From positions 15,095 through 79,094 of the forward strand of contig JACQCF010000010.1 in NCBI GenBank assembly GCA_016201795.1: a stretch of 64,000 nt of DNA. Reading direction: 5' to 3'. The position numbers and the translations under genes were made by a program. Numbering within the stretch: the first letter of the stretch is position 1; every line of letters starts with the position of its first letter. Of this stretch, positions 1 to 64,000 are shown in pieces. Source of the stretch: Candidatus Omnitrophota bacterium. Lineage in GTDB: Bacteria; Omnitrophota; Gorgyraeia; Zapsychrales; Fredricksoniimonadaceae. The notes under the pieces were generated by a model, which made no database searches, was not told the DNA's origin, and saw only the letters and a list, made by a program, of their open reading frames with translations.

Positions 1-866
1 TCTTTGAGTTGTGGATACTGGATTCTGTTTTCATCAATGAAATGGTAGTCGTAGCGGCCGACATCGCACATCCAATAATCATTCACATCAGGATTAAGCC
101 TGGGCTTAAGACGCATGACGCGCGCCTTCTTGTGTTGGTGCGGCCGCGTTTTATCCCACTCGACGGTAATATTGCACCCCATGCTGCAGCCGGGACAGAT
201 GGAGTTCGTTTTATCGAGATACCACACGCGGCACTTGAAACGGAAATCTTTATCGGTGAGCGCCCCTACAGGACAAATATCGACGACATTTCCGGAATAT
301 TTATTATCCAGCTGTTTGCCCGGATAAACATCCAACTGCGAATGATCGCCCCGGTCAAAAACACCGAATTCGCTGGTTTTGGTGATGTTGTCCGCAAAAC
401 GGACACAACGCGTGCAGAGGATGCAGCGTTCTTGATCAAGCATGACCGTCGGCCCAATCGAAAAGGCCTTTTTTTCCTTTTTGACTTTCACATCCGCCAG
501 ACGGCTATCGTACTGGCCATGCTCCATGTAATAATCTTGAAGTTTACATTCTCCCGCCTGGTCACACACCGGACAATCTACCGGATGATTAACCAGCAGA
601 AATTCCAATACGGTTTTACGGGCTTCCAGCACTTTAGGAGAAGTTGTCTTGACGACCATCCCCTCGGCTACCGGCGTATAACAAGCAATCTGCAGCTTGG
701 CTTGTTTTTCAACTTCCACCATGCAAATACGGCAGTTTCCCGCCACAGGCAATGCCGGATGATAGCAATACCGGGGAATGTCGATTCCCAATTTGTCGGC
801 GGCCTGAATAATCGTTGTCCCTGCCGGGACTTCTATCTTTTTCCCATCAATGGTTAGATTTGGCAT
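1..866 (-). CDS. nuoG: NADH-quinone oxidoreductase subunit G (NuoG), N-terminal part; gene runs off the window start
   Basis: Reverse-complement translation from the ATG at 866 gives MPNLTIDGKKIEVPAGTTIIQAADKLGIDIPRYCYHPALPVAGNCRICMVE with 2Fe-2S and 4Fe-4S Cys motifs. It lies downstream of nuoF in canonical operon order. The plus-strand ORF 9..857 is its antisense. Confidence 0.8.
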   Translation of the reverse strand, partial: MPNLTIDGKKIEVPAGTTIIQAADKLGIDIPRYCYHPALPVAGNCRICMVEVEKQAKLQIACYTPVAEGMVVKTTSPKVLEARKTVLEFLLVNHPVDCPVCDQAGECKLQDYYMEHGQYDSRLADVKVKKEKKAFSIGPTVMLDQERCILCTRCVRFADNITKTSEFGVFDRGDHSQLDVYPGKQLDNKYSGNVVDICPVGALTDKDFRFKCRVWYLDKTNSICPGCSMGCNITVEWDKTRPHQHKKARVMRLKPRLNPDVNDYWMCDVGRYDYHFIDENRIQYPQLK

Positions 867-2113
867 ACTCTCTCTTTAATCTTATTTTCAAACTCACTGC
901 GAAATTTGGAAACATAACTGCCCACCGACATCGTCACCGCATCGCCAAACGCGCAAATCGTATTGCCGCCGATATTACTCACAATGCCGGGCAAATTTGC
1001 CAAATCATGCGGCCGCCCTATCTCGTGATAAATCCTTTTAAGATTGTTGTAAACCCATCCGCTGCCTTCACGGCAGGGAGAACACTGGCCGCAAGATTCA
1101 TGCGCAAAAAATCTTGCTGCAATCATCGCAGCCCAAACCATGTCGGTGGTATCATCCATGACAATGATCCCGCCGGAGCCTGCCATCGAACCGATGCTTT
1201 TAAGGGAATCAAAATCCATTTTCACATCAATCTCATCTGCCGTTAAAACCGGCGCTGAGATGCCTCCTGGTATGACGGCTTTAAGCTTGCGCCCATGAGG
1301 GATTCCGCCGGCATGTTCATAAATGATTTCGCGCAGCGTGATACCTGCTGGAAGTTCATAAATCCCCGGCTTGTTCACGTGCCCGCTGACGCAAAAAATC
1401 CGATTCCCCCCTTGATTCGCATATCCCAATTTGAAAAACCACTCGCTCCCGTTTAAAATAATAGGCGCCACGCAGGCCAAAGTTTCGACATTGTTGATGA
1501 CAGTTGGACAGCCAAATAACCCTACCACCGCCGGAAATGGAGGTTTAAGGCGCGGAAATCCTTTTTTACCCTCGAGAGATTCCAGGAGCGCTGTTTCTTC
1601 CCCGCAAATATAAGCCCCTGCTCCGGGGTGAATGACGACATCACAATCGCAGGACGTCCCCATAATACCTTTGCCCAAAAACTCGTTTTTGTACGCCTCA
1701 TCGATGGCGCCCTGCAATATCTGTATGGATTTTAAGTATTCACCACGGATGTACACATAGGCCTTGTGACTGCCGATAGCATAACAGGTAATGATAATCC
1801 CTTCGAGCAGCGCATGAGGATCTTGTTCAAAAATATATTTATCTTTGAATGTCCCCGGCTCTCCTTCATCCCCATTCACGACAAGGTATTTAGGCTTTGG
1901 ATTGTTCTTCGGGATAAAACCCCACTTCATTCCTGTTGCAAATCCCGCTCCACCCAATCCGCGCAAATAAGACTTTTTGATCTCTTCAATGATCTGAGCG
2001 GGCGTCATTTGCGTCAATGCCTTGCGCGCGGCCTCATAACCTTTATCTTTTAGATAATTTTCGAGGCGGTGAGAATTTTCTTGGCCAAAATGCCGGGTGA
2101 TAATCTTTTCCAT
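854..2113 (-). CDS. nuoF: NADH-quinone oxidoreductase subunit F (51 kDa; FMN, NADH and 4Fe-4S binding)
   Basis: 419 aa with a GGAGFATGMKW glycine-rich motif and the CGQCSPCREG 4Fe-4S motif. Positioned between nuoE and nuoG. Confidence 0.93.
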   Translation of the reverse strand: MEKIITRHFGQENSHRLENYLKDKGYEAARKALTQMTPAQIIEEIKKSYLRGLGGAGFATGMKWGFIPKNNPKPKYLVVNGDEGEPGTFKDKYIFEQDPHALLEGIIITCYAIGSHKAYVYIRGEYLKSIQILQGAIDEAYKNEFLGKGIMGTSCDCDVVIHPGAGAYICGEETALLESLEGKKGFPRLKPPFPAVVGLFGCPTVINNVETLACVAPIILNGSEWFFKLGYANQGGNRIFCVSGHVNKPGIYELPAGITLREIIYEHAGGIPHGRKLKAVIPGGISAPVLTADEIDVKMDFDSLKSIGSMAGSGGIIVMDDTTDMVWAAMIAARFFAHESCGQCSPCREGSGWVYNNLKRIYHEIGRPHDLANLPGIVSNIGGNTICAFGDAVTMSVGSYVSKFRSEFENKIKERVCQI

Positions 2114-2117
2114 AAAA

Positions 2118-2606
2118 TTATTTAGTCTTCTCGATTAATTCGTTGATTTTCTCTTTGGTCAAACAACCGACATAATCTTTATTTTGTTGCATAACGGGGG
2201 CAATCTCACAAGCGCCCAGGCACTCGACCACGCTCAAACTGAATTTCCCATCAGTGGTTGTTTCACCGGGCTTAATACCCAGTCTTTTTTGAATGTGTTC
2301 AATGACGTCCTCTCCCCCGAGCAAGGCGCACGTGGTTGTCTGACAAACCGAAAAGTGACATTGGCCTTTCTTGGTCTGATGAAAGAGGTGGTAAAACGAA
2401 ACCACTTCATGGACATGCACGACAGGAATACCCAAATACTGAGCGATATTTTTTTCAGACTCCGGCGAGATCAGGTCTTCTTTTTCCTGAACTAAATGCA
2501 GCACAGGTAAAAGGGCAGCCCGTTTTTGCTCATACTTGGCTGTGATCTTATCAAGCTGTTGTAAAAAATCCGGATTAAAAATATGATCCTCCGATTTTAG
2601 TGTCAT
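2118..2606 (-). CDS. nuoE: NADH-quinone oxidoreductase subunit E (24 kDa, 2Fe-2S)
   Basis: 162 aa thioredoxin-like protein carrying the CxxxxC...CxxxC 2Fe-2S pattern (CQTTTCALLG, VECLGACEIAP). Confidence 0.9.
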   Translation of the reverse strand: MTLKSEDHIFNPDFLQQLDKITAKYEQKRAALLPVLHLVQEKEDLISPESEKNIAQYLGIPVVHVHEVVSFYHLFHQTKKGQCHFSVCQTTTCALLGGEDVIEHIQKRLGIKPGETTTDGKFSLSVVECLGACEIAPVMQQNKDYVGCLTKEKINELIEKTK

Positions 2607-2697
2607 TGCGAGCGTCGCTTTTCGTTTTTAGCGAAGCAATCTCTTAAAAGATCGCCACGTCGTCATTGAAAAGAACTCCTCCTCGCGATGACACATA
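2600..2697. repeat. Imperfect palindromic interspersed repeat (GTCATTGCGAG...CTCGCGATGAC family) in the nuoD-nuoE intergenic space
   Basis: tgtcattgcgagcg...gcgaagcaatctcttaaaagat...cctcgcgatgacac. Related copies lie at 40454-40534, 60922-60968 and 63348-63442. Confidence 0.6.
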
Positions 2698-2701
2698 CTT
2701 A

Positions 2702-4027
2702 CTACCTATCCAATTCCCCTGCAATCATATTCACTGAACCAAACGTAGGGACAAGATCAGCCATCATACTACCGACTAAACATTTAGGTAATGCTGCCAT
2801 GATCGGGAAACACGGCGGATGAACACGCACCCGCCAGGGCTGGTCTCGGCCGTCGCTGACAATGTAAAATCCAAGCTCTCCGTTTGCCCCTTCGACGGGG
2901 AAATAGGCCTCTCCCACCACAGGACGGATCCCATGGCCGTACATGACTAATTTAAAATGGTTCATCAATCCTTCAATATTACTATATGTTTCTTCCTTGG
3001 GAGGCAGCGCTACATCCCTTCTATCCGTGTTAATCGATTTAGAATATTTTTTTGTACTGCCTTGTAAGGTCGGGTCCAAATCAACCTCATCCTCAATTAA
3101 TCCATCGGTTTGTCCCATTTTGGCGCGATCGACCATTTGGGCGGCAGGGATCAAACAACCTGTTAACTCACCGGCAATGGCGCCATCGGGAATTTGCTGG
3201 AAGCATTGCTCAATCATCCTTAAGGATTGTTCCATCTCTGCCATGCGGACAAAATAACGGTCAAGGTTGTCCCCTTTGGTTCCCACCGGAACTTCAAAAT
3301 CCAGGCGATCATAGATCAGATAGGGATTGGCTTTACGCACATCATACGCAACACCGCTACCTCTTAAAAATGGACCGGTAATGCCATGCGCAATCGCATC
3401 TTCCTTGGAAATAATACCGGTGTCTTTCATGCGGTCAAAGAAAATCCGGTTGCGGGTCAACAGTTCGTCTGCTTCGATAAGAACTTTGCGGACGTCCGCA
3501 ATTTTCTGGAAGCACTTGTCGGTAAAACCCGCAGTTAAATCAGCTTTGACCCCGCCGATACGCACATAAGAAATGGTTAAGCGGGCACCGGTAATTTCTT
3601 CGACGAGCTCATATAAATATTCCCGAGCCTTGATCATATACAAAAATACGGACATCGCCCCTAATTCCATGGCGGTCGCACCAATGCAGGTCAAATGGTC
3701 ACTGACGCGCGAAATTTCACTCATGATGACACGGATATACTTGGCGCGTTCGGGAATATCAATGCCGAGCAATTTTTCCACCGTCAGCGCAAAACCGACG
3801 TTATTAATGAGCGGCGAAACATAATTCAGCCGGTCCGTGTACGGAAAGCATTGCGTGTACATGACCGTCTCACACATTTTCTCAAAGGCCCGATGGAGAT
3901 ACCCGATTTCAACATCAACGCCTTTGATCTTTTCGCCGTCTAATTCCATAATCAGGCGGATGACCCCGTGCATGGCCGGGTGCGAAGGCCCGACATTTAA
4001 TAACATGGAACGTGTTTGAGTCGACAT
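2702..4027 (-). CDS. nuoD: NADH-quinone oxidoreductase subunit D (49 kDa)
   Basis: 441 aa starting MSTQTRSMLLNVGPSHPAMHGVIRL, typical of NuoD, and ending in the conserved ...GELDR C-terminus. Confidence 0.93.
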   Translation of the reverse strand: MSTQTRSMLLNVGPSHPAMHGVIRLIMELDGEKIKGVDVEIGYLHRAFEKMCETVMYTQCFPYTDRLNYVSPLINNVGFALTVEKLLGIDIPERAKYIRVIMSEISRVSDHLTCIGATAMELGAMSVFLYMIKAREYLYELVEEITGARLTISYVRIGGVKADLTAGFTDKCFQKIADVRKVLIEADELLTRNRIFFDRMKDTGIISKEDAIAHGITGPFLRGSGVAYDVRKANPYLIYDRLDFEVPVGTKGDNLDRYFVRMAEMEQSLRMIEQCFQQIPDGAIAGELTGCLIPAAQMVDRAKMGQTDGLIEDEVDLDPTLQGSTKKYSKSINTDRRDVALPPKEETYSNIEGLMNHFKLVMYGHGIRPVVGEAYFPVEGANGELGFYIVSDGRDQPWRVRVHPPCFPIMAALPKCLVGSMMADLVPTFGSVNMIAGELDR

Positions 4028-4036
4028 GATTTCACC

Positions 4037-4531
4037 TTAATACTTGGGTCCAATCAGCGGTTGGCGCTTATTGAACGGATAATCCTTGCGTAACGCATGC
4101 CCTTGGAACTGTTCATACATCAAAATCCGTTTTAGGTTGGGATGGCCTTTAAATCGAATGCCAAACATGTCCCAAACTTCCCTTTCGTACCAGTCGGCGG
4201 AGGCCCACAGATCCGTGAGCGTATCCACCTCGGGGCTTTTCTCATCCACAGGAACCTTGATGCGAAGCCTATGGTTATGTTTAAGGGAATAAAAATGATA
4301 AACGACTTCAAAGCGGAATTCTTTTTGGATTCTTCCACCAGCAAAAAATAAATAATCAACCGCCGTTAGGTCCATAAGGAAATTAAAATCCAATTCCGCG
4401 GTTTCTTTTAAAAATTTGGCAATAACCTTTAAAGCACTGGGATGGATCATGAGAGTTTCATCTCCCCTAAAGGTATGGGTCTCTATGACCTCTTTTGAAA
4501 ATTGTTCCTGAACTCTTTGTAAGGGTGTCAT
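4037..4531 (-). CDS. nuoC: NADH-quinone oxidoreductase subunit C (30 kDa)
   Basis: 164 aa in NuoC position with family-like sequence. Overlaps the nuoB stop by 4 nt. Confidence 0.85.
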   Translation of the reverse strand: MTPLQRVQEQFSKEVIETHTFRGDETLMIHPSALKVIAKFLKETAELDFNFLMDLTAVDYLFFAGGRIQKEFRFEVVYHFYSLKHNHRLRIKVPVDEKSPEVDTLTDLWASADWYEREVWDMFGIRFKGHPNLKRILMYEQFQGHALRKDYPFNKRQPLIGPKY

Positions 4532-5088
4532 GACGAAGATTCTTTAATATGCTGTGAAACGGAATAACCTTGCTGTAAGTGGGCAGGTCGGCCTATTTTT
4601 GTCCGCGGGTCATAAAGCGTTCTGGACTGCTCTCCCTTTTGGATTTTCTCCTGGAGCTTCATAAGGCCATCGATGACGTTTTCAGGACGAGGAGGACAAC
4701 CCGGAATATAAATATCAACGGGAATAATGGTATCAATGCCCATCACGGTCGCATAATTGTCGTAGAACCCCCCGGTACAGGTACAGACCCCGAAGGCCAC
4801 CACCCATTTCGGTTCACACATTTGATCATAAACGGTTTTTAAGACAGGGGCCATTTTGTGACTGATGGTCCCGACGACAAAAAGGACATCCGATTGCCGG
4901 GGTGAAAAACGGGGGAAACCTGCCCCGAAACGGTCAACGTCATAATGACCGGCAGCGGTAGACATATACTCCATGCCGCAACAGGCCGTAACGAACGGGT
5001 ACTGGAAAATGGAATATTTGCGGGCCCAGCCCAAGGCGTCACTCATTTTTGAAGTAAAAAAATTAGAGGCAGAACTCATGAACGACAT
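4528..5088 (-). CDS. nuoB: NADH-quinone oxidoreductase subunit B (20 kDa, PSST)
   Basis: 186 aa with the CCGMEY...GCPPRPE N2-cluster cysteine motifs. Confidence 0.92.
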   Translation of the reverse strand: MSFMSSASNFFTSKMSDALGWARKYSIFQYPFVTACCGMEYMSTAAGHYDVDRFGAGFPRFSPRQSDVLFVVGTISHKMAPVLKTVYDQMCEPKWVVAFGVCTCTGGFYDNYATVMGIDTIIPVDIYIPGCPPRPENVIDGLMKLQEKIQKGEQSRTLYDPRTKIGRPAHLQQGYSVSQHIKESSS

Positions 5089-5094
5089 ATCGGA

Positions 5095-5448
5095 TTACTC
5101 CCACTCTAATGCCCGTTTTTTCCAAACATAACAGAATCCTAAGACCACAAAACCCATAAAAACAGCCATCTCTATTAACCCAAAAACACCCAATTTCCTA
5201 AACAGGACGGCCCAGGGAAAAAGAAATACCAACTCGACGTCAAATACGATAAAAAGCATGGCCACAATGTAGAAATGCACCGGCATTGGCCCGCCGGGCA
5301 AAGCAAAGGGCTCCTTGCCGCATTCAAAAGGCTTTGATTTCGCCTCACTGGGAACTTTAGGACTAAGGACCTTGGGTAAGCTCAGCAATAAAATCGCAAG
5401 AGCCAATGCGAATATAAAAGCAAATATGATTGCCATGTACTCTAACAT
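5095..5448 (-). CDS. nuoA: NADH-quinone oxidoreductase subunit A
   Basis: 117 aa three-helix membrane protein in first position of the nuo operon. Confidence 0.85.
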   Translation of the reverse strand: MLEYMAIIFAFIFALALAILLLSLPKVLSPKVPSEAKSKPFECGKEPFALPGGPMPVHFYIVAMLFIVFDVELVFLFPWAVLFRKLGVFGLIEMAVFMGFVVLGFCYVWKKRALEWE

Positions 5449-5556
5449 TTTAAGATATCCTAGCGTCTTTTTTGTGAGCTGTCAATATTCCCCCTGGATC
5501 AAAACCTGGTGCAGAGGAATTTTAGGTATGAATGCAAGTATTTAAAATTAATCAAT

Positions 5557-6654
5557 TTATAGATTCTCTAAAATCGTGTCCACGTTGACGTAATCTTTGA
5601 CTAACCGGTGCGCCTCGCGAATTTTATCTTTGTCAGTTTTTTGGATTTTGCAGGTTAAATTTTCAATGGCCGCGGCAATCGTATAAGTATCGGCTTCCGA
5701 ATAAAGCACCGGAATGTGGCTGTCCTTTAAAAGCCCCGCAATTTTAGGGTCCGGCAACAGTCCGCCGGTGAGAATCAGCGCTGAAACCTTAACGCTTCGG
5801 CCTTGCTGCAAAAGGTAAGAAGAAACCGCCACGAGAATGTTGTCCACCCGATCCCCCGAGGTAATCACCATGGCTCCATCGCGCAGGTGGCCGATCATAT
5901 TGTAGGGTTCCATGGCTGCCACAATAGCATAGTGCACACGCCTTTGTAAATTTTCCCCGCCGGAGAACACTTTTAAATCCAGCCTCTCGCGGATTTGCTC
6001 GACGGTCGGTGCGCTTAAAAACTCGACTTCCGGAATAGCGCCCAGAAGCCTGATCCCTTTTTTCTCCAGGCCTTTACCGACGATATTTTTAATTTTCTCG
6101 ATCTTATCAGGAATAATCTTATTCACAATCACTCCCAGAACCTCGACGCTGCACAAATCAAACAGGGCTTTATTGAGCATAATCTCATCAATGGAGCGGC
6201 CGATGCCTCCCTGCGAAACAATAATCACCTTGGAATGCAATAGAGAAGCCACGTCCGCATTCGAACAGTCGATGACCGAACCCACCCCCGCGTGGCCGGT
6301 GCCTTCGACGATAATCGCGTCCTTGCCCTTGATAAGATTTTTGAAAGAATTAAGAATTTGCTGCTGCAAAAACTCTTTTTGGGGGTCGAGGATATAACGT
6401 TCCGTGTAGCCGCGGCCGACGGTCACCGGGCTCATATCATTGATGCGTTTACGGCAGTGATACACTTCACCAATGAGATAAGAATCCTTGTCAATGGGCT
6501 TTTCTCCGAACTTGACCGTTTCCTGCCCGACGGGTTTCATGAAAGCCGTTCTGATTTTGCGCTCCTGAAAATTCTTAAATAGCCCCAACGCAATGGTGGT
6601 CTTGCCCGCGTTTTGATGGATGGCGGAGATAAAAATATTTTTTATTTTTTTCAT
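5557..6654 (-). CDS. CobQ/BioD-like P-loop ATPase with DRTGG domain (Pta N-terminal-domain-like protein)
   Basis: 365 aa with an N-terminal [10 protein letters not shown]-loop resembling the BioD-like fold. The C-terminal half resembles a DRTGG domain. Overlaps sucD by 4 nt. Confidence 0.6.
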
Positions 6655-7541
6655 AAAAGCCTTTTGGCCATGGCTTGAGGAATTTCGTCGGGAAAATCGA
6701 TGACATCCACGCCAGCGTCTTTGAGTATCTGCATTTTGGCCTGCGCCGTGGAATCCCCCGAAGAGATAATCGCCCCAGCATGGCCCATGCGTTTGCCGGC
6801 AGGCGCGGTGCGTCCGGCAATAAAAGCCGCCACCGGTTTTTTGACATAACTTTTAATAAAATCCGCGGCCATTTGCTCGTCCCCGCCGCCGATTTCCCCC
6901 ACCATGACAATAGCTTTGGTGTCAGGGTCGTCCTGAAACATTTTTAACACATCGACGAAACGCGTGCCAATAATCGGGTCTCCGCCTAATCCCACACAGG
7001 AACTCTGACCTATGTGGTGGATGGTCAAATTATAAACAACTTCATAGGTCAATGTCCCCGAACGGGAGACCACGCCGATGTTACCAGGTTTATGAATATG
7101 GCCGGGCATGATGCCGATTTTGCATTTACCCGGCGAGATAAGGCCCGGGCAATTGGGGCCGATCAGACGCGACTGGCTGGACCCGCCAACGGCGGGTCTG
7201 GCATCAAGCGCTTTTTTAACCTCCACCATATCCAACACCGGAATGCCCTCGGTGATGCAAACAATCAGCTCAATGCCGTTTTGAATATCCTCGAGGATAG
7301 CGTCCTTGGCGAACTTGGCCGGTACATAAATGACCGCGGCGTTGCAACGGGTGGCGGCCCTGGCTTCTTTAACGCTGTTAAAAACCGGTACACCCTCAAG
7401 TTGCTGACCGCCTTTGCCGGGGGTCACCCCGCCGACCACTTTGGTGCCGTATTCGAGCATTTGTTTGGTGTGAAAAGAGCCGTCGCGGCCGGTGATGCCC
7501 TGGACAATAACGCGTGTGTTTTGGTCGATTAAAATACTCAT
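6651..7541 (-). CDS. sucD: Succinyl-CoA synthetase alpha subunit
   Basis: 296 aa beginning [45 protein letters not shown], with the active-site His region [10 protein letters not shown]. Confidence 0.93.
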
Positions 7542-7547
7542 AAAGTT

Positions 7548-8681
7548 TTATTTATTCGCTAACTTCACCGCTTCCACCACCGCCTGGCGCATCGACGAGA
7601 ACGTCGTCAATCCGGCCTTGTTTAACATCTCTTTAGCCACTGCTTCATTGGTACCGGTCAAACGAATGACCAGAGGCACCGTCATCTTGATCTGTGCAAG
7701 CGCGGTTAAGATGCCGCTGGCGATATCATCACAGCGGGTGATGCCGCCGAATATGTTAATTAAAACAACTTTAATAGATGGATTGCGCAAAATAATCTTA
7801 AGGGCATTGAGAACCTTCTCGGGATTAGAACTGCCGCCAACGTCCAAAAAATTGGCCGGCGTCCCGCCCATGAGATTGACCGCATCCATGGTGCCCATGG
7901 CCAACCCCGCGCCGTTGACGATACAGCCCACATTGCCCTCTAGCTTAACGAAACTTAATCCCTTGTCTTTGGCTTCCAGCTCATCGGGGTCATCGTATTT
8001 TAAATCGCGCCGTTGACTAAGTTCCGGCTGACGAAAAAGTCCGTTATCGTCGATAATGACCTTGACATCCGCGGCCATCAGATTGCCCTCGCCGTTGACG
8101 ACAAAAGGGTTGATTTCCGCCAGCGTACAGTCTTTTTCGAAAAATAATTTTACCAACTTGCCTATCATAACGGTGGCGCTCATTTGCAGGCGTGTGTCCG
8201 CAAAAAGCTGGGCCGCCACCAGAGCCCAGCGGCGTTCATCCAGGATTTTTTCCCCGTGCATATAAAATTTGAGAATTTTTTCGGGATTGGTTTTGGCGGT
8301 TTCTTCGATGTCCACACCGCCTTCGCCGGAGGCAATAATGACCACATCGCCTTTGATATTGTCGACGGTCAGAGCCACATAGTATTCTTTGCGAATGTCA
8401 ATGGCGCGCGCCACCAAGAGACGCTCAACGGTATAACCCCCCATGGTCAGATTCTTGATGCGGTTAAATTGGTTGACTAAATCTGCTTCATCGGCAACCA
8501 CTTTTACCCCGCCGGCTTTGCCGCGTCCGCCGACCAGCACCTGTGCCTTAAGAACAACGGGAAACCCTAATTTCTTGGCTAAGCTTAAAGCTTCTTGAGG
8601 GCTTTGGGCCACGCCGCCTTCGGCAATGGGAATTCCATACTGGGCCAATAAATCTCTGGCTTGATATTCATGGATTTTCAT
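7548..8681 (-). CDS. sucC: Succinyl-CoA synthetase beta subunit
   Basis: MKIHEYQARDLLAQYGIPI..., an ATP-grasp N-terminus followed by the CoA-ligase domain. Start is set at the internal ATG (8681) that matches family N-termini; the ORF track extends to 8693. Confidence 0.9.
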   Translation of the reverse strand: MKIHEYQARDLLAQYGIPIAEGGVAQSPQEALSLAKKLGFPVVLKAQVLVGGRGKAGGVKVVADEADLVNQFNRIKNLTMGGYTVERLLVARAIDIRKEYYVALTVDNIKGDVVIIASGEGGVDIEETAKTNPEKILKFYMHGEKILDERRWALVAAQLFADTRLQMSATVMIGKLVKLFFEKDCTLAEINPFVVNGEGNLMAADVKVIIDDNGLFRQPELSQRRDLKYDDPDELEAKDKGLSFVKLEGNVGCIVNGAGLAMGTMDAVNLMGGTPANFLDVGGSSNPEKVLNALKIILRNPSIKVVLINIFGGITRCDDIASGILTALAQIKMTVPLVIRLTGTNEAVAKEMLNKAGLTTFSSMRQAVVEAVKLANK

Positions 8682-8695
8682 AAATGAACACATAA

Positions 8696-8760
8696 CTTAC
8701 GGAGCATCAGCGACGTAAGCTATAAGTGTGAATTTATCCTGAGCGAAGCGAAGGATTTCC
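8696..8760. repeat. Hairpin repeat (CTTACG-N12-CGTAAG plus GAGCGAAGCGAAGGA) shared with 16516-16560
   Basis: cttacggagcatcagcgacgtaagctataag... is near-identical to the reverse complement of 16533-16560 (cttacggaagcaaagcgacgtaagccataag). Confidence 0.5.
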
Positions 8761-8848
8761 TTAAATAAAACAACTTAGAAAGTTTAGCATAAAAATCTTC
8801 AAATGCGATAAAAAATGACTCAAAACGGTCTCGTCCGCCTCGAAGTAT

Positions 8849-9562
8849 TTAATTAAAAATCTCTTTAAAGAACTTCTGCATGTCCTGCCAGGACTGCTCA
8901 TCAGCGGCTTTGTTATACAAAGCCCCCTGCAGCTGGCCAGTCTGGGTGGGATTGGTAAAGCCGTGTACGGCCCCGGGGTATTGGATGAGCTGATAATTGA
9001 CGCGAGCGTTTTTCATTTCAGTTTCAAAAGCCGTCACTTCCGAAGGCGGCACAAACGGGTCATTGGCCCCGTGCAAAATCAACAGACGGGCCTTGATATT
9101 TTTAGCATCCTGCGGGGCGGGCGTGCCCAGGCCCCCGTGAAAACTGACCACCCCTTTGACATTCGCGCCCGCGCGCGCCAATTCCAAAACCGTGGTACCG
9201 CCAAAACAATAACCCATCGCCGCTACCTTAGTGGCGTCGACGTTGGGTTGAGATTCAAGCGCGGCCAGACCCGCCAAGGCACGCTGGCGCAACAGTGGAC
9301 GATGGTTGCTATATTTGTTCATCTCAGCCGCGGCTTGTTCTACCGTTTGTGGGCGCACACCTTTGCCGTAAACATCCGCGGCCAACGCCACGTAACCTAA
9401 CTTGGCTACCATATCCGTACGCATTCGGATGTAATCATTAAGGCCTTTCCATTCATGAGCAATCAGCACCCCCGGGCGTTTGCCGGTCAAGGTCTCGTCG
9501 TAGGCTAAATATCCCTCGAGGATGGTACTGTCCTGTTTGTATTCAACGGTTTGGGTTTTCAT
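8849..9562 (-). CDS. Dienelactone hydrolase family protein
   Basis: 237 aa alpha/beta hydrolase with a GYCFGG nucleophile elbow and the conserved His near the C-terminus (GAVHGF). Confidence 0.8.
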   Translation of the reverse strand: MKTQTVEYKQDSTILEGYLAYDETLTGKRPGVLIAHEWKGLNDYIRMRTDMVAKLGYVALAADVYGKGVRPQTVEQAAAEMNKYSNHRPLLRQRALAGLAALESQPNVDATKVAAMGYCFGGTTVLELARAGANVKGVVSFHGGLGTPAPQDAKNIKARLLILHGANDPFVPPSEVTAFETEMKNARVNYQLIQYPGAVHGFTNPTQTGQLQGALYNKAADEQSWQDMQKFFKEIFN

Positions 9563-9571
9563 AACAAGTCC

Positions 9572-10234
9572 CTACTTGGGGATTGTTTCTCCTTTGAGTA
9601 TATCCGCCAGAGGGGTGGTGTCAATCCTCAACCCCCCGTCGTGCTCAATGTTAATCGTATACAGATAGCCGGGGATAAAAACCACCCCGGGAGCTTCAAT
9701 CTGAACATTCTTGATGCCGGCGCGGGCGGCGGCCTGTTGATCAAAAGCATAATGCCAGAACTGGCGCCAGAAATGGTTTTCAAAAAAGGCGGGTTTACTG
9801 CTCACTTGATAGCCGCCAGGGACCTCTTCCAGGTAAGTGATGGGAAATTCTTTGGTGCTGGCTCCATCGAGACAGAAGACTTTCCAGAATAAATAAACGC
9901 TTTTGCCCCGCAGACGATCGCCGGCCGCTACAAAACGATCATCAAAGCGCACCACCAGCGACTGAAACTGAATGATATTGCCGGGGAAGGTAAAATATTT
10001 CGGTGTCAGCGGCTTTCCTTTAGTATCGTATTCGAGGAATTTGATGGTGGTGAAATTCTTTTTAAACTCTTCATTGTAATTAACGCCGACGACCAGCACC
10101 TGGGCCACGCGCGAGCTGGCCTCCAGGCGGGCAATGATCTGCGTCAGGACATTCTGTTCATAAAAACGGCGGGCCAAAAGAACGCCCGCCGCAATAATTA
10201 TTATCAGAATAACAAAGTATCTGATATTTTTCAT
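9572..10234 (-). CDS. Hypothetical membrane-anchored protein
   Basis: 220 aa with an N-terminal TM helix (FVILIIIIAAGVLLA) and no recognised motif. Confidence 0.5.
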   Translation of the reverse strand: MKNIRYFVILIIIIAAGVLLARRFYEQNVLTQIIARLEASSRVAQVLVVGVNYNEEFKKNFTTIKFLEYDTKGKPLTPKYFTFPGNIIQFQSLVVRFDDRFVAAGDRLRGKSVYLFWKVFCLDGASTKEFPITYLEEVPGGYQVSSKPAFFENHFWRQFWHYAFDQQAAARAGIKNVQIEAPGVVFIPGYLYTINIEHDGGLRIDTTPLADILKGETIPK

Positions 10235-10246
10235 GGGTATCTGCCG

Positions 10247-10729
10247 TTAGGGTGCGGTCTGCGAATTGGTCTGGGACCCTGCTGGCTGCTGTGTTTCTTG
10301 ATGCTCTTTCTGAACTCGTCGGTGATGACGACGGCGCTGCCGGTGATCTTGATTTAAATCGCGGCGCTCCTTGTGAATTTTTCGGCGGTCGCTGCGCTTT
10401 TCCTGCCCGCCTTCTCTCTTGAGCTGGCGCAATTGTTTTTTTAACTCCTGCACCTTTGCTGTATCCCCTGCGGCTCTGGCCTGGCGGATTTGTTCGCGTA
10501 AATCCTTTTCCTGCTGACTCATCTCCTGCTTGTCGGCTTTTAAATTCCGGATGTCTGATTTTAACTGCTCGTGGTCCTGTTTAATGTCCGCCTTGAGAGG
10601 CCCCGACGGCGCATTGCCCGTCGAAGAATCCCCGCCTGCCGGCGAGGCAGGCTGAGCATATGCTAAAGATCCCGCCGCCAGCAAAAAGCCAAATGTGATG
10701 GTTGGAATGAGCCCTCTGTGTTGTTTCAT
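10247..10729 (-). CDS. Hypothetical secreted coiled-coil protein with highly basic C-terminus
   Basis: 160 aa with a signal peptide (...LLAAGSLAYAQPA), a K/E/Q-rich heptad region and an RRRHHRR tail. Confidence 0.5.
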   Translation of the reverse strand: MKQHRGLIPTITFGFLLAAGSLAYAQPASPAGGDSSTGNAPSGPLKADIKQDHEQLKSDIRNLKADKQEMSQQEKDLREQIRQARAAGDTAKVQELKKQLRQLKREGGQEKRSDRRKIHKERRDLNQDHRQRRRHHRRVQKEHQETQQPAGSQTNSQTAP

Positions 10730-10842
10730 AAAAATCTCCCCTCTCTAAATAAAGTTAAATTTTGGTTTATTATAACGCCTATTTTCCTTTTTTCAAACCT
10801 TTCCTTTTCTTCTGCAATAAACGGTTTTATGATAGAGAACAT

Positions 10843-11472
10843 ATGGAACAGCTCAAACACTTGGTGGATGTTTTTGTTCATCTGGACCATTACATCAGCA
10901 ACCTCAATGCTGCCTGCGGCACCTGGACCTACGCGATTGTCTTCGTCATTATTTTTTGCGAGACGGGGCTGGTGGTGCTGCCGTTTCTGCCCGGGGATTC
11001 TCTGCTGTTTGTGCTGGGGGCTCTGTCGGCCGTGGGGACATTGCATCTGGGATGGTTGTGGTTTTTACTGACAGCCGCCGCCGTGCTAGGCAATACGCTC
11101 AATTATTTTATCGGCACCAAAATGGCTGATATCGTTGCAAAAGCAAATCAGAAACTCATCAAACCGCAGCATCTTAAGCGCACTCATCAGTTTTTTGAAA
11201 AATACGGCGCCAAAACAATTATCCTGACGCGTTTTTTGCCTATTTTGCGCAGCGTCGCGCCATTCTTAGCCGGCGTCGGGCAAATGGATTATCGCCAATT
11301 TACCATTTATAATTTCGTCGGTGGTTTCCTGTGGGTCTCGGTAGGGCTTTGGTCTGGCTACTGGTTCGGCCGCCTGCCGTGGGTGAGGGAAAACTTTTCG
11401 CTGGTGATTGTCGCCATCGTCGTCATTTCGCTCATCCCCGCCGCTCTAGAATTTCTTAAGCGCAAAGCCTAA
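10843..11472 (+). CDS. DedA/SNARE-associated family membrane protein
   Basis: MEQLKHLVDVFVHLDHY...FCETGLVVLPFLPGDSLLFVLGAL is the canonical DedA N-terminus. Start is trimmed from the ORF-track 10762 to the ATG at 10843. Confidence 0.8.
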   Translation: MEQLKHLVDVFVHLDHYISNLNAACGTWTYAIVFVIIFCETGLVVLPFLPGDSLLFVLGALSAVGTLHLGWLWFLLTAAAVLGNTLNYFIGTKMADIVAKANQKLIKPQHLKRTHQFFEKYGAKTIILTRFLPILRSVAPFLAGVGQMDYRQFTIYNFVGGFLWVSVGLWSGYWFGRLPWVRENFSLVIVAIVVISLIPAALEFLKRKA

Positions 11473-13037
11473 AATTCATACTCCATCACCCATTTCAATT
11501 TCCCGTCAGGCGAAGCGGGGGATATACCAAAAAGATATCCAATATCATACCTGAGGTGACGACCGATTTTACCATACAAATTAGGCCCGATTTGATGACC
11601 CTGCTGTTTATACGGATTATGCAAACGCACTTCTCCAAAATCCGCATGGTATTCGAACCCCGGTTGCAGATATCTTTTCCATAAATATTTACTCGACCAG
11701 GCGACCCTGGCTTCGGTGGTTTTGGTTTTTCCATCATAAGCCCTGGTTTCTTTTTCCGTAATCAAATTGGCTGTGTGCACAAAACGGGCCATGGTCTTTT
11801 CTAAAAGGATTTTACCTTCCAGGGCATCAGGTTGGTCGTGCACAAAAGATTGTTCATATTCCAGATACAACCCCGCATCCAGCCAATACTGTCCCTGTTC
11901 GGTCAACTGATAGCGGTTTTCCCAGGCTAAATTTTTGAACTTGGGCTTAGACATTGCCCCGTCCTCGTCGGGAGATTGTTCAACTCTGCCACCGAGTTCT
12001 GTAGCCCATCGGTCCGTAACGCCATAGCCCAGTAAGTATTTTTCCTGGCGGGCATTGTTCTTACTGGCCCGGTTATCGAAGCCATACGAACCTTGTATCT
12101 CAAATTCCCGCTCGCCCTGCACCACCAGAGGGGAATACACTTTCACATCATCCGCCCGAGCTTCAGGCCAATGCCCTGCAGCCACAGACACCAAAGCCGC
12201 TGCAATGATCGTCGCTATTTTCTTGGAATGATGGGATGGTGGACGGCCATAAAACTTTAAGGCCACCGCCAGTCCTGCGATCGTTGACAGAAAAGTTAAA
12301 AGCTGTATCCCCGAGGGCCTTTCGCTGTAGCCACCCATCACATGCATGACTTTGCCCAGGATGCTGTTTTCCGAGACCAGCCAGGAAGTATCCCAAACCG
12401 TTGTCACCAGTTCAGGAACCTTGCCGGCCGCAGCCAAATATCCAAATCCGGAAGCTACCATGCCCGCGACTAAAAAAATCAGAAGCCAATTGGTGACCGT
12501 AAAAATCTTTTTCATGGGGATTTTCATCAAACCGTAATAAATGGCCATGCCCACCGATGCCCCTGCGCACATACCTAATAAAGCACCAATGGTTAATTGA
12601 TAAATCTTGCCGCCAGTCACCAGGGCGCTGTAAATAAACATGACGATCTCCGCCCCCTCACGCAGAACAGCCAATCCAACGACGGTGGCCAGGGTATACA
12701 TAGGCTCACGTTTGGATTTGACCTGTTCGCCGACATGTTTAAAATGCTGGGTTAAATGGCGGCCATGGCGGCTCATCCACAGCACGGTCCAGGCAATCAA
12801 AAAGGCAGCGGTAAAAAGAATGATGGCGTTCATGACCTCCTGGCCCATACCTTCAAAAGCCGCCGAGATGACATCCGCAAAAACGGCGATCACGCACGCG
12901 CCAGCTAAACCCGCCAACAGCCCCATCCACACCCACGGAGTCCGTTTAGGCAACCCTCGGGTCGCCGCTAACAGCACTCCCACAATAAGCGCGATCTCCA
13001 ACACTTCCCTGAATATAACAATAGCAATGGATAACAT
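11469..13037 (-). CDS. FTR1/EfeU-family high-affinity iron permease fused to a ~250-aa C-terminal beta-rich extracytoplasmic domain
   Basis: The N-terminal ~270 aa carry two RExxE motifs (REVLEIAL, REGAEIVM) in TM helices. An extra TM follows (KKIATIIAAALVSVAAG). The C-terminal domain has alternating-hydrophobic beta-strand patterns and ends ...KLKWVMEYEF. Confidence 0.75.
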   Translation of the reverse strand: MLSIAIVIFREVLEIALIVGVLLAATRGLPKRTPWVWMGLLAGLAGACVIAVFADVISAAFEGMGQEVMNAIILFTAAFLIAWTVLWMSRHGRHLTQHFKHVGEQVKSKREPMYTLATVVGLAVLREGAEIVMFIYSALVTGGKIYQLTIGALLGMCAGASVGMAIYYGLMKIPMKKIFTVTNWLLIFLVAGMVASGFGYLAAAGKVPELVTTVWDTSWLVSENSILGKVMHVMGGYSERPSGIQLLTFLSTIAGLAVALKFYGRPPSHHSKKIATIIAAALVSVAAGHWPEARADDVKVYSPLVVQGEREFEIQGSYGFDNRASKNNARQEKYLLGYGVTDRWATELGGRVEQSPDEDGAMSKPKFKNLAWENRYQLTEQGQYWLDAGLYLEYEQSFVHDQPDALEGKILLEKTMARFVHTANLITEKETRAYDGKTKTTEARVAWSSKYLWKRYLQPGFEYHADFGEVRLHNPYKQQGHQIGPNLYGKIGRHLRYDIGYLFGISPASPDGKLKWVMEYEF

Positions 13038-13044
13038 AGCGGGA

Positions 13045-13377
13045 TTACTCCACGTTTATCTGTCCCTGTGCGGTCTCTTTGTGAAAGTCCCCAAAAAATT
13101 TATAAGTACCTGCTTTTAAAGGCCCGATAAAAACAACAATCTTGCCCTTACCCGTTACAACTTTTTCACGATTAAGCTCAAAGCTTTCAAATTCTTCCGG
13201 GGTGGCGTCTTGATTTTCAATAAGGATTTTGACCTTCGTATTGGCGGGGATGGTCAACCGGGCGGGCTCAAACTTGTGATCTTTAATCACCAGCCCGTAC
13301 GGCTCTTGGCTGGCGAAAGCCAAAGCCGGAAGCCAGATAAGAATCCCTACAATGATATCAACGGTTAAACGGCGCAT
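13045..13377 (-). CDS. Periplasmic cupredoxin-like protein (FTR1-associated)
   Basis: Signal peptide MRRLTVDIIVGILIWLPALAFA followed by a cupredoxin-like beta sandwich (KFEPARLTIPANTKVKILIENQD...GTYKFFGDFH). Immediately upstream of the permease, as in ftrB-ftrC type systems. ORF track start is 13428. Confidence 0.65.
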   Translation of the reverse strand: MRRLTVDIIVGILIWLPALAFASQEPYGLVIKDHKFEPARLTIPANTKVKILIENQDATPEEFESFELNREKVVTGKGKIVVFIGPLKAGTYKFFGDFHKETAQGQINVE

Positions 13378-13472
13378 GAGTTTATTAAATACGTTATTGA
13401 ATAACTTATTTAAAGCCAATGTTAACAAAAAACTAAGTCATGTCAAGAGGATTTTATGGGGATTAAACTGCG

Positions 13473-14885
13473 TCATGGAGCAACGTGAATGACTTCTGCT
13501 TTAAGAATCTCCAAGAAGATCTCCACCACATCCGGATGGAATTGAGTGCCCCGATGGGCGACCAATTGTTCTATGGCCTGCTCTCTGGTCATGGCACAAC
13601 GATAGGGACGCGTGGAGGTCATGGCATCATAACTGTCGGCGACCGTCACAATGGCAACCAGTAAAGGAATCTGCTCTCTGCTCCAGCCGTCGGGATAGCC
13701 TTTGCCGTCGTAGCGTTCATGGTGATTGCGAACAATGGAAAGCATCTGCGGATCATTGAGAATGGGTTTTAAAATCTGCTCGCCTAAAACCGGATGCAGC
13801 TTGATGGATTCCCATTCGTTCTCATCGAGCTTGCCGGGTTTAAGCAAAATGCTGTCGCGCACGCCCACCTTACCGATATCATGCAAAAGCACAACGCGTT
13901 TAAAATAGTCGATGGTCTTAGGGTTTATGCCCATCCGTAAAGCCATTTTCTCCGCATAATAGGCCACCGCCTCAGAATGCCCCAGCGTGTAATGGTCCCT
14001 GGCTTCCAGCAGCATCACTAGAGATTTGGCGGTGTCATAAAAATAACTCAACAATTTCTGACGGGACTCGTGAAGGCCTTTGGCCATGTCGTTAAACGCT
14101 TTGGCCAACTGGGCGATTTCATCGTCACCGACCACCTGCACCTGATGATGCAAATTGCCTTCATTAATATATTTGATGCCGGTTTTGAGCTGATGAATAG
14201 GCCCTGTTACGCGACGAGAAACAATGATCCCCAGCACAATGGAAAAAAGAATGCCAGCCAAAAGAATGATCATTGATCTTTTACGGATTTCAGATTCCAT
14301 TATGTAAATATCCCTGGCATCCATATCTACCCCCAACACGGCAATGGGCTTGCCCAGACTGTCGCGGATGGGAGCGTATCCTGAGAGCGTTGTCCCCCAC
14401 TCATCTGTTTCCAGTTTGCGGTCGGCGGAAGGAGCCTCAAAGCCTTTGAGCATTTCGCTAAACCGGCTGGCGTCATAAGGCGTACCTGGCACAGAACCAG
14501 CTACGGTGGCTCTGCCTGCTACGGGGATGACGTCTAAATCAACAATAAATTTCCAGGCCTTGCCGGCATCCGTACGGGTTAAAATATAAATGTATTCAAT
14601 TTGGGGATTGGCCGCTTTGATTTTCTTAAGCTGATCGCTGATAATCGCGTAAGCCTGGGTGTTCACCCCCTGCCTGGTCAAAGGAATCTGCTGTAAATAT
14701 TCGGCATTAATCATAATCGCCGCGGTCTGGGCGATGGTTTTAAGACGGGTGCGTAAATCTTCGAATTGGGATTTGACGGTAAACTTATAAATAAGACTGT
14801 CGCTTAAAATAACAACGATAGCCATGGAGGCAATCATGGCCAGCGTTACGCGCACACCAAATAAACGCCAAGGTTTTCTTATCAT
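13473..14885 (-). CDS. Membrane sensor HD-GYP phosphodiesterase (periplasmic sensor domain, HAMP, HD-GYP)
   Basis: 470 aa with two TM segments flanking a ~180-aa periplasmic domain, then HAMP, then HD-GYP motifs (HDIGKVGV, HHERYDGKGYPDG). Confidence 0.85.
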   Translation of the reverse strand: MIRKPWRLFGVRVTLAMIASMAIVVILSDSLIYKFTVKSQFEDLRTRLKTIAQTAAIMINAEYLQQIPLTRQGVNTQAYAIISDQLKKIKAANPQIEYIYILTRTDAGKAWKFIVDLDVIPVAGRATVAGSVPGTPYDASRFSEMLKGFEAPSADRKLETDEWGTTLSGYAPIRDSLGKPIAVLGVDMDARDIYIMESEIRKRSMIILLAGILFSIVLGIIVSRRVTGPIHQLKTGIKYINEGNLHHQVQVVGDDEIAQLAKAFNDMAKGLHESRQKLLSYFYDTAKSLVMLLEARDHYTLGHSEAVAYYAEKMALRMGINPKTIDYFKRVVLLHDIGKVGVRDSILLKPGKLDENEWESIKLHPVLGEQILKPILNDPQMLSIVRNHHERYDGKGYPDGWSREQIPLLVAIVTVADSYDAMTSTRPYRCAMTREQAIEQLVAHRGTQFHPDVVEIFLEILKAEVIHVAP

Positions 14886-14990
14886 TGCATCGCCCCCTTT
14901 AGATAAAGCAGAGGCCGTAGTCTTCAGTCTTTACAGAAAGTATATCATATATTTTATCGATTGGCCGTCGATTTTATGGGGGGACAATAG

Positions 14991-15020
14991 AAAAGGCCCA
15001 GGGGTGCCCCTGGGCCTTTC
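14991..15020 (-). terminator. Rho-independent terminator downstream of cspA (bidirectional hairpin)
   Basis: GGCCCAGGGGTGCCCCTGGGCC is a perfect 10-bp stem flanked by an A-run on plus and a T-run on minus. It lies 28 nt after the cspA stop. Confidence 0.7.
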
Positions 15021-15044
15021 ATTGTTGTCATTGGCAACTTTAGT

Positions 15045-15245
15045 TTACAATTTCACAACGTTCTGAGCTTGTTCTCCTTTAGGGCCGGTGGTGATATCAA
15101 ACTCAACCGCCTGACCTTCGCTCAATGATTTGTATCCATCGCCTTGAATTGCGCTGTGATGGACAAATACATCTTTGCCATTTTCGGGAGTAATGAAGCC
15201 AAAACCTTTTTGGTCACTAAACCATTTTACTGTTCCTTTAGCCAT
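15045..15245 (-). CDS. cspA: Cold-shock protein CspA family
   Basis: 66 aa [33 protein letters not shown] with RNP1 and RNP2 motifs. Confidence 0.95.
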
Positions 15246-15413
15246 TATTTACTACCTCCTTTTCCTAGAATTTCGAGTAAATAACGGCAAAACAAAAAAA
15301 CCGCAAGGCGATTTATCCTTCCACCTTACGGCTTTAAGACTCTTCTGCTTTATTTACTACAACATAAGTATAAATGATGTTTCCATTTTTGTCAAATAAA
15401 TAATTGCCTTCAT

Positions 15414-16070
15414 TTATAAAACATATTTTAGCATCATCCAAAAATGACTGAAGCTTCCGGCCATAACAAAAAGATGCCATAGTTCGTGAGAGCCGAATTG
15501 AGCAGTAAAATGGGGGCGTTTTATATTGAAGATAACCGCCCCTACGGTGTAAAAAATCCCGCCTAAAACGAGCCAAAAAAGTCCCCCGTGGGGAAACACC
15601 CTGACCAATGGAAACCAGGCTATAATCATCAGCCACCCCATAATAATATAAAAAACAAAGAATAAAATAACAGCCCACCTGGACGGTTGGCGAAAAACCA
15701 ATTTTAAAACAATGCCCGTTATAGCCAGGACCCAATTAATACCTAATAAACTCCATCCCCATCCCCCGCGCAAAACAATTAAACAGACCGGAGTATACGT
15801 TCCCGCAATCAAAAAATAAATCATCGCATGATCAAGTTGCTCCAAAGTTCTGTTGACGGAGCTTGAAACATTTAAGGAATGGTAAAGGGTGCTTACCGTC
15901 CAAAGAGCAATTAAACTTATGCCATAAATACTAAAAGATACCACATGCCACACGGTCCCCTGGGTTACCGCACGATACACTAACAGAACAGAGCCAACAA
16001 CCGATAAACAAACAGCAGTGATGCCCATTAAACTACGAATAGGATATTTTAATCTATTGAACATTTTCAT
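15414..16070 (-). CDS. Hemolysin III / PAQR family membrane protein
   Basis: 218 aa, 7 TM, with conserved His motifs (YHSLN, HELWHLFV). Confidence 0.8.
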   Translation of the reverse strand: MKMFNRLKYPIRSLMGITAVCLSVVGSVLLVYRAVTQGTVWHVVSFSIYGISLIALWTVSTLYHSLNVSSSVNRTLEQLDHAMIYFLIAGTYTPVCLIVLRGGWGWSLLGINWVLAITGIVLKLVFRQPSRWAVILFFVFYIIMGWLMIIAWFPLVRVFPHGGLFWLVLGGIFYTVGAVIFNIKRPHFTAQFGSHELWHLFVMAGSFSHFWMMLKYVL

Positions 16071-16092
16071 TACAGAGAGTTAGAGTCCAAAA

Positions 16093-16163
16093 TTGCCTCG
16101 CTAGGACTCGAACCTAGATACTGAGATCCAGAATCTCATGTCCTACCATTAGACGACAAGGCA
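16093..16163 (-). tRNA. tRNA-Gln (anticodon CUG)
   Basis: Cloverleaf read by eye: acceptor TGCCTTG/CGAGGCA, D-stem GTCT/GGAC, anticodon stem TGAGA/TCTCA with loop TTCTGGA, T-arm CTAGG-TTCGAGT-CCTAG, discriminator A. No encoded CCA. Confidence 0.8.
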
Positions 16164-16505
16164 AATTTCCTTAAAACTTTTTCTAGAGAGATTTGCCTTA
16201 GTCCCGAGCATCTGCTGCTTTATTGCTTGTGCGAGGGACAAGGCCTTTGTAGAATTCCTAATCAGCTCTTCTTTATTCTTTCTTGACCATTTTTTAATTT
16301 CCGCTTCTCTGCGCATTGCTTCAACACGTAAAGAAAACTTTTCCCAATAAACAATATTTTTTACACCAAATGTCTTAGTGTATCTAGCTCCTGTTCCCTT
16401 TTTATGCCTTAATAGCCTCTTGGATAAATCATTCGTCATGCCCGTATACAATGCGCCATTTTCACATTCCATCAAATATACATACCAATCATTATTATCC
16501 ACCAA
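16149..16505 (-). CDS. GIY-YIG nuclease family protein (small stand-alone, UPF0213-like)
   Basis: 118 aa: DWYVYLMECENGALYTGMTNDLSKRLLRHKKG...YTKTF...LVYWEKF is a GIY-YIG core. Its 3' end overlaps the first ~15 nt of tRNA-Gln. Confidence 0.8.
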   Translation of the reverse strand: MVDNNDWYVYLMECENGALYTGMTNDLSKRLLRHKKGTGARYTKTFGVKNIVYWEKFSLRVEAMRREAEIKKWSRKNKEELIRNSTKALSLAQAIKQQMLGTKANLSRKSFKEICLVV

Positions 16506-16639
16506 TCCCTCACTTCGTTCGGGATTAATTCGGCCTTATGGCTTACGTCGCTTTGCTTCCGTAAGTCATGGCCTCATTAATCAGACGACAAGGCAAGAAG
16601 TTTTTAAATGAAAAAACGATGGTGAGCAAAACCGAACCA

Positions 16640-16858
16640 TTACCACAAATTCTTCTGCATCCAGTCATCTGCCTTGCGCATTGCGCCTCGTGGTTTTTGG
16701 GCATCACCCTCGGCAAATGAATCAACCACGGCTTGACCTGCTTTACAGGTCGCTGTGCCGAGATTGTGTATATCCTTCTGTGCCCCTTTAACAGTTTCGC
16801 AACCGCTTAAAGCGCCTGCCAATAGCAGAATGCCAACACTCAAGACTATTTTATTCAT
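16640..16858 (-). CDS. Entericidin-like small lipoprotein
   Basis: MNKIVLSVGILLLAGALSGCETVKGAQKDI... has a lipobox (LSGC) and resembles the entericidin EcnA/B core (GCNTVRGAGKDI). Start is trimmed to the MNKIV ATG. Confidence 0.6.
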   Translation of the reverse strand: MNKIVLSVGILLLAGALSGCETVKGAQKDIHNLGTATCKAGQAVVDSFAEGDAQKPRGAMRKADDWMQKNLW

Positions 16859-16868
16859 GGATTTTTCC

Positions 16869-18215
16869 TCAATTAAAAGTTTTGCGCAAACGTTCAACGG
16901 TTCTGTGTTGGCCTAGAACAGCCATCGTATCGAAAAGCCCAGGTCCGACGGCACGCCCGGTCAAAGCCACCCTCACCGGATGAACCAAATCCCCTGCACT
17001 CATGCCCCATTGCCCCACCAGTCGGCGAAACGTCTCTTCAGCAGTCTTGGCGTTAAAATCACTTAAGCTGCTCAAAGCATCCGCCAAAAGGCCAAACTCT
17101 CTGGATTTATCCTGTGACAGATGTTTTTGCCTGGCTTCCTCGTCTAATTGCAGGTGATCCGCAAAAATAAAATCCGTCCATTCCAAAAAGTCCGTCAGTG
17201 TTACCATGCGACCTTTAAATAATTGTACAACATTTTCCAACCGTTGGCCATTCCCAAAGCCATTTAAAGGATATTTTTCTTTGAGCAGAGGCATGATCAA
17301 TGCGGCAAGTTTGGCCGTGTCCATTTCCTTAATATATTGACCGTTAAGCCACTTAAGCTTATCTAGTGAAAAGACGGCTCCGGCCTTATTGATTTTTTTA
17401 ATTGAAAAATTCTTGACCGCCGCGCTTAAGGTGATTTTCTCCTGATTATTGCCCGGCGACCAGCCTAACAGCATCAGGTAGTTGACCACCGCTTCGGGCA
17501 GAAAACCCCAACGACGATAGTCCGAGACCGCCACCGCCCCGGCGCGTTTGGACATGCGCGCGCGCTCATCGTCTAAAATCAAAGGCAAATGCGCGAATTT
17601 GGGAGGTTTAAACCCTAACGCTTCGTAAATGACAATTTGTTTAGGGGTATTGGAGATATGGTCTTCCCCGCGGATCACGCAGGAAATTTCCATGAGCGCA
17701 TCGTCGATGACGCAGGCAAAACTATAAGTCGGTGAGCCGTCGGATTTCATGAGAACCTGGTCTTTGATCTCTTTGGTGTCGAACTGAACTTCTCCCCGGA
17801 TAAGGTCAAACCATTTAATAATTCGTTGCGGCCCGCCATCCGATTCCTTATTCTTTACGGATGGCGAGGTCTCGCCAATCCAGCCTCGGGCGGGATTGGC
17901 GGACATCTTAAGGAGCACGGCCTCGCCGTCCTGGTAGGCCTTGCCTTGCTCTAAAAGTTTCTGCGCGTATTGACGGTAAAGGTCAAAGCGGTCGCTTTGT
18001 TTATAAAGCTCATCCCACTTGAGCCCCAGCCACTTCATGCTGTCTAAAATTTCGTCGAGAAACTCAACCCTAGAACGCGCCTTATCCGTGTCCTCGATAC
18101 GCAGAATGAATTTTCCTCCTTGCGCTTTCGCGTACATCCAATTAAACAGCGCGGTGCGCGCACCGCCTATATGCAAATACCCTGTGGGAGATGGAGCAAA
18201 ACGAACGCGGACCAT
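16869..18215 (-). CDS. gltX: Glutamyl-tRNA synthetase
   Basis: 448 aa beginning MVRVRFAPSPTGYLHIGGARTALFNW (HIGH motif); KMSKR-like motif is RMSKR. Confidence 0.93.
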   Translation of the reverse strand: MVRVRFAPSPTGYLHIGGARTALFNWMYAKAQGGKFILRIEDTDKARSRVEFLDEILDSMKWLGLKWDELYKQSDRFDLYRQYAQKLLEQGKAYQDGEAVLLKMSANPARGWIGETSPSVKNKESDGGPQRIIKWFDLIRGEVQFDTKEIKDQVLMKSDGSPTYSFACVIDDALMEISCVIRGEDHISNTPKQIVIYEALGFKPPKFAHLPLILDDERARMSKRAGAVAVSDYRRWGFLPEAVVNYLMLLGWSPGNNQEKITLSAAVKNFSIKKINKAGAVFSLDKLKWLNGQYIKEMDTAKLAALIMPLLKEKYPLNGFGNGQRLENVVQLFKGRMVTLTDFLEWTDFIFADHLQLDEEARQKHLSQDKSREFGLLADALSSLSDFNAKTAEETFRRLVGQWGMSAGDLVHPVRVALTGRAVGPGLFDTMAVLGQHRTVERLRKTFN

Positions 18216-18216
18216 A

Positions 18217-18576
18217 TTAATGATTCTTCTTGTTCTGAAGATCCATGAGTTTGGCGACTAAGCCCTGCAGGGTGGCTATTTGGGATTCACTTAATCCTTC
18301 AAAAACAATGACGACGGCGTAAAGTTTCTTCTCATTTTCTTCGCAGCGCAAAACACTGCCGAAACATTTTAAAGACATCCCTTTAAAAAAATCGATTTTT
18401 ACCTCGGCCTTGGCTCCCACCGTCAGTCTTTGATTCAAATACACCAGAAAACCGCCGGCGCCTATGTTAACCGTATCGGCCAATATAGTCTCAAAATTAT
18501 TCTCCTGCCATATGGTTAAAGAACAGGGATAGTTAGCTCTGGGGAATTTACGCTTGTTTTGATCAACCATAATCAA
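18217..18576 (-). CDS. PilZ domain protein (c-di-GMP receptor)
   Basis: 119 aa with RKFPRANYPCSLTI...DTVNIGAGGFLVY, i.e. the RxxxR and DxSxxG PilZ motifs. Confidence 0.75.
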   Translation of the reverse strand: MIMVDQNKRKFPRANYPCSLTIWQENNFETILADTVNIGAGGFLVYLNQRLTVGAKAEVKIDFFKGMSLKCFGSVLRCEENEKKLYAVVIVFEGLSESQIATLQGLVAKLMDLQNKKNH

Positions 18577-19019
18577 TAAATCGCCCTGAGAACCTCAGCG
18601 CCGTTTTTAACAACTCTATTGATGGTTTCTTGAAGGTGCTCCTTGTGTTGACCAGCCAAATTCACAAATTCAATGCCCGTATCATAAAACATCGGTTTCA
18701 AGGCCTCTATGGATGTTCGCCGCACGACCCAAACCACTTTACCCCTCGTGCTGATATGATCGAACGCATCCAATAGATCAATCTCCACTTCCACGTCGGT
18801 AAAAATCTTGATCTCCTTCTTAATAATGACGCACACGCCCCCGAGGCCGATATTCTCCGTATGCGTCAAAAGATTTTCTGTCTTTTGGCCCGGGCAGGAA
18901 ATTTTAATCAAACACGGATAAATCACACGGGGGAATTGACGACGATTCAGGCCTTCCCAAGTCATAAGCTTATCCTTGTTGAAGACGGACGATGCTCCTG
19001 GCCCGCCCGGTTTGTTCAT
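18573..19019 (-). CDS. PilZ domain protein (second, tandem)
   Basis: RRQFPRVIYPCLIKI...HTENIGLGGVCV. The start is uncertain; the alternative ATG at 18965 would avoid overlapping ymdB. Confidence 0.7.
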   Translation of the reverse strand: MNKPGGPGASSVFNKDKLMTWEGLNRRQFPRVIYPCLIKISCPGQKTENLLTHTENIGLGGVCVIIKKEIKIFTDVEVEIDLLDAFDHISTRGKVVWVVRRTSIEALKPMFYDTGIEFVNLAGQHKEHLQETINRVVKNGAEVLRAIY

Positions 19020-19749
19020 CGACGGTAATCACCGCCGCGCATAATGTCGCGTCGCCTTGCGCCACTTCGAATTTCTGAGGAAGGCTGGTTAAAAAACGCA
19101 TCAAAATTTTCTCTTTATTCTGGCCGATGACCGAGTCGTAGGGCCCGCTCATTCCCAAATCGCTGATATAAGCAGTGCCGTTGGATAAAACCCTCTCGTC
19201 GGCAGTTTGAATATGGGTGTGTGTACCTACCACCGCGGAAAGCCTGCCGTTGGCGTAATGGCCCATGGCTATTTTCTCACTGGTCGTTTCCGCGTGCATA
19301 TCCAATATCACCACCGGCGTTACAGAAGAAATCTGGGCTAAAGCCTGATCCAGCGTGCGAAACGGACAATTGACATTATAACGCATAAAAGTACGGCCCA
19401 AAAGATTTATTACGCCTACTTTGACGCCGTTGGCAGCTTTGACGACACTCCAGCCGCGGCCAGGAGCCCCGTCGGGGAAATTGGCCGGACGCACCATGCA
19501 AGGATGTTGATCCAGGTAAGGGTGTATCTCCCCTTTATCCCAGACATGGTCCCCTAAGGTAATCACATCCACGCCAGATGCAAAAATTTCATCCGCCTGC
19601 TTAGGAGAAATACCGCTGCCGCCAGCCGCGTTTTCGCCGTTGGCAATCGTAAAATCAATAGCGTGTTCTTTTTTAATCGATGGTAAAACTTTGGCCAAAA
19701 TTGCGCGGCCCGGCCGTCCGACGATGTCTCCGATGCATAAGATGTTCAT
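18970..19749 (-). CDS. ymdB: YmdB-family metallophosphoesterase (2',3'-cyclic-nucleotide phosphodiesterase)
   Basis: 259 aa [15 protein letters not shown]...GENAAGG...GDHVWDK. Sits immediately downstream of rny, the conserved rny-ymdB pair. Confidence 0.88.
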
Positions 19750-21311
19750 TTCGCATACTCCACGGCCCTGGTTTCCCTGACCACCATCACCTTGATATGC
19801 CCGGGATATTCCATTTCTTCCTCGATTTTCTTGCGGATATCACGCGCCATGACAATGGCTTCATCGTCGTTGATTTTGTCCGGCATGACCACCACCCGAA
19901 TCTCGCGGCCGGCCTGAAGGGCATAAGATTTCTCCACCCCTTTAAAAGAATTGGAAATTTTCTCCAAATTCTCCAGACGTTTGATGTAAGTTTCCATGCT
20001 TTCGGCGCGCGCACCGGGACGGGCGGCAGAGATCGCATCCGCCGCAGAGACAAGAATACCATAAAGAGTATTCATCTCCACCTCACCGTGATGGCTTTCC
20101 ACCGCGTAGGCGACTTCATCGCTTTCACCGTATTTGCGCGCTAACCTGGCGCCGACAATGGCATGCGTGCCCTCTTCCACGTCGGAAGAGACCACTTTGC
20201 CGATATCATGCAAAATCCCGGCACGTTTGGCGACTTTAACATCCACTCCCAGCTGATAAGCCATAATGCCCATAAGTTTGGCCACCTCAATCGAGTGACT
20301 CAAACCGTTTTGACCGAAGGAGGTGCGGTAACGCAATCTACCGATGAGCTTGGTGAGCTCCGGATGCATGCCGTGGATGCCCAGTTCAATGACCGCACGC
20401 TCGCCTTCTTCTTTAATTTTTTTATCCAGATCTTCTTTGGCCTTCTCCACCACTTCCTCAATACGTCCGGGATGAATACGGCCGTCGGCAATCAACTGTT
20501 CGATGGCCATGCGCGCAATTTCCCGGCGCATCATGTCAAAACCGGAAATGGTCACCGCCTCGGGCGTATCGTCGATAATGATATCCACGCCTGTCGCCTG
20601 CTCCAGCGCGCGGATGTTGCGGCCTTCGCGCCCGATGATGCGGCCTTTCATTTCATCGGAAGGCAGAGGCACCACCGAGATGGTGGTCTCCGCCGTGTGG
20701 TCTGAAGCGCAGCGCTGAATGGCTATAGTAATGAGTTCACGTGCCTTTTTATCCGACTCTTCTTTGATCTGTTCGTTCATGTGGCGGATACGCAAAGCTT
20801 TCTCGCTGGCGAGTTCATCCTCAATACGGGCCAATAAAATCTTTTTGGCCTCCTCGGTGGAAAGATTGGCCACCGACTGCAACCGGTGTTTTTCTTCCGC
20901 CAAAACTTTCTCCAGCTGTTCGGTTTTTTCTTTAATCCTGGCCTCGGCTTCGCGCAAGACATCCAGGCGGGCGGCTAAATCCTTTTCCTTCTTCTCTAAT
21001 AAATCCACCCGTTTATCCAAATTTTCTTCACGGCTTAAAATGCGCTTCTCGGCGGTGCCAAGCTCTTCGCGACGGTCCTTGGTTTGGGCCTCAAACTCCT
21101 GGCGCATTTTCAAAAGCACATCTTTGGCCTGAAGTTCCGCTTCTTTGCGGATGGCCTCGGATTCCCGTCGGGCCAACTCGCGGATATCCGTGGCATTCTT
21201 TTGTGCCTCTTTAGAACGTCTGGAAGTTAAAAAATAATTTAAAAAAAATCCGGCGATGATGCAGCCTATGCCGACAAAAATAAAAATAAACACTCCTCCT
21301 AAGCTTTCCAT
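19746..21311 (-). CDS. rny: Ribonuclease Y
   Basis: 521 aa with an N-terminal TM, a coiled coil, a KH domain ([25 protein letters not shown]) and an HD domain (ILHDIGK). Confidence 0.93.
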
Positions 21312-21355
21312 GGCAACTACCCCTTTCCATCAATATTGACAGGCGAACGTGTGGT

Positions 21356-21907
21356 TTAATTAGCGACGACGACCGAGACAGCAACATCATGCTGTTGGAC
21401 AGGAAGGCGATCCGTTAACTGAAAATCAAAGGCTAAACCAATGGTTGGAATATCCGGCGGCAAATTTTTAAGAAAACGGTCGTAATAACCGGCGCCGCGG
21501 CCCAAACGGTTGTTGGACCTATCAAACGCCAGCCCGGGCACAATGACCGCGTCGATATCCTCAAGGGCCACTGCCTTTGAGGCATCATAACGCGGCTGGG
21601 CAATACCATAAACACCGTTTTCTAAATCAGTCACCTTTTTGGTTAATGTAGGAATCATTTTCCTTTGATGGCGTACCACCATGGGTAAACAAATGCGTTT
21701 TTTCAGTTGAATAGCCTTGACTATCATCGCGAAAGTATCCACTTCGCCCGGCAGGGAAGCATAAAATAGGATTGTTTTAGCCCTCTGGACAGCGTCAAGC
21801 TCAAAGAGTTTGGCCTCAATCAGACGGCTCTTGTTTCTTCTATCCTTGCTTGCCTGCTTCTTAAGAAGCTCTAAATAATACTTTCTTAAAGAGCTTTTAT
21901 CCTTCAT
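21356..21907 (-). CDS. 5-formyltetrahydrofolate cyclo-ligase
   Basis: 183 aa with the conserved GLAFDRSNNRLGRGAGYYDRFL C-terminal motif. Confidence 0.85.
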   Translation of the reverse strand: MKDKSSLRKYYLELLKKQASKDRRNKSRLIEAKLFELDAVQRAKTILFYASLPGEVDTFAMIVKAIQLKKRICLPMVVRHQRKMIPTLTKKVTDLENGVYGIAQPRYDASKAVALEDIDAVIVPGLAFDRSNNRLGRGAGYYDRFLKNLPPDIPTIGLAFDFQLTDRLPVQQHDVAVSVVVAN

Positions 21908-21974
21908 GCGGGCGATATATTATCACTTTTTCTTAAATCTGTCCATTCTCTCTTTGAGCCTGGCTTCAGGGCCC

Positions 21975-22125
21975 ATAAAAAATAATCCCGCAATGCCGTT
22001 GGGTTGGTGTAATGAGAACCATGTTCTCAAAGTGGATGCCGGTGTCCCGCCAAAGGCGGGAAGAACCAGCTCCCTAGTGTATTGTTTGTGGTTCAATACA
22101 TCCAAGACCCTGACGCACACCGCAG
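21975..22125 (-). ncRNA. ssrS: Candidate 6S RNA (ssrS) immediately upstream of the 5-FCL gene
   Basis: A 270-nt non-coding gap lies between pheT and the 5-FCL gene in the orientation of the conserved ssrS-ygfA linkage. A long-range closing stem AUCCUGCGGUG (22107-22117) pairs with CAUUGCGGGAU (21984-21994), with internal hairpins CCCGCCUUUGGCGGG and GAGAACAUGGUUCUC. Not verified against a covariance model. Confidence 0.35.
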
Positions 22126-22177
22126 GATAAATATATCCTACGCTCCATAGAGTTCAAGAGCAAGAATTTTATATGAG

Positions 22178-24202
22178 TTAGCGCAGCGTTGCGCCAAGCT
22201 TGGTATTTAAAGCCTGCAGGATTGTTTGATGCGTGCGGTACACTTCTTCTTCGCGTAAGGTACGCTTGGGAGATTGATAAATCAGCGAGAAGACCAGACC
22301 TTTAGACCCCGGGGTGATTTTATCGCCGGCATAGCGCTCAATAAACTGCACGTCACACAAAATATCCCCGCCGTGGCAACGGCAGACGTCTTCGATTGAA
22401 CCATAAGCAACATCTTTTTTCACCGACACCGACACATCACGCACCACTGCCGGGAATTCCGGTAAAGGTTTAAACGGACGCCTCTTTTGGGGCAAAACAA
22501 ACAAAGTTTCCAAATCGATTTCGGCAAAATAAATATCCTGATGTTTGATATCCCAATTTTTCAAAACGCTTCGGTCTAATTTTCCAGCCGCACCGAGGGC
22601 CTGCCCGTTGAGTTTAAGAGCGCTGCGACAAGCCTCATCTAAAAAAGATTCTTGGCTGGCCTGAAAGGAAACATCAACACCCAAAGCATCAAGAACATTC
22701 TTCAAAGCACCTTTAAGATCAAAAAATTCCATCTGTTCTTTGCGCGAAAGGCGCCAATCTTGATAGCGGCTTCCAGTCAAAAGCACTGCCAGCGTCGTCT
22801 TTTCTCCTTCGTGGAAATATCTTTTGGCGATTTCAAACAGACACAAATTCTTTTGTCCGTGGTTGAAATTACCCGCGACAATCGAAAGCAGACTGGGCAA
22901 CAGCGATGGACGCATCAGCTGTTGGTCAACGGTCAGCGGATTAAACACACGTACGGCCTTTAAGTTTTCTTGTCGGCATTTGGCTAAATCTTTGGCGTTG
23001 GTCATGGAGAGCGTCACCACCTCATCAACACCGCCAGCCATCAAAGTTTCTCGGATAATTTTTTTGATCTGTGCGGGCCGCGGATCCATAATCAAATTTT
23101 GAGCCCTTATCTGAGGGAGGCTGGTGGGTATGCGGTCAAAACCAATGGTGCGGGCGACTTCCTCAATTAAATCCACACTTTGTTTAACGTCCCCCCGAAA
23201 ACTGGGGGCCAGCACCATCAACGATGGTCCTTTAAGGGAAACTTGAAAATCGAGACTGGTGAAAATACGTTTAAGATCAGCCAAAGTAACCTTTAATCCC
23301 AAAAGATTTTCAATTTCATCAACGGTGATTTTGATGGGTTTAAAAGAGCCTTTGGGCGCATAGGCCGCATCCGTGCGGGCCGTGCAATGGCCTTTAGTGG
23401 GCTCCAATAATAAATCGGTGGCACGATTGGCGCCGACAAGAACTCCTGGCCAGTCGACATTACGCTCAAAGCGATAGGAAGAATCGCTGCGCAACCCCAA
23501 GCGACGGCTGGCGCGGCGCATGAGCGTCATGTCAAAATGCGCGCTTTCTAATAAAATGTTTTTCGTCGAGAAGGTTACTTCTGTATCCTTGCCACCCATG
23601 ATCCCGGCAATGGCCACCGGCTTTTGGGCGTCGGCAATCACTAAAATGGACGCATCCAACGCGCGCTCCACACCGTCGATGGTGGTGATTTTCTCGCCGG
23701 CCTTAGCGCGGCGCACCACTATTTTACCACCCACGATTTTATCATAATCGAACACATGCAAGGGCTGTCCGGTCTCCATTAAAACAAAATTGGTGACGTC
23801 CACCGCATTGTTGATCGGCCTTAAAGACACGGCGTTGACTCTCTCTTGAAGCCATGCGGGCGAATCCGCCACCGTTGCCTCTCGAATGAGTGTCCCAATA
23901 TGGCGGCTGCAATCTTTTTTATCTTCGATGTTGATGGGAATTGTATTTGAGGTGGGCTTGTAATTTTTTATTTTAGGATATTTAATCTTCTTTCCGGTGA
24001 TAGCACCAATCTCACGGGCCAAGCCCAGCACGCTTAAACAGTCCGGGCGATTGGGCGTGATTTCCACCTCCAACACCGTGTCACTGCCGAGGGTCTGTCT
24101 GGACTCGACGTCCCAGCCAGCCATGACCAGGCGGTCCATAAGCTTTTCCGTCGATAACTTAGGGTCTATATAATCTTTGAGCCAATTTAAGGATAACTTC
24201 AT
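22178..24202 (-). CDS. pheT: Phenylalanyl-tRNA synthetase beta subunit (short form lacking the N-terminal OB-fold tRNA-binding domain)
   Basis: 674 aa: MKLSLNWLKDYIDP...VLEVEITPNRPDCLSVLGLAREI, with B3/4, B5 and catalytic-like domains. About 110 aa shorter than E. coli PheT. Confidence 0.9.
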   Translation of the reverse strand: MKLSLNWLKDYIDPKLSTEKLMDRLVMAGWDVESRQTLGSDTVLEVEITPNRPDCLSVLGLAREIGAITGKKIKYPKIKNYKPTSNTIPINIEDKKDCSRHIGTLIREATVADSPAWLQERVNAVSLRPINNAVDVTNFVLMETGQPLHVFDYDKIVGGKIVVRRAKAGEKITTIDGVERALDASILVIADAQKPVAIAGIMGGKDTEVTFSTKNILLESAHFDMTLMRRASRRLGLRSDSSYRFERNVDWPGVLVGANRATDLLLEPTKGHCTARTDAAYAPKGSFKPIKITVDEIENLLGLKVTLADLKRIFTSLDFQVSLKGPSLMVLAPSFRGDVKQSVDLIEEVARTIGFDRIPTSLPQIRAQNLIMDPRPAQIKKIIRETLMAGGVDEVVTLSMTNAKDLAKCRQENLKAVRVFNPLTVDQQLMRPSLLPSLLSIVAGNFNHGQKNLCLFEIAKRYFHEGEKTTLAVLLTGSRYQDWRLSRKEQMEFFDLKGALKNVLDALGVDVSFQASQESFLDEACRSALKLNGQALGAAGKLDRSVLKNWDIKHQDIYFAEIDLETLFVLPQKRRPFKPLPEFPAVVRDVSVSVKKDVAYGSIEDVCRCHGGDILCDVQFIERYAGDKITPGSKGLVFSLIYQSPKRTLREEEVYRTHQTILQALNTKLGATLR

Positions 24203-24213
24203 ATTTTTCGAAC

Positions 24214-24290
24214 TGCTTTTGTGGTCCTGTCCTCAGGTATCCCCATCGTCCTCATTCTTGCGGGCGATGGGGATGCCCCTCCTTCGGCCA
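24214..24290. repeat. Intergenic hairpin repeat, copy 1 (second copy at 37100-37170)
   Basis: ggtcctgtcctcaggtATCCCCATCGtcctcattcttgcgggCGATGGGGATgcccc. About 55 nt is shared with 37105-37160 at roughly 85% identity (GTCCTGTCyTCrGGyATCCCCATCGTCCTCrTTCyTGCGGGCGATGG). Confidence 0.6.
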
Positions 24291-24299
24291 CCCCAAAGT

Positions 24300-25322
24300 C
24301 TAAAACTGCCTTAAAAACCGCACATCGTTCTGGTAAAACAAACGGATATCATTGATTCCGTACTTGAGCATGGCCATGCGCTCAACGCCCAGACCGAACG
24401 CAAATCCCGTATATTTGCCCGACGGATAACCCACCGCCTCAAAGACCTTGGGGTTAATCATGCCACAGCCTAAAATCTCCAGCCATTTCTTTTTTCCGAT
24501 CCCCAAGGTCTCGGCGGAAATATCCACCTCCGCCGAGGGCTCCGTAAACGGAAAAAAGTGCGGACGAAAACGCATCTTCAGCGACGAGCCGAAGAATCTT
24601 TTACAAAATTCCATCAACAAACCTTTTAAATCCGAAAACTGTACCTTACGATCAACCAAAAATCCTTCCACCTGATGGAACATCAACGAGTGGCTGGCAT
24701 CCACGGCATCCGGCCGATACACGCGCCCCGGGACAATCACCGCCAAAGGCGGCTTGTGCTCTTTCATAATCCTGATCTGCCCCGGCGAGGTGTGACTTCT
24801 TAACAGCAGACGTCTGCCCTTGGCGCCAGGGTCGTCTTGATCCAAATAAAACGTATCAAAAGCATCGCGCGAAGGATGGTCCAGGGCGATATTAAGCCCC
24901 GTAAAATTATGAAACTCCGTTTCAATCTCCGGAGTCTCGATGCTGGCAAACCCTAATTTTTCAAAAACATCGATGATCTCATCAATGGTTTGCGTCAAAA
25001 GATGAGGACGTCCTAAAACAGCAGCCGTCCCGGGAAGCGACGGATCAATCCCCGCGTCCTGCCCCGCTAAGGGTGAGCCAGCGGGGGCTAATCCTTTCGA
25101 TTTTTCTTCAATCCATTGAGTAACCAAAGCGCGCAGGTCATTAGCCGCTTTGCCGATGGCCGCTTTATCCTGGGGAACGGCCGCGCTCAATGAGGCAAAA
25201 ATCTCGGCGACGATACCCTTTTTCCCTAAATATTTTAGACGATACGCTCCCAGGGCTTTCACGTCGCTGAGACCTTGAGCTTCTTCTCTGGCTTGCTGTT
25301 GAATTTGTTGAAAATTATGCAT
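24300..25322 (-). CDS. pheS: Phenylalanyl-tRNA synthetase alpha subunit
   Basis: 340 aa class II aaRS with motif 2/3-like sequences (FRPHFFPFTEPSAEVD, GFAFGLGVERMAML). Confidence 0.93.
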   Translation of the reverse strand: MHNFQQIQQQAREEAQGLSDVKALGAYRLKYLGKKGIVAEIFASLSAAVPQDKAAIGKAANDLRALVTQWIEEKSKGLAPAGSPLAGQDAGIDPSLPGTAAVLGRPHLLTQTIDEIIDVFEKLGFASIETPEIETEFHNFTGLNIALDHPSRDAFDTFYLDQDDPGAKGRRLLLRSHTSPGQIRIMKEHKPPLAVIVPGRVYRPDAVDASHSLMFHQVEGFLVDRKVQFSDLKGLLMEFCKRFFGSSLKMRFRPHFFPFTEPSAEVDISAETLGIGKKKWLEILGCGMINPKVFEAVGYPSGKYTGFAFGLGVERMAMLKYGINDIRLFYQNDVRFLRQF

Positions 25323-25356
25323 AAAGAAAAAAGCCCCGCCAAAGGGCAGGGCTTAA
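25322..25356 (-). terminator. Rho-independent terminator after rplT
   Basis: Minus-strand AAGCCCTGCCCTTTGGCGGGGCTT stem-loop followed by TTTTTCTTT, between the rplT stop and the pheS start. Confidence 0.55.
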
Positions 25357-25373
25357 ATTTACTTCTGCCTCAA

Positions 25374-25817
25374 CTACGCTTTGGCTTTTGCTTTCGCAGT
25401 TTTCTTAGCTGGAGCTACTGTCTTTTCCGCTTTTCCCGCGCTTTGAGCCGGGGCTGCTTTTAAAGTAGGCGCATTCTTGGCGGTTTCAATGATTTGGCCG
25501 AACGCCTCGGGCGCGCTCACAGCTAAATTCGCCAGGACTTTGCGGTCCAGGGCGATACTGGCCAACTTCAAACCGCGGATGAAGCGGCTGTAAGAAATTC
25601 CTGATTCACGGCAGGCCGCGTTTAAACGCAAAATCCACAGGGAACGGAATTCACCCTTTTTCTTTTTGCGGTCGTAGAAGGCATATTGACGCGAAGCGAT
25701 CAAAGATTTAATAGCTTCCTTGTAACGCTTGCTGCGGTTGCCCCACTGGCCTTTGGCTTCCTTTAAAACGCGCTTTTTTCTTTTATGCGCGTAAACAGTG
25801 CTTTTAATGCGTACCAT
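25374..25817 (-). CDS. rplT: 50S ribosomal protein L20 with Ala/Lys-rich C-terminal extension
   Basis: MVRIKSTVYAHKRKKRVLKEAKGQWGNRSKRYK... matches L20. The extra ~30 aa tail is ...APAKKTAKAKAKA. Confidence 0.9.
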   Translation of the reverse strand: MVRIKSTVYAHKRKKRVLKEAKGQWGNRSKRYKEAIKSLIASRQYAFYDRKKKKGEFRSLWILRLNAACRESGISYSRFIRGLKLASIALDRKVLANLAVSAPEAFGQIIETAKNAPTLKAAPAQSAGKAEKTVAPAKKTAKAKAKA

Positions 25818-26022
25818 AGGGTAATAACCTCCTGATGCGCTTGGCGTCCGTCGTGGAAAGATAACCGGCTTTCCTCAATTGGCGTTTATGTTTGCGTGAT
25901 TTTTTACTTAAAATATGCTGGCGTCCGGCATTGCGTTTTTTGAGAAGACCACTTTTGGTCATGCGCAAACGTTTGGCCGCGCTTTTATTCGTTTTTAATT
26001 TTCCTTTTTTACCAATGCCCAT
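25804..26022 (-). CDS. rpmI: 50S ribosomal protein L35
   Basis: 72 aa basic protein sitting between infC and rplT. Confidence 0.85.
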   Translation of the reverse strand: MGIGKKGKLKTNKSAAKRLRMTKSGLLKKRNAGRQHILSKKSRKHKRQLRKAGYLSTTDAKRIRRLLPYGTH

Positions 26023-26085
26023 ATTATTTCCTTCTTAAATAGATCCCTCGCTTAAAGGCTCGGGATGATCCCGTCTTTGGCGGGA

Positions 26086-26601
26086 TCATTTTTCCGCTTT
26101 CGGCGCCAACACCATTGAAACGATGCGGCCTTCTGCCAGCGGCGCTCTCTCGACGATCGCATGATCCGCTGTCTTGGCGATCACTTTCTCCAGCACCGCC
26201 TTCCATTGGTCTCTAAAGGACATCTCACGGCCCTGAAAAACCAGATTGATTTTCACTTTGTCTTTCTTGCTCAAAAAACCGACGGCCTGTTTCATCTTGA
26301 TATCCATATCATGGTTGCCGATATGGGGCTTGATGCGAATCTGTTTTAAATGAGTGACACGTTGATTCTTTTTGACTTTGCGTTCCTTCTTTTCCTGATC
26401 GTATTTGTATTTGCTAAAGTTGATAATGCGGCACACCGGCGGGCTGGCCGTGGGAGCCACTTCCACCAAGTCCAACTCATACTCATTAGATAATTCCATA
26501 GCTCTTTGGAAAGAAACAACGCCTAATTGCTCGGAGTTCGGTCCGATGACACGTACCTCCTTGGAACGGATTTGATGATTAATGCGAATGTGCTTTAAAA
26601 T
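26086..26601 (-). CDS. infC: Translation initiation factor IF-3, probable AUU start
   Basis: The ORF track begins at the internal Met (26499). The upstream in-frame peptide ILKHIRINHQIRSKEVRVIGPNSEQLGVVSFQRA is the conserved IF3 N-domain. AGGAGG (26614-26609) is followed 6 nt later by an ATT codon at 26601, the classic autoregulatory start. Confidence 0.8.
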   Translation of the reverse strand: MLKHIRINHQIRSKEVRVIGPNSEQLGVVSFQRAMELSNEYELDLVEVAPTASPPVCRIINFSKYKYDQEKKERKVKKNQRVTHLKQIRIKPHIGNHDMDIKMKQAVGFLSKKDKVKINLVFQGREMSFRDQWKAVLEKVIAKTADHAIVERAPLAEGRIVSMVLAPKAEK

Positions 26602-26642
26602 AATCTCCCTCCTTCAAATAGGTGTTCTATTATCTCTAAATT

Positions 26643-28466
26643 TTATTTCTTGTCAATAACCTGTTGTTTGAGCCGCCCCAACAAATCCTGCGGGCTCATG
26701 GAACCCAAATCCCCATCGCTATGAGAGCGCACCGCAAGCATTTGCGAAGAGGCTTCTTTGTCGCCGATCACAATTTGATACGGAATCTTTTGCACGGCTG
26801 CCTCGCGGATGCGTTTGGAAAGCGACTCATTGCGGCTATCAACCGTCACGCGGAATCCCTCATCGACCAATGTCTTTTTGATTTCTTCTGCAAACCCCTG
26901 GTGATCCGGTTTGATGGGAATGACCACGATTTGACGGGGCGCCAGCCACAGCGGGAAATGCCCGGCATAGTGTTCAATGAGCGTTCCGATAAAACGCTCT
27001 AAGGAGCCTAAAATAGCCCGATGCACCATAATGGGCCTGGCCTGCCGGCCCTGCTCGTCGATGTAATGCAAATCAAAACGTTCGGGGAGCGCGAAATCGC
27101 ATTGGATCGTCCCACATTGCCAAAAGCGGCCAATGGCATCTTTGAGTTTAATGTCGATCTTAGGCCCATAAAAAGCGCCTTCGCCTTCATTAATGTCATA
27201 CTTTATTTTTTTGGCATCGAGCGCCTCTTTTAAAGATTTGGTTGCTTTATCCCAATTTTCCTGGCTGCCGATAAAATCCTGCGGCCGGGTGGACAATTCG
27301 ATGCACAGATCTTCAAACCCAAAATCCTTCATGGTTTCAAATGCAAAATCCAGAACACTCATAACTTCTTCTTTAATCTGATCCGGCCTTAAAAAAATAT
27401 GCGCATCGTCCTGGGTAAAGCCCCTGACGCGCAAAAGTCCATGCAGCACGCCGGCTTTTTCCTGACGATAAACGGTGCCCAATTCAAAATAACGAATAGG
27501 CAAATCACGGTAAGAGCGCAGTTGGGATTTGTAAATAAGCATATGCCCAGGGCAGTTCATGGGCTTGACCGCATAATCTTCGTCGTCGACTTTAAAATAA
27601 TACATGTTTTGTTGGTAATGCTCGGCGTGGCCGGAAACTTCCCAGAGCTTACCCTTTAACATATGGGGTGTCATCACCAATTGGTAACCGTGCTTTAAAT
27701 GCTGGGCGCGCACATAGTCCTCGATGATTTTGCGCAGCATGGCGCCGTTGGGATGATAAAAGACGAGTCCTGCGCCGGCGGTTTCGTGATAGACGTGAAA
27801 CAAATCCAGCTGGGTGGCGAGTTTGCGGTGGTCGCGTTTGGCCGCCTCCTCGAGCATTTTCAAATACTCGTCGAGCTCCGGTTTGGTAAAAAAAGCTGTG
27901 CCGTAAATACGCTGGAGCATGGGCTTTTTTTCGTCGCCGTGCCAGTAGGCTCCGGCCACGGAAAGCAATTTAAAAGCCTTAATAAGCCCCGCGTGCTCGA
28001 CGTGGGGACCCTTGCACAAATCCAACCACGCCTGGCCGGTTTTATAAACGGAAATTTCCTCATCCGCTAAGAGGGCCTCAATCAACTCCACTTTATAGGT
28101 CTCGCCTTTGGAGAGAAAATATTCAATGGCTTTGCCACGCGGCCAAACCTCCTTGGTCATGGGGAACTTTTGGCTGATAATCTGCGCCATGCGCTTCTCG
28201 ATAGTCTTTAAATCCTCGTCGGTAAAAGGCTCTTTGCGGTCGAAATCATAATAAAAGCCGGTCTCGATGGCCGGGCCGATGGTGACCTTGGTCTGCGGCC
28301 AAAGTTCCTGCACCGCCTGGGCCATCACATGCGCGCAGGTGTGGCGAAGTTTATCTATGTCTTTGGAATAATCCATACGTAAATATTTATACATGGGGCG
28401 GGTCCGTCTCACCCACCAAAACTTTGTTTTGGCGAGGTGGACGAGACCTCGCCCATAATTTTGCAA
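26643..28466 (-). CDS. thrS: Threonyl-tRNA synthetase (apparently lacking the N-terminal TGS domain)
   Basis: 607 aa; RHTCAHVMAQAVQELWP is the N2 editing-domain motif. Class II catalytic and anticodon-binding domains follow. The exact start is uncertain (M1 or the MYKYL Met). Confidence 0.9.
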   Translation of the reverse strand: MQNYGRGLVHLAKTKFWWVRRTRPMYKYLRMDYSKDIDKLRHTCAHVMAQAVQELWPQTKVTIGPAIETGFYYDFDRKEPFTDEDLKTIEKRMAQIISQKFPMTKEVWPRGKAIEYFLSKGETYKVELIEALLADEEISVYKTGQAWLDLCKGPHVEHAGLIKAFKLLSVAGAYWHGDEKKPMLQRIYGTAFFTKPELDEYLKMLEEAAKRDHRKLATQLDLFHVYHETAGAGLVFYHPNGAMLRKIIEDYVRAQHLKHGYQLVMTPHMLKGKLWEVSGHAEHYQQNMYYFKVDDEDYAVKPMNCPGHMLIYKSQLRSYRDLPIRYFELGTVYRQEKAGVLHGLLRVRGFTQDDAHIFLRPDQIKEEVMSVLDFAFETMKDFGFEDLCIELSTRPQDFIGSQENWDKATKSLKEALDAKKIKYDINEGEGAFYGPKIDIKLKDAIGRFWQCGTIQCDFALPERFDLHYIDEQGRQARPIMVHRAILGSLERFIGTLIEHYAGHFPLWLAPRQIVVIPIKPDHQGFAEEIKKTLVDEGFRVTVDSRNESLSKRIREAAVQKIPYQIVIGDKEASSQMLAVRSHSDGDLGSMSPQDLLGRLKQQVIDKK

Positions 28467-28476
28467 AGCAAAATTA

Positions 28477-28560
28477 TGGGCGGGGAGGGACTTGAACCCT
28501 CACGGCCTTACGGCCACAGGATTTTAAGTCCTGCGTGTATACCGATTCCACCACCCGCCC
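28477..28560 (-). tRNA. tRNA-Leu (anticodon UAA), long variable arm
   Basis: Minus-strand reading GGGCGGGTGGTGGAATCGG...GGACTTAAAATCC...variable arm TGTGGCCGTAAGGCCGTGAG...GGTTCAAGTCC...CCCGCCCA. Confidence 0.8.
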
Positions 28561-28570
28561 GTCAACAAAA

Positions 28571-28645
28571 TGGACCCGAGGGGGCTCGAACCTCTGACCT
28601 TTTCCATGTCAAGGAAACGCTCTAACCAAACTGAGCTACGGGTCC
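28571..28645 (-). tRNA. tRNA-Val (anticodon GAC)
   Basis: GGACCCGTAGCTCAGTTTGGTTAGAGCGTTTCCTTGACATGGAAAAGGTCAGAGGTTCGAGCCCCCTCGGGTCCA. Anticodon stem TTTCC/GGAAA with loop TTGACAT. Confidence 0.8.
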
Positions 28646-28662
28646 TGATCTTGACAAAAACT

Positions 28663-28737
28663 TGGAGGCGCGAGCCGGAATCGAACCGGCGTATGGCGGT
28701 TTTGCAGACCGCCGCCTTACCACTTGGCTATCGCGCC
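28663..28737 (-). tRNA. tRNA-Cys (anticodon GCA), CCA encoded
   Basis: GGCGCGATAGCCAAGTGGTAAGGCGGCGGTCTGCAAAACCGCCATACGCCGGTTCGATTCCGGCTCGCGCCTCCA. Confidence 0.8.
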
Positions 28738-28753
28738 ATCAATGATCTCTGCC

Positions 28754-29284
28754 TTATGATATTTTTTTCAAAACGGTCTTCACAATGTCTTGCACATCCG
28801 CCAGATGCCCCACCCCGACGACACCGCAGGCCAGTTTCCCCTTGGTCGGCTCAATGAACCTGACGCCGTGCTTTTTGAGTTTGGCGCAATTCTCCTGCAC
28901 GATGGCATTGGCATACATATCATCATTCATCGCCGGGGCCAAAAAAATCGGTGCACGGGTCGTCACCAACAAGGTGGTTAATAAATCATCCGCTAACCCA
29001 TGGGCCATTTTGCCAATGACGTTGGCGGTCGCCGGTGCCACCACCACCACATCGGCTTTGGAAAGTTCAATATGCCCCATGTTCCAGTTACTGGCGCAAA
29101 ACATATCACCGTAAACATCTTTGCCCGATAACGTCGCGAGTGTCAAAGGCGTAACAAATTCTGTGGCCTCTTTGGTCATCACCACCGTCACGTCGCAGTT
29201 TTGCTCTTGAAAACGGCGGATGATATCCCCCGCTTTATAGGCGGCAATGCTGCCGGTGACGCCTAAAACAATTTTTTTCTTCAT
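28754..29284 (-). CDS. coaC: Phosphopantothenoylcysteine decarboxylase-type flavoprotein (CoaC / HFCD family, stand-alone)
   Basis: 176 aa MKKKIVLGVTGSIAAYKAGDIIRRF... is a flavin-binding Rossmann fold. It sits in the conserved gmk-rpoZ-coaBC neighbourhood. Confidence 0.8.
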   Translation of the reverse strand: MKKKIVLGVTGSIAAYKAGDIIRRFQEQNCDVTVVMTKEATEFVTPLTLATLSGKDVYGDMFCASNWNMGHIELSKADVVVVAPATANVIGKMAHGLADDLLTTLLVTTRAPIFLAPAMNDDMYANAIVQENCAKLKKHGVRFIEPTKGKLACGVVGVGHLADVQDIVKTVLKKIS

Positions 29285-29523
29285 TTGACCCGCCTTGTGG
29301 CGGGTCCGGAAGCAGACTCTTCTTGGGCAATGGGTTTTTCAACGACTTTGCTCTGCCTGATTTCTTCTAAAGCCGTCGTGGTTAATTTCTGTTCGGTGGG
29401 GGCGATAATCAATTTTGCGCCGGTTTCGGAAAGTTCCAAAGCGCGTTTGGAGGCCAAGCGTACCAGACGATAAATACTATCATTGGCTTTTGGTAATAAT
29501 TCTTCCAGGGGTTGATAAGCCAT
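29281..29523 (-). CDS. rpoZ: DNA-directed RNA polymerase subunit omega
   Basis: 80 aa ...SIYRLVRLASKRALEL... is the RpoZ signature. Confidence 0.85.
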   Translation of the reverse strand: MAYQPLEELLPKANDSIYRLVRLASKRALELSETGAKLIIAPTEQKLTTTALEEIRQSKVVEKPIAQEESASGPATRRVK

Positions 29524-29612
29524 CCTTGTTCCTCCTTGCCAATGCGTCTGGTCTCAAACGCTTTTGGTCTGCCTTTAAGAAATGTTATTTATAACACAGC
29601 CATTTTTTATTG

Positions 29613-30218
29613 TCAACCCTTCGACAAGATCAGCCTGGCAACTAGATCTTGTAAATCGACTTTAGCCTTCTCTAAAGAGCCGTTGATGATCACATGGTCG
29701 TAATCTTTGGCTTTCTTTAGTTCTTCTTTGGCGACTTCAAGCCTGATCTTTAAACTGTCGTGGTTTTCCGAAGCGCGTCGTTGAAGGCGTTTTTGCAGCT
29801 CTTTCATGGACGGAGGTTTAATGAAAATCTTGATGGCCTGCGGGAATTGTTGACTGGTCTCTGCGGCGCCTTTGACGTCAATGCATAACAGCACGTGCTT
29901 GCCCTTCTTCAAAAGATTCAAAACCTGACGCCCGGGAGTGCCGTAATAATGATCAAAGACCTTCTCCCATTCTAAAAAATACCCACGCATAATGCGCCTG
30001 GCAAAAGTTTTCTCGTCTAAGAAGAGGTAGTCGCGCCCGTCTTTTTCCCCCAGACGTCTGGCGCGGGTGGTCGCTGAAATGGATTTAACCAGCTTGCCTT
30101 TAAGCTTGGGCGACTCCAATAAGGCTTTATGCAACGTGGTTTTGCCGGAGCCCGAGGGGCCCGAGAGGATGACAATCCTGCCTGTCCTGTCTTTATTCAA
30201 TATTGTTGGCCTGCTCAC
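29613..30218 (-). CDS. gmk: Guanylate kinase
   Basis: 201 aa with P-loop GPSGSGKTT and a GMP-binding region. Confidence 0.92.
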   Translation of the reverse strand: MSRPTILNKDRTGRIVILSGPSGSGKTTLHKALLESPKLKGKLVKSISATTRARRLGEKDGRDYLFLDEKTFARRIMRGYFLEWEKVFDHYYGTPGRQVLNLLKKGKHVLLCIDVKGAAETSQQFPQAIKIFIKPPSMKELQKRLQRRASENHDSLKIRLEVAKEELKKAKDYDHVIINGSLEKAKVDLQDLVARLILSKG

Positions 30219-31014
30219 GGATTTTTTCCACCTTGGCTTTCAGGGCAATGACCGCCGCTGAGATTTCTTTGTCCTGAACCTTGGAGCCGATGGTATTGGT
30301 TTCTCTTTGCATTTCCTGGGCGATAAAATCCAGCTTTTTACCGGCCCCGTCGGAGGTTTTCAGCAAGGCCCTGACCTCCTCGATGTGGTGCGACAGGCGG
30401 CTCATTTCTTCATGGATGTCATTGTTTTTTTGATAACTTAAAAATTCATCGCCGGTTGTCTTTGTCTTTTTGTCTTTCAAAAGATGACGGGCGCGCGTTT
30501 TGATTTGTTTGATGCGTGCCTTCATGCGCCTAAGTTGAGTATGAATATCCGTCGCCAGAAAGCGGCCTTCTTTTTTGCGCATCGCCGCCACCGACGACAG
30601 AGCGTGCTCCAGGGCCTTTTGAAGTGGTGGCCACAACTCGTCGGCCTGCACAAAAGTTTCCTTGGACTCCACAACCCCCGGCATCTTAAGCAACTGTGCG
30701 CTCGACAAATCGTTTTTCAAATGCAGCTCTTTGGAAAGCGCTCTGGCAAAGTCCGCGTAACGTTTAACCGCAACCCTGTTAAGGCTGATGGTCATCTGTG
30801 GCTTGTCAGTGATGCGCACCGAAATCGTCACACGGCCGCGTTTGATTTGCCGTGCCATCAATTTCTGAATTTTATCTTCATACGAAGAAAAACCCGGCGG
30901 CAGATAATAGGACGCCTCCAGATAACGGTGATTCACTGATTTGATCTCAACGTTGCCTTTGATTTTTCCAAAGGTCAAATCGCAGGCGCCGAACCCTGTC
31001 ATGCCAGAAATCAT
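30193..31014 (-). CDS. yicC: YicC-family stress-induced protein
   Basis: 273 aa; MISGMTGFGACDLTFGKIKGNVEIKSVNHRYLE is a YicC N-domain. Conserved partner of gmk. Confidence 0.85.
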   Translation of the reverse strand: MISGMTGFGACDLTFGKIKGNVEIKSVNHRYLEASYYLPPGFSSYEDKIQKLMARQIKRGRVTISVRITDKPQMTISLNRVAVKRYADFARALSKELHLKNDLSSAQLLKMPGVVESKETFVQADELWPPLQKALEHALSSVAAMRKKEGRFLATDIHTQLRRMKARIKQIKTRARHLLKDKKTKTTGDEFLSYQKNNDIHEEMSRLSHHIEEVRALLKTSDGAGKKLDFIAQEMQRETNTIGSKVQDKEISAAVIALKAKVEKIREQANNIE

Positions 31015-31040
31015 ATATTCTCCTTTAACAATTCGCCTTT

Positions 31041-31304
31041 TTAAATACGATAGGCATCCTTGCGATGACGAACACGAGACACAATGATTTCTTTATCCGA
31101 AGTGTTGAGCTGATAAATAATCCTGTAGTCACCCGCCCTTAAACGATAGGTATGCTCCGTATCTCTTAACTTTTTACAATCAATAGGCACCGGATTTTCC
31201 GGCAGAGATTCAACTCTTTTAACGATTTTGGAAACCGTTGCGGACGGTAAACGGCGAAGATCTTTACGAACGGATTCTTTCCAGCAGAGCTTATATGGAC
31301 CCAT
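31041..31304 (-). CDS. relE: Type II toxin, RelE/ParE family
   Basis: 87 aa with the ...YRLRAGDYRIIYQLNTSDKEIIVSRVRHRKDAY RelE fold signature. Overlaps the antitoxin gene by 14 nt. Confidence 0.8.
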   Translation of the reverse strand: MGPYKLCWKESVRKDLRRLPSATVSKIVKRVESLPENPVPIDCKKLRDTEHTYRLRAGDYRIIYQLNTSDKEIIVSRVRHRKDAYRI

Positions 31305-31491
31305 CTTTTTTCAACTCCGCCAGAAAATCTTTATGTGTTACAGTTTTATCCTTGCGGCGTTCGGCAACCACGGCTAAATCTGCCAAATCTTCCAAGAGAT
31401 CCTCATACTCCCTATACGGCAGGATAACGGATTTGCGTTTCCCTTTACGATCAACAATAAAATCTTCGTGAATTTTCAACATACTTTTCAC
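31291..31491 (-). CDS. Type II antitoxin (RelB/Phd-type)
   Basis: 66 aa acidic small protein upstream of and overlapping relE. Confidence 0.65.
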   Translation of the reverse strand: MKSMLKIHEDFIVDRKGKRKSVILPYREYEDLLEDLADLAVVAERRKDKTVTHKDFLAELKKDGSI

Positions 31492-31540
31492 CTCTTAAAA
31501 TTAAGTATACCATCCCCCATATATAAAACAAACAAAGAAC

Positions 31541-31600
31541 TTTTATAACAGGCACCGAACCCTGTCATGCCGCTAATCATTTTTTCTCCTTTACTGCAAC
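31541..31600. repeat. Duplicated copy of the yicC 5' end and RBS (original at 30975-31036), flanking the relBE cassette
   Basis: ggcaccgaaccctgtcatgccgctaatcattttttctcctttac...acaattc is ~85% identical to ggcgccgaaccctgtcatgccagaaatcatatattctcctttaacaattc. It would encode MISGMTGFGAC. Confidence 0.7.
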
Positions 31601-32034
31601 AATTCACTTTTCCTAAACCACAAGGCGATTTCGCGGCGGGCCTCGTCGGTGGAGCTGGAGACATGCACGACGTTTTCGAACAAGCCCTTGGTCGTGATGC
31701 GCCCGTATTTGCCGCGCACGCTTTTGGGGCCAGCCTCCTCGGGGTTGGTGGCGCCGGCAATACGCCGGCATTTGGCAATGGCGCCGCGGCCTTCAAAAAC
31801 CATGGCCACCACCGGCAATCCGTCGTGGAATTTGCCAGTTAGATACTCGACAATTTGCCAGTAAAAAAATTTGTCCTTCAAAAGTGCGTAATGCGCCTTA
31901 GCCAGTTGATCCGAGGCCTTGACCAGCTTGAGTCCCGCCAGTTTCAAATCACTGGAAACAAATTGGCTGAAAACATCGCCGACGATCGCCTTCTGCAATC
32001 CTTCGGGTTTGATGAGTACCAGCACCTGTTCCAT
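31591..32034 (-). CDS. ndk: Nucleoside diphosphate kinase
   Basis: 147 aa; LIKPEG...active-site NVVHVSSS. Confidence 0.9.
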   Translation of the reverse strand: MEQVLVLIKPEGLQKAIVGDVFSQFVSSDLKLAGLKLVKASDQLAKAHYALLKDKFFYWQIVEYLTGKFHDGLPVVAMVFEGRGAIAKCRRIAGATNPEEAGPKSVRGKYGRITTKGLFENVVHVSSSTDEARREIALWFRKSELLQ

Positions 32035-32037
32035 AGG

Positions 32038-32937
32038 TTATTGTTTCCTTAAGATCCCTAAAATCCTATCCAAATCATTGAGGGAATAATACTCGACGAT
32101 GAGTTTGCCTCTGCCCTTTTTGTCCTCGATGGTAACTTTGGTCCCCAGAATCTTGCGCAGCTCATCCTCAAGATGGGCGATGTCAGGGTCTTTGGCCTTT
32201 TGTGTTTTGGTTTTTTTAGGCGCCTTACTGGAAGATTGTCTGACCAAGCCTTCGACGGATCGCACCGAGAGGCTCTGCTGAATAATTTGCTCGGCCATTT
32301 TTAGTTGCGCTTCTTCATTATCCAGCCCTAAAAGCGCCCGCGCATGGCCCATGGAAATTTTCTCCTGCACAATCTGCCGCTGAATTTTTGCAGGAAGTTT
32401 AAGAAGTCTTAGCGTATTGACCAGCGTGGTGCGGTCTTTGCCCACCGCCTGCGCGATCTGATCCTGATTGAGTTTAAACTCATTGACCAAACGTTCAAAA
32501 GCCTTGGCTTCGTCGATCACATTGAGGTCTTCGCGCTGAATGTTCTCGATCAAGGCCATCAGCAGCGTTTCTGCGTCGGAGACATTTTTGACAAACACCG
32601 GTACGGCCTCCAGGCCCAGCGCGCGGGCGGCCATCAGACGGCGCTGGCCGGCAACCACCTGAAAACCTGCGTTGGTCGTGCGCACCACGATCGGCTGCAG
32701 AATCCCTTTTTCCTTAATAGAAATCTTCAGCTCCTGCAGATCGGCGTCGTCATAATTCTGGCGCGGCTGATAAGGGTTGTTGGCTATAACCGATGTTGCC
32801 AGGTAAGAAATAAAATCCGCGGATTGGACCGGCTGGTCCTGTTTCGCCACTGCTTCAAACGGATTTTCACTACCTGTTGCATCTTTGACCTGCGAAAGTA
32901 AAGCGGAGAGTCCTTTGCCTAAAGCTTTTTTATCCAT
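32038..32937 (-). CDS. parB: Chromosome partitioning protein ParB (Spo0J)
   Basis: 299 aa with the ParB box (VVAGQRRLMAARALGL) and an HTH. Confidence 0.92.
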   Translation of the reverse strand: MDKKALGKGLSALLSQVKDATGSENPFEAVAKQDQPVQSADFISYLATSVIANNPYQPRQNYDDADLQELKISIKEKGILQPIVVRTTNAGFQVVAGQRRLMAARALGLEAVPVFVKNVSDAETLLMALIENIQREDLNVIDEAKAFERLVNEFKLNQDQIAQAVGKDRTTLVNTLRLLKLPAKIQRQIVQEKISMGHARALLGLDNEEAQLKMAEQIIQQSLSVRSVEGLVRQSSSKAPKKTKTQKAKDPDIAHLEDELRKILGTKVTIEDKKGRGKLIVEYYSLNDLDRILGILRKQ

Positions 32938-33089
32938 GGAAGTCTCCTAATAGTTATTACTGCTTGACAAAATTACGTTACCTCACTAAAGTATTTTTGT
33001 TTTTCCTGTACCACCCTGTCTCCCCGACAGGTTTCTTCCATTATTTCCCCCATATATTGTTTCAACCTCATTTAAGCTAGGAGCCTGTT

Positions 33090-33299
33090 GTGAAAATTCT
33101 CTTTAACGAAGAAACCTGGGAATTCACCGCTAAAATTATTTCTGACCTGGGTAAAAACATTGTTAGTATCGGATTTGCCAGTTATTTTTTCAAAGACCTC
33201 CCCTTGCCATTTCGTGTGGGAATTGGTATACTTGGGGTGGCTGCTATCATATCGGGCATTGCTATGATTTCCAAAAAAGGAGATAAAAGATGGAAATGA
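33090..33299 (+). CDS. Hypothetical small two-TM membrane protein in AT-rich island
   Basis: 69 aa; FAVAGILGVAAIISGIAMIS. Two more tiny hydrophobic ORFs follow (33297-33392, 33449-33526). Low GC compared with its flanks. Confidence 0.3.
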   Translation: MKILFNEETWEFTAKIISDLGKNIVSIGFASYFFKDLPLPFRVGIGILGVAAIISGIAMISKKGDKRWK

Positions 33300-33576
33300 T
33301 AATAATAATATCCGTATTTCTGGCTGGTATTTTAATTTTGTTTTACTTAGACCATCGTCCACGCAAAACGGACCATCAGCCGCAAAAACATTAAAATTAC
33401 TTAATTGCATATTTTGAATTCTTGCGCGTCTGCCTACCAAGGAGGCAACTAATAGAATTGATAGTATCGGTCGCAGTTGTTTTTTCTGTCCTAATTGGTT
33501 GGGTGTTTTGGGATAGATATCATGGTCATCCATAAAAACACTAAATATTTTTAATGTGTTCATAACTTGTTTAATA

Positions 33577-34356
33577 TCAAGTATTTACAACTATTCCACT
33601 TACCTTTAACATCTCCTGCGCCAGCTCCTTGTACTTCACTGCTCCCACGGATGTAGGATCATACACATGAATCGGCTTACCGAAGCTGGGCGCCTCACTC
33701 AAACGCACATTGCGCGGGATAATGGTGCTGTACACCTTCTCTTTAAAGAACTCTTTAATTTCCTTGATTACTTCGTTGGTCAGGTTGGTACGGAAATCCG
33801 CCATGGTCAAAAGCACGCCTTCAATTTCAAGCATGGCATTGAGTCCGTCTTTGACTAAATGAATAGTGTTTAAAAGCCCGCCGACCCCCTCCAGGGCGTA
33901 GAACTCGCATTGAATAGGGATAAGAATCGTATCAGCGGCAACCAAGGTATTCAGGGTCAATAGCCCCAAGGACGGCGGCGAATCAATGAAAATAAAGTCA
34001 TACTGAGTCTTGATAGTATCAAGCGCTTTTTTCAAACGCGTTTCGCGCGATAAAACGCCAACCAGCTCAATCTCAGCTCCGGTCAAATTGATATTGCATG
34101 GCGCTAAACTTAAGTTAGGATAATTGGTAGGAATAAGAACTTCGCTGATACTGGATTTTTGAATGAGAACATCGTAAATCGAGGATTTGATTTCATTCTT
34201 ATTGACCCCGATCCCGCTGGTGGCATTACCCTGGGGATCCATATCAACTAGGAGCACTTTCTTGCCTGAATCTGACAAAGCTGCCGAAAGATTGACCGCA
34301 GTGGTGGTCTTTCCTGTGCCGCCTTTTTGATTGCATATAGCTATGGTTTTTGGCAT
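33577..34356 (-). CDS. parA: Chromosome partitioning ATPase ParA (Soj)
   Basis: 259 aa with the deviant Walker A KGGTGKTT. Confidence 0.93.
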   Translation of the reverse strand: MPKTIAICNQKGGTGKTTTAVNLSAALSDSGKKVLLVDMDPQGNATSGIGVNKNEIKSSIYDVLIQKSSISEVLIPTNYPNLSLAPCNINLTGAEIELVGVLSRETRLKKALDTIKTQYDFIFIDSPPSLGLLTLNTLVAADTILIPIQCEFYALEGVGGLLNTIHLVKDGLNAMLEIEGVLLTMADFRTNLTNEVIKEIKEFFKEKVYSTIIPRNVRLSEAPSFGKPIHVYDPTSVGAVKYKELAQEMLKVSGIVVNT

Positions 34357-34407
34357 ATCTCTATCTTACTACTTTGTTTCACGTGAAATCCGCCACCAAA
34401 AACTCTT

Positions 34408-34611
34408 TTACATCTTAACCACTACCCTGATCTTGGCCTGTTTGGAACCAACCATGCCAAAAAGCCCCCTCTTTTCCTCGCAAACGATCTTTATCTCCAT
34501 ATTTTCCCTGAGCAGACCAAGGGTTCTTTCGGCTTTACTAATCGCCTCTTCGACTGTATTGCCTTCAAATTCCGCTTCTGTATTGTTATGACTATTCAAA
34601 TGCACGTTCAA
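34408..34611 (-). CDS. Jag_N-domain-only protein (truncated KhpB/Jag homologue)
   Basis: 67 aa ...GNTVEEAISKAERTLGL...KRGLFGMVGSKQAKIRV matches the Jag N-terminal domain. KH and R3H domains are absent. Confidence 0.6.
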   Translation of the reverse strand: MNVHLNSHNNTEAEFEGNTVEEAISKAERTLGLLRENMEIKIVCEEKRGLFGMVGSKQAKIRVVVKM

Positions 34612-34617
34612 CCTCTC

Positions 34618-34827
34618 TTACACAAACACATATTCCGAAACGGCCTGAGGTTTCGGGACAGGGATACCATCTTCCGCTAATCCCTGCACATGTATCTTGA
34701 TTGCTTCATACATGTTTTTCTCGACTTGCTGTATAGTCTTCCCCGTTGCCACACAACCTGGTAAATCTGGAGAATATGCGGAATAGTTTTTCTTTGCATG
34801 TTCAATCACAATAAGAAAGCGGTGCAT
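34618..34827 (-). CDS. hicB: HicB-family antitoxin
   Basis: 69 aa UPF0150/HicB-like (YSAYSPDLPGCVATGKT), directly downstream of hicA. Confidence 0.7.
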   Translation of the reverse strand: MHRFLIVIEHAKKNYSAYSPDLPGCVATGKTIQQVEKNMYEAIKIHVQGLAEDGIPVPKPQAVSEYVFV

Positions 34828-35042
34828 TATTTTACCTCCTTTAATTTAGCTTGTTTCAAAATGCTATTAAGAGTTCCTGGTGCCAAATCATGTCCTAGAT
34901 TGCCGGCAATTGTTACTCGTCCGGGTTTATCCATATGTTTATATTGTCGGTGGCTTCCCTTGGTTTCTATCCAGTACCAACCATCTTTTTCTATGATTTT
35001 AATTATTTCCCGAATCTTCATAAAACTCACTGAAATTACCAA
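34827..35042 (-). CDS. hicA: HicA-family mRNA interferase toxin
   Basis: ...EKDGWYWIETKGSHRQYKHMDKPGRVTIAGNLGHDLAPGTLNSILKQA is the HicA signature. Confidence 0.75.
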   Translation of the reverse strand: MVISVSFMKIREIIKIIEKDGWYWIETKGSHRQYKHMDKPGRVTIAGNLGHDLAPGTLNSILKQAKLKEVK

Positions 35043-35057
35043 TGTTCCACGTGAAAT

Positions 35058-36659
35058 CTACTTTGCTTTAGCCATTTTCCACTGGGTCCAGGTAGACAAA
35101 GAATAAGAAACCGTAAAATATAAAGGCAAAGCACTGGCTATGTTATAGAAAATCCCGGCAATAAAAATCGGCATCATAAATTTCATCATCTTTTGCTGCA
35201 TGGCCTGAGTCTCGTCGGTGGTGACCATATTTTTGGAGGAAATTTTCTGTTGGAAAAACATTAAAATACCCACCATCACTGGTAATATATTAACCTCATT
35301 GCCTAAGAATGGCAAGCTAAAAGGTAAAATAAATAATCGGTCTGGCTGGGAGAGGTCTTTAATCCACAAAAACCCCTGCCCCTGAAAATAACAGGAGCGC
35401 CAAAAAACTTGATAAGCCGCATAAAAAACAGGCATTTGTAACAACAGCAACAAACACCCGCCTCCCAAAGGATTAACCCCTCCTTGTTTGTAAAGCTCTG
35501 CCATCTCTGTGTGCATCTTTTTTTGATCACCCTTATAACGCTCTTGGACAGCCTTGATTTTGGGTTGCAATTTTTGCATTTTGGCTTGTGTTTCCCGCAT
35601 GGAAAGCATGCCTTTGACAGTCAACGGATAAGTTACCCCATAAATTAAGGCGCCTACTACTATAATAGACAACCCCCAGTTGTTTAATAAGGCATGAACC
35701 AAGGGTAAAAGATAATAAATAGCTTTGGCTGGTATTTCAAATATCCACCAATTGCTAAAACTGACTATTTTTTCGTATTTTTGACCATACTTATTAAGCC
35801 ATCTGGTATCCTGAGGGCCTCCTACGATATCGAAATCATACGTAACTGTTTGGCCTGGTTGAAGTTGCTGCTCTTTTGTTTTGATATTAACATTCAGCTG
35901 GTTATCTCCAACCACTTCATTTTCATAGCCTTTGGTCTCAAATATTGGTTTTATAATGAAGGCATAATAACGATCCCGGAAACCTACCCAGCCAACGGAT
36001 CCGGTTGTGAGTCGATTGTTTTTGTTCGTAAACTTATACGCATTGCCTATGCGGAAAATTTTATTGTTTTCCAGAATGGAAATTTCATTTAGCATGGCAT
36101 TTCTGTCATTTTTAAAATCTGAATCAGAAGCATTAATAGCAATGGTTTTAAATTCAAAACTTTTCAGTATGGAAACGTCTTTCACATTAGAAATTTCTAT
36201 CCTTAATTTGATATTGTGAACATCGGCAATATCAAAATGTTTAACTATTCTCCATTCTGAGTCAGAATAAGTATAAACAGCGCTCTTGGCATCATGACTG
36301 GTTAAAACAAAGGGAGCTTGCTCAAACCCTTTGAGCGTGAGCATGTCTAATAATGGTAGCGTTTTCTCATCACCAGTTATATGAACATTGTGGAGTAATC
36401 CACCCATATTTGACAATTTTATACTCAAATGAGTGGTGTTAAATTCAGTTATTTCTGCTTTTATGTTTGGCTTAGTGGGTTTTTCTATTATAGCGGGGGA
36501 TAAGGATATCTCTTGGGACGATATTTCTTTATGTTCTTTATTTTGAAGTAGTTGTGTATTTTTAAGCATTTGTGCCTGTTTTGGTAGCACAAAAATGCTC
36601 TGGTAAACCGTTAAAACCAGCATGGATAAGGCAATGGCTAAAATAAAATTTCTGTCCAT
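35058..36659 (-). CDS. yidC: Membrane protein insertase YidC
   Basis: 533 aa with an N-terminal TM, a large periplasmic domain and the conserved C-terminal 5-TM core. Confidence 0.9.
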   Translation of the reverse strand: MDRNFILAIALSMLVLTVYQSIFVLPKQAQMLKNTQLLQNKEHKEISSQEISLSPAIIEKPTKPNIKAEITEFNTTHLSIKLSNMGGLLHNVHITGDEKTLPLLDMLTLKGFEQAPFVLTSHDAKSAVYTYSDSEWRIVKHFDIADVHNIKLRIEISNVKDVSILKSFEFKTIAINASDSDFKNDRNAMLNEISILENNKIFRIGNAYKFTNKNNRLTTGSVGWVGFRDRYYAFIIKPIFETKGYENEVVGDNQLNVNIKTKEQQLQPGQTVTYDFDIVGGPQDTRWLNKYGQKYEKIVSFSNWWIFEIPAKAIYYLLPLVHALLNNWGLSIIVVGALIYGVTYPLTVKGMLSMRETQAKMQKLQPKIKAVQERYKGDQKKMHTEMAELYKQGGVNPLGGGCLLLLLQMPVFYAAYQVFWRSCYFQGQGFLWIKDLSQPDRLFILPFSLPFLGNEVNILPVMVGILMFFQQKISSKNMVTTDETQAMQQKMMKFMMPIFIAGIFYNIASALPLYFTVSYSLSTWTQWKMAKAK

Positions 36660-36660
36660 A

Positions 36661-36870
36661 TCAAATCACCGGATCGTAGCCGCCTTTCGATAGGGGAGAG
36701 CAGCGCGCTATACGCCACGCCCCAAAGAGGACGCCTTTGATAACCCCGTGTTTATCGATCGCCTGGGCGGTATAATGCGAGCAGGAGGGATAAAAGCGGC
36801 AGGTATCCGCCGCCAATAGCCGGCTAATTTTTTGGTAGGCTTTAAGGACAGCTAAAAAAAGTCTGGTCAT
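36661..36870 (-). CDS. yidD: Membrane protein insertion efficiency factor YidD
   Basis: 69 aa ...CRFYPSCSHYTAQAIDKHG...RIARCSPLSKGGYDPV. Confidence 0.9.
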   Translation of the reverse strand: MTRLFLAVLKAYQKISRLLAADTCRFYPSCSHYTAQAIDKHGVIKGVLFGAWRIARCSPLSKGGYDPVI

Positions 36871-36882
36871 GGGAAAAATGTT

Positions 36883-37020
36883 TTAAGGAATTAGCTGATG
36901 GCGGCCTTTGGCCCGACGACGGGCCAAAACCTTGCGGCCGTCGCTGGTGGCCATGCGTTTTCTAAATCCGTGTTTCCTGATCCCGACAATGTTGGTCGGC
37001 GTTTTCAAATGCTTTTTCAT
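36883..37020 (-). CDS. rpmH: 50S ribosomal protein L34
   Basis: Not in the ORF track because it is under 60 aa. Minus-strand translation from the ATG at 37020 gives [45 protein letters not shown]. Confidence 0.85.
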
Positions 37021-37439
37021 ATTGGCGCAAATTATAACACAGGCTTCTGCTACGTCAAGTTTTTTAGATTTGAGTTGACGCTATTGGCCATGTCTTCTAC
37101 TGTGAAACGGCGGGTCCTGTCTTCGGGCATCCCCATCGTCCTCGTTCCTGCGGGCGATGGCCCCGCCTTGGCGGGGCTCAGCCACCCGCCTGCATTCATG
37201 GGAGAGGGGATAGGTCGTTAGGACATTATTTGTGAAACGATCAGGGATTTTTTGCCAAAGGTTGGTGAGGAATTACAGCGAGCCTGTCCATAAACAAGTG
37301 CTTCTATAAGACAGACGAGCTGTAAACCGAAACCAACGGCAAAAATATCCCGTTGAGCAAATAATGCCCTAACACCCTCAATAAAGACAAAGCCTATTTG
37401 ATGAACGCAGGTTAGGTTTGTACTAAATTCCGTCGAGAA

Positions 37440-37520
37440 AAAAATCGTTGCAATGACCTTGGGCTTTGTTATAATGACCAGCTACTAAAGGTGTATTTAT
37501 CCACAATTGTGAATAAACTG
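37440..37520. promoter_or_regulatory. dnaA promoter region with DnaA boxes (oriC-proximal)
   Basis: TTGCAA (37448-37453), a 16-nt spacer, then TATAAT (37470-37475). A perfect DnaA box TTATCCACA sits at 37497-37505 and an inverted near-box TGTGAATAA at 37510-37518. Confidence 0.6.
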
Positions 37521-37539
37521 TGTACTATTCTCGTCGAAA

Positions 37540-38874
37540 ATGACCTTAATTGACCTCTGGCACAAAGCGCAGGAACCCCTCAAAGAACAGGTAGGCCCAA
37601 CCGGCTACGACACGTGGCTGGCCAGTCTCAAAGCCCTGCATAAAGACGCCGACACGCTTTTATTGCAGGCCCCGGACGAGTTCTTTAAAAACTGGATCAT
37701 CGAGCATTACGCGCCAACCATCGAGCGCTGCCTTAAACAGGAGGCGGGCAGGGGAGTGGCGGTGGAATTTGAAGTCAACGCCTCGCCTTTGCCCTCGCCG
37801 ACTAATCCCAAATCTGAGCCCATGGAGAAACCATTTGACCAGACCCCCGCTCGGCCGGCGCATTTAAATCCGCGGTTTCTGTTTGAAAATTTTGTGGTGG
37901 GCGCCTCAAACCGTTTTGCCTATGCCGCGGCCCAGGCCGTGGCTGAGGCGCCGGCGAAAATGTACAATCCATTTTTTATCTACGGGCCCGTGGGTCTGGG
38001 CAAAACGCATCTGTTGCAGGCCATCACCCATGACATCAGCCGCAAACACCCGGCTTTAAAAGCTTGCTACATTACCTCCGAACAATTTACCAATGAGCTC
38101 ATTAACGCCATTCGTCACCGCTGTGGAGAAAATTTTCGCCAGAAGTACCGCACCATCGACGTGCTTTTGATTGACGACATCCATTTTATCGCCGGTAAAG
38201 AGTCCACCCAGGAAGAATTTTTCCATACCTTCAACACCCTGCATGATCATCGCAAACAAATTATCATTTGCTCCGACCGGCCGCCGAAAGAAATCGCCCA
38301 TCTGGAAGACCGTCTGGTGTCGCGCTTTAACTGGGGACTGATTGCCGACATTCAGCCCCCCGATTATGAAACCCGGGCGGCCATCTTGCATAAAAAATTG
38401 GAATTGGAATCCGTCAAAGTCCCCGAAGACGTGGTCACGTTTATTGCCAGTGAAATCAAAACCAATATTCGCGAATTGGAAGGCGCACTTTTGAGAGTGG
38501 TGGCCTATGCCATACTGGAAGAAAAGCCCGTGAATCTGGCCGTGGCCAAAACGGTTCTTAAGCACATGGTCAAGGAAATGGTCAAAACCATCAGCGTGGA
38601 TATGGTACAAAAAGAAGTGGCGGAATTTTTTAATCTTACGCTTTATGATCTGAAAAACAAAAGCCGGCATAAAAACGTGGTTGTCCCCAGGCAGGTGGCC
38701 ATGTATCTGTCGCGCAAATTGACCGCGCATTCTCTGCCGGAAATCGGCGCGGCGTTTGGCGGCAAAGACCATACCACCATCTTGTATGCGGTTAAAAAAG
38801 TTGAAGAAGTTCTTTTAAAAGACGAACAAATAAGGAAAATAGTAGAAACGTTAAAGAATAGCTTGTTAGAATAA
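37540..38874 (+). CDS. dnaA: Chromosomal replication initiator DnaA
   Basis: 444 aa with AAA+ Walker A GPVGLGKTHL and a C-terminal DNA-binding domain (...VAMYLSRKLT..SLPEIG..FGGKDHTT). Confidence 0.95.
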   Translation: MTLIDLWHKAQEPLKEQVGPTGYDTWLASLKALHKDADTLLLQAPDEFFKNWIIEHYAPTIERCLKQEAGRGVAVEFEVNASPLPSPTNPKSEPMEKPFDQTPARPAHLNPRFLFENFVVGASNRFAYAAAQAVAEAPAKMYNPFFIYGPVGLGKTHLLQAITHDISRKHPALKACYITSEQFTNELINAIRHRCGENFRQKYRTIDVLLIDDIHFIAGKESTQEEFFHTFNTLHDHRKQIIICSDRPPKEIAHLEDRLVSRFNWGLIADIQPPDYETRAAILHKKLELESVKVPEDVVTFIASEIKTNIRELEGALLRVVAYAILEEKPVNLAVAKTVLKHMVKEMVKTISVDMVQKEVAEFFNLTLYDLKNKSRHKNVVVPRQVAMYLSRKLTAHSLPEIGAAFGGKDHTTILYAVKKVEEVLLKDEQIRKIVETLKNSLLE

Positions 38875-38899
38875 GATTCTTACCTACCTGACGGCAGTC

Positions 38900-39010
38900 A
38901 GGACTGTGTATAAGTGTTCAAGGTTATCCCAAGGTTATCCACAGCTGTGTATATTGTAACTGATTGAAAAATTGAAGGTTTGATGCCTTATTCAAATTAT
39001 CCACAGGACT
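38900..39010. promoter_or_regulatory. DnaA-box cluster / candidate oriC in the dnaA-dnaN spacer
   Basis: TTATCCACA at 38935-38943 and 38997-39005. A partial box GGTTATCCC is at 38922-38930 and an inverted variant TGTGTATAA at 38906-38914. An AT-rich stretch tgattgaaaaattgaagg could serve as the unwinding element. Confidence 0.6.
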
Positions 39011-39071
39011 TACTAAGACGACTTCTATTTGAAGAACTCAATCATAAATTAGATGAATCAAGGGTGTGAAT

Positions 39072-40160
39072 ATGAAAATTAAAGTGAATAAAGAGGAACT
39101 GTTGGGTGCTATTGGGGTGGTGGGTAATATCGTCTCTGGCAGAGCGACCTTACCTATATTATCGAATATGATGCTGGAGACTAAAGATGATACATTAAAG
39201 CTTAACACTACAGATCTGGATATCGGTATATCCTGTGAATTGCCTGTGCATGTTTATGAACAGGGCGCCATTACGGTGCCGGCCAAAAAATTCAGCGATA
39301 TGATCCGTGAGCTGCCGCCCGGGGAGGTGGTAGTGGTGGTGAGAAAAAACAATCAGGTGGAAATCGAAGGAGCCAATTGCCGTTTTAAGCTCAACGGCCT
39401 TCCCAAAGAAGAATTCCCCAAATTTCCGGAATTCAAAGACAAGAATGCGGTTTTGATACAACAAAATGATTTAAAAGAAATGATTCGTTTAACCTCGTTT
39501 GCGGTGTCCTATGAAGAATCACGGTATGTGTTAAACGGGATTTTACTGGAAATATCAGGTCATGTGGCGCGTATGGTCGCCACCGATGGCCGGCGTTTGG
39601 CGAAGATGGAAAAAAAATTGGTGCAAGCCTCCACGAAAGATTTAAGCATGATTATTCCCATTAAAGCCATTAGTGAAATCAACCGCAATCTTAAAGACAG
39701 TGGCCAGTGTTCGATCATTGATGGGGTCAATCAGGTGCTGTTTAATATCGACGGAATTTTGATTGCCACCCGCATCATCGAAGGGGAATTCCCCAATTAT
39801 AAACAGGTGATCCCTAAAGAGGTGGCCGCCAGGACCAAAGTCAAAACGGCAGACTTATTGGCGGCTATTCGCCGGGCCAATCTTTTATCGACACCGGATT
39901 TTCAGGCCATCAAATTTGAATTATTTAAAGAGAAAATGGTCATTTCCAAATCTACCCCCGACGTGGGCGAGTCCCGCGAGGAAGTGGCGGTCGAATACGG
40001 CCACCAGGAACTCATGGTCGGCTTTAATCCGCAGTTTTTCATTGACGTGCTTAAAAATTTAAACCAAGAGCATATCGAACTGGAATTTTTAGGACCGGAT
40101 AAGCCCTGCGTGCTCAGGCTCCACGATTACCTGTACCTGGCCCTGCCAATGAGATTGTGA
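39072..40160 (+). CDS. dnaN: DNA polymerase III beta subunit (sliding clamp)
   Basis: MKIKVNKEELLGAIGVVGNIV...; 3-domain clamp. Start is set at the ATG at 39072; the ORF track uses GTG at 39066. Confidence 0.93.
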   Translation: MKIKVNKEELLGAIGVVGNIVSGRATLPILSNMMLETKDDTLKLNTTDLDIGISCELPVHVYEQGAITVPAKKFSDMIRELPPGEVVVVVRKNNQVEIEGANCRFKLNGLPKEEFPKFPEFKDKNAVLIQQNDLKEMIRLTSFAVSYEESRYVLNGILLEISGHVARMVATDGRRLAKMEKKLVQASTKDLSMIIPIKAISEINRNLKDSGQCSIIDGVNQVLFNIDGILIATRIIEGEFPNYKQVIPKEVAARTKVKTADLLAAIRRANLLSTPDFQAIKFELFKEKMVISKSTPDVGESREEVAVEYGHQELMVGFNPQFFIDVLKNLNQEHIELEFLGPDKPCVLRLHDYLYLALPMRL

Positions 40161-40438
40161 GAGTCATGAATACAATCAAAAATATCATCCCCGTCGTCAT
40201 CGGTGAGATGGCCAAAAAAAGGCCGCAGGAAATAGACTTGAGCCAGCTCTGGGGGAGGATTGCCGGCAGCCCTAAAGGCAGCCGCGCCGCACAGATGAAA
40301 GAGGGACGCCTGACGGTTTTAGTGGATTCTTCCGCCCGCAAAATGCAGCTGTTTCGCAAGAAAGACCAACTGCTGGAGCAATTGCAAAACAAAATACCGA
40401 CGATCAAAACCATTTATTTTAAAGTAGGGAGTGTATAG
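40157..40438 (+). CDS. DUF721 family protein (YaaA/RemB-like small protein between dnaN and gyrB)
   Basis: 93 aa in the position occupied by DUF721 genes in dnaA-dnaN-(recF)-gyrB clusters. recF is absent here. Confidence 0.5.
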   Translation: MRVMNTIKNIIPVVIGEMAKKRPQEIDLSQLWGRIAGSPKGSRAAQMKEGRLTVLVDSSARKMQLFRKKDQLLEQLQNKIPTIKTIYFKVGSV

Positions 40439-40449
40439 CTAAAAACTAG

Positions 40450-42993
<2,544 letters not shown>

Positions 42994-43040
42994 CGTAGGG
43001 GCGAGGTGACCTCGCCCGTACACAGAAAGGTTCAGCCGTT

Positions 43041-45500
43041 ATGATGCGTGACGCCAACAAGAAAGAAAGAATCATTCCCGTCTATATCGAAGAGGAGATG
43101 AAAAATTCTTACCTGTCGTATTCGATGTCGGTCATCGTCGGGCGCGCTTTGCCTGATGTGCGCGACGGGCTTAAACCCGTGCACCGGCGCATTTTGTATG
43201 CGATGAAAGAGCTTAATCTCGAGCACAACAAGCCCTATAAGAAAAGCGCGCGCATCGTCGGTGAAGTTTTGGGTAAATACCATCCCCACGGCGATACGGC
43301 GGTCTATGACACCATGGTGCGTATGGTGCAGGATTTTTCCCTGCGCTATCCTTTGATCGACGGCCAGGGCAATTTCGGCTCCATCGACGGCGATGCGGCC
43401 GCGGCCATGCGTTATACGGAAGCGCGCATGGCCTCAATGTCCGAAAGCATGCTTTCGGACATTGACAAAGAAACCGTGGAGTTTTCGCCCAATTTCGACG
43501 GGTCGCTGACGGAGCCGGATATTTTGCCGGGCATGGTCCCTAACCTTTTGGTCAACGGTTCCTCAGGGATTGCGGTGGGCATGGCCACCAATATGGCGCC
43601 GCATAATTTAAATGAAATCATCGATGGCCTCATGGTTTTGCTGGATAATCCAGAAAGCACCATTAAAGACCTGATGAAATTAGTCAAGGGACCGGATTTC
43701 CCGACGGGCGGCATCATTTGCGGCCGTGAGGGCATTGTGGATGCTTACAACAGCGGCCGCGGCAAAGTCATTATCCGCGCCAGAGCTTCCATCGAGCAAC
43801 AAAAAGGCAACAGGGAAGCGATCATCATCACGGAAGTTCCTTATCAGGTCAACAAAGCCAATTTGATTTTGGCCATCGCCGAGTTGGTGCAAAACAAACA
43901 GATCGATGGCATTACCGATATCCGCGATGAATCGGATAAAGACGGCATCCGGGTGGTCATTGAACTGCGCCGGGACATTGATGCCAACATTGTCTTAAAT
44001 TATCTTTATAAGCATACGCAGATGGAGGTGACTTTTGGCATTATCAATCTGGCGCTGGTCAATAAATCCCCGCGCGTGCTTAACCTCAAGCAGCTGATGC
44101 AGCATTATATCGGTCATCGGCGCGCGGTGATTCGTCGCCGCACCCAATTTGATTTAGACAAAGCCCTGCGACGGGCGCACATTTTAGAAGGGTTTAAAAC
44201 CGCCTTTAAGCATCTGGATGAAATGATCAAAACCATCCGCGCTTCCAAAACCACCAGCGACGCCAAAGAAGCGCTCATGAAGAAATTCGATTTGACCGAC
44301 GTGCAGGCGCAGGCGATTCTGGAAATGCAGCTGCAGCGTTTGGCCGCCCTGGAGCGCGACAAAATAGAGGCCGAATACCAGCAATTGCTCAAAGATATCG
44401 ACAATTACCGCGCGATTTTGGCCTCCGACAAGCGCGTCGACGACATCATCCGGGAAGAATTAGGGGAGCTCAAAAAGAAATATGCCGATGAGCGCCGCAC
44501 CGAAATCGCGGCCAAGGCCGAGGATATCCAAATCGAGGATTTGATTGCCGACGAGGACATGGCGATCACCATCAGCAATAAAGGCTATATCAAACGCTTA
44601 AGTGTCGATGCGTACCATTCGCAAAAACGCGGCGGCAAAGGCGTCACGGCCATGACCACTTCCGAGGAGGATTTTGTCGAGCGGCTGTTTGTGGCCTCCT
44701 CGAAAGATTATCTTTTGATTTTTTCCAATCAAGGAACTATCCGGTGGCTGAAAGTGTATGAAATTCCCGCGGCCTCTCGTACGGCCAGGGGCAAGGCCAT
44801 TGTAAATCTATTGTCGTTTAAACCCGAGGAGCAAATCTCCGCCATCGTGGCCGTGAAAGAATTCCGTGAAGATCAATTTCTGGTGTTTGCCACCAAACGG
44901 GGGCTGGTGAAAAAAACCAAGCTTTCCGCGTACAACAACCCCCGCAAAGGAGGCATCGTCGGCATTGGCCTGGAAAAAGACGACGAGCTCATTGGGGTGT
45001 CTTTAAGCAATGGCAAAGAAGAGGTGTTGTTAGCCACCCGTCGAGGCATTGCTTTGCGTTTTGACGAGAAGCAATTGCGTGACATGGGCCGCTCGGCTAA
45101 AGGCGTGCACGGGATCAATTTGCAAAAGGGCGATTACGTCGTCGGAATGCTGGTGTTTGCACCGGACGTGGATAAAACAGGATCGAAATTACTGACCGTT
45201 TGCGAATTAGGCTATGCCAAACGCTCGGATTTTACCGATTACAGAACACAATCCAGAGGCGGCAAAGGCATTATCAATGTGAAGCTGACCGATAAAAACG
45301 GTCCGGTGGTCGCTGTTTTGTCTGTGACGGATGGTGACCAAATCATGGTGGTGACTAAAAAAGGGATGGTGGTGCGTTCATCCCCGGCGGAAATTCGCGA
45401 AACCGGCCGCAGCGCCGTGGGAGTGCGGTTGATTTCTTTAGAGAGCGGCGATAAACTTTCCTCGATTGCGCACGTCGTCGGGCATGAGGTGGAAGAATAA
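43041..45500 (+). CDS. gyrA: DNA gyrase subunit A
   Basis: 819 aa; active-site region ...[11 protein letters not shown] (catalytic Tyr) and a C-terminal beta-pinwheel. Confidence 0.95.
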
Positions 45501-45555
45501 ACGAACCCACGAAGTCAAAACCTCTTGACGGTAAAAGTCTGCGGGATATAATAAA

Positions 45556-45632
45556 CATTTTCTTCGACCCTGTCGTCTAGCCCGGTCAGGACAAGAGCTT
45601 TTCAAGCTCTCGGCACGGGTTCAAATCCCGTC
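45556..45632 (+). tRNA. tRNA-Glu (anticodon UUC), CCA encoded
   Basis: GACCCTGTCGTCTAGCCCGGTCAGGACAAGAGCTTTTCAAGCTCTCGGCACGGGTTCAAATCCCGTCAGGGTCACCA. Acceptor GACCCTG/CAGGGTC; anticodon loop TTTTCAA. Confidence 0.8.
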
Positions 45633-45674
45633 AGGGTCACCACCATTGTTGAATTTTTAGTTGAGGAGGGCTTT

Positions 45675-46322
45675 ATGTTAACCATCTACGGTTCTGATTT
45701 ATCCGGTCCCTGCAACAAAGTGCGATTTGTGGCCAATGATTTGGGCTTCAATTACGAATACCGCCGCATGAACCTGCGCGACGGCGAACAGAAACAGGAG
45801 TGGTTTTTGAAGATCAACCCCATCGGTAAGGTGCCGGCGATCGACGATAACGGCTTCTGTTTGTTTGAAAGCGGGGCGATCTGTAAATATATGTGCGATC
45901 AAAAGGGCTCAAGTCTTTATCCGAAAGATCTCAAACAAAGAGCCACCGTCGAGCAGTGGACGGATTTCGTTAATTTGCACATGGCGGCCAATATGATGAA
46001 AGTGGTCTATAACCGCGTCTTTGCGCCCCTGCGCCATTTGCCGGTCAACCAGGAATCCATCGACGAAGGGCTTAAATTTTTAGCACAGTATTTTCCGGTG
46101 ATCGAAGCACGGTTGGCCAAGAATAAATTTATCGTCGGCAATGCATTAACCCTGGCGGATATGACGCTTTTGGCTGCTTTGGATCCGGTGGAAATGGCTC
46201 AGGTTGGCTTAGAGAAATATCCTAAACTCACCGCCTGGCGTCAAGGTTTAAAATCGCAAACGTTTTACACCCAATGCCACAAGGAATACGGCGAAAGTTT
46301 AAAACAAGCCGCGCCTCGATGA
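45675..46322 (+). CDS. Glutathione S-transferase family protein
   Basis: 215 aa with an N-terminal thioredoxin-like GST fold (...KINPIGKVPAIDDNGFCLFESGAICKYM) and a C-terminal helical domain. Confidence 0.8.
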   Translation: MLTIYGSDLSGPCNKVRFVANDLGFNYEYRRMNLRDGEQKQEWFLKINPIGKVPAIDDNGFCLFESGAICKYMCDQKGSSLYPKDLKQRATVEQWTDFVNLHMAANMMKVVYNRVFAPLRHLPVNQESIDEGLKFLAQYFPVIEARLAKNKFIVGNALTLADMTLLAALDPVEMAQVGLEKYPKLTAWRQGLKSQTFYTQCHKEYGESLKQAAPR

Positions 46323-47113
46323 AGGTTGCGCTCATTCAGTTTAATGCCGGGGCTAATAAAAGTGATAATATCCGACGGGCCCTGGAGTTTGTGAAGGAGG
46401 CCGCCGCGCATCAGGCCCAGTGGATTCTTCTGCCGGAGATTTTTAACTTCCGCGGCGATATCCGCCGCAAAGAAGTCCTGCGGCAAATCCGCGAACCTAT
46501 TCCAGGCCCGACGACTCAAACGTTTTTGGATTTTGCATGCCACCACCACGTGGATCTCTTATTGGGCTCACTGCTAGAACAAGCCCCGGGGGATAAAGCG
46601 TATAATACGTCGGTCGCCATCAGCGGCTCCTTGGGAAAGATGGTCAAATATCGCAAAATTCACTTATTCGACGCTATCCTCGGTGATAAGATCATACGCG
46701 AGTCGGATTTTCTGGTTAAAGGAGGCCGGCTGCAAACAGTTTCCGTCGGTGAATTTCGGGCGGCTTTAAGCGTCTGTTACGATTTAAGATTTCCTGATCT
46801 TTATCAAAGCTATGCGCGGCAAAAAGCCACGGTGTTAAGTGTGCCGTCGTGTTTTACCAAACAAACCGGTCAAGCCCATTGGGAAAGTCTGTTAAGGGCC
46901 CGGGCGATTGAAAATTTATGTTACGTGTTGGCCCCCGCCCAGGTCGGCAAAGACGATCGGGGCATGGAAGCTTACGGCCACAGCATGATCATAAGCCCTT
47001 GGGGGGACGTGATGGCCTGCGGCTCGTCGGACAAAGAAGAAATCATTGATGGCGAAATTTCGCTCGAGGCTGTTCAAGAAGCGCGGGCCAAATTGCCAGG
47101 AATTGTTAAATAG
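46319..47113 (+). CDS. Carbon-nitrogen hydrolase (nitrilase superfamily)
   Basis: MKVALIQFNAGANKSDN... with the catalytic triad context E (LPEIF), K (YRKIHLF) and C (SVCYDLRFP). The ATG overlaps the GST stop (ATGA). Confidence 0.85.
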   Translation: MKVALIQFNAGANKSDNIRRALEFVKEAAAHQAQWILLPEIFNFRGDIRRKEVLRQIREPIPGPTTQTFLDFACHHHVDLLLGSLLEQAPGDKAYNTSVAISGSLGKMVKYRKIHLFDAILGDKIIRESDFLVKGGRLQTVSVGEFRAALSVCYDLRFPDLYQSYARQKATVLSVPSCFTKQTGQAHWESLLRARAIENLCYVLAPAQVGKDDRGMEAYGHSMIISPWGDVMACGSSDKEEIIDGEISLEAVQEARAKLPGIVK

Positions 47114-47118
47114 ATAAA

Positions 47119-47217
47119 TTCCCCTCCCCTTGTGGGAGGGGCTAGGGGAGGGGATACAGATGAGAATTATCCTCAGTGTTACCCCCACCCTAACCCTCCC
47201 CACAAAGGGGGAGGGAA
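47119..47217 (+). repeat. MITE-like G-rich palindromic element, copy A (GGGAGGGG family)
   Basis: Left end TTCCCCTCCCCTTGTGGGAGGGGCTAGGGGAGGGGA, a 25-nt spacer, then right end CCCCCACCCTAACCCTCCCCACAAAGGGGGAGGGAA. Each end is itself a hairpin and a G-quadruplex-type G-run array. It lies just 5' of mdh. Confidence 0.7.
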
Positions 47218-47234
47218 TAAATCAAGGAATGAGT

Positions 47235-48215
47235 ATGCCAAAGCGTATTAAAGTCGCAGTGACTGGTGCCGCCGGACACATCGGCTATGCTTTGGTGTTT
47301 CGCATAGCCGCCAGTGAAATGTTTGGGCCAGACACGGCCATTGACTTAAAACTTTTGGAATTGGAAAAAGCTTTGCCGGTTTTGGGTGGGGTGGCGATGG
47401 AGCTGGAGGACTGCGCGTTTCCTTTGCTAAAGTCGGTGGCCATAACCGCTGATGCCACCCTAGCTTTTAAAGAGGCGGATTGGGCTTTGCTTATCGGCAG
47501 CGTGCCGCGCAAAGAGGGCATGGAACGCGGCGATCTTTTGAAAATCAACGGGGGAGTTTTCATCGAACAGGGCAAGGCGCTCTCGAAACATGCCAAAGGG
47601 ACTTGCAAAATCCTGGTGGTGGGCAACCCCTGCAACACCAATGCTTTTATCGCTAAAAGTGTTTGCCAGAATATTCCAGCCAGAAACTTTTTTGCCATGA
47701 CCATGCTGGACCACCACCGCGCCACGGCGCAACTGGCGCAAAAAGCCGGAGTTTCCGTCGCTGATGTCAAAAGAGTGGCCATTTGGGGCAACCATTCCGC
47801 CACCTTGTATCCGGATTTTTATAATGCCACGATAGGCGGCCGTCCGGTTGCGGAGGTCATCAAGGATTTGAATTGGTTGCAGACGACATTTATGGAAGGC
47901 GTACAGAAGCGCGGGGCCGCCGTCCTCAAGGCGCGTGGGCTTTCATCAGCCGCCTCGGCCGCTCATGCGATTATTGATACCGTGCGCGCCATCAGCAGGC
48001 CTACCCCGGCAGGAGAGACTTTTTCGGCAGCCGTTTCTTCCGATGGCAGTTATGATATTCCCGAAGGCGTCATGTTTGGTTTTCCTTTGCAAAGCGATGG
48101 CCAGAACTGGAAAATTGCGGACGGCTTTAAGCACAATGATTTTGCCAAAGCCAGGATGAAAGCGACCCTGGATGAGCTTTTAAGCGAACAAGAGGCGGTC
48201 AAAATTTATCTATAG
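47235..48215 (+). CDS. mdh: Malate dehydrogenase (NAD-dependent, LDH-like family)
   Basis: [24 protein letters not shown]... Rossmann GxGxxG. The ORF track starts upstream at 47130, reading through the repeat; start is trimmed to the ATG after the SD-like AAGGAA. Confidence 0.88.
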
Positions 48216-48276
48216 TCATTTGCATTTGGATAATTTAACGGGTATACTTAACCTATACTTATTTTTGGAGGACTAG

Positions 48277-49245
48277 ATGGACTACTTTTACCGAAGGATT
48301 TTGATAGGGGGGCTGGTGTGTATCACCGCAGCCACTGTATCTGGCTGTGATCTATTCTCTACTGGTAAAAAAACAGCTAAGAAGCCTTCCTCAGATGCCA
48401 CCAGTACAATCGTGACAACTCCAAGCTCCAATGAAACCGCAGACAGTCAGGGGTCCTTACCTGCCAATGTCCTTGCTCGCGTCGGCAATTGGACATTGAC
48501 CCTGGAGGAATTTAATCAACGGCTTAAACTGCTTAAACAAGGATTTCCGGATTTTAATGAAAACGACCCCCAAGCCAAAGCCGCCGTGCTCAATGAGCTG
48601 ATACGCCAGCAATTGTTGGTTAAAGATGCCGAGAATTCCGATATTGCTGATAAAAAAGATATTAAAGACGCGGTGGAAGATTTCCGTCGCACGCTGCTGG
48701 TGCGGGAGCTGGCCAATCGTATCACCAAAGATTTGAAAGTCACCGAAGAAGAAGCCCAAAAATATTATGATCAGAACAAAGACAAAGACCCTGTCTTGAT
48801 GGAACCTCTTCGATGGAAGGTGCGCGAGATAGTGGTTGACGATGAGGCCGCGGCCAAGAATATCTTAGTCCAACTATTGCAGGGCGCTGATTTTGCCGAA
48901 ACCGCCAAAGCGCAATCTAAAGGTAAAACTGCCTCCCAAGGGGGAGCTTTACCGGAGTTTACCAAAGCGCCTTTTGAAGCTATGCAAAAAGCCATTGCTT
49001 CAGTGGATGCCGGCGGTACCAGCGGCGTATTTAAAGCTCCTGACGGGTTTTATATTGTGCGCGTGGAGGAGAAAAAAGGCGGCAGCCCCAAAGTTTTTGG
49101 GGGTATTAAAGGGGATTTAATCATAGGACTGACGCAGCTCAAACAGCAGAGCGTCCTATTAGAGTACATCGATAAGTTAGCCCAAAAAACCAAAGTGGAA
49201 ATTAACAGACAGCTCTGGGGGGCCGTCGATCACAAAGGGCCCTAA
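48277..49245 (+). CDS. Parvulin-type peptidyl-prolyl isomerase lipoprotein (SurA/PrsA-like)
   Basis: 322 aa with lipobox VSGCD, a SurA_N-like chaperone region and a PpiC domain (GGALPEF...GVFKAPDGFYIVRVEE). Confidence 0.8.
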   Translation: MDYFYRRILIGGLVCITAATVSGCDLFSTGKKTAKKPSSDATSTIVTTPSSNETADSQGSLPANVLARVGNWTLTLEEFNQRLKLLKQGFPDFNENDPQAKAAVLNELIRQQLLVKDAENSDIADKKDIKDAVEDFRRTLLVRELANRITKDLKVTEEEAQKYYDQNKDKDPVLMEPLRWKVREIVVDDEAAAKNILVQLLQGADFAETAKAQSKGKTASQGGALPEFTKAPFEAMQKAIASVDAGGTSGVFKAPDGFYIVRVEEKKGGSPKVFGGIKGDLIIGLTQLKQQSVLLEYIDKLAQKTKVEINRQLWGAVDHKGP

Positions 49246-49259
49246 GAGGAGGCAAGCTC

Positions 49260-50099
49260 ATGGCTATGGAAAATAAAAAACAGATCTTTTTGATCATATT
49301 TGCGGTGGTCGCCGGTATTGCGGCGACGCTATTAACCAGCAATTATGTGATCAGAACAATAGAACAGAAGACGCAGGAACTTTCTGACCAGTATGACCAA
49401 AAGCAAAAACAGATGGCGGCGGAATTGCAGCAGCAAAGCCAGCAGCAGGTGGCTGCTTTGCGTGAGGAGATTGGCCGCATCAGCCAGCAGCAGCAGGAGA
49501 CTTTGCAAAAAGCCAACGCCGCGATGCAGGCTGGGCAGCAGGGCGCGGCCATGGGGAAGCAAAGAGCCAGACGCGCCACTACCCTGTTAACCATGAAAAC
49601 ACCTGCCGGCAAACGCGCGGTGACGGTGATGATTGATTCTTTAGCCGCGGTGGGCGGGCTTTTAAACCCGGGCGATTTCGTGGATGTGATGGCGCATTTG
49701 AACGTGCCTGAAGAAGCAAGCTCTGATAAGAAAAAGACTCTTACGGCGATGGTTTTTCAAGATTTGCAGGTGCTGGCGATCAACACTAATTTGGAGGATG
49801 CCGGGGCTTACGATGAGCAGCAGGCTGCGGGGTCTTTAAAGGTAACCTTTGCGGTGGACCCGCAAGAAGCGGGGCTTTTGGCTTTTGCCGATAAAAACGG
49901 CAAGCTGGAGCTGGCTCTGCGGGCTACCAATGAAAACGATAAACAGATGGTCAAGGCCTCCACCTGGAAGACGCTGGCGGATTATGTGCTGCAGAATCAG
50001 GGTTCCGCCATCGATGTCCCCGAAGAAGGAATGCCCAAAACCGGAACAAAAGAAGGAAAGCCCTACATTCAGATTTTTAGAGGAGGTAAGGAGCTCTAA
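49260..50099 (+). CDS. cpaB: Flp pilus assembly protein CpaB/RcpC with inserted Gln-rich coiled coil
   Basis: 279 aa with an N-terminal TM, a ~70-aa Q-rich segment, then the RcpC/CpaB C-domain (AVTVMIDSLAAVGGLLNPGDFVDVMAHL...LQVLAIN...VTFAVDPQEAGLLAFA). Confidence 0.75.
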   Translation: MAMENKKQIFLIIFAVVAGIAATLLTSNYVIRTIEQKTQELSDQYDQKQKQMAAELQQQSQQQVAALREEIGRISQQQQETLQKANAAMQAGQQGAAMGKQRARRATTLLTMKTPAGKRAVTVMIDSLAAVGGLLNPGDFVDVMAHLNVPEEASSDKKKTLTAMVFQDLQVLAINTNLEDAGAYDEQQAAGSLKVTFAVDPQEAGLLAFADKNGKLELALRATNENDKQMVKASTWKTLADYVLQNQGSAIDVPEEGMPKTGTKEGKPYIQIFRGGKEL

Positions 50100-50102
50100 T
50101 CC

Positions 50103-51878
50103 ATGAGAATATTTCTGTTAAAAATTTTAGTGGTGGGGGCCATGACAGCCTTTTTTGCCGGCACGGCCTCGTCGGATGAAGGGGATAATGCCCCCAAGGC
50201 CCCGGAGGTGATTGAACTTGTCACCGGGGATGTGCAGACGGTTGAAACTAAAAATTTAAGCAGGGTTTCGGTGGCCAACCCGGACGTTGCGGATATTTCC
50301 GATGCGCAGCCCAATAAAGTACTTGTCGTCGGCAAAAAGGCGGGACAGACGGAGGTGTCTATCTGGGATGACAACGGCAAGAAGAGCGTCATCGTGCGGG
50401 TGGCCGGCGAAAATCTTGACTCCCTTAAAACCCGCCTGGAGGCGATTATCAATAAAACCGGTATCAAAGGAATATCTCTGGATAAAAGTGCGTATGAAGG
50501 CAAAGTCGTTTTATCAGGCTCCGTTTATAAAGAGGACAAGGACGTTCTGGATAAAGTGACGGATCCTTTTAGCGACAGGATCATCAATTTAGTTAAAAAA
50601 GAAGTCAGTGAAGATTTGGTGCAGATTGATATGCAGGTCACCGAATTGAGCACGACATTAACCAAAAGTATTGGTATAGACTGGAACAGAGGGGGCGCCA
50701 GTGGCGCCACGACGGGTGCGACGGGCGTCAGTACTACTAGCGGTACGCCGTTTTTGAATTTGGATTACAAGGAAACATTACCGAGCACTAACGGTAAACC
50801 GGAAGATTTCTTTAAAATAGGTGATTTTAACCGTACCAGTTCGATTTTAGCCACCGTCAATGCCCTGCTGCAAGAAGGCAAAGGCCGTATTCTTTCCAAA
50901 CCGCGTCTGGTGGTTTTAAGCGGCAAGGAAGCCAGCTTCTTAGTCGGCGGTGAAATCCCTGTTGTCACGACAACGACCACTGGCGGCGGTGCCGGAACGA
51001 CAACGTCCAATGTGTCGTTTAAACAATACGGGGTGAATATGACGATCACCCCGACGGTGCGCGATGGCAAAATCGATATTCTGCTCAATGTACAAATCAG
51101 CGACATTGACCGCGCCAACAAGGTAGGCAATGATGTGGCTTTCATCACCCGTTCAGCGCAGACCCAATTATTTTTGGATAACAGTCAGACGATTGTGTTG
51201 GCGGGATTGATTAAACATGCCGACGGGCAAACCATCAAGGGGATTCCTTTTTTAAGTAAAATACCGGTGGTGGGGATGTTCTTTAGGACCCGTCAGAATG
51301 GAGCGCCTGATTCAGATACTGAGCTGGTGATTTCCTTAACACCGACGATCCTTAAATCCAAGAAGATGGCCACCGAGCAGGTGGTTTTGCCCACCAAACG
51401 CATGGATAGTTTCGCCAAGGAAATCGAAAGCAATTTTGAGAAAGAACCGCTTAATCCCCCCCTGGAGAAAAAGCTCCCCATGGCCCCGCCGGCCAAGGGC
51501 GCTTCCCAGCCGATGATGATAAAACCCATCTCCCAGGTGCCGGATATCATCGTGTCCTTGTATGTGCGTTCCATTCAGCTAAGAATTTCTCAGGCCGTTT
51601 CTTATCCGTATGAGGCCCTGCAGAAGAATTGGCAGGGCGCAGTGAAACTGCGGCTGCGTATTCTCAAAGACGGCACCCTGGCAGATGCGGATGTGCTGGA
51701 ATCTTCCGGCCATGATGTATTTGACAAAGACGCTCTTAATACCGCCAAAACCGCGGCTCCGTTCGCGCCGTTTCCCAAAGAGATGAAGGGGGAAGATATC
51801 GTGGTGACGGTCCCCATTGTTTATAACCAGCACACCGCTTCCCAAAATGATACACAAACCGTAGTCGCTGCTTACTAA
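50103..51878 (+). CDS. cpaC: Tad secretin CpaC/RcpA fused to a C-terminal TonB-C-like domain
   Basis: 591 aa with a signal peptide and a secretin core (...LSKPRLVVLSGKEASFLVGGEIPV...GIPFLSKIPVVGMFFR...). A linker is followed by a ~90-aa segment matching the TonB C-terminal domain pattern (YPYEALQKNWQGAVKLRLRILKDGTLADADVLESSGHDVFDKDALNTAKTAAPFAPFPKE). Confidence 0.8.
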   Translation: MRIFLLKILVVGAMTAFFAGTASSDEGDNAPKAPEVIELVTGDVQTVETKNLSRVSVANPDVADISDAQPNKVLVVGKKAGQTEVSIWDDNGKKSVIVRVAGENLDSLKTRLEAIINKTGIKGISLDKSAYEGKVVLSGSVYKEDKDVLDKVTDPFSDRIINLVKKEVSEDLVQIDMQVTELSTTLTKSIGIDWNRGGASGATTGATGVSTTSGTPFLNLDYKETLPSTNGKPEDFFKIGDFNRTSSILATVNALLQEGKGRILSKPRLVVLSGKEASFLVGGEIPVVTTTTTGGGAGTTTSNVSFKQYGVNMTITPTVRDGKIDILLNVQISDIDRANKVGNDVAFITRSAQTQLFLDNSQTIVLAGLIKHADGQTIKGIPFLSKIPVVGMFFRTRQNGAPDSDTELVISLTPTILKSKKMATEQVVLPTKRMDSFAKEIESNFEKEPLNPPLEKKLPMAPPAKGASQPMMIKPISQVPDIIVSLYVRSIQLRISQAVSYPYEALQKNWQGAVKLRLRILKDGTLADADVLESSGHDVFDKDALNTAKTAAPFAPFPKEMKGEDIVVTVPIVYNQHTASQNDTQTVVAAY

Positions 51879-51965
51879 ACACAATCCGAACTACGTTTTT
51901 TAATTGACAAACCACCAATCATGGACTATACTCCATATTAGTTGAACTATTGTGGATGTATAAAC

Positions 51966-53117
51966 ATGAACAAAAATATCCAAAGACTACTAAAGATAAA
52001 ACTCCCCAGGGGCCAATCCGCCTTTCTTTGGGGGCCCCGTAAAACGGGGAAATCCACATTTTTACGTCAACATTTCCCCAAGAGCATTATCTACGATTTT
52101 CTAAACACAGATTTATACGTTGATTTAGTTAAAAAGCCTTCTTTGCTTCGTCAGCATCTCTCAGCCCTCAAGGTCAAGGGGCCTGTTATTCTAGACGAAG
52201 TTCAAAAAATTCCGGCTATTTTGGATGAAGTCCACTGGATGATAGAAAACATGAAGTTATCTTTTATTCTATGCGGATCATCCGCCAGAAAATTAAAACG
52301 CGGTCAGGCCAATTTATTAGGGGGAAGGGCATGGCGGTTTGAAATGTTCCCGTTAGTTTACCCGGAAATAGAGAATTTCAACTTGTTGCACGCATTAAAC
52401 AACGGTTTATTGCCGGCGCATTATTTGCAAAAAGATGCCTCCAAATCCCTCGATGGCTATGTCAAAGATTATTTGAAAGAAGAAGTCTTTGAAGAAGGTC
52501 TCACGCGCAACATCCCGGCTTTTTCAAGATTTTTTGATTCCATGTCTTTCGATCATGGTCAAATGGTCAATTTTACAAACATAGCCAGGGATTGTTCTGT
52601 TGATGTTAAAACAGTCCAGCAATATTACCAGATCTTAGTGGATACGTTTTTGGGTTCATTTGTCGAACCTTATAAAAGAAAACAGGACCGGGCAATTATT
52701 TCACGAACACAAAAGTTTTATCTGTTTGACGTTGGAGTAGCAGGAGCAATAACCCGCAGACATATTGCCCAGGAAGCAGGAGAAGAATTTGGCAAAGCTT
52801 TTGAACATTTTATATTTACTCAGTTGGTAGCCTATAACAGTTATAAGCAGAAAAATATAAGAATCAATTATTGGCGTACTAAATCCGGATTAGAAGTGGA
52901 TTTTATACTAGGTAAGGGCGAGGTCGCTATAGAGGTCAAAGGAGCGAGCAGGGTCGATTTCACGGACATCAAAGGCTTGAGGGCTTTTTATGAAGAGCAT
53001 AGGCCTAAGAAGGCGATCGTTGTTACTAATGAAAGGGTTTCAAGAATTGAAAGGGGGATTCGTTTTTTGCCATGGGGGGAGTTCCTATCTTTGCTCTGGC
53101 GGGGAGATCTTATTTAG
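51966..53117 (+). CDS. AAA ATPase with DUF4143-type C-terminal domain
   Basis: MNKNIQRLL...GPRKTGKSTFLRQ (Walker A), ...ILDEVQ (Walker B). A strong sigma70-like promoter sits upstream: TTGACA (51905-51910), 16 nt, TATACT (51927-51932). The ORF track starts at TTG 51942. Confidence 0.7.
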   Translation: MNKNIQRLLKIKLPRGQSAFLWGPRKTGKSTFLRQHFPKSIIYDFLNTDLYVDLVKKPSLLRQHLSALKVKGPVILDEVQKIPAILDEVHWMIENMKLSFILCGSSARKLKRGQANLLGGRAWRFEMFPLVYPEIENFNLLHALNNGLLPAHYLQKDASKSLDGYVKDYLKEEVFEEGLTRNIPAFSRFFDSMSFDHGQMVNFTNIARDCSVDVKTVQQYYQILVDTFLGSFVEPYKRKQDRAIISRTQKFYLFDVGVAGAITRRHIAQEAGEEFGKAFEHFIFTQLVAYNSYKQKNIRINYWRTKSGLEVDFILGKGEVAIEVKGASRVDFTDIKGLRAFYEEHRPKKAIVVTNERVSRIERGIRFLPWGEFLSLLWRGDLI

Positions 53118-53220
53118 AACAAATTATAAAAGGACTTTAGCCAAGAGCTCATAAATTCAGGTAATGACAAAATAAAAAACCGTGGTACAATATCCCAATT
53201 GACCACGGTTTTTAGTTCCT

Positions 53221-55380
53221 ATGTCCTGCAAAATCATCACAATCTTCAGTAATAAAGGCGGGGTTGGCAAAACCTTCGTCGCTGTTAACACGGCCGCGGC
53301 GCTGGCGCTCAAAGGCAAAAAAGTTTTAGTGGTTGATTTTGACCTTCAGGCCGGCCAGAACATGGCCCGTATGTTCAATCTCACCCCTGCCCATTCTCTG
53401 GTGGACATCCTCTCGGCCATGGAAAGCGACGAGAAAAGCTATATCGTTAAGAAATTCGCCGCGCCTCATTCCAGCGGCCTGGACTTTTTACCGGCGGTCA
53501 ATCACGTCCGCCAGGGCGGCCATATTACTCCCGATAACATACGTCCCTTTTTCAAAAGAGCGGCAGCTCTTTATGATTATATCATCATTGACGCGGACAG
53601 ATCCTTTAGCGAGACGCTCATTAGCGTTTTGGATAACACCAATTTAATTTTATTGGTGACCACTCCCGATATTCTGGCGGTGTATCAGGCCAAAAGCGGC
53701 CTGGAGATTTTACAGAGCCTGCATTTTCCTTTAAAAATGTCCAAATTGATTTTGAACCGGGCCGAAAGCCGCGGCGGGGTGGCCTGGCAGGAAGTGCAGT
53801 CGGTTGTAGCCTGCGATATGTTCGCTCTTGTTCCTTCCGACGGGAAAACCGTTGGCCTGGCCTTAAACCGCGGTATTCCCTGCGTCATTGACAGTCCCCG
53901 GACGCGCGTTTCCGAGGTTTTCTTCGAATTGGCGGACAAACTGCAGGCGGAGGATATCTATGTGCATTCCTCCGACGTGGTTAAAGTGCGTACCGTGGAA
54001 GGCCTGAGCTCCAAAGGCAATGAATTTTGGGAAAAATTCGGCATTGCGCCCGGAGGGTCCTCACCGATGGAGGTGACCTATAAGAAGGAAGAAGACGAGG
54101 TCATTAAATTAAAAAAAGTCATTCACCAGAAGCTGGTGGAGCGCATGAACCTTAAAAAGATCTCCCCACAAGTCTTCACCGATACGCAACAGGCGGCCAA
54201 TATGCGCAAAGCCGCGGAAAAGTTGGTCACGGAACTTTTGGCCGAAACCTCGGGAACCATTATTGCTTCCCACGAGGAACGCTCCCGGCTGGTGCGCGAA
54301 ATTGTCAATGAAGCGCTGGGCTTAGGTCCGCTGGAAGATCTGTTGGTGGATGAGGATATTTCCGATATCATGGTCAACAACAAAGACGAAATTTTCATCG
54401 AGAAAAACGGTAAAATCATTTTGACCAACAAGCGTTTTATTTCCAATGAACAGGTGCGCGCCACCATTGACCGCATCATCGCCCCTTTGGGGCGCCGCGT
54501 GGACGAATCGACCCCGATGGTGGATGCCCGCCTGCCCGACGGCTCGCGTATTAACGCCATTATCCCGCCGCTGGCCTTAAACGGTCCGATGATTACCATC
54601 CGCAAATTCTCTCAGGAGCGTTACACCATGGAGGATTTGCTCACTAAATTCAAAAGTATTTCCCAGCCCATGGCGGACTTTTTAGACGCCTGCGTGATTG
54701 GTCGCAAGAATATGATCATCTCCGGCGGGACCGGCGCAGGCAAGACCACGCTTTTAAATATTGTGTCACATTTTATCCCCGACAATGAACGCATCATCAC
54801 CATTGAGGATGCGGCGGAGCTGCGTTTGAGCAAAGTGCATTGGGCCCGCCTGGAATCGCGCCCGTCTAACGTGGAAGGCAAGGGCCATATTGCCATTCGG
54901 GATCTTTTTATCAACACGCTGCGTATGCGCCCGGATCGTATCATCATCGGCGAGTGCCGCGGCCCGGAAGTTTTGGATATGATGCAGGCGATGAACACCG
55001 GCCACGACGGCTCGCTGACCACCTTGCACGCCAACACCACCCGGGACGTCCTGGCGCGTTTATCGTCGATGGTTTTGCTCTCCGGCATTGAGCTTCCCAT
55101 CCGTGCTATTTATGAAATGGTGGCCTCCTCCATCAATATCATCGTGCAAATTTCCAGGTTTTCCGACGGTTCGCGCAAAATTACGGCCATTTCCGAGCTC
55201 ACCGGCAAAATGGTCGAGGGCCTGCCAGAGATGAAAGATGTTTTTGTCTTCAAGCACAGGGGCATCAATACCGAGGGGGTTGTTTTAGGAGAGTACGTGG
55301 CCACTGGCTTTGTGCCCAAATGCTACGACGATTTTATGACGCGGGGAATTCCGCTCAGCAAAACGATTTTTAATCCGTGA
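53221..55380 (+). CDS. TadZ/CpaE-like MinD-family ATPase fused to TadA/CpaF secretion ATPase
   Basis: 719 aa. The N-terminal ~270 aa is a ParA/MinD-type P-loop (SNKGGVGKTFVAVNTAAALA). The C-terminal ~400 aa is a CpaF/TadA type II/IV secretion NTPase (GGTGAGKTTLLN Walker A, IIIGECRGPE, GHDGSLTTLHAN). Confidence 0.8.
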   Translation: MSCKIITIFSNKGGVGKTFVAVNTAAALALKGKKVLVVDFDLQAGQNMARMFNLTPAHSLVDILSAMESDEKSYIVKKFAAPHSSGLDFLPAVNHVRQGGHITPDNIRPFFKRAAALYDYIIIDADRSFSETLISVLDNTNLILLVTTPDILAVYQAKSGLEILQSLHFPLKMSKLILNRAESRGGVAWQEVQSVVACDMFALVPSDGKTVGLALNRGIPCVIDSPRTRVSEVFFELADKLQAEDIYVHSSDVVKVRTVEGLSSKGNEFWEKFGIAPGGSSPMEVTYKKEEDEVIKLKKVIHQKLVERMNLKKISPQVFTDTQQAANMRKAAEKLVTELLAETSGTIIASHEERSRLVREIVNEALGLGPLEDLLVDEDISDIMVNNKDEIFIEKNGKIILTNKRFISNEQVRATIDRIIAPLGRRVDESTPMVDARLPDGSRINAIIPPLALNGPMITIRKFSQERYTMEDLLTKFKSISQPMADFLDACVIGRKNMIISGGTGAGKTTLLNIVSHFIPDNERIITIEDAAELRLSKVHWARLESRPSNVEGKGHIAIRDLFINTLRMRPDRIIIGECRGPEVLDMMQAMNTGHDGSLTTLHANTTRDVLARLSSMVLLSGIELPIRAIYEMVASSINIIVQISRFSDGSRKITAISELTGKMVEGLPEMKDVFVFKHRGINTEGVVLGEYVATGFVPKCYDDFMTRGIPLSKTIFNP

Positions 55381-55715
55381 TCAAAAATCTTACCCGACAG
55401 ACCATTCTGGCGACCTGCGTCGAAATCGCTCATACGCCTTTGAAACGGATGCGGGGTCTGGTCGGCCGTTTGTTCCTCAAACCAACCGAGGCTTTGGTCA
55501 TTGCCCCTTGCCAGAGCATTCATATGCTGTTTATGAAATTTCCCATCGACGTCATTTTTCTCGACGATAAAAATAAAGTCATAGGCCAAAGGGCGCGCAT
55601 CAAGCCTTTTCAATTCTCGGCGATTTTTTGGAAATCTGCTTGCGCCATCGAATTGCCGGCTGGTACAATTGAGCTAACCCATACACAACTTGGCGATCAA
55701 ATACAAATTTCTTAA
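55377..55715 (+). CDS. DUF192 domain protein
   Basis: 112 aa ...MRGLVGR...LVIAPCQSIHMLFMKFPIDVIFLD... has a DUF192/COG1430-like pattern. Confidence 0.55.
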   Translation: MIKNLTRQTILATCVEIAHTPLKRMRGLVGRLFLKPTEALVIAPCQSIHMLFMKFPIDVIFLDDKNKVIGQRARIKPFQFSAIFWKSACAIELPAGTIELTHTQLGDQIQIS

Positions 55716-55768
55716 TGCTAGATTATTGCTGCCTGAAAAATGCTATAATTGGAATGGAGGTGAATCCT

Positions 55769-55972
55769 ATGAAAACACAAGCTCATGAACCAATCACCAT
55801 TGATGAACCCATGGTTTTGGTTCCAGCCGAAGAGTATGATTTATTGATTAAAGAGGCCGGTTATAGACCGACCCCCCATCTCAGTCGGCAAATCAAGAAA
55901 GCTAAAGAGAATTTCCGTAAGGGAAAGTCTTTACCGTGGAGAAAAGTAAGGGATGAGCTCTTATCACGTTGA
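55769..55972 (+). CDS. Type II antitoxin (Phd/RelB-like)
   Basis: 67 aa MKTQAHEPITIDEPMVLVPAEEYDLLIKEAGY..., preceded by TATAAT (55744-55749) and GGAGG. Overlaps the downstream toxin gene. Confidence 0.6.
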   Translation: MKTQAHEPITIDEPMVLVPAEEYDLLIKEAGYRPTPHLSRQIKKAKENFRKGKSLPWRKVRDELLSR

Positions 55973-56216
55973 TATTGACCCTGCCGCTCGTCGTGACCTT
56001 AAGAAATTCAAACGCAATTTTTCTTTATTGCGAATCTTTATTTCCTTGATTGATGGTCTTGCAACATCTCCTTTTGAAGGCAAGCCATTGGCAGGCGATA
56101 AGAAGGGATGCTATTCCCTGCGGCATCAGGATTATCGGATTATTTACACCATTTATCCCGAGTCTAAAACAGTGCTTGTTATCAGTATTGGTCATCGTTG
56201 GGAAGTTTATCGTTAA
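55953..56216 (+). CDS. Type II toxin RelE/ParE family
   Basis: 87 aa ...YSLRHQDYRIIYTIYPESKTVLVISIGHR. Confidence 0.75.
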   Translation: MSSYHVDIDPAARRDLKKFKRNFSLLRIFISLIDGLATSPFEGKPLAGDKKGCYSLRHQDYRIIYTIYPESKTVLVISIGHRWEVYR

Positions 56217-56224
56217 GGTATGCC

Positions 56225-57700
56225 ATGGGAGTCGTCTACAAACTAACTCCGGAGATCAGCTCCTTTATCATCGAGCAAAAAAAGAGCAACCCGCAATTGA
56301 CCTGTCAACACTTAGCGGGGCTGGTGCTGTCGCGTTTTGGCCAGCCGCTTTCCAAATCCTCGGTGCATGAGCTTTTAAAACAGTCGCATACCATCACCCC
56401 CCGCCTGCACAAGCTTAAGAATAAATTTCAAATTCCGCCGCAGAAAAAGGCGCAGATTTTTCCGACAATCCTGGCGATGCCTGCCTCGCCGGCAGGCGGG
56501 CCTGCGCCAGATCCCCCACCGGCTCCCACCATTGAGCCTGTAGCCATGCAACAAGTTCCTCTGCAGAAACCGCCTCAACCGCTCACGCAGGGCCAAGTCC
56601 AACAACGCATGGGCGAGATTTTCCTCAAGGCCGCCTTCTGGGATCTGTCCTTTAAGCCCATTTTGGGCTTAAAGGATTTTGATGATATTAATGGTTCGAC
56701 GGGCTCACCATTAGATAAAAATAGTTTAAGATTAGAATGGGAATCCTTAACCAAGCCAGTTGAGGCGATCAAAGTAGAGTTAGAAGACAGCCATTGTTTT
56801 TACATCGACTGCCGCTTTCAAGGTTTATACGCGGATAATCCTCAAAAGGAATTTTTGGCCGCGCCTCTTGAGCGTTCTGCCGGGGAAATGCCGGATTACG
56901 TGCTTAATAATATTCAACCTTTGATCATTAGGGAATTTAATACAACTGATTCAATTACAACAGTTTATGATCTCATAGCGGCTTTTGAGAACTTACCGGG
57001 TAAGGCTATTACTAAAATTTCCCTTATAGGAGCTCAAAATCAAATTTTAACTGAATTTAGCTTGCCTCGCCGGCAGGCGGGCCTGCCTGTCGGTTTGCCT
57101 TTGGCTTATAAACGTCATTTTATCTTGGGAATATCTTCTAACTGTGAGGAATTTCAATGGGTTATGAAAGACCAAAAGCCGGAAAATCCCTGGCTAACGC
57201 CCCTCAAAGACAAAAAAGGTCAACCAATTGCCCTAAGAATCCTTAAAAAAGGTGGTAATATTATCATAACTAATTTATTATCATATAGTTATGATAATAT
57301 TATAAAGCTCTATCTGAACCGGCATCCTCAAAGCTTGTCATTCCCGAATGTTTCTATCGGGAATCTAGTAGTTGCCAATACTGGATCCCCGACTAAAACT
57401 TTCGGGGATGACACACTGACTAACCAATCCCAATGGCTCAAAAACCGTCTCAAGGAGCGCGCTCTGATGCTTTTCCCGTTGGATTTACCCCCGGCGGCCT
57501 TAGAGGAGATTTTAGCCCTGCCAGGCTTTGAGGCGTCTCATGAAAAAATGCTTCAGGTACACTTGAATGTGCCGGATCAGTTTCCCTATATTCAAAGTGT
57601 GCAGGCCGCCGCCGCATGCGTGAATAGTTTAGATATTACAGACCCCAAGGGCCGGAAAATCGATGTTCAAGTGGATGTTACGCATGTAGAGAGATTTTGA
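56225..57700 (+). CDS. Hypothetical protein with N-terminal HTH-like region, Pro-rich linker and internal 28-bp direct repeat
   Basis: ~490 aa with no TM. N-terminus ...ISSFIIEQKKSNPQLTCQHLAGLVLSRFGQPLSKSSVHELLKQ, then a P/A/Q-rich linker. The DNA repeat gcCTGCCTCGCCGGCAGGCGGGCCTGC occurs at 56476-56503 and 57061-57088. Confidence 0.5.
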   Translation: MGVVYKLTPEISSFIIEQKKSNPQLTCQHLAGLVLSRFGQPLSKSSVHELLKQSHTITPRLHKLKNKFQIPPQKKAQIFPTILAMPASPAGGPAPDPPPAPTIEPVAMQQVPLQKPPQPLTQGQVQQRMGEIFLKAAFWDLSFKPILGLKDFDDINGSTGSPLDKNSLRLEWESLTKPVEAIKVELEDSHCFYIDCRFQGLYADNPQKEFLAAPLERSAGEMPDYVLNNIQPLIIREFNTTDSITTVYDLIAAFENLPGKAITKISLIGAQNQILTEFSLPRRQAGLPVGLPLAYKRHFILGISSNCEEFQWVMKDQKPENPWLTPLKDKKGQPIALRILKKGGNIIITNLLSYSYDNIIKLYLNRHPQSLSFPNVSIGNLVVANTGSPTKTFGDDTLTNQSQWLKNRLKERALMLFPLDLPPAALEEILALPGFEASHEKMLQVHLNVPDQFPYIQSVQAAAACVNSLDITDPKGRKIDVQVDVTHVERF

Positions 57701-57706
57701 TACGAT

Positions 57707-57804
57707 TTCCCCTCCCCTGGTGGGAGGGGTAAGGGGAGGGGGATCGACGGAGATCATCGTTTTTATGCCCCCGCCCTAACCCTCCCCACAAAGGGGGAGG
57801 GAAT
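57707..57804 (+). repeat. MITE-like G-rich palindromic element, copy B
   Basis: TTTCCCCTCCCCTGGTGGGAGGGGTAAGGGGAGGGGGA...GCCCCCGCCCTAACCCTCCCCACAAAGGGGGAGGGAAT, lying 160 bp upstream of the first flp gene. Confidence 0.7.
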
Positions 57805-57964
57805 CCAAATTTTTATACAGGCGAGGTTGACATCGGGTATTTTATATGGCATACTTTATTTACGATAATGAGATGGATGTCAAAGACGTATTTAAAGTCT
57901 CCGAAAGAGACTTTTATTATAGACGGGCATAATCGTCTTCACGAAACAACCATAGGTGAACCCA

Positions 57965-58120
57965 ATGGGTCGCTTCAAAAATGTAAAAGCTCAAAACTTA
58001 ATCGAATACGCGATCGTGTTGGGTTTAGTCTCGGCAGCCATCGCTGCCATGAGCACCTATGTGTTTCGTTCAATACAGGCCGCCCAGAAGACGGTTGATC
58101 AGGAATTCGGCGCACAATAA
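57965..58120 (+). CDS. flp: Flp-family type IVb pilin (canonical short form, 51 aa)
   Basis: Absent from the ORF track because it is under 60 aa. MGRFKNVKAQNLIEYAIVLGLVSAAIAAMSTYVFRSIQAAQKTVDQEFGAQ has the Flp processing motif (xxxxEY) followed by a hydrophobic helix. Confidence 0.7.
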   Translation: MGRFKNVKAQNLIEYAIVLGLVSAAIAAMSTYVFRSIQAAQKTVDQEFGAQ

Positions 58121-58146
58121 CGTTCTTACAACAGGAGACATAATCT

Positions 58147-58428
58147 ATGTTTAGAAATATAAATGGTTCGAAGGGCTCGCCACGAGATAAACTCGGGCAG
58201 AGCACCGTAGAGTACATCATTCTGGTAACCGCTGTGATTGCGGTGGTGATTCTGTTTGTCGCCAATCCAGGTACCGGATTTCAAAAGAAGGTTAACAGCA
58301 CGTTGGAGACAGCAACTCAAGGGATGGAGGATAAAGGGGCTTTTTTGAGTACTTCGCATAATACAGCCCCTGGGAATTCCGACTTGCCGCAGATAAACGT
58401 TGACATAACGAGCAATCTGCTACCTTAG
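58147..58428 (+). CDS. Flp-type pilin paralogue with C-terminal extension
   Basis: 93 aa; leader ...KLG/QSTVEYIILVTAVIAVVILFV. Confidence 0.7.
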   Translation: MFRNINGSKGSPRDKLGQSTVEYIILVTAVIAVVILFVANPGTGFQKKVNSTLETATQGMEDKGAFLSTSHNTAPGNSDLPQINVDITSNLLP

Positions 58429-58479
58429 TTACTTTAAGAAAAGTTCCTTAATAACCTTAAGGAAAATTTAGGAGGATAT

Positions 58480-58842
58480 ATGTTAAGACAGTTATTCAAA
58501 AATAAAAACGGACAGAACACCGCCGAATACGCGTTGTTGATTGCCCTGGTTGTTGCAGGCATTGTGGCCATGCAAACCTATGCCCAGCGGTCCTTACAGG
58601 CGCGGGTGCGCGATGCTTCGCAGTATTTGACAACCACGACCAACACCATAGGTAATTCGGTGCAGTATGAGCCTTATTATTTGCAAACCAATTACGAGGT
58701 CACACGTGACAGCGGCAGTAATCAAAGGTTGAGCAAAGGCACCACAGCCGCGGATTCTTTCACCAATCGCGAACGTGCGAAAGGCGGCTCTCAAGTGTCG
58801 ACGTATAATACGTCTGTAAATGGTTTGACTAATGGACTTTAA
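58480..58842 (+). CDS. Flp-type pilin paralogue, extended (QYEPYY subgroup)
   Basis: 120 aa; MLRQLFKNKNG/QNTAEYALLIALVVAGIVA..., with the QYEPYY motif shared with the 59560 paralogue. Confidence 0.7.
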   Translation: MLRQLFKNKNGQNTAEYALLIALVVAGIVAMQTYAQRSLQARVRDASQYLTTTTNTIGNSVQYEPYYLQTNYEVTRDSGSNQRLSKGTTAADSFTNRERAKGGSQVSTYNTSVNGLTNGL

Positions 58843-58898
58843 GCTAAACACAACCCTGTGCCCTGGAGGGTACAGGATGATCATTTAAGGAGGAAGGT

Positions 58899-59231
58899 AT
58901 GATTGCTTATCTTAATCGTCACAGAGGACAAAGCACGCTCGAATATGCGGTGCTGATTATCATCATCATCGCGGCTTTGCTCTCCATTCAGATTTATATC
59001 AAACGCGGCGTGCAGGGCCGTTTAAAGAGCTCCGCCGATGATATCGGTGATCAGTTCTCGCCGGGCAATACCAATGTTCTTAAGGCGGAGAAGACCAAAA
59101 CTGTAGAAAGCCAACAGTTTGGTATCACCGGTCAAGGCGTGCAAAACAGCACCTTGCTTAATAAGGAAACAACTAACTCGGCCACACAATCGGTTGTTGT
59201 CAACAATGATCAGGAATACTGGGGACAATAA
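58899..59231 (+). CDS. Flp-type pilin paralogue, extended (IKRGxQGR subgroup)
   Basis: 110 aa; ...HRG/QSTLEYAVLIIIIIAALLSIQIYIKRGVQGRLKSSADDIGDQF. Confidence 0.7.
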   Translation: MIAYLNRHRGQSTLEYAVLIIIIIAALLSIQIYIKRGVQGRLKSSADDIGDQFSPGNTNVLKAEKTKTVESQQFGITGQGVQNSTLLNKETTNSATQSVVVNNDQEYWGQ

Positions 59232-59240
59232 CCAGTTCTT

Positions 59241-59342
59241 AGTAAATAGTAAATAGTAGATAGTAGATAGTTAATGGTGAGTGATTTTGGGACATGGTTC
59301 CTGAGGTCCTCACCATTTACTATTTACTATTCACCATTAACG
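59241..59342. repeat. Large palindromic element with tandem TAAATAG/TAGATAG heptads between pilin genes
   Basis: aGTAAATAGTAAATAGTAGATAGTAGATAGTTAATGGTGAGtgattttgggacatggttcctgaggtcCTCACCATTTACTATTTACTATTCACCATTAAC forms a ~40-bp imperfect stem. Confidence 0.65.
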
Positions 59343-59346
59343 GACC

Positions 59347-59547
59347 ATGAGGATTAGTATGAGTAAGAAAGGCCAGAGCACCATAGAGTACATTTTGTTG
59401 GTGACCGCGGTGGTGGCAGTGGTGATTTTTTTGACAACCGGACAGAATTCCATGTTTCAGCAAAGACTGGCCAATACCATTAATATCACCACCAACGGCA
59501 TGGAAACCATGGCCAATCGTCTCACCAATTCGGCGGTCGTGCCGTAA
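59347..59547 (+). CDS. Flp-type pilin paralogue
   Basis: 66 aa MRISMSKKG/QSTIEYILLVTAVVAVVIFL. Confidence 0.7.
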   Translation: MRISMSKKGQSTIEYILLVTAVVAVVIFLTTGQNSMFQQRLANTINITTNGMETMANRLTNSAVVP

Positions 59548-59559
59548 GGATGAAGGACT

Positions 59560-59982
59560 ATGGTCAAAGGACGCCGCCAGCAGGGGGTAACTTCTTTAGC
59601 CGAATACACCATGACGTTTTTTTTGGTGATCGCCGTGGTGGTGGCCATGACCACTTATATTCAGCGTTCCCTGCAGGCGCGTATACGCGATGCACGTCAT
59701 TACATGATTGCCGCCGTCAGCAATCAATGCGATGCCAATTGTATGAATGCCACAGGGTTAGCGGGCAGTAACACCATAGGAGAACAGTACGAGCCGTATT
59801 ATGCGGCAGTGAATGCGACGGTGAGTGCGGATAGCCTGGTTCGAAAAGGGCTTTTAGCACCAGGCGTTGGCAGTACGGGAATTTTTAGGGCGCAGACCAA
59901 CGAACAGAATCAAAGCGCCTCTGACAGCAACCAACTGCCGCCGGTCAATGCAGCGAATGATAAAGTATTGGGGGCGCAGTAA
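59560..59982 (+). CDS. Flp-type pilin paralogue, extended (QYEPYY subgroup)
   Basis: 140 aa MVKGRRQQG/VTSLAEYTMTFFLVIAVVVAM...GEQYEPYYAAVN. Confidence 0.65.
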   Translation: MVKGRRQQGVTSLAEYTMTFFLVIAVVVAMTTYIQRSLQARIRDARHYMIAAVSNQCDANCMNATGLAGSNTIGEQYEPYYAAVNATVSADSLVRKGLLAPGVGSTGIFRAQTNEQNQSASDSNQLPPVNAANDKVLGAQ

Positions 59983-60426
59983 ATGGTGAATAATAAACGT
60001 AGCAGAGTTTCCCCTCCCCTTGTGGGAGGGGTAAGGGGAGGGGAATTAAAAAGGCGCATCGTCTTGTTTCCCCCCACCCTGGCCCTCCCCACAAGGGGGA
60101 GGGAAAAAGAAGGCCAAACCGTTTTAGAGTACATTTTATTAATCGGCATTGTGACGATAGCGCTGGTGTACATGGGCACGGATATCAAGCGCGGTATCCA
60201 AAGCGTGATTAAAGTGACGGCTGATCAAATAGGCAATCAACAGCAGTCGGAGCAGGATTTTAGCGCCACTGGCGGATATCTGGTTAATTCAGCAAGTTCC
60301 GTCAAAGACATTAGCCACAGATCCGTGCAGGAAAGAATCGGCGTGGTGACAACGGCGAGCGATGATTTTATGCAGACGACGACCAACAGTCTGACCAATG
60401 CGGGCTTTACGCCGACGGGGAATTAA
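59983..60426 (+). CDS. Flp-type pilin paralogue with MITE copy C inserted in-frame in its leader peptide
   Basis: 147 aa. MVNNKRSRV is followed by 33 element-encoded codons, then KEG/QTVLEYILLIGIVTIALV. No alternative in-frame ATG, GTG or TTG start exists downstream of the element. Confidence 0.55.
   Translation: MVNNKRSRVSPPLVGGVRGGELKRRIVLFPPTLALPTRGREKEGQTVLEYILLIGIVTIALVYMGTDIKRGIQSVIKVTADQIGNQQQSEQDFSATGGYLVNSASSVKDISHRSVQERIGVVTTASDDFMQTTTNSLTNAGFTPTGN
60009..60105 (+). repeat. MITE-like G-rich palindromic element, copy C (inside the pilin ORF, ~99 bp)
   Basis: TTTCCCCTCCCCTTGTGGGAGGGGTAAGGGGAGGGGAATT...CCCCCCACCCTGGCCCTCCCCACAAGGGGGAGGGAAA. Confidence 0.7.
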
Positions 60427-60431
60427 GTAAA

Positions 60432-60585
60432 TTCCCCTCCCCTGGTGGGAGGGGTAAGGGGAGGGGAGATTGAAGATTTTAAGGTTTTGGAATCATGATG
60501 TGCCCAGGAATCGGGATGGGGTTTTACAAAAGATAGTTGATCGTTTGATTTCCCCCTCCCTAACCCTCCCCACAAGGGGGAGGGA
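60432..60585 (+). repeat. MITE-like G-rich palindromic element, copy D (long-spacer variant)
   Basis: Left end 60432-60468 and right end 60550-60585, with a ~85-nt spacer. The right end AGGGGGAGGGAAGG supplies an SD-like sequence 8 nt before the GTG at 60596. Confidence 0.7.
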
Positions 60586-60595
60586 AGGCCTGTTG

Positions 60596-60916
60596 GTGCG
60601 AGGCGTTAAAGGCCAGAGTTTTTTGGAATATTCCGTGCTGCTCATTATCATTCTGGCCGTATTTTTATCCATGCAGATGTACATCAAACGCGGCATTCAG
60701 GGCCGCTGGAAATCAGCGGTGGATGAATTCGGTGATCAATACGATCCGCGGGTGGCCAATTCCGCGGCCAGTTACACGTTACTGAGCAATTCCAGTACAC
60801 AGGTGACGGTTATTCCCGAAGCTAACGGCCAGGTGACCATGAGGCAGGACAGCACCAATGCGGTGGAGACCAAAGCGGGCAGCACCACGGTGGGGTCGGT
60901 TTCGGCTCAACCGTAA
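60596..60916 (+). CDS. Flp-type pilin paralogue (IKRGxQGR subgroup), probable GTG start
   Basis: VRGVKG/QSFLEYSVLLIIILAVFLSMQMYIKRGIQGRWKSAVDEFGDQY. The ORF track starts at TTG 60470, inside the repeat. Confidence 0.6.
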   Translation: MRGVKGQSFLEYSVLLIIILAVFLSMQMYIKRGIQGRWKSAVDEFGDQYDPRVANSAASYTLLSNSSTQVTVIPEANGQVTMRQDSTNAVETKAGSTTVGSVSAQP

Positions 60917-60921
60917 ATGGT

Positions 60922-60968
60922 GTCATTGCTTCGTCGTCCCGCCTTGGCGGGACTCCTCGCAATGACAC
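60922..60968. repeat. Palindromic repeat (GTCATTGC...GCAATGAC), short copy 5' of the large TadE-like gene
   Basis: GTCATTGCttcgtcGTCCCGCCttgGCGGGACtcctcGCAATGAC is a nested hairpin. The 60927-61006 stretch is duplicated at 63401-63480. Confidence 0.65.
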
Positions 60969-60977
60969 TTAATAGAT

Positions 60978-62651
60978 ATGAACAAACATAAAAAAGGCCA
61001 GGCGATAGTGGAAGCAGCCATCTTCGGCGCCATTTTGATTTTCTTAATGGGCACTATTCTGCGCACGCATGTCAGCGTCAGTCAAAATCAGAACCATCAG
61101 ATCAAGGCCCTGAAATTGGCGCTCTTGCAAAGCTTCAAGGGTTACAACCACAAGACCAGTTCCCGCAATTCCTCCAGCGTGCTTTTTGTGGAAGACCGCC
61201 TCTCACCGGATGTTAACAAATTCGCCGCCATTGACAGGTCGCCGTTTATTGCCGGCGGCTCAGGCACCATGAGCAACCGCCTGTTTTATCCGGTTGATGC
61301 CGGCGAGATCGGCAGCAATCTGCCGATCACCGACATTTTTATCAACGGCCAGCATTTTCCTTTGACCACCGCTTCTTTAGTGTTCAGGCGTATTTACCAG
61401 CCCGCGCCTGGGGTTTACCCATCCGTGCCCGGGGAAACTTGCCCGTTAGACACTAATGACCCCGAGCACTATAATTGCCTGCAGCAGCAGAACGAATATC
61501 TGACTCCTGCCACTTGCCCTACTCCTCCCTGCTCTCCTTATCCGCTTTTTTTTACCATGGCGGTCAACGGAACAGTGCAATATTGTTATAACACCACTCA
61601 GCTTACTGCAACATGCCACAACAATGTTTTGAATCAATTACAAAGTTTTCACCTGACGCGTCAATGGAGCGGTCCTAGCTTGTCCTTTACTCCTAACAAG
61701 GAAGTAGACTCCTCGATGTACCCTTATATGACCTGGCAATGGCAGGCGGTTAAGGGCACGGGCGATAATGTCAATATTGTCAAGCAAAACCAGGATGGCA
61801 GCGCCCCCAACACCGACAACAACGGTAAAATCAATGTCGACAAAACCAATGACGCGTATCCCTCTTTGGATGTGGATGGAGACAAAAAAGAAGAAACCGT
61901 CTACGCGGTCACGTGTCAATCCTCCAATAGTTTACAAAGTACTATTGATGGGGTGGATGATCAATATAAGATCAACGGAAAGATTTTATTGTTAGACAAC
62001 GGGACTGTTCTTGGCAACTCTGGCCTTCTGGCAAAATTGGGTTTTGACTGTTCTAGTTCAACAACGTGTATCAAGACGGATGGGTCCAATCAATCCCTGG
62101 AGTGCGATCCGAACGCATCTACGTTTTTAAAGTGTAAGTTTAAAGCCGACAGCAGCATTAGCGGTTGCACGAACAATGCACCCATCACAGGAGTCATCGC
62201 TTTGGATACCCAGCTGGGGGACATTGACCAAACCTTTGATAGTTCTTCTCATGGGCCCACACCCGGGCTTCAAGGGAATATGGGAATATACACCGAAGTC
62301 AGGCCGGGGACTTTTTTGCAAATCAAAGAAGGGAAGCTCTACAACCCCGAGACCCACCAGATGGTGCGAAGCATCAGCAGTAAAGACAGTGTGGATTTTA
62401 TCTCACGGACGTTTCAGTTAAGCAACGACACCAGACGCTTTTGCCCCGCAGTCGGAACTACTCCTGAGCTCACTGTAGACGGAGAGTCTAATCCCGTGCA
62501 GGTATGTGTCGATGGGACCACGACTACTTGTTTCGATGACAATTCCAGAAAGACCTGTTTTGACCGGGTTAACCGCATCCTTTATATTCGCACCAATGTG
62601 GGGGACAATCGGACCAGGAAATGGTTTACGGATGTAACTAAAGGACTATGA
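60978..62651 (+). CDS. TadE-like pseudopilin with large Cys-rich C-terminal domain (putative tip or adhesin subunit)
   Basis: 557 aa; N-terminus MNKHKKG/QAIVEAAIFGAILIFLMG is TadE-like. It is followed by ~500 aa rich in Cys, Asn, Thr and Asp (TCPTPPCSPYP, CQSSNSL, FDCSSSTTCIK). Confidence 0.65.
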   Translation: MNKHKKGQAIVEAAIFGAILIFLMGTILRTHVSVSQNQNHQIKALKLALLQSFKGYNHKTSSRNSSSVLFVEDRLSPDVNKFAAIDRSPFIAGGSGTMSNRLFYPVDAGEIGSNLPITDIFINGQHFPLTTASLVFRRIYQPAPGVYPSVPGETCPLDTNDPEHYNCLQQQNEYLTPATCPTPPCSPYPLFFTMAVNGTVQYCYNTTQLTATCHNNVLNQLQSFHLTRQWSGPSLSFTPNKEVDSSMYPYMTWQWQAVKGTGDNVNIVKQNQDGSAPNTDNNGKINVDKTNDAYPSLDVDGDKKEETVYAVTCQSSNSLQSTIDGVDDQYKINGKILLLDNGTVLGNSGLLAKLGFDCSSSTTCIKTDGSNQSLECDPNASTFLKCKFKADSSISGCTNNAPITGVIALDTQLGDIDQTFDSSSHGPTPGLQGNMGIYTEVRPGTFLQIKEGKLYNPETHQMVRSISSKDSVDFISRTFQLSNDTRRFCPAVGTTPELTVDGESNPVQVCVDGTTTTCFDDNSRKTCFDRVNRILYIRTNVGDNRTRKWFTDVTKGL

Positions 62652-62698
62652 AAACGTAAGAAGTAAATGGTTAATGGTACATGGTTAATGGTTAGAAA

Positions 62699-63049
62699 AT
62701 GTTTAAATTTGAAACATTGGATATTTGGAAGGAATCAGTAAAGTTTGCAGATGAAATTTATCAAGTAGTCAGGAACAGTTCAGATTATAGTTTAAATGAC
62801 CAAATTAAAAGGGCGGCAAATTCGATAGCTTTAAACATAGCTGAGGGTACAGGACGCGGTTCGAAAAATGATTTTAAAAGATTTATTCAGATTTCTATAG
62901 GGTCGCTGTATGAAGTAGTAACATGTTTATACATAATGAAAAATCATAAGGATATTACACAAGAGGCTTTCACAAGACTATATGAAAGATCGCAACAGTT
63001 GTCAAAGATGTTGCATGGTTTTATGAGTTATTTAGAGAAAGAACAGTAA
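62699..63049 (+). CDS. Four-helix-bundle protein (TIGR02436-like, 'S23 intervening-sequence protein' family)
   Basis: 116 aa MFKFETLDIWKESVKFADEIYQVV...RAANSIALNIAEGTGRGSKNDFKRFIQISIGSLYEV is the family signature. Confidence 0.7.
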   Translation: MFKFETLDIWKESVKFADEIYQVVRNSSDYSLNDQIKRAANSIALNIAEGTGRGSKNDFKRFIQISIGSLYEVVTCLYIMKNHKDITQEAFTRLYERSQQLSKMLHGFMSYLEKEQ

Positions 63050-63051
63050 CC

Positions 63052-63333
63052 ATGAACCATTTACCATTAACTATTAACCGTAGACGGCCTCGAAGAGGCC
63101 AGTCTACCATTGAATTTACTTTTGCCGTAGTAATGGTGGCCCTTTTGATTTTCGGGCTGATCAAGATTTTTCAGTGGGTGGGAATGAATTTTGCCCAGCG
63201 CTCTTGGGACTTGGACAATGCCCAGTTTGTAAAGCCGCCTATGGACAGCAGCTTTGTTGCCAACGAAGAGGCACAGCTGAACCATGATGCGTATAGGACC
63301 AAACGCCTTAATGCGTTTACGAGGAATTTTTGA
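63052..63333 (+). CDS. Flp/TadE-like pseudopilin
   Basis: 93 aa MNHLPLTINRRRPRRG/QSTIEFTFAVVMVALLIFGLI. Confidence 0.6.
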   Translation: MNHLPLTINRRRPRRGQSTIEFTFAVVMVALLIFGLIKIFQWVGMNFAQRSWDLDNAQFVKPPMDSSFVANEEAQLNHDAYRTKRLNAFTRNF

Positions 63334-63347
63334 ACGGTAAAGGAGGC

Positions 63348-63442
63348 GTCATTGCGAAGAAGCGAAGCGACTGAAGCAATCTTTTTCAATGCTAACAAGA
63401 TTGCTTCGTCGTCCCGCCTTGGCGGGACTCCTCGCAATGACA
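63348..63442. repeat. Palindromic repeat (GTCATTGCGAAG...CTCGCAATGAC), full copy 5' of the TadG-like gene
   Basis: gtcattgcgaagaagcgaagcgactgaagcaatc-tttttcaatgctaacaa-gattgcttcgtcgtcccgccttggcgggactcctcgcaatgacac. Confidence 0.65.
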
Positions 63443-63452
63443 CTTAATAGAT

Positions 63453-64000
63453 ATGAACAAACATAAAAAAGGCCAGGCCGCTTTGATCATGATCCTTGTT
63501 GCGGCCACGGCTCTTACCTTTTACGCCATTACCCTTAACTGGAGCCGTGTAGCGGATGTAAAAATCCATCATTGGATGGCCGCGACCAATGCCTCCACTC
63601 AATCGGCCTCACTGCTGGCTAGCTGGGGGGAAAGGACATTGTGGGAGGAGCTCATTCCCCTGGGAGACCCTCTCGATTACAATTCGGGGGTAATAGAGCA
63701 TGTAGAAAAAACATGGCTTTTTATCAAAATCCTTGTGATCATTATTGTGGTGATCATAACGATTTTTACTCTTGGTGCTACAGCCGCCTTGCTAGTTCTT
63801 GTTATAATGTTGGTTGCTTTAACTCTTGAATATGCGGTGATCACGCCGATGCAATTTGACATATGGAATAAACTGGAAAAAAATATGGCAGAGGAGCTGG
63901 ACCAATTCCGGGAAGAGGGGATAAGGACAGGCTTACAAGCTGCAGTCAATGATCCTGTAAACCTTCCGGACCGTTTTGACATGAACAGCAATGGCAAATT
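63453..64000 (+). CDS. TadE/TadG-like pseudopilin, 5' partial (continues beyond the window)
   Basis: MNKHKKG/QAALIMILVAATALTFYAIT... shares its first 8 codons and 5' UTR with the 60978 gene. A second hydrophobic segment LFIKILVIIIVVIITIFTLG follows. Confidence 0.55.
   Translation, partial: MNKHKKGQAALIMILVAATALTFYAITLNWSRVADVKIHHWMAATNASTQSASLLASWGERTLWEELIPLGDPLDYNSGVIEHVEKTWLFIKILVIIIVVIITIFTLGATAALLVLVIMLVALTLEYAVITPMQFDIWNKLEKNMAEELDQFREEGIRTGLQAAVNDPVNLPDRFDMNSNGK

Follow-up and report, generated by a model that had tools for sequence, protein, structure and literature searches.

Palindromic repeats in the tad/flp operon of an Omnitrophota bacterium as probable derivatives of a DUF559 nuclease cassette

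Inverted-repeat elements in and around the flp array

The window, a 64-kb stretch of DNA from an Omnitrophota MAG that was analysed as a whole, contains four copies (A to D, Table 1) of a short palindromic element, three of which (B, C and D) are located within 2.9 kb in one operon, tad/flp. The initial annotation had described four copies bounded by inverted repeats, and this was borne out, as a left-end 21-mer and a right-end 27-mer each gave four matches at up to three mismatches and none in 100 shuffles. Its coordinates stand for A and C, while B ends at 57803 instead of 57804 and D at 60586 instead of 60585. The terminal inverted repeats are 35-36 nt long, G/C-rich and imperfect (78-81% complementary), and each end carries a small hairpin of its own (left, CCCCTCCCC-tkgt-GGGAGGGG; right, CCCTCCCC-acaa(a)-GGGGGAGGG). 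Over its full length, every copy folds as a single long hairpin with an energy of -60 to -66 kcal/mol and a z of -3.4 to -6.0. The central segments of the four are mutually unrelated, and there is thus no sign in the window of a recent burst of a single shell, as we call the short form; the copies could be four full-length insertions that decayed independently. All of them lie on the same strand, as had been noted, but this holds for the window and not for the family, whose orientation relative to neighbouring genes is mixed in other genomes.

Table 1. Copies of the element and associated features of the window
Feature	Position	Strand	Remarks
Copy A, 99 nt	47119..47217	+	No ORF; left hairpin 47121-47141, then G-tract; right hairpin 47194-47215
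Copy B, 97 nt	57707..57803	+	No ORF
flp-operon promoter	57827..57855	+	TTGACA-17-CATACT, extended -10 TG; conserved in syntenic locus L122
Flp-type pilin gene	59983..60426	+	Copy C in leader region; G/QTVLEY cleavage motif from 60112
Copy C, 97 nt	60009..60105	+	Inside pilin ORF 59983-60426
Copy D, 155 nt	60432..60586	+	Left inverted repeat 60432-60466, right inverted repeat 60551-60586
DUF559 remnant in copy D	60470..60547	+	Start codon TTG-AAG joined in frame to last ~24 codons (ILRFWNHDVPRNRDGVLQKIVDRL)
GGGGGAGGGAAGG, right tip of copy D	60576..60588	+	SD-like
Flp-type pilin gene	60593..60916	+	Leader LVRGVK / GQSFLEY

Copy A starts 5 nt past the stop codon of an ORF (46274-47113) and ends 17 nt from the start (47235) of a probable malate dehydrogenase gene. 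Copy B starts 6 nt past the stop codon of another ORF (56198-57700) and stops 23 nt short of the -35 box of the flp promoter, with the first pilin gene approximately 150 nt away; this promoter is a host feature outside the element. A syntenic tad/flp locus (L122) has the same gene order but is free of the element where B, C and D lie. Since L122 is distant (~58% protein identity), such an "empty site" represents absence in a relative and not a proven pre-insertion allele.

Copy C had been proposed to be read through in frame within a pilin leader. The ORF is indeed open throughout the copy, which lies between MVNNKRSR and KEGQTVLEY and is stop-free in the pilin frame, and the orthologs of this pilin (7/7) lack the insert and have leaders of 2-6 aa. 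The proposal is weakened by the choice of start: besides the ATG at 59983, which abuts the upstream stop codon as TAAATG and gives a 43-aa leader, there is a TTG at 60064 within the element itself, which gives a 16-aa leader and is the start annotated by NCBI (120 aa). An in-frame start is not regained when the 97-nt core of copy C is excised precisely, and because two of its three frames are without stops, the open frame is not statistically surprising.

The 3' end of the element had also been considered a general Shine-Dalgarno (SD) sequence, which applies to copy D but not to copy A, whose downstream gene has its own SD (AAGGA, 6 nt before the ATG), nor to copy B, which lies upstream of a promoter. 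In copy D, GGGGGAGGGAAGG is the only SD-like sequence for the next pilin gene (GGAGG to TTG 60593, 9 nt), and the L122 ortholog has a native AAAGGAG at this site. From this comparison of the two loci, it is strongly indicated that the native SD of the pilin gene has given way to the right end of copy D, and copy D may plausibly be regarded as a ribosome-binding-site module. No stop separates this pilin gene from the DUF559 start at 60470, with which it shares a reading frame.

DUF559 remnants and complete DUF559 elements

The ORF remnant in copy D matches Pfam PF04480 (DUF559) at profile positions 84-108 of 109 with an E value of 0.0076, a score below the gathering threshold because only 25 residues are left, and a custom subfamily HMM at positions 87-125 with an E value of 1e-12. 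It is 87% identical at the nucleotide level to the 3' 111 nt of a complete element (L143); the alignment comprises the left end and start codon, a deletion of approximately 250 bp that has removed the catalytic core (VDF ... E-x-DG-x-x-H), and then these last 111 nt. As aligned, copy D derives from a complete DUF559 element by internal deletion. Copy C keeps approximately five codons' worth of the DUF559 3' end (CATCGTCTTGTTTCC) and the last central bases of copy B are similar to it, and both copies retain bases homologous to the final DUF559 codons. No intact DUF559 gene was found within the window. The initial annotation had overlooked the remnant in copy D, the feature that reveals the identity of the element.

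A gapped-pattern scan of metagenomes for the two ends at a spacing of 340-370 nt revealed 19 loci, 17 of which have a DUF559 ORF (one of them frameshifted) exactly between the ends. The complete element, ~392-414 bp in total and mostly 400-403 bp, has the same ends on either side of an intact ORF of ~115 aa. Its left end is a small hairpin followed by a G-tract, GGGGAGGGG, which is also the SD, and its right end, an imperfect inverted repeat of the left one, is a C-tract followed by a small hairpin. The ORF usually continues across the right end, which adds a ...SPSLTLPTRGRE tail, and a tail encoded by the right end is present in 103 of the 120 best protein homologs. This sole ORF matches PF04480 with E values of 2e-36 to 4e-40 and shows no transposase domain; the closest solved structure is the "endonuclease-like protein" 3HRL of N. 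gonorrhoeae (E 4e-23), and at least 7,966 close homologs were among the matches listed in one search. A dN/dS of ~0.13, with synonymous sites saturated, indicates that the ORF is under purifying selection. The ends are near-identical, and the stems of the right-end hairpin vary by lineage with both arms altered in concert.

Complete elements are also present in Omnitrophota and Chlamydiae MAGs (L089, L114), Deltaproteobacteria and Paracoccaceae have DUF559 between different end variants, and flanked DUF559 genes were detected in the cultured Deinococcus proteolyticus, Sinorhizobium meliloti, Azospirillum brasilense and Synechocystis. The pairing of ends and DUF559 recurs in at least six phyla with differing end variants; DUF559 is the flanked gene in all 20-plus cases examined, and the ~400-bp units contain no other ORF. 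In Deinococcus and Synechocystis the tract lies beyond the hairpin, on the side away from the ORF, and hence the architecture varies. Two intact DUF559 proteins with an end-derived head or tail (MBI3601594.1 and MBI3601970.1) flank the window's pilin MBI3601835.1 in accession order, which places them in the same MAG on other contigs; judging from this adjacency, two intact copies appear to exist elsewhere in the Omnitrophota genome. No account of hairpin-bounded repeats carrying DUF559 genes was found in the literature searched.

At least 120 stretches of the element were found in GTDB genomes. Element lengths are bimodal (78-155 versus ~400 nt, none between). Hairpin modules are found as single units, as inverted pairs and in arrays, and in some lineages the flanks prolong the inverted repeat. 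No consistent direct duplication of a target site was found in the flanks of 41 elements and no consistent target sequence emerged from the element flanks, so that classical cut-and-paste transposition is not indicated.

The best explanation, to which we assign a probability of roughly three in four, is that the repeats are ORF-less or ORF-remnant derivatives of a selfish DUF559 cassette of ~400 bp, two of which serve pilin genes. At the level of sequence, copies A, B and C are shown to be ORF-less derivatives of the cassette and copy D an ORF-remnant derivative. Internal deletions strip out the nuclease gene and leave palindromic shells of 93-155 nt. In this MAG the shells occupy very short gaps between genes of the tad/flp operon, where they are apparently tolerated because they are transcribed through, lack stops in some frames and carry an SD-like purine tract at their end. 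Copy C would now be part of a prepilin leader that is presumably removed by prepilin peptidase, in which case the mature pilin would be unaffected. The DUF559 nuclease may act on the hairpin ends and thereby spread the cassette and possibly the shells, and the long RNA hairpins may modulate mRNA stability or translation within the operon.

Comparison with known repeat systems and alternative explanations

The initial annotation called the repeats MITE-like, which is fair in that shells are small non-coding inverted-repeat relatives of a larger gene-carrying element. Like MITEs, they are short (<~600 bp), non-coding, multi-copy, mostly intergenic and bounded by inverted repeats in common with the longer element, copy D being a literal internal-deletion intermediate. 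The likeness ends with the lack of target-site duplication, with ends that are themselves hairpins, with the absence of a burst of identical shells and with the partner gene: the parents of MITEs are IS elements, whereas the gene here encodes a 115-aa Vsr-like PD-(D/E)XK nuclease and no DDE or other known transposase. We know of no transposase activity of such a lone nuclease.

Rickettsia palindromic elements (RPE) and Correia elements of Neisseria are likewise palindromic repeats of ~100-150 nt that can lie within reading frames (RPE) or give expression signals and RNA hairpins (Correia), as copies C and D appear to do, although they have no sequence relationship to the present element. Copy C, a palindromic repeat within an ORF and absent as an insert from relatives, would add codons to the pilin leader as RPE and Correia elements do; RPE inserts in mature parts of proteins, whereas copy C lies in a leader that is presumably cleaved. 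A TA duplication and an IHF site characterise Correia elements, for which we know of no cognate gene.

The alternative that survives best, although we consider it unlikely, is that the short elements are empty or emptied targets of a free-standing DUF559 homing-endonuclease gene. The nuclease would cut the hairpin-pair sequence, repair would copy the gene in via the ~35-bp end homology and gene loss would regenerate shells, so that this model would differ from the cassette explanation only in the mode of spread. It is consistent with the absence of target-site duplication, the gap in the length distribution, the extreme conservation of the ends despite saturated synonymous sites in the ORF, and the presence in the Vsr/DUF559 clade, to which the cargo protein belongs, of a proven homing endonuclease (PMC3424549). 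That enzyme resides in a phage group I intron, whereas the DUF559 genes here are free-standing, hairpin-bracketed and scattered over many unrelated chromosomal sites. The model is weakened in that the remnants of the ORF 3' end in B, C and D mark these shells as deletion products and not pristine target sites, the arrival of shells at new loci with unrelated flanks is left unexplained, and arms of 35 bp are short for recombinational repair.

A less probable view is that the copies are host regulatory RNA structures under selection in the flp operon, such as mRNA stabilisers, RNase III sites or translational-coupling modules. The great stability of the transcribed hairpins, the clustering of three of the four copies in one operon and the SD provided by copy D would all fit, and REP/BIME of E. 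coli and RIME of rhizobia are reported to be transcribed, repeats of the REP/BIME type also being reported to affect transcription attenuation and mRNA stability (PMC3738161). Considering, however, that the related flp operon is entirely without copies, that the central parts of the copies are unrelated, that they descend from a gene-carrying element and that orientation is mixed elsewhere, any regulatory effects are likely to be secondary.

REP and REPIN sequences offer a close architectural parallel: small hairpin modules occurring in inverted pairs with a short spacer and also bracketing one small gene presumed to act on them, extragenic, transcribed through and free of target-site duplication. 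The flanked gene in those systems is RAYT (Y1 HUH transposase) instead of DUF559, the modules here have polypurine/polypyrimidine stems and a G- or C-tract without the GTAG-type head of REPs, and they are near-identical across many phyla whereas REPs are lineage-specific. It might be argued that the repeats are REP/REPIN-type elements moved by another enzyme, for example a RAYT/IS200-like tyrosine transposase, with DUF559 a frequent passenger or preferred neighbour. Single, inverted-paired and arrayed modules are indeed known from REP, REPIN and BIME, and the lack of target-site duplication fits single-strand HUH-type transposition. This is nevertheless very improbable, as DUF559 is the sole gene between the ends in every complete element examined, the pairing extends over at least six phyla with different end variants, the ~400-bp units contain no second ORF, and the REP sequences given in the RAYT and REPIN papers are unrelated.

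Finally, the initial annotation linked the repeats to G-quadruplexes (G4) and pilin variation. Canonical G3+N1-7 motifs are present, as claimed, in all four copies (left end on the plus strand, right end on the minus strand), and these eight are the only ones in the 64-kb window. The G-tracts, however, adjoin their own complementary C-tracts, and in G4-aware folding a hairpin and not a G4 is the minimum-energy structure of all copies on both strands (for the left end alone, -22.2 kcal/mol versus -16.7 for the isolated G4 core); the hairpin is thus predicted to out-compete the G4. A G4 motif lies near pilin genes here, but the silent donor cassettes of Neisseria pilE have no counterpart in the flp array, whose paralogs are complete and divergent, have their own starts and share little past the N-terminal class III signal region except for a 113-nt stretch of 72% identity. 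Recombination hotspots driving pilin variation, a reading prompted by four-tract motifs adjoining several clustered flp paralogs, are therefore hardly credible, given the preferred hairpin, the paralogs that are not silent cassettes, the orthologous flp array of L122 that works without any element, and the presence of the element upstream of malate dehydrogenase and in unrelated settings across many phyla; a special link to pilins is likewise not supported.

Implications for orphan repeats and the DUF559 family

To our knowledge, the small stand-alone members of the very large DUF559 family have no established role. Conserved hairpin-bounded cassettes that shed MITE-like shells provide a testable hypothesis for such a role and a parent from which a widespread class of orphan palindromic repeats could derive, and cultured hosts with flanked DUF559 genes (Deinococcus, Sinorhizobium and Azospirillum) allow experiments. 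In annotation, shells create spurious or extended ORFs, with Pro/Gly/Arg-rich peptides such as PPLVGGVRGG and LTLPTRGRE as heads or tails of proteins, and they probably break assemblies, since many homologs are on contigs shorter than 2 kb. Shells can also rewire the expression signals of an operon, as exemplified by copies C and D for two Flp pilins.

Rhizobial intergenic repeats comprise RIME, Sm repeats and motifs A/B/C, and S. meliloti has hundreds of transcribed palindromic intergenic repeats whose origin is not known (PMC3738161, PMC2573895). A DUF559 gene on its pSymB is flanked by CCCTCTCCCCG-nnnn-CGGGGAGAGGG hairpins that form a composite inverted repeat of at least 100 nt, which we regard as a lead only towards the RIME or Sm repeats. 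More broadly, and tentatively, small DUF559 nucleases and G/C-rich hairpin-plus-tract modules may constitute a pan-bacterial selfish system analogous to RAYT/REPIN, in which a Vsr-like PD-(D/E)XK nuclease, in place of an HUH or DDE transposase, would recognise the hairpin ends and spread itself together with the shells. If this is true, relics of DUF559 elements would account for many "orphan" intergenic palindromic repeats, the RIME and Sm families of rhizobia possibly among them, and the large DUF559 family would gain a function.

The repeat family and its predicted structure

The presence of four G-rich palindromic repeats in the window (copies A-D), as proposed in the initial annotation, was confirmed by repeat and pattern searches, in which the left-end 21-mer and the right-end 27-mer each gave four matches at no more than 3 mismatches, compared with none in 100 shuffles. 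The terminal inverted repeats are imperfect (35-36 nt, complementarity 78-81%) and both ends are composite: the left one consists of a small hairpin (CCCCTCCCC-tkgt-GGGAGGGG) followed by GGGGAGGGG, and the right one of a C-tract, then CCCTCCCC-acaa(a)-GGGGGAGGG, then AA. The ends also show a conserved asymmetry (CCCC-T-CCCC vs CCC-T-CCCCC). Each whole copy is predicted to fold into one long hairpin (-60 to -66 kcal/mol, z -3.4 to -6.0). An Rfam search of the element detected no known RNA family, the only matches being sub-threshold ones to eukaryotic miRNA hairpin models (24-34 bits vs gathering thresholds of 58-120). The earlier designation "MITE-like" appears reasonable, as these are non-autonomous inverted-repeat/hairpin elements, the unusual feature being their partner gene.

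Features of the window and comparison loci with additional repeats
Feature	Position or locus	Strand	Length	Basis or context
Copy A	47119-47217	+	99 nt	sequence reading, repeat and pattern searches
Copy B	57707-57803	+	97 nt	sequence reading, repeat and pattern searches
Copy C	60009-60105	+	97 nt	sequence reading, repeat and pattern searches
Copy D	60432-60586	+	155 nt	sequence reading, repeat and pattern searches
AT-rich hairpin	59249-59341			between fourth and fifth flp genes
Two small overlapping ORFs	55715-56216		85 and 87 aa	between DUF192 gene and 500-aa gene
Additional ORF	51942-53117		391 aa	between secretin gene and tadZ/A
Palindrome GCCTGCCTCGCCGGCAGGCGGG	56479-56500, 57059-57081; third copy 10631-10652		22 nt	first two inverted, in ORF 56198-57700
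Second repeat family, identical copies	60925-61003, 63400-63478		79 nt	first codons of two TadE-like genes
Second repeat family, other copies	63348-63385, 40477-40531, 2630-2662
Loci with outer repeats or solo ends	L130, L131, L136, L138, L140, L142 (flanks of complete elements); L103, L107, L117, L119; L010, L023, L036; L157

The G-quadruplex motifs that had been pointed out are indeed present, and all eight canonical motifs in the 64-kb window lie within the four elements. Every G-run adjoins its complementary C-run, and in a G4-aware energy model all four copies, whichever strand is folded, adopt the long hairpin as their minimum-energy structure; a quadruplex never forms part of this structure in a complete copy. 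For the left end alone, the hairpin reaches -22.2 kcal/mol vs -16.7 for the isolated G-core quadruplex. The further suggestion of pilin variation similar to that in Neisseria finds no support beyond the motif, because the hairpin is favored, the element is not confined to pilin loci among the genome-collection matches, and the flp paralogs are complete divergent genes rather than silent cassettes.

Short copies and complete DUF559 cassettes

Copy D contains a surplus of ~58 nt that translates to KILRFWNHDVPRNRDGVLQKIVDRL, which matched the final 25 positions of DUF559, a Vsr-like PD-(D/E)XK nuclease domain, in a Pfam search (PF04480, 84-108 of 109, E 0.0076). In an alignment with a complete element (L143), the left 37 nt of copy D lead into the start codon (ATTGAAG), after which ~250 bp are deleted and the match resumes over the final 111 nt (87% identity). 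A subfamily HMM scan of the window detected DUF559 sequence nowhere but in this remnant (E 1e-12), and copies B and C retain homology to the final few DUF559 codons on the inner side of the right end. Since copy D aligns as a deletion of L143 and copies B and C keep 3′ bases of DUF559, the short copies are internally deleted cassettes. The centers of the four copies in the window are mutually unrelated, which is compatible with four independent decays, and lengths are bimodal, with 78-155 nt for shells (short copies without an intact DUF559 gene) vs ~400 nt for complete elements. Among 27 short elements (L002-L127 and the window), 19 have lengths divisible by three (naive binomial p ~9e-5), an excess due largely to repeated occurrence of the lengths 93 and 108, with multiples of three accounting for 7 of the 14 distinct lengths; a mini-ORF was rejected as its cause because no consistent start codon was found.

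In two of the genome-collection matches, elements of ~400 bp from Omnitrophota (L089) and Chlamydiae (L114), a complete DUF559 ORF lies exactly between the ends. When metagenomes were scanned for both ends spaced 340-370 nt apart, 17 of 19 loci had a DUF559 ORF between them (frameshifted in one case), and the cassettes total ~392-414 bp, mostly 400-403. Because the start codon of complete elements follows 2-8 nt past GGGGAGGGG, this motif serves as the Shine-Dalgarno (SD) sequence of the cassette ORF, which usually continues through the right end and thereby gains an additional tail, e.g., SPSLTLPTRGRE. For 13 distinct full-length ORFs, dN/dS is ~0.13; their synonymous sites are saturated (median pS 0.75), whereas the ends are nearly identical, part of each end being fixed by the search pattern. 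These comparisons argue for a general, selected association of the gene with its ends. In addition, the right-end hairpins, which played no part in the ascertainment of the genome set, occur as several stem variants with both arms altered jointly (CCCTCCCCC/GGGGGAGGG, CCCCTCCC/GGGAGGGG and CCCTCTCCC/GGGAGAGGG), and these joint changes indicate conservation of the pairing beyond sequence alone.

The pilin of the window corresponds to NCBI MBI3601835.1 (HY209_02975, Candidatus Omnitrophica bacterium). Two intact DUF559 proteins, MBI3601594.1 and MBI3601970.1, have nearby accessions and the identical organism name, and adjacency of the accessions suggests that both genes belong to the same genome as the window. 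They are located on contigs of 143.5 and 122.3 kb, show full-length Pfam matches (E 4e-40 and 2e-36), and contain end-derived peptides, namely N-terminal VSPPLVGGVRGGG and a C-terminal 12-residue peptide or PPLPSPQGGG.

Distribution and possible mode of spread

A scan of a collection of GTDB genomes with the left 21-mer matched at least 120 stretches. Among the matches listed are ones in MAGs of Alpha- and Deltaproteobacteria, Nitrospirota, Chloroflexota, Planctomycetota, Omnitrophota, WOR-3, Chlamydiae, Armatimonadota and others, and the left-middle-right layout within ~80-150 nt is common to many of these matches. At least 7,966 homologs (E <= 1e-10) were found in the protein database; among the best 120 of these, 103 carry the tail encoded by the right end and many are located on contigs <2 kb, as expected because repeats break assemblies. 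Variant ends flank DUF559 in one deltaproteobacterial and one Paracoccaceae MAG, and locus L020 contains a decayed copy. Flanked DUF559 genes are also present in complete genomes of cultured bacteria: Deinococcus proteolyticus (pDEIPR03), Sinorhizobium meliloti (pSymB), Azospirillum brasilense and Synechocystis sp. B12. The cassette layout is not uniform, because the G/C tract of the Deinococcus (L155, NC_015170.1 120772-121113) and Synechocystis (L154, CP101712.1 35379-35846) elements is separated from the ORF by the hairpin (C-tract + hairpin / ORF / hairpin + G-tract), and is proximal to the ORF in those of Sinorhizobium, Azospirillum and Omnitrophota (L157 and L156 compared). The nearest solved structure is 3HRL, an "endonuclease-like protein" of unknown function from Neisseria gonorrhoeae (E 4e-23). 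A survey of PD-(D/E)XK nucleases grouped Vsr, DUF559 and DUF2726 with a group I intron homing endonuclease (PMC3424549).

The most likely scenario for spread is that the DUF559 nuclease would act on the hairpin ends, either by a transposition-like route or in a homing/gene-conversion cycle. The flanks examined contain neither a target-site duplication nor a consistent target sequence, and the same orientation 5′ of genes that had been noted for the window copies is not a general rule of the element. In some lineages, the core is nested in lineage-specific outer inverted repeats (GATAGTGTCAAAAG...CTTTTGACAGAAC, GTAAAAAGTC...GACTTTTTAC or GTTGAT...ATCAAC), and solo modules or extra solo ends also occur, an organization that recalls REP/REPIN/BIME sequences; the composite repeat of S. 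meliloti spans at least 100 nt with two hairpins on each side. The core may target palindromes, or the true termini may lie further out. Amplification of a shell-containing unit is suggested in one Desulfococcaceae MAG, because five shells share a common center and a common outer repeat. A role as a known defense system was rejected, the only matches being weak domain-level ones to large proteins, DpdF and ProA among them, and so was phage as the vector, with only 10 matches among 2.9 million viral contigs. The literature searched, the coverage of which is incomplete, contains no prior description of the element (absence of evidence only), and the REP sequences with GGGAGGGG in RAYT/REPIN papers are unrelated palindromes.

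The copies in the tad/flp locus

The locus encodes CpaB, a secretin, a TadZ-TadA fusion, approximately nine Flp-type (class III signal peptide) pilins and TadE-like proteins. A syntenic locus (L122) has the same gene order, intergenic spacers of 9-12 nt and a pilin ~58% identical, and no element at the sites matching copies B, C and D. The distance from the upstream stop codon to the element is 5-6 nt for copies A, B and D and 26 nt for copy C. Copy A is followed by a malate dehydrogenase gene with an SD of its own, and copy B lies between the stop codon and a conserved flp promoter (TTGACA-17-CATACT, 57827-57855). Only GTAAA separates copy D from the upstream stop, and its tip, GGGGGAGGGAAGG, is 9 nt before TTG 60593. 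The L122 equivalent of gene 60593 has its own AAAGGAG, and in the window copy D therefore now provides the sole SD-like sequence of the gene. The DUF559 start of copy D (TTG 60470, with GGGGAGGGG as SD) is in frame and stop-free through the right end into the pilin (60470-60916), so a 46-aa-longer prepilin is formally possible.

Within ORF 59983-60426, copy C separates MVNNKRSR from KEGQTVLEY; the seven orthologs all lack an insert, and their leaders comprise 2-6 residues. The ORF is open across copy C, consistent with the in-frame reading proposed initially, but this openness is not statistically remarkable, since two of the three frames of copy C have no stops. ATG 59983, from which the leader would be 43 aa long, directly adjoins the upstream stop (TAAATG), an arrangement that favors translational coupling with read-through of the hairpin. 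The start chosen by the NCBI pipeline, TTG 60064, lies inside copy C within the predicted structure and gives a 16-aa leader (protein P0001, 120 aa). Either way, element-derived codons would enter the pilin leader, which is normally cut off by prepilin peptidase. The boundaries of copy C are not sharply defined; excision of exactly 97 nt restores no in-frame start, whereas excision of 99 nt gives a plausible MVNNKRSRKEGQTVLEY as the leader before insertion.

Several other features were observed nearby. The long AT-rich hairpin (-43 kcal/mol, z -6.3) may be a conserved intra-operon attenuator setting pilin stoichiometry; at the corresponding position, L122 carries a terminator-like hairpin and T-run. 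The DUF192 gene and the counterpart of the 500-aa gene are adjacent in L122 without the two small ORFs, which resemble a toxin-antitoxin pair by size and arrangement. The GC-rich palindrome GCCTGCCTCGCCGGCAGGCGGG is in frame in the 500-aa protein, where it encodes ...PASPAGG... and ...LPRRQAGLP... at sites that are alignment gaps of the 437-aa L122 ortholog, and represents a second case of in-frame insertion of small palindromes in this genome. The flp array holds at least two repeat families, the second having ends GTCATTGCGA...hairpin...CGAAGCAATC; its two 79-nt stretches are 100% identical and cover MNKHKKGQA, and a repeat of this kind lies beside one of the G-rich elements of an alphaproteobacterial MAG (L019).

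The interest of these repeats lies in the nuclease cassette rather than in G-quadruplexes or pilin variation. They expose a phylogenetically very broad and apparently so far undescribed cassette around a Vsr-like nuclease, of which the window catches a deletion intermediate (copy D) plus two co-option events in one operon.

Follow-up and report, generated by a model that had tools for sequence, protein, structure and literature searches.

Omnitrophota are uncultivated, ultra-small bacteria that are thought to be predators or parasites. In the 64,000-nucleotide stretch of Candidatus Omnitrophota DNA analysed here (the window), the last part holds a Tad/Flp-like pilus cluster whose gene order and domain fusions are indeed, as an earlier note had stated, unlike the canonical flp-tadV-rcpCAB-tadZABCDEFG arrangement. 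The question raised by this locus is whether it is a divergent and horizontally shuffled machine, as the note had suggested, or the usual arrangement of the group. The region is, in all likelihood, the proximal part of a Tad-like (type IVc filament) operon, conserved throughout the Omnitrophota and located near the replication origin. Since nearly all Omnitrophota carry the same order near the origin and the cluster has already been published, both as the Omnitrophota Tad complex (Seymour et al. 2023, PMC10066038) and as a "T2SS-like locus upstream of giant genes" (West-Roberts et al. 2023, bioRxiv 10.1101/2023.11.21.568195), it is real but ordinary for the phylum and is no new kind of system.

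Gene content and setting

The window covers the first 15 kb of the operon and ends inside a TadG-like gene. The cluster starts ~11 kb from dnaA, in an oriC context (parB, parA, yidC / dnaA, dnaN, gyrB, gyrA) with a change of sign in the GC skew, and the GC content shows nothing unusual across it. The Tad locus of V. archaeovorus LiM has a matching setting. The core order, shared by the window and its relatives, is gyrA-GST-nitrilase-mdh-PPIase-RcpC-secretin(TonB_C)-TadZA-DUF192-HTH-pilins-pseudopilins. A scan for promoters and terminators found 31 sites of each kind against ~22±5 in shuffles (~1.8 sd above), which is not counted as evidence. The features are the following:

48277..49245, + strand: lipoprotein PPIase (SurA_N + Rotamase_2; Pfam Rotamase_2 5.5e-15, SurA_N_3), opening the operon
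49260..50099, + strand: RcpC/CpaB periplasmic alignment protein (PF16976 3e-25; TIGR03177 CpaB 97.4 bits, cutoff 71)
50103..51878, + strand: RcpA-type secretin with a TonB_C tail (T2SS-T3SS_pil_N + Secretin, 2e-41, + TonB_C, 7e-18)
51942..53117, + strand: AAA_14 + DUF4143 ATPase (Pfam 2.3e-31 / 4.6e-18), between the secretin and ATPase genes
53221..55380, + strand: TadZ::TadA (CpaE::CpaF) fusion (ParA/MinD-type domain, aa 3-240, + T2SSE, aa 366-645)
55377..55715, + strand: DUF192 protein without signal peptide (PF02643 7.5e-18)
55769..56216, + strand: toxin-antitoxin pair (putative antitoxin 55769-55972; ParE toxin 55953-56216, ParE_toxin 3.4e-12)
56225..57700, + strand: conserved 491-aa HTH protein, no family match
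57696..57803, + strand: REP-like palindromic element of ~100 nt, one of four copies (others at 47108-47210, 59998-60105 and 60421-60580)
57965..60916, + strand: array of eight Flp-type prepilin genes (leader, G/A|Q-x-x-x-E-Y, hydrophobic helix)
57965-58120, + strand: pil0, 51-aa prepilin, below the default ORF cutoff
58147-58428, + strand: pil1, Flp-type prepilin
58480-58842, + strand: pil2, Flp-type prepilin
58899-59231, + strand: pil3, Flp-type prepilin
59347-59547, + strand: pil4, prepilin, Class_IIIsignal 26.5 (cutoff 23.7)
59560-59982, + strand: pil5, Flp-type prepilin, motif shifted by one residue
59983-60426, + strand: pil6, Flp-type prepilin with a REP-derived leader insertion
~60593-60916, + strand: pil7, Flp-type prepilin
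60978..62651, + strand: 557-aa pseudopilin with a TadE/F-like N-terminus (KKG|QAIVEA + TM, from sequence)
62699..63049, + strand: 23S_rRNA_IVP four-helix-bundle gene (PF05635 3.7e-32), among the pseudopilins
63052..63333, + strand: small TadE-like pseudopilin (RRG|QSTIEF; weak TadE match, E=0.02)
63453..64000, + strand: first 182 aa of a large TadG-like pseudopilin, the open frame running past the window end

The gene content listed in the earlier note (cpaB, a secretin with a TonB_C tail, a TadZ-TadA fusion, a TA pair, DUF192, a ~500-aa protein, eight flp genes and TadE/G-like genes) is real, and profile-HMM searches support the RcpC, Secretin, TonB_C, T2SSE, DUF192 and ParE assignments, with weak scores for the Flp and TadE profiles. 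The listed order has to be corrected, as the DUF192 gene precedes the TA pair, and the AAA_14/DUF4143 gene, the 23S_rRNA_IVP gene and the PPIase at 48277 had been missed.

The PPIase, whose N-terminus bears the lipobox VSGC, lies upstream in 63/64 related loci, and a Rotamase_2 PPIase is among the locus components named by West-Roberts 2023. RcpC, which has a TM helix at its N-terminus and a coiled region rich in Gln, is present in all 64 of these loci, and so is the secretin with its TonB_C tail. The latter is made up of a signal peptide, a pil_N domain, the secretin domain, a Pro-rich linker and a TonB C-terminal domain (aa 499-575, nt ~51597-51827). Compared with solved structures, the secretin matches a Tad secretin, RcpA 8odn (2.5e-22), among others, and its tail matches TonB 6sly/5lw8. 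The Tad pair of an RcpA secretin and an RcpC/CpaB protein is thus present (pil_N + Secretin, 8odn, TIGR03177 above cutoff). Since neither TadD nor RcpB is present, the TonB_C arm probably serves to anchor or pilot the secretin. A literature search for RcpA together with TonB returned nothing relevant.

The assembly ATPase of the locus is of the CpaF/TadA type: residues 310-703 of the fusion match Caulobacter CpaF among solved structures (E=4.5e-113), the T2SSE profile matches at 5.9e-59, the Walker A GGTGAGKTT and the His box TGHDGSLTTLHAN can be read directly in the sequence, and an NCBI protein 100% identical to the fusion carries the name TadA. A linker connects this hexameric motor to a ParA/MinD-type domain with a canonical KGGVGKT Walker A, so that the TadZ/CpaE-like ATPase of Tad systems is found as the N-terminal domain of the TadA protein, missing the receiver-like domain. 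Fusions aside, the best library matches of this N-terminal domain are ~400-aa Response_reg+ParA proteins (the CpaE/TadZ architecture; 33-36% identity); its identity to the genome's own ParA is only 23%. Among the best 80 of 570 confirmed relatives, 76 carry the full-length fusion; these 80 are Omnitrophota MAGs, with a minority labelled uncultured Planctomycetales/Planctomycetia (binchicken bins) or "bacterium".

The DUF192 gene directly follows the ATPase gene at its 3' end and occurs in 45 of 49 loci; a search of the literature for DUF192 and pili gave nothing relevant. In the 491-aa protein, a homeodomain-like HTH at the N-terminus is followed by a variable Pro-rich linker and an alpha/beta C-domain of unknown fold. 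This protein probably binds DNA and regulates the cluster, the pilin genes being its probable targets.

The prepilins are recognised by their motif (G|xxxxEY, followed by a hydrophobic helix): seven of the eight genes encode E and Y at positions +5 and +6 relative to G/A, pil5 being off by one residue. Their profile support is weak, as Flp_Fap reaches 14-15 bits (cutoff 32) and Class_IIIsignal exceeds its cutoff for pil4 only. All eight have 1:1 orthologues in identical order in L090, one of the two closest relatives, and are anciently diverged paralogues. The 557-aa pseudopilin, the large domain of which has 16 Cys, gave no family or solved-structure match, and its AF2 single-sequence model is unusable (pLDDT 37). 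Its orthologues hold the same position in relatives, and it may serve as a tip or adhesin subunit. The small TadE-like pseudopilin also has orthologues in relatives; those of the TadG-like protein measure 770-1314 aa, and a metagenome scan with its 182-aa N-terminus gave no match.

Conservation among relatives and genome-specific insertions

Of 64 related Omnitrophota loci, 63-64 have the core order, including the gyrA, GST, nitrilase and mdh flanks. In L091 and L090, the closest relatives (ATPases 84% and 80% identical), it reads gyrA-GST-CN_hydrolase-mdh-PPIase-RcpC-secretin(TonB_C)-TadZA-DUF192-HTH and continues with 8 to 10 pilins and then proteins of ~550 aa, ~80 aa, 969/1314 aa and 140/165 aa, up to a T2SSF gene inside which both sequences stop. 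The earlier note had remarked that tadV, tadB and tadC were not visible and might lie beyond the window end. No T2SSF gene is found in the window, and tblastn searches with the TadB and TadC of relatives gave no window match. In relatives with ATPases 65-84% identical, the operon goes on with an Flp-like gene and then tadB, so the tadB and tadC of this genome, as predicted from that order, should lie ~4 kb past the window end. The gene for TadB is downstream in all four relatives examined, and is followed by tadC in L084, which was found when metagenomes were scanned with the 557-aa protein alignment, and in L081/L086, which together with L027 represent the same genome; in L081, L084 and L086 both lie 5-10 kb downstream of the ATPase. 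Searches by tblastn detected TadB in 19 sources and TadC in 13 (L027/L081/L086 being the same genome). No GxGDxK motif of a prepilin peptidase (Peptidase_A24) occurs in the six frames of the window, its multi-TM ORFs gave no A24 match, and none was found in any related locus examined, including the genes called in L081, L090 and L091. The TadV/CpaA peptidase of Tad systems is therefore absent from the window; MacSyFinder treats tadV as a possible loner gene, so that its absence does not exclude Tad membership.

The only parts specific to this genome are the DUF4143 ATPase, the ParE pair, the IVP gene and the REP-like elements. The first is found in 0/64 related loci, where the median spacer between the secretin and ATPase genes is 27.5 nt. 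The ParE pair (0/49 loci) has a junction confirmed in an independent read assembly (L089); its putative antitoxin, a 67/85-aa ORF with a 20-nt overlap with the ParE gene and no family match, is assigned by position only. The IVP gene (0/49 loci) also occurs in L082 and L083, both of them read assemblies. As Avd belongs to the IVP family, a diversity-generating retroelement was considered and rejected because no reverse transcriptase lies nearby and the gene is absent from relatives. These insertions are intergenic or in leader regions, and all core ORFs are intact; the REP-like copy at 59998-60105 adds 36 codons in frame to the leader of pil6, by which pil6 may be impaired.

The claim of horizontal shuffling has to be read against this conservation. 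A genome-specific, divergent cluster built by horizontal transfer and shuffling could account for an order unlike that of canonical tad loci and for three genes of mobile or selfish type and REP-like elements within the cluster; ancient transfers into the phylum are also possible, as the Omnitrophota TadB/C group with Bdellovibrionales and RcpA with myxobacteria and Lysobacter, the Velamenicoccia RcpA being placed with secretins of predatory myxobacteria (Seymour 2023). Nevertheless, core order and housekeeping flanks are identical in relatives with ATPase identities between 84% and ~50%, the GC content is not anomalous, and the insertions are intergenic additions absent in all relatives rather than rearrangements. 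A shuffled origin is thus highly improbable, because the arrangement is the standard, vertically inherited one across Omnitrophota. An architecture that is common in close relatives and already described is also what the note itself had named as evidence against its reading.

Filament or secretion machine

Several interpretations of the function of this operon may be considered. Under the favored one, a Tad-like filament, a TadZA hexamer on a TadB/TadC platform would polymerise processed Flp subunits into a filament passing through the RcpC ring and the secretin, which the TonB_C arm probably anchors; large pseudopilins would prime or tip the filament, and the HTH protein would regulate the pilin genes. 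Prepilins could be cut by a peptidase encoded elsewhere, by analogy with PilD, which serves as Flp peptidase in Bdellovibrio. The filament would attach to host or prey cells and possibly display the neighbouring giant surface protein; no visualised pilus is reported for any Omnitrophota in the literature searched.

Alternatively, the operon could encode a T2SS-like secretion machine, in which a short pseudopilus would act as a piston whose main job is the export of the adjacent giant protein and of glycoside hydrolases, or their deployment at the surface, instead of forming an adhesive pilus. The operon leads straight to ORFs of 7,270 aa and 16,764 aa in relatives, where a giant ORF opening with Peptidase_C39 follows TadB and TadC in L081 and a second contig (P0002); the name chosen by West-Roberts 2023 for this locus, upstream of giant genes phylum-wide, points in the same direction, as do the secretion or pilus flanks of 13/14 giant genes (2026 preprint) and the many pseudopilin-like genes, two of them very large. 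Yet the components are not those of Type II secretion (Gsp): the ATPase is of CpaF type and scores only 38 bits with GspE TIGR02533 (cutoff 630), the pilins carry the Flp motif and not the G|FTLxE of T2SS pseudopilins, RcpC is present without matches to GspC/L/M, and the platform of relatives consists of two ~290-aa proteins with one T2SSF domain each, like TadB/TadC, rather than a single full-length GspF. Furthermore, no giant gene follows tadC in L084, and proteins of 7,000-85,000 aa with many TM segments would be unlikely secretin substrates. A secretion machine is therefore an unlikely interpretation. Little weight can also be given to a further reading in which the Omnitrophota cluster would be a distinct Tad sub-class that deploys giant surface proteins as a contact-dependent attack organelle. 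The TonB-like arm, carried by every subunit of the secretin, the fused positioning/motor ATPase, DUF192, the HTH protein, the fixed set of eight pilins and the ~550-aa and ~1000-aa pseudopilins would then act together, and TonB_C might dock the beta-strand "box" of a partner, for instance the giant protein, RcpC or a pseudopilin.

Known systems and significance

With the published Omnitrophota locus, the cluster shares the phylum, the Rotamase_2 PPIase, rcpC, a gspD-like secretin, a gspE-like ATPase and many class-III-signal-peptide genes, all grouped together in the window, as well as gspF-like genes downstream (seen in relatives) and a distance of ~11-12 kb from dnaA; it differs by the three inserted genes and the REP-like elements of this genome. 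The literature searched on Omnitrophota Tad loci and giant genes makes no mention of the TonB_C tail, the ParA::T2SSE fusion, DUF192, the HTH protein or the fixed eight-pilin order; the TonB_C tail, DUF192, the HTH partner and the pilin order are minor details not found described. A TadZA hybrid ATPase is known from Tad locus 1 of Bdellovibrio bacteriovorus (bioRxiv 10.64898/2026.07.08.737194), a likeness of fusions drawn from their description. Bdellovibrio also has no TadV in its tad loci and a predatory or host-dependent lifestyle, whereas its tad genes are spread over several loci, with tadC apart, and here form one long operon. Its polar targeting depends on RomR. The Kil system of Myxococcus xanthus, a Tad-like apparatus for contact-dependent prey killing that assembles at prey contact sites (PMC8460266), is similar, by description, in that it derives from Tad and belongs to a predator.

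Canonical Tad/Cpa systems (A. actinomycetemcomitans; Caulobacter cpaA-F) have in common with this locus the CpaF-type motor, RcpC/CpaB, the pil_N and secretin domains, the Flp motif, TadE/F/G-like pseudopilins and paired half-size platform proteins (seen in relatives). By contrast, the order here is rcpC-rcpA-tadZA-...-flp x8-tadE/F/G-flp-tadB-tadC, TadZ is fused to TadA and devoid of its receiver-like N-domain, tadV, tadD and rcpB are lacking, the secretin bears a TonB_C arm, the eight pilins are longer (42-131 aa mature) and the pseudopilins reach 557 aa and ~1000 aa or more.

The cluster is the main candidate for the host-contact apparatus of Omnitrophota, and in many genomes it stands directly before the genes for the largest proteins known, giant genes of 7,000-17,000 aa following the operon in some relatives. 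In the window, the first 15 kb of this operon can be seen cleanly and in full resolution, and the core genes can be separated from strain-specific insertions. It offers, as leads that the literature searched does not discuss, the TonB_C arm, the receiver-less TadZ-TadA fusion of the kind known from Bdellovibrio, the invariable DUF192 and HTH partners, the fixed pilin order and the adjacency to oriC. These leads are testable in the enrichment culture of V. archaeovorus, the LiM Tad locus of which (CP019384.1 12382-29832) is expressed in co-culture (Seymour 2023).

Gene content and genomic setting of the cluster

All the genes found from 48277 to 64000 are encoded on the + strand.

Table. Genes of the cluster (window positions, strand, description)
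48277-49245, +, lipoprotein PPIase with SurA_N and Rotamase_2 domains (profile search)
49260-50099, +, RcpC/CpaB (PF16976, 3e-25; TIGR03177 equivalog, 97 bits against a cutoff of 71)
50103-51878, +, secretin with pil_N and Secretin domains, a Pro-rich linker and TonB_C (7e-18)
51942-53117, +, AAA_14+DUF4143 ATPase (profile search)
53221-55380, +, TadZA fusion, 719 aa (residues 3-240 ParA/MinD-type; residues 310-703 match Caulobacter CpaF, E=4.5e-113)
55377-55715, +, DUF192 protein (profile search)
55769-56216, +, ParE toxin with a small overlapping ORF upstream (profile search)
56225-57700, +, 491-aa protein (no family matched in profile searches)
57965-60916, +, eight prepilin genes (pil0-pil7) with shared leader, cleavage motif and helix
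60978-62651, +, 557-aa protein with a TadE/F-like N-terminus
62699-63049, +, 23S_rRNA_IVP four-helix-bundle gene (profile search)
63052-63333, +, TadE-like gene, 93 aa
63453 onward, +, TadG-like N-terminus, frame open past the window end

An earlier note, made from the sequence alone, had described an atypical Tad-like locus. Given the profile-search assignments, this observation is correct in its gene-level content, with four small corrections. The components that it named were recovered; the DUF4143 gene, the IVP gene and the PPIase had been overlooked, and the toxin-antitoxin pair that it placed before DUF192 comes after it. Of the Tad features, the cluster shows the CpaF-type ATPase, the TadZ-type domain, RcpA, RcpC and the Flp motif, and it does not classify as a T2SS. 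The 491-aa product is annotated by NCBI as a "helix-turn-helix domain-containing protein" (HTH protein). No signal peptide was found in the DUF192 protein, and a literature search found no connection between DUF192 and pili.

The window spans the replication origin: parB, parA and yidC (-) are followed by dnaA, dnaN, gyrB and gyrA (+), the GC skew switches sign at ~36-37 kb, and the origin region lies at ~36660-37540, between yidC and dnaA. Nearly all genes on either side are co-oriented with replication, as reported for complete Omnitrophota genomes (West-Roberts et al. 2023, bioRxiv 10.1101/2023.11.21.568195), and the cluster starts ~11 kb past dnaA. The opposite replichore carries a stand-alone PilZ-domain protein (18573-19019, -, 1.2e-13); PilZ genes are reported to occur downstream of giant genes (bioRxiv 10.1101/2023.11.21.568195). 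Two Rfam matches were also recorded, a cspA thermoregulator (14989-15373, -; 80.6 bits, slightly above the cutoff of 78) and a 6S RNA (21981-22131, -; 71.9 bits, above the gathering score).

Conservation across Omnitrophota and the downstream continuation

The fusion protein was scanned against one genome per GTDB species, which yielded 570 confirmed relatives. The best 80 of these are Omnitrophota MAGs, of which a minority are recorded as uncultured Planctomycetales/Planctomycetia or plain 'bacterium'; NCBI also lists a protein 100% identical to the fusion. The window proteins were then compared with these 80 loci by tblastn, 64 of which include upstream and 49 downstream sequence, counting matches that share strand and order with the window. 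RcpC and the secretin are present in all 64 loci, the secretin match extending into the TonB_C tail every time, and the PPIase in 63/64. The fusion is covered by a single HSP spanning both domains in 76 of the 80. Downstream, DUF192 was found in 45/49 loci, the HTH protein in 37/49 and the pilin paralogues in 40-45 of the 49. The closest relatives on long contigs, L091 (ATPase 84% identical) and L090 (80%), have the order of the window gene for gene: gyrA-GST-CN_hydrolase-mdh-PPIase-RcpC-secretin(TonB_C)-fusion-DUF192-HTH, followed by 8 to 10 small genes and by products of ~550 aa, ~80 aa, 969/1314 aa and 140/165 aa, and then T2SSF. The architecture is thus the phylum standard. The horizontal shuffling suggested in the earlier note is unsupported for the core, since the order is the same in relatives and the GC content is ordinary; the comparison of gene order with related genomes found the arrangement to be common and already described.

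The absence of tadB, tadC and tadV, noted earlier for their expected positions, holds for the whole window: no reading frame contains a GxGDxK motif, the multi-TM ORFs are FTR1, HlyIII, VTT and YidC, and the TadB and TadC of relatives, used as tblastn queries, have no match in the window. The accompanying proposal that these genes may lie beyond the window end is probably right for tadB and tadC. In relatives (L081, L086, L084 and the edges of L090 and L091), the TadG-like gene is followed by a 111-165 aa Flp-like gene and by two ~290-aa proteins with one T2SSF domain each. The tblastn search recovered TadB from 19 sources and TadC from 13 (L027, L081 and L086 representing one genome), always downstream and on the same strand. 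From this synteny, tadB and tadC of the window genome should start ~4 kb past the window end. Among the called genes of L081, L090 and L091, no prepilin peptidase was found. After TadB/TadC, the L081 genome carries a 748-aa gene and then a 7,270-aa ORF opening with Peptidase_C39; a 16,764-aa ORF comes next on another contig.

By tblastn, none of the 64 loci with upstream sequence has the DUF4143 ATPase, and neither the ParE pair nor the IVP gene occurs in any of the 49 with downstream sequence. As their junctions are also present in independent read assemblies, these are real strain-specific insertions, located in intergenic spacers, on the strand of an otherwise invariant operon. A near-consensus promoter-like site (51904-51932) precedes the DUF4143 gene. 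The secretin/ATPase spacers of the related loci L005 (8824-9897) and L014 (8902-9909) encode, at the position of DUF4143, a different ~340-aa protein whose N-terminus resembles a signal sequence, so this junction is a variable, recurrent insertion site.

The TadZA fusion, the prepilins and their repeats

The first 360 residues of the fusion were searched against 1.8 billion representative proteins. Other fusions ranked first, followed by ~100 proteins of 380-430 aa that match the ATPase domain from about residue 140. Among the latter, six were scanned: a Response_reg domain precedes the ATPase domain above the Pfam cut-off in four and below threshold in a fifth (23.7 vs 30.2 bits), and P0183, the sixth, has none. 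Response_reg followed by ATPase is the architecture of CpaE/TadZ. Since the best matches after the fusions are of this type, and identity to them (33-36%) exceeds that to the genome's own ParA (23%), the N-terminal domain is a TadZ-type ATPase from which the receiver-like domain has been lost. The Walker A motif is the canonical KGGVGKT in the window and its relatives. Two distant fusions from the representative library, P0169 and P0184, have N-domains 28-31% identical and read KGGVGQT, with Gln in place of the P-loop Lys. The same TadZ-linker-TadA architecture is known from Bdellovibrio bacteriovorus, where TadZA is a binding partner of RomR, a polarity hub, TadV is missing from the tad loci as well and Flp1 is cleaved by PilD (bioRxiv 10.64898/2026.07.08.737194).

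All eight prepilins have a short basic leader, the Flp motif G/A|Q-x-x-x-E-Y, shifted by one residue in pil5, and an 18-residue hydrophobic helix. One of them (57965-58120), identified by hand, has the classical Flp size of 51 aa. The eight find one-to-one best matches in L090 in identical order, which indicates that the paralogues are old and their order maintained; L091 has an additional tandem copy of the pil1-3 block. The 557-aa pseudopilin contains 16 cysteines and matched no family or solved structure in profile and structure searches.

A G/C-rich, REP-like palindromic element of ~100 nt (core TTCCCCTCCCCTKGTGGGAGGGG) occurs in four copies, three of them counted within the pilin array and none in the first 47 kb of the window:
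47108-47210, +, REP-like copy
57696-57803, +, REP-like copy
59998-60105, +, REP-like copy
60421-60580, +, REP-like copy

These copies lengthen the mdh, pil6 and pil7 ORFs at their 5' ends. In pil6, the 59998-60105 copy adds exactly 36 codons, in frame and stop-free, between the orthologous ATG, which abuts the pil5 stop, and the cleavage site G|QTVLEY (59983-60114), giving a leader of 44 aa versus 5 aa in relatives. Removal of the leader may make such an insertion tolerable. Upstream of pil7, a DUF559 endonuclease C-terminal remnant (WNHDVPRNRDGVLQKIVDRL, 60470-60550) is fused in frame to the element; the true pil7 start is probably the TTG/GTG at 60593/60596. Further on, a perfect 79-nt direct repeat (60925-61003 and 63400-63478) contains the hairpin TCGTCCCGCC-TTGG-CGGGACTCCTCG together with codons 1-9 (MNKHKKGQA) of both the 557-aa pseudopilin and TadG-like genes, and flanks the 557-aa, IVP and TadE-like genes. 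The identical starts are not shared in L005, the one relative compared, and the repeat could reflect recent gene conversion or an assembly hazard.

Relation to described systems and proposed working

Tad complexes have been reported throughout Omnitrophota (Seymour et al. 2023, PMC10066038), and the V. archaeovorus LiM locus (genome positions 12382-29832) is expressed in co-culture with Methanosaeta (PMC10066038). West-Roberts et al. (2023, bioRxiv 10.1101/2023.11.21.568195) described a secretion locus, conserved phylum-wide and comprising over 10 genes, upstream of giant genes, listing gspD, gspE, gspF, rcpC, a Rotamase_2 PPIase and numerous small genes with class-III signal peptides; this locus is the cluster of the window. 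Since both studies describe it, the system is already known, and the window holds another orthologue with a few strain-specific insertions. A literature search found no publication on secretins with a TonB_C tail; a 2026 Omnitrophota preprint mentions isolated "TonB C-terminal domain" flanks near giant genes, not tied to a secretin.

It has to be considered that the machine also aids the deployment of the neighbouring giant protein, which seems unlikely. As a Tad pilus, and by analogy with Tad and Cpa systems, TadZA hexamers would dock on TadB/TadC, and Flp subunits would be processed by a peptidase encoded elsewhere before polymerising. The filament would run through the ring of RcpC and through the secretin, with the large pseudopilins forming its tip, and would mediate contact with host or prey cells.

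Follow-up and report, generated by a model that had tools for sequence, protein, structure and literature searches.

The eight co-directional open reading frames O1 to O8, which occupy 57965-60916 on the + strand of the window (the whole 64-kb stretch of DNA analysed), probably encode the pilins of a Tad-type (type IVc) pilus, whose operon is conserved throughout the phylum Omnitrophota, judging from sequence comparison. All eight lie where an earlier note had placed them, and its reading of them as Flp-type (type IVc/Tad) prepilin paralogues was borne out, as each encodes a short basic leader, a G/A-xxxx(x)-EY processing site and a hydrophobic helix (Table 1). Tad loci are known in Omnitrophota, with expression reported in V. 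archaeovorus (PMC10066038). Window proteins are 100% identical to the NCBI hypothetical proteins HY209_02945, HY209_02960 and HY209_02970 of a Candidatus Omnitrophica MAG.

Table 1. Pilus-related genes and sequence elements in the window.
Feature	Position	Strand	Details
RcpC/CpaB-like pilus assembly protein	49260..50099	+	Pfam RcpC 3e-25; operon start; slot matched in L004, L006
Tad-type secretin with C-terminal TonB_C	50103..51878	+	Pfam Secretin 2.2e-41, T2SS-T3SS_pil_N 1.1e-14, TonB_C 7.3e-18
CpaE/TadZ-like ParA domain fused to CpaF/TadA-like T2SSE ATPase, 719 aa	53221..55380	+	T2SSE 5.9e-59
DUF192-like small protein	55377..55715	+	syntenic slot is PF02643 DUF192 in L002, L003, L004
Protein of ~450-500 aa, N-terminal HTH	56198..57700	+	directly 5' of pilin array; candidate regulator
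Sigma-70-like promoter match, TTGACA-17-CATACT with TG	57827..57855	+	about 110 nt 5' of O1
O1, short Flp-type prepilin, 51 aa (42 aa mature)	57965..58120	+	AGGTGA Shine-Dalgarno
O2, class A prepilin, 93 aa	58147..58428	+	Class_IIIsignal E 2.3e-4
O3, class B prepilin, QYEPYY, 120 aa	58480..58842	+	orthologues 59-68% identity
O4, class C prepilin, 110 aa	58899..59231	+	RGVQGRLKS..DDIGDQFSPGNTN..QEYWG
Inverted repeat, 33-nt arms, between O4 and O5	59249..59341		
O5, class A prepilin, 62 aa	59359..59547	+	Class_IIIsignal 26.5 bits, over gathering score 23.7 (Pfam)
O6, class B prepilin, QYEPYY, 140 aa	59560..59982	+	alignment A3
O7, class C prepilin, 147 aa	59983..60426	+	short-leader orthologues 48-56% identity
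Second G-rich hairpin element copy	60432..60595		split by DUF559 C-terminal fragment
O8, class C prepilin, 106 aa from GTG start	60596..60916	+	orthologues 49-65% identity
T9, 557 aa, prepilin-like N-terminus KKGQAIVEAAIF..., TadF/TadG-like position	60978..62651	+	orthologues in matching slot
T10, TadE-like pseudopilin, 93 aa, RRGQSTIEFTFAVV...	63052..63333	+	orthologues in matching slot
T11, 5' part of large prepilin-like gene	63453..64000	+	runs off window end

The operon runs in the order RcpC, secretin, CpaE-CpaF ATPase, pilins and TadE/G-like large proteins; TadB/C (two T2SSF genes) lie downstream in syntenic relatives only, and in relatives a ninth Flp-like gene precedes tadB. The domain layout of the secretin, TonB_C included, is identical in relatives, and the CpaE-CpaF fusion, which has AAA_31 and ParA matches of 1e-16 to 1e-17 (Pfam), is also kept in the related loci L004 and L006. 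Full-length orthologues of the candidate regulator (35-47% identity) occupy the matching slot of L002 and L004, the L004 orthologue matching HTH_32 at 2.3e-6, under the gathering score, and the match to L006 spans only 91 residues. The sigma-70-like site is a consensus match only, and the region has no more promoter-like sites than expected from shuffled sequence. Neither the window nor the surrounding 10 kb or so in relatives yielded a prepilin peptidase.

Both strands of the 64 kb were scanned for [GAS]-x4-E-[YFHQ] ahead of a hydrophobic stretch of 17 residues, which gave eight + strand matches from 57989 to 63333, namely seven array ORFs and T10, and one spurious match in the remainder. O6 was missed because of its x5 spacing, and a relaxed x4-5 pattern recovers its orthologues in related loci. 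The G/xxxxEY site that had been ascribed to every paralogue is present overall but departs from that form in O1, which has Ala rather than Gly at -1 (KA/QNLIEY), and in O6, which has one extra residue (G-x5-EY) that places Glu at +6, out of register; this Glu is absent from one orthologue, and O6 also has two Cys. The eight ORFs are all present, but the series does not stop at 60916, since the prepilin-like genes T9, T10 and T11 continue past it. T9 has no Pfam match and orthologues of 478-594 aa, T10 scores 15.4 bits against Pfam TadE (gathering score 22.9), and T11 shares its first 8 codons and the 53 nt upstream of them, without a mismatch, with T9.

O1 is most likely the fibre subunit, on the basis of its size, position and Pfam affinity. 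Its orthologues (58-78% identity) have mature lengths of 41-45 aa in 64 loci, and 33 of 38 O1 family members, the window protein counted, match Flp_Fap at E<=0.01 (best E 1.2e-7). O1 had been called canonical, which holds for its size but not for its Flp_Fap score of 18.1 bits against a gathering score of 32.2 that no window protein reaches (Pfam). The remaining paralogues form three classes, A (O2, O5), B (O3, O6) and C (O4, O7, O8), so that the array reads O1 + ABC + ABCC. The motifs by which the paralogues had been grouped recur as described, QYEPYY in O3 and O6 and IKRGxQ...GDQ in O4 and O8, more loosely in O7. By hhalign, alignment A2 matched A3 (class B) with 98.7% probability, aligned via a GDQ(Y/F)xP / GxQYEP motif, and A4 matched A3 with 98.4% probability, which points to a common origin. 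Six of the eight paralogues have mature lengths of 76-131 aa, about twice those of textbook Tad pilins, which are described as having 40-60 residues and lacking a C-terminal domain (PMC10710030). Classes B and C had no curated family match among Pfam and NCBIfam models, and fold searches gave no pilin match.

Within class A, O2 and O5 are paralogues at 46% identity. O5 may start at 59347 (66 aa) or, as we prefer, at 59359 (62 aa), the latter being the call on a Logan contig, and its slot exists in a subset of genomes only (16 of 64 loci). At E<=1e-10, class B matches 915 representatives of 50%-identity clusters, in most cases over the full length (115-150 aa), and QYEPYY is invariant or nearly so across alignment A3. 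O4 has at least 1390 homologues, the best 120 of which are nearly full length at 56-82% identity, and 28 invariant columns of 110, with an invariant C-terminal QEYWG; many of these homologues carry the JGI name 'UPF0333 family'. O4 is at least as conserved as O1, which we counted against choosing O1 as the major pilin. AF2 models predict a helix and four short strands for O4 (pLDDT 67.8) and a helix and long beta-hairpin for O6 (pLDDT 66.5), with C-terminal parts at pLDDT 53-71 and 66-68 overall. With modest confidence, these models suggest that in classes B and C the alpha-1 helix is followed by a small beta-hairpin or beta-sheet contributed by the extension.

The reported range of 66-147 aa for the paralogues corresponds to real ORFs, but O7 owes part of its 147 aa to an in-frame ~99-nt G-rich hairpin element (60008-60105; -68 kcal/mol) that enlarges its leader to 44 aa, compared to about 4-13 aa in orthologues, and that may lower O7 expression in this genome. 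The 3' arm of the second copy supplies GGGAGGGAA just 5' of the O8 GTG start. The inverted repeat between O4 and O5 folds into a stable hairpin as RNA (59228-59350, about -43 kcal/mol, z = -6.3) and shares its heptamer-repeat type with the inverted repeat around the IVP gene (62663-63078).

An O4 relative is encoded by 138 species-representative genomes; we fetched 80 loci, and 64 loci span O1 to O8. In BLASTP, each paralogue matches best the gene at the corresponding position of L002, L004 and L006, with orthologue identities of 37-78% that always exceed that gene's within-genome paralogue matches (23-47%, over 50 or more residues). The pattern is 1ABCBCC in 38 of 64 loci and 1ABCABCC, that of the window, in 16. 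The ABC triplet is duplicated as a unit in 4 of 64 related loci; block duplications with copies 52-100% identical are seen in L012, L014, L018, L038, L067 and L030.

The context best supports the earlier suggestion of multiple minor pilins. All eight proteins would be cleaved after Gly/Ala by a prepilin peptidase whose gene would lie elsewhere in the genome, and O1, which is helix-only, first in the operon and alone in its Flp_Fap affinity, would polymerise to form the fibre. Proteins of classes A, B and C would be low-abundance accessory (minor or adapter) pilins that prime assembly and link this fibre to T9-T11 as large TadE/F/G-like tip proteins, on the model of KilK/KilO and the Kil tip complexes of Myxococcus. 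Since the triplet is duplicated as a block, A, B and C may act together as a unit. Its most likely role is to attach these very small bacteria to surfaces or to host or prey cells. Points that weigh against this overall reading are the failure to find a prepilin peptidase near the array, the Flp_Fap scores under threshold, the modest AF2 confidence, the fold searches that gave no pilin, the displaced Glu of O6 and the hairpin in the O7 leader.

It is unlikely that several paralogues, the long B/C proteins included, are instead stoichiometric blocks of a heteropolymeric fibre in which beta-structured C-termini coat a helical core. A fibre of seven to eight components is without precedent, the solved Caulobacter Tad fibre consists of a 45-residue helix-only pilin (PMC10710030) that O1 matches in size, and genomes differ in how many A, B and C genes they carry (6 to 11), which suits accessory parts better than a fixed lattice. 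On the other hand, such an outer layer would be comparable to the globular domains of archaeal and type IVa pili, and it agrees with the AF2 helix-plus-beta models, the extreme conservation of O4, the absence of an obvious terminator after O1 and an apparently single operon with good ribosome-binding sites nearly throughout; in the Geobacter pilus, two polypeptides can form one pilin unit (discussed in PMC10710030).

A different alternative is a T2SS-like piston whose short periplasmic endopilus expels large surface or effector proteins, a mechanism that has been proposed for the giant-protein loci of this phylum. In its favour, very large prepilin-like genes follow the array (T9; T11, 1030-1230 aa in relatives), one major and several minor pseudopilins is the T2SS layout, and Omnitrophota giant-protein loci reportedly have T2SS or pilus genes on their flanks (bioRxiv 10.64898/2026.06.07.730766). 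We nevertheless consider this reading quite improbable, as the parts are Tad-type (RcpC, Tad secretin N-domain, CpaE-CpaF fusion and split TadB/TadC), no GspG-K family matches were found, and the prepilin-like N-termini of T9 and T11 make them more likely pilus-tip subunits than cargo.

The array had also been proposed as an antigenic or functional variation repertoire, and a use of the paralogues as alternative pilins in antigenic or phase variation would suit tandem paralogues with divergent surface-exposed C-termini, an A-B-C copy number that differs among a few species, and the poorly conserved, length-variable and near-neutral O2 tail (pN 0.54 vs pS 0.62). This proposal was not sustained and is very unlikely. 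In the other Omnitrophota genomes examined in detail, positional orthologues correspond 1:1 to the paralogues, gene order is fixed across dozens of species, and mature length is conserved in seven of eight slots (medians over the 64 loci: O1 42, O3 109, O4 98, O6 118, O7 103 and O8 97 aa). The extensions of O3, O4, O6, O7 and O8 are under purifying selection, as indicated by C-terminal pN of 0.17-0.38 against saturated pS of 0.7-0.84 in comparison with L002 (O3, 0.32 vs 0.79; O8, 0.29 vs 0.84). Moreover, each copy is a full gene with leader and start codon rather than a promoterless cassette, and there is no invertible or recombination-site structure apart from unrelated repeat-element insertions. 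Together, these findings suggest a fixed set of specialised subunits rather than a variable repertoire; functional diversification is partly supported, and only at phylum scale, with A-B-C duplicated as a unit in a few lineages.

That the long ORFs are wholly or C-terminally non-coding, or products of frame errors, for which one could cite the missing curated family matches and the low-complexity, polar-rich tails, is hardly conceivable given hundreds to thousands of database proteins conserved over the full length, positional orthologues in dozens of species-level Omnitrophota genomes, pN well below pS, the invariant QYEPYY and QEYWG, and an identical, independent assembly on the Logan contig. 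Intergenic gaps are 0-169 nt, and a Shine-Dalgarno-like sequence lies 5-10 nt upstream of seven of the eight genes, the exception being O7, whose start abuts the O6 stop (TAA-ATG). The artefact reading is refuted for O3, O4, O6, O7 and O8, and only the distal O2 tail is weakly constrained.

Among known pilins, Caulobacter PilA (45 aa mature, PDB 8U1K) and PF04964 share with the array the G/xxxxEY site, a hydrophobic helix, the lack of Pro22 and the tad-locus context; O1 is of canonical size and most of its orthologues match PF04964, whereas six of the eight paralogues are far longer and no window protein reaches the PF04964 gathering score. Tad systems are thought to derive from archaeal Epd-like pili (PMC6668835), and the array resembles archaeal class III signal-peptide pilins in its KGQ-xxx-E(Y/F) processing region and continuous helix followed by beta structure, with O5 over the gathering score of PF04021, which O2 and O7 approach; however, the system here is that of a bacterial diderm with a secretin, and no sequence or fold match was found between the C-terminal parts and archaeal pilin domains. 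TadE, TadF and TadG (PF07811, PF13400) are accessory prepilin-like proteins downstream of flp, a position held here by T9-T11, whereas O2-O8 have no TadE or TadG signal and keep the Flp-type EY, in contrast to the TadE-type EF...P of T10.

The Kil pilus of Myxococcus xanthus comprises the major pilin KilP, the Flp adapters KilK/KilO and four TadE/F/G-like tip triplets (PMC12075869). Both systems combine a Tad-type machine, one proposed fibre pilin and many accessory pilins, with small Flp-type adapters alongside large TadG-like proteins, duplicated and diversified triplet modules, and a predatory or host-contact lifestyle. On the other hand, the duplicated triplet is Flp-derived here (A, B, C) and TadE/F/G-like in Kil, the genes form a single operon here and are scattered across clusters in Kil, function is only predicted here, and classes B/C are related to no curated Pfam or NCBIfam family. 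Bdellovibrio has four flp genes, of which two belong to the tad operon, a complement called the largest known in 2017, and Halobacteriovorax has three tad-associated flp copies (PMC5430801). These small cell-attaching bacteria likewise have several non-interchangeable Flp pilins detected by motif (PMC5430801), whereas the Omnitrophota operon holds seven to eight, and up to 11, with long extensions on most.

The eight open reading frames of the array described in the earlier note (O1 to O8) were all found in the window, and they share an N-terminus made of a short Lys/Arg-rich leader, a Gly, four residues, Glu-Tyr, and then a hydrophobic segment some 20 residues long. The note had assigned a G/xxxxEY processing site to all eight, which stood for O2 to O5, O7, and O8, where the Flp motif is exact, but not for O1, which has an Ala at -1 (G or A in its orthologues), or for O6, which has the spacing G-x5-EY. 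The subfamily motifs QYEPYY (O3 and O6) and IKRGxQ..GDQ (O4, O8, and O7) were located as it had claimed. When the 64-kb window was scanned in six frames for the prepilin signature, the plus strand gave eight matches in 57989-63333, namely every array ORF but O6, which needs a relaxed x4-5 spacing, and the downstream prepilin-like gene T10; the rest of the window gave one match, which was spurious. A correctly spaced Shine-Dalgarno-like sequence precedes seven of the eight genes, and the O7 start directly abuts the O6 stop codon. Since every array gene has its own prepilin N-terminus, we set aside the Geobacter PilA-N/PilA-C two-gene pilin model. The O6 family has a conserved Glu at +6 rather than +5 after the presumed cleavage Gly (Gln in the orthologue at the related locus L006), and O6 and its close relatives have two Cys in common, in a C-xxx-C loop.

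Array genes and neighboring features in window positions, with lengths in aa, median mature length per slot in the fetched related loci, and identity to positional orthologues
Feature	Position	Strand	Length	Mature length	Median mature length	Identity (%)
O1	57965-58120	+	51	42	42	58-78
O2 (class A)	58147-58428	+	93	76		
O3 (class B)	58480-58842	+	120	109	109	59-68
O4 (class C)	58899-59231	+	110	100	98	60-77
O5 (class A)	59359-59547	+	62 (66 from upstream ATG)	57		
O6 (class B)	59560-59982	+	140	131	118	37-60
O7 (class C)	59983-60426	+	147	103	103	48-56
O8 (class C)	60596 (GTG)-60916	+	106	100	97	49-65
Tad secretin	50103-51878					
DUF4143/AAA_14 ATPase gene	51942-53117					
CpaE-CpaF fusion	53221-55380		719			
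RelE/ParE-like toxin-antitoxin pair	55715-56216					
HTH protein	56198-57700		~450-500			
G-rich element, half copy	47121-47153					
G-rich element	57706-57803					
G-rich element, in O7	60008-60105					
G-rich element	60432-60595					
DUF559-like fragment	60470-60550					
'Empty' inverted repeat	59249-59341					
IVP gene	62699-63049					
Stretch bracketed by 32-nt inverted repeat	62663-63078					
79-nt direct repeat, first copy	60925-61003					
79-nt direct repeat, second copy	63400-63478					
O1 3' end	58096-58121					
O4 3' end	59207-59232					
O6 3' end	59958-59983					

By motif and locus, O1 to O8 are Flp-type pilins, but no window protein reached the gathering threshold of PF04964 (Flp/Fap; 32.2 bits): O1 scored best at 18.1 bits, O2, O3, and O5 scored 13.9-15.5 bits, and O4, O6, O7, and O8 had no match. 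Across the O1 family, 33 of 38 members (the window's O1 and 37 homologues) matched Flp_Fap at E<=0.01, the best at 1.2e-7. PF04021 (archaeal-type class III signal, UPF0333; threshold 23.7 bits), a model spanning just the 27-residue processing region, was passed by O5 at 26.5 bits, while O2 (21.4) and O7 (19.9) stayed below it and O1, O3, O4, O6, and O8 did not match. The TadE and Tad N-terminal models (PF07811/PF13400) matched neither O1 to O8 nor the downstream prepilin-like genes T9 and T11, and T10 scored 15.4 bits against a TadE gathering score of 22.9. NCBIfam had no pilin family match for any of the ten proteins, Pfam yielded nothing for the large downstream proteins or their orthologues, and PDB sequence/profile searches gave no match for the O4 family and only marginal N-terminal matches for the O1 family (Geobacter and type IV pilins, E 0.04-0.9). 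Two large families with hundreds to thousands of members are annotated as hypothetical, without a curated model.

The dnaA-dnaN-gyrB-gyrA genes lie about 12 kb upstream of the region. O1, O4, and O6 are 100% identical to the NCBI hypothetical proteins HY209_02945, HY209_02960, and HY209_02970 of a Candidatus Omnitrophica MAG, and an independent Logan assembly holds an identical 2.3-kb contig. The array is preceded by an RcpC/CpaB gene, a secretin with TonB_C, a ParA(CpaE)-T2SSE(CpaF) fusion, a DUF192-like gene, and an HTH protein of about 500 aa, and is followed by T9 (557 aa, prepilin-like N-terminus), T10 (93 aa, weakly TadE-like), and the start of T11 (large, prepilin-like). In syntenic relatives the operon goes on with a T11 of 1030-1230 aa, a ninth, Cys-rich Flp-like gene (RGxxGRWK..GRQYxP), and two T2SSF (TadB/TadC) genes, and the window stops before the position where the latter lie. 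With RcpC, the secretin, and the ATPase fusion in the window and both T2SSF genes downstream in the related loci L002, L004, and L006, the locus is a Tad-type pilus operon. Earlier work reports Tad loci from Omnitrophota and states that they are expressed in V. archaeovorus (PMC10066038); we found no description of the Omnitrophota Tad pilin set. A promoter/terminator scan showed no terminator after O1 and one plausible promoter-like site upstream of it, in a region whose promoter-like counts are not above shuffle expectation. Flp pilins are processed by a prepilin peptidase of the TadV/CpaA type; no real ORF of the window carries a peptidase motif of the G[GA]GD[VI]K type, and no Peptidase_A24 gene was called within about 10 kb of the locus in syntenic relatives.

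Several further features of the locus were observed. The C-terminal TonB_C domain of the secretin and the fusion of CpaE and CpaF into one protein are conserved in relatives. Two insertions are missing from the syntenic L004 and L006: a DUF4143/AAA_14 ATPase gene, which separates the secretin from the fused ATPase, and a RelE/ParE-like toxin-antitoxin pair, which separates the DUF192 gene from the HTH protein. The HTH protein, a candidate operon regulator, has an N-terminal homeodomain-like HTH and adjoins the array upstream, as in the close relatives L002 and L004; in L006 its slot holds a 611-aa gene with only a weak match. A G-rich, MITE-like double-hairpin element recurs in and around the array: one copy (fold -68 kcal/mol) lies in frame in the leader of O7, which is 44 aa long against about 4-13 aa in orthologues, and another supplies O8, which starts at a GTG, with its Shine-Dalgarno-like GGGAGGGAA. 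Between element arms upstream of O8 lies a fragment resembling the C-terminus of DUF559 (Vsr-like endonuclease; Pfam E 0.0076). Between T9 and T10 lies an inserted 23S-rRNA-IVP/four-helix-bundle gene (Pfam 3.7e-32), flanked by the arms of a 32-nt inverted repeat with TAAATGG-like heptamers. A repeat of this type also occurs 'empty' between O4 and O5, where it forms a stable hairpin (about -43 kcal/mol); the two suggest a small mobile cassette together with its footprint. The region also has a perfect direct repeat of 79 nt, made up of the palindromic element ATTGCTTCGTCGTCCCGCCTTGGCGGGACTCCTCGCAATGAC, then a spacer, and then the first eight codons (MNKHKKGQA), so that T9 and T11 have an identical 5' region and leader and then diverge. 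This repeat looks like gene conversion, or like an element that brings a ready-made start and leader.

We read the array as most probably encoding both the major and the accessory pilins of the Omnitrophota Tad pilus. O1 to O8 would be inserted as prepilins in the inner membrane and cut after Gly or Ala by a prepilin peptidase encoded elsewhere. O1 is the best candidate for the fibre subunit, because it comes first after the one good promoter-like site, because its mature length equals that of solved Tad pilins (PMC10710030), and because its family alone has a computed affinity to Flp_Fap. By analogy, the longer proteins of classes A, B, and C would most simply be accessory pilins that prime assembly and dock the large T9 to T11 on the fibre. 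The earlier note's description proved essentially correct, and its reading of multiple minor pilins is favored by the context; its other proposal, a variation repertoire, is not supported. We consider it unlikely that the array instead encodes a heteropolymeric shaft, and somewhat less likely again that it builds a secretion pseudopilus.

By BLASTP, the closest match of every array gene is its positional counterpart in the other genomes, and paralogues within a genome are just 23-47% identical (alignments of at least 50 residues). Class A comprises O2 and O5 (46% identical), class B O3 and O6 (36%, with QYEPYY), and class C O4, O7, and O8 (31-41%), along with the relatives' ninth gene. Profile-profile comparison showed that B and C are homologous through a post-helix motif, in which GDQ(Y/F)xP aligns with GxQYEP, and that O1 aligns with the helix part. 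The array layout is therefore O1 + (A B C) + (A' B' C' C''). Among GTDB species representatives, a scan turned up 138 genomes that encode an O4 relative. Of the 80 loci that we fetched, nearly all have Omnitrophota labels; about 30 of them, mainly third-party assemblies, carry the deposited labels Planctomycetales, Planctomycetia, or Phycisphaerae, and one Saccharibacteria. Among the 64 loci spanning O1 to O8, the pattern 1ABCBCC occurs in 38 and the window's own 1ABCABCC in 16, four have expanded to 10-11 genes via A-B-C triplet duplication, and a few are incomplete detections. Copies of duplicated triplets are 52-100% identical to each other, which indicates block-wise, independent duplications of different ages. 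This block duplication suggests that A, B, and C act jointly.

These patterns bear on the antigenic or functional variation repertoire that the earlier note had raised. In pilin antigenic-variation systems, which pair an expression locus with silent cassettes, one would expect silent copies that are promoterless or truncated, and content that is hypervariable between close relatives. All copies are instead full-length with a leader and start codon, orthologues are 1:1 in fixed order, and mature lengths are tightly conserved by slot. Compared with L002, the closest syntenic relative, synonymous differences are saturated (pS 0.7-0.84) and C-terminal pN is 0.17-0.38 in O3, O4, O6, O7, and O8. The tail of O2 is the exception and is weakly constrained, because its pN of 0.54 is close to its pS of 0.62 and its length differs between genomes. 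With full-length copies throughout and purifying selection on five extensions, we rejected an antigenic-variation cassette, and a variation repertoire is very improbable.

The long ORFs are real genes. O4 has at least 1390 homologues, the best 120 of which share 56-82% identity over nearly the full ~110 aa, and its family has 28 invariant columns, the C-terminal QEYWG among them. A class B profile (O6 and O3) hit 915 cluster representatives (50% identity) at E<=1e-10, mostly over positions 1-131 and in proteins of 115-150 aa. Near full-length homologues, conserved C-terminal columns, and pN below pS in five genes thus bear out the long C-terminal parts as genuine coding sequence (the O2 tail excepted) and leave practically no room for frame errors or non-coding ORFs.

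The extensions are rich in Ser/Thr/Asn/Gln/Gly (42-57%) with few charges. Structure prediction placed strands after the helix in both models made, but pLDDT was modest and neither PDB fold nor sequence searches gave an informative match. In the AF2 model of O4, built from a 50-sequence alignment, residues 13-53 form a helix and residues 61-97 include four short strands (mean pLDDT 67.8; 53-68 in the strand region); in that of O6, residues 8-56 are helical and a long beta-hairpin pairs 84-98 with 109-123 (mean 66.5). These models point with moderate confidence to a predicted helix plus small beta domain architecture for the extended pilins. At DNA level O1, O4, and O6 have similar 3' ends, stop codon included (85% over 26 nt for O1 and O4), which encode DQEFGAQ*, DQEYWGQ*, and DKVLGAQ*; this hints that the 'extensions' may be internal insertions, or that O1 may be the product of an internal deletion.

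Tentatively, and with more doubt than confidence, we propose that classes B (QYEPYY) and C (RGxQGR..GDQ(Y/F)xP..QEYWG) represent Tad pilins of previously undescribed kinds, with a beta C-terminal domain either kept or gained, and that together with A they form a modular heterotrimeric A-B-C complex. Derived from Flp pilins, this complex would be the counterpart of TadE/F/G tips, and its duplication as a unit would diversify pilus binding in ultra-small, possibly host-dependent bacteria. If so, a whole phylum would break the helix-only rule for Tad pilins, and B and C could bear on whether Tad pilins, once transferred from archaea, lost a globular domain. An archaeal (Epd-like) origin has been proposed for Tad systems (PMC6668835), with which the passing of the class III signal model by O5 would be consistent, and the array is a useful case for studying the relationship between Tad pilins and the domain-bearing pilins of archaea. 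Ultra-small, host-dependent or predatory cells are thought to occur among the Omnitrophota, with Tad pili implicated in their lifestyles (PMC10066038), and the array proteins are therefore prime candidates for a contact apparatus and targets for complex structure prediction, metaproteomics, and cryo-ET.

Tad pilins have been described as helices of about 40-60 residues without a C-terminal domain (PMC10710030). In the window only O1 and O5 are of this size and the other six pilins exceed it, and the strands predicted after the helix in O4 and O6 would set these two apart from helix-only pilins. Four flp genes, in Bdellovibrio, were described in 2017 as the largest complement known (PMC5430801). 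Specialised minor-pilin tips in a Tad pilus were shown only recently, in the Myxococcus Kil system, which has three Flp-type and twelve TadEFG-type pilins (PMC12075869), and in the priming and docking proposed for them A, B, and C may be likened to its Flp adapters KilK and KilO together with its TadEFG-like tips (PMC12075869). A whole uncultured phylum has retained a fixed operon with 7-8 Flp-derived pilins (up to 11); most of these are about 100-130 residues long, their conserved C-terminal parts are probably beta-structured, and their triplet modules duplicate as blocks. This phylum-wide set of 7-11 Flp-derived, mostly extended genes per operon is a distinct variation on a known theme rather than a system of a new kind.
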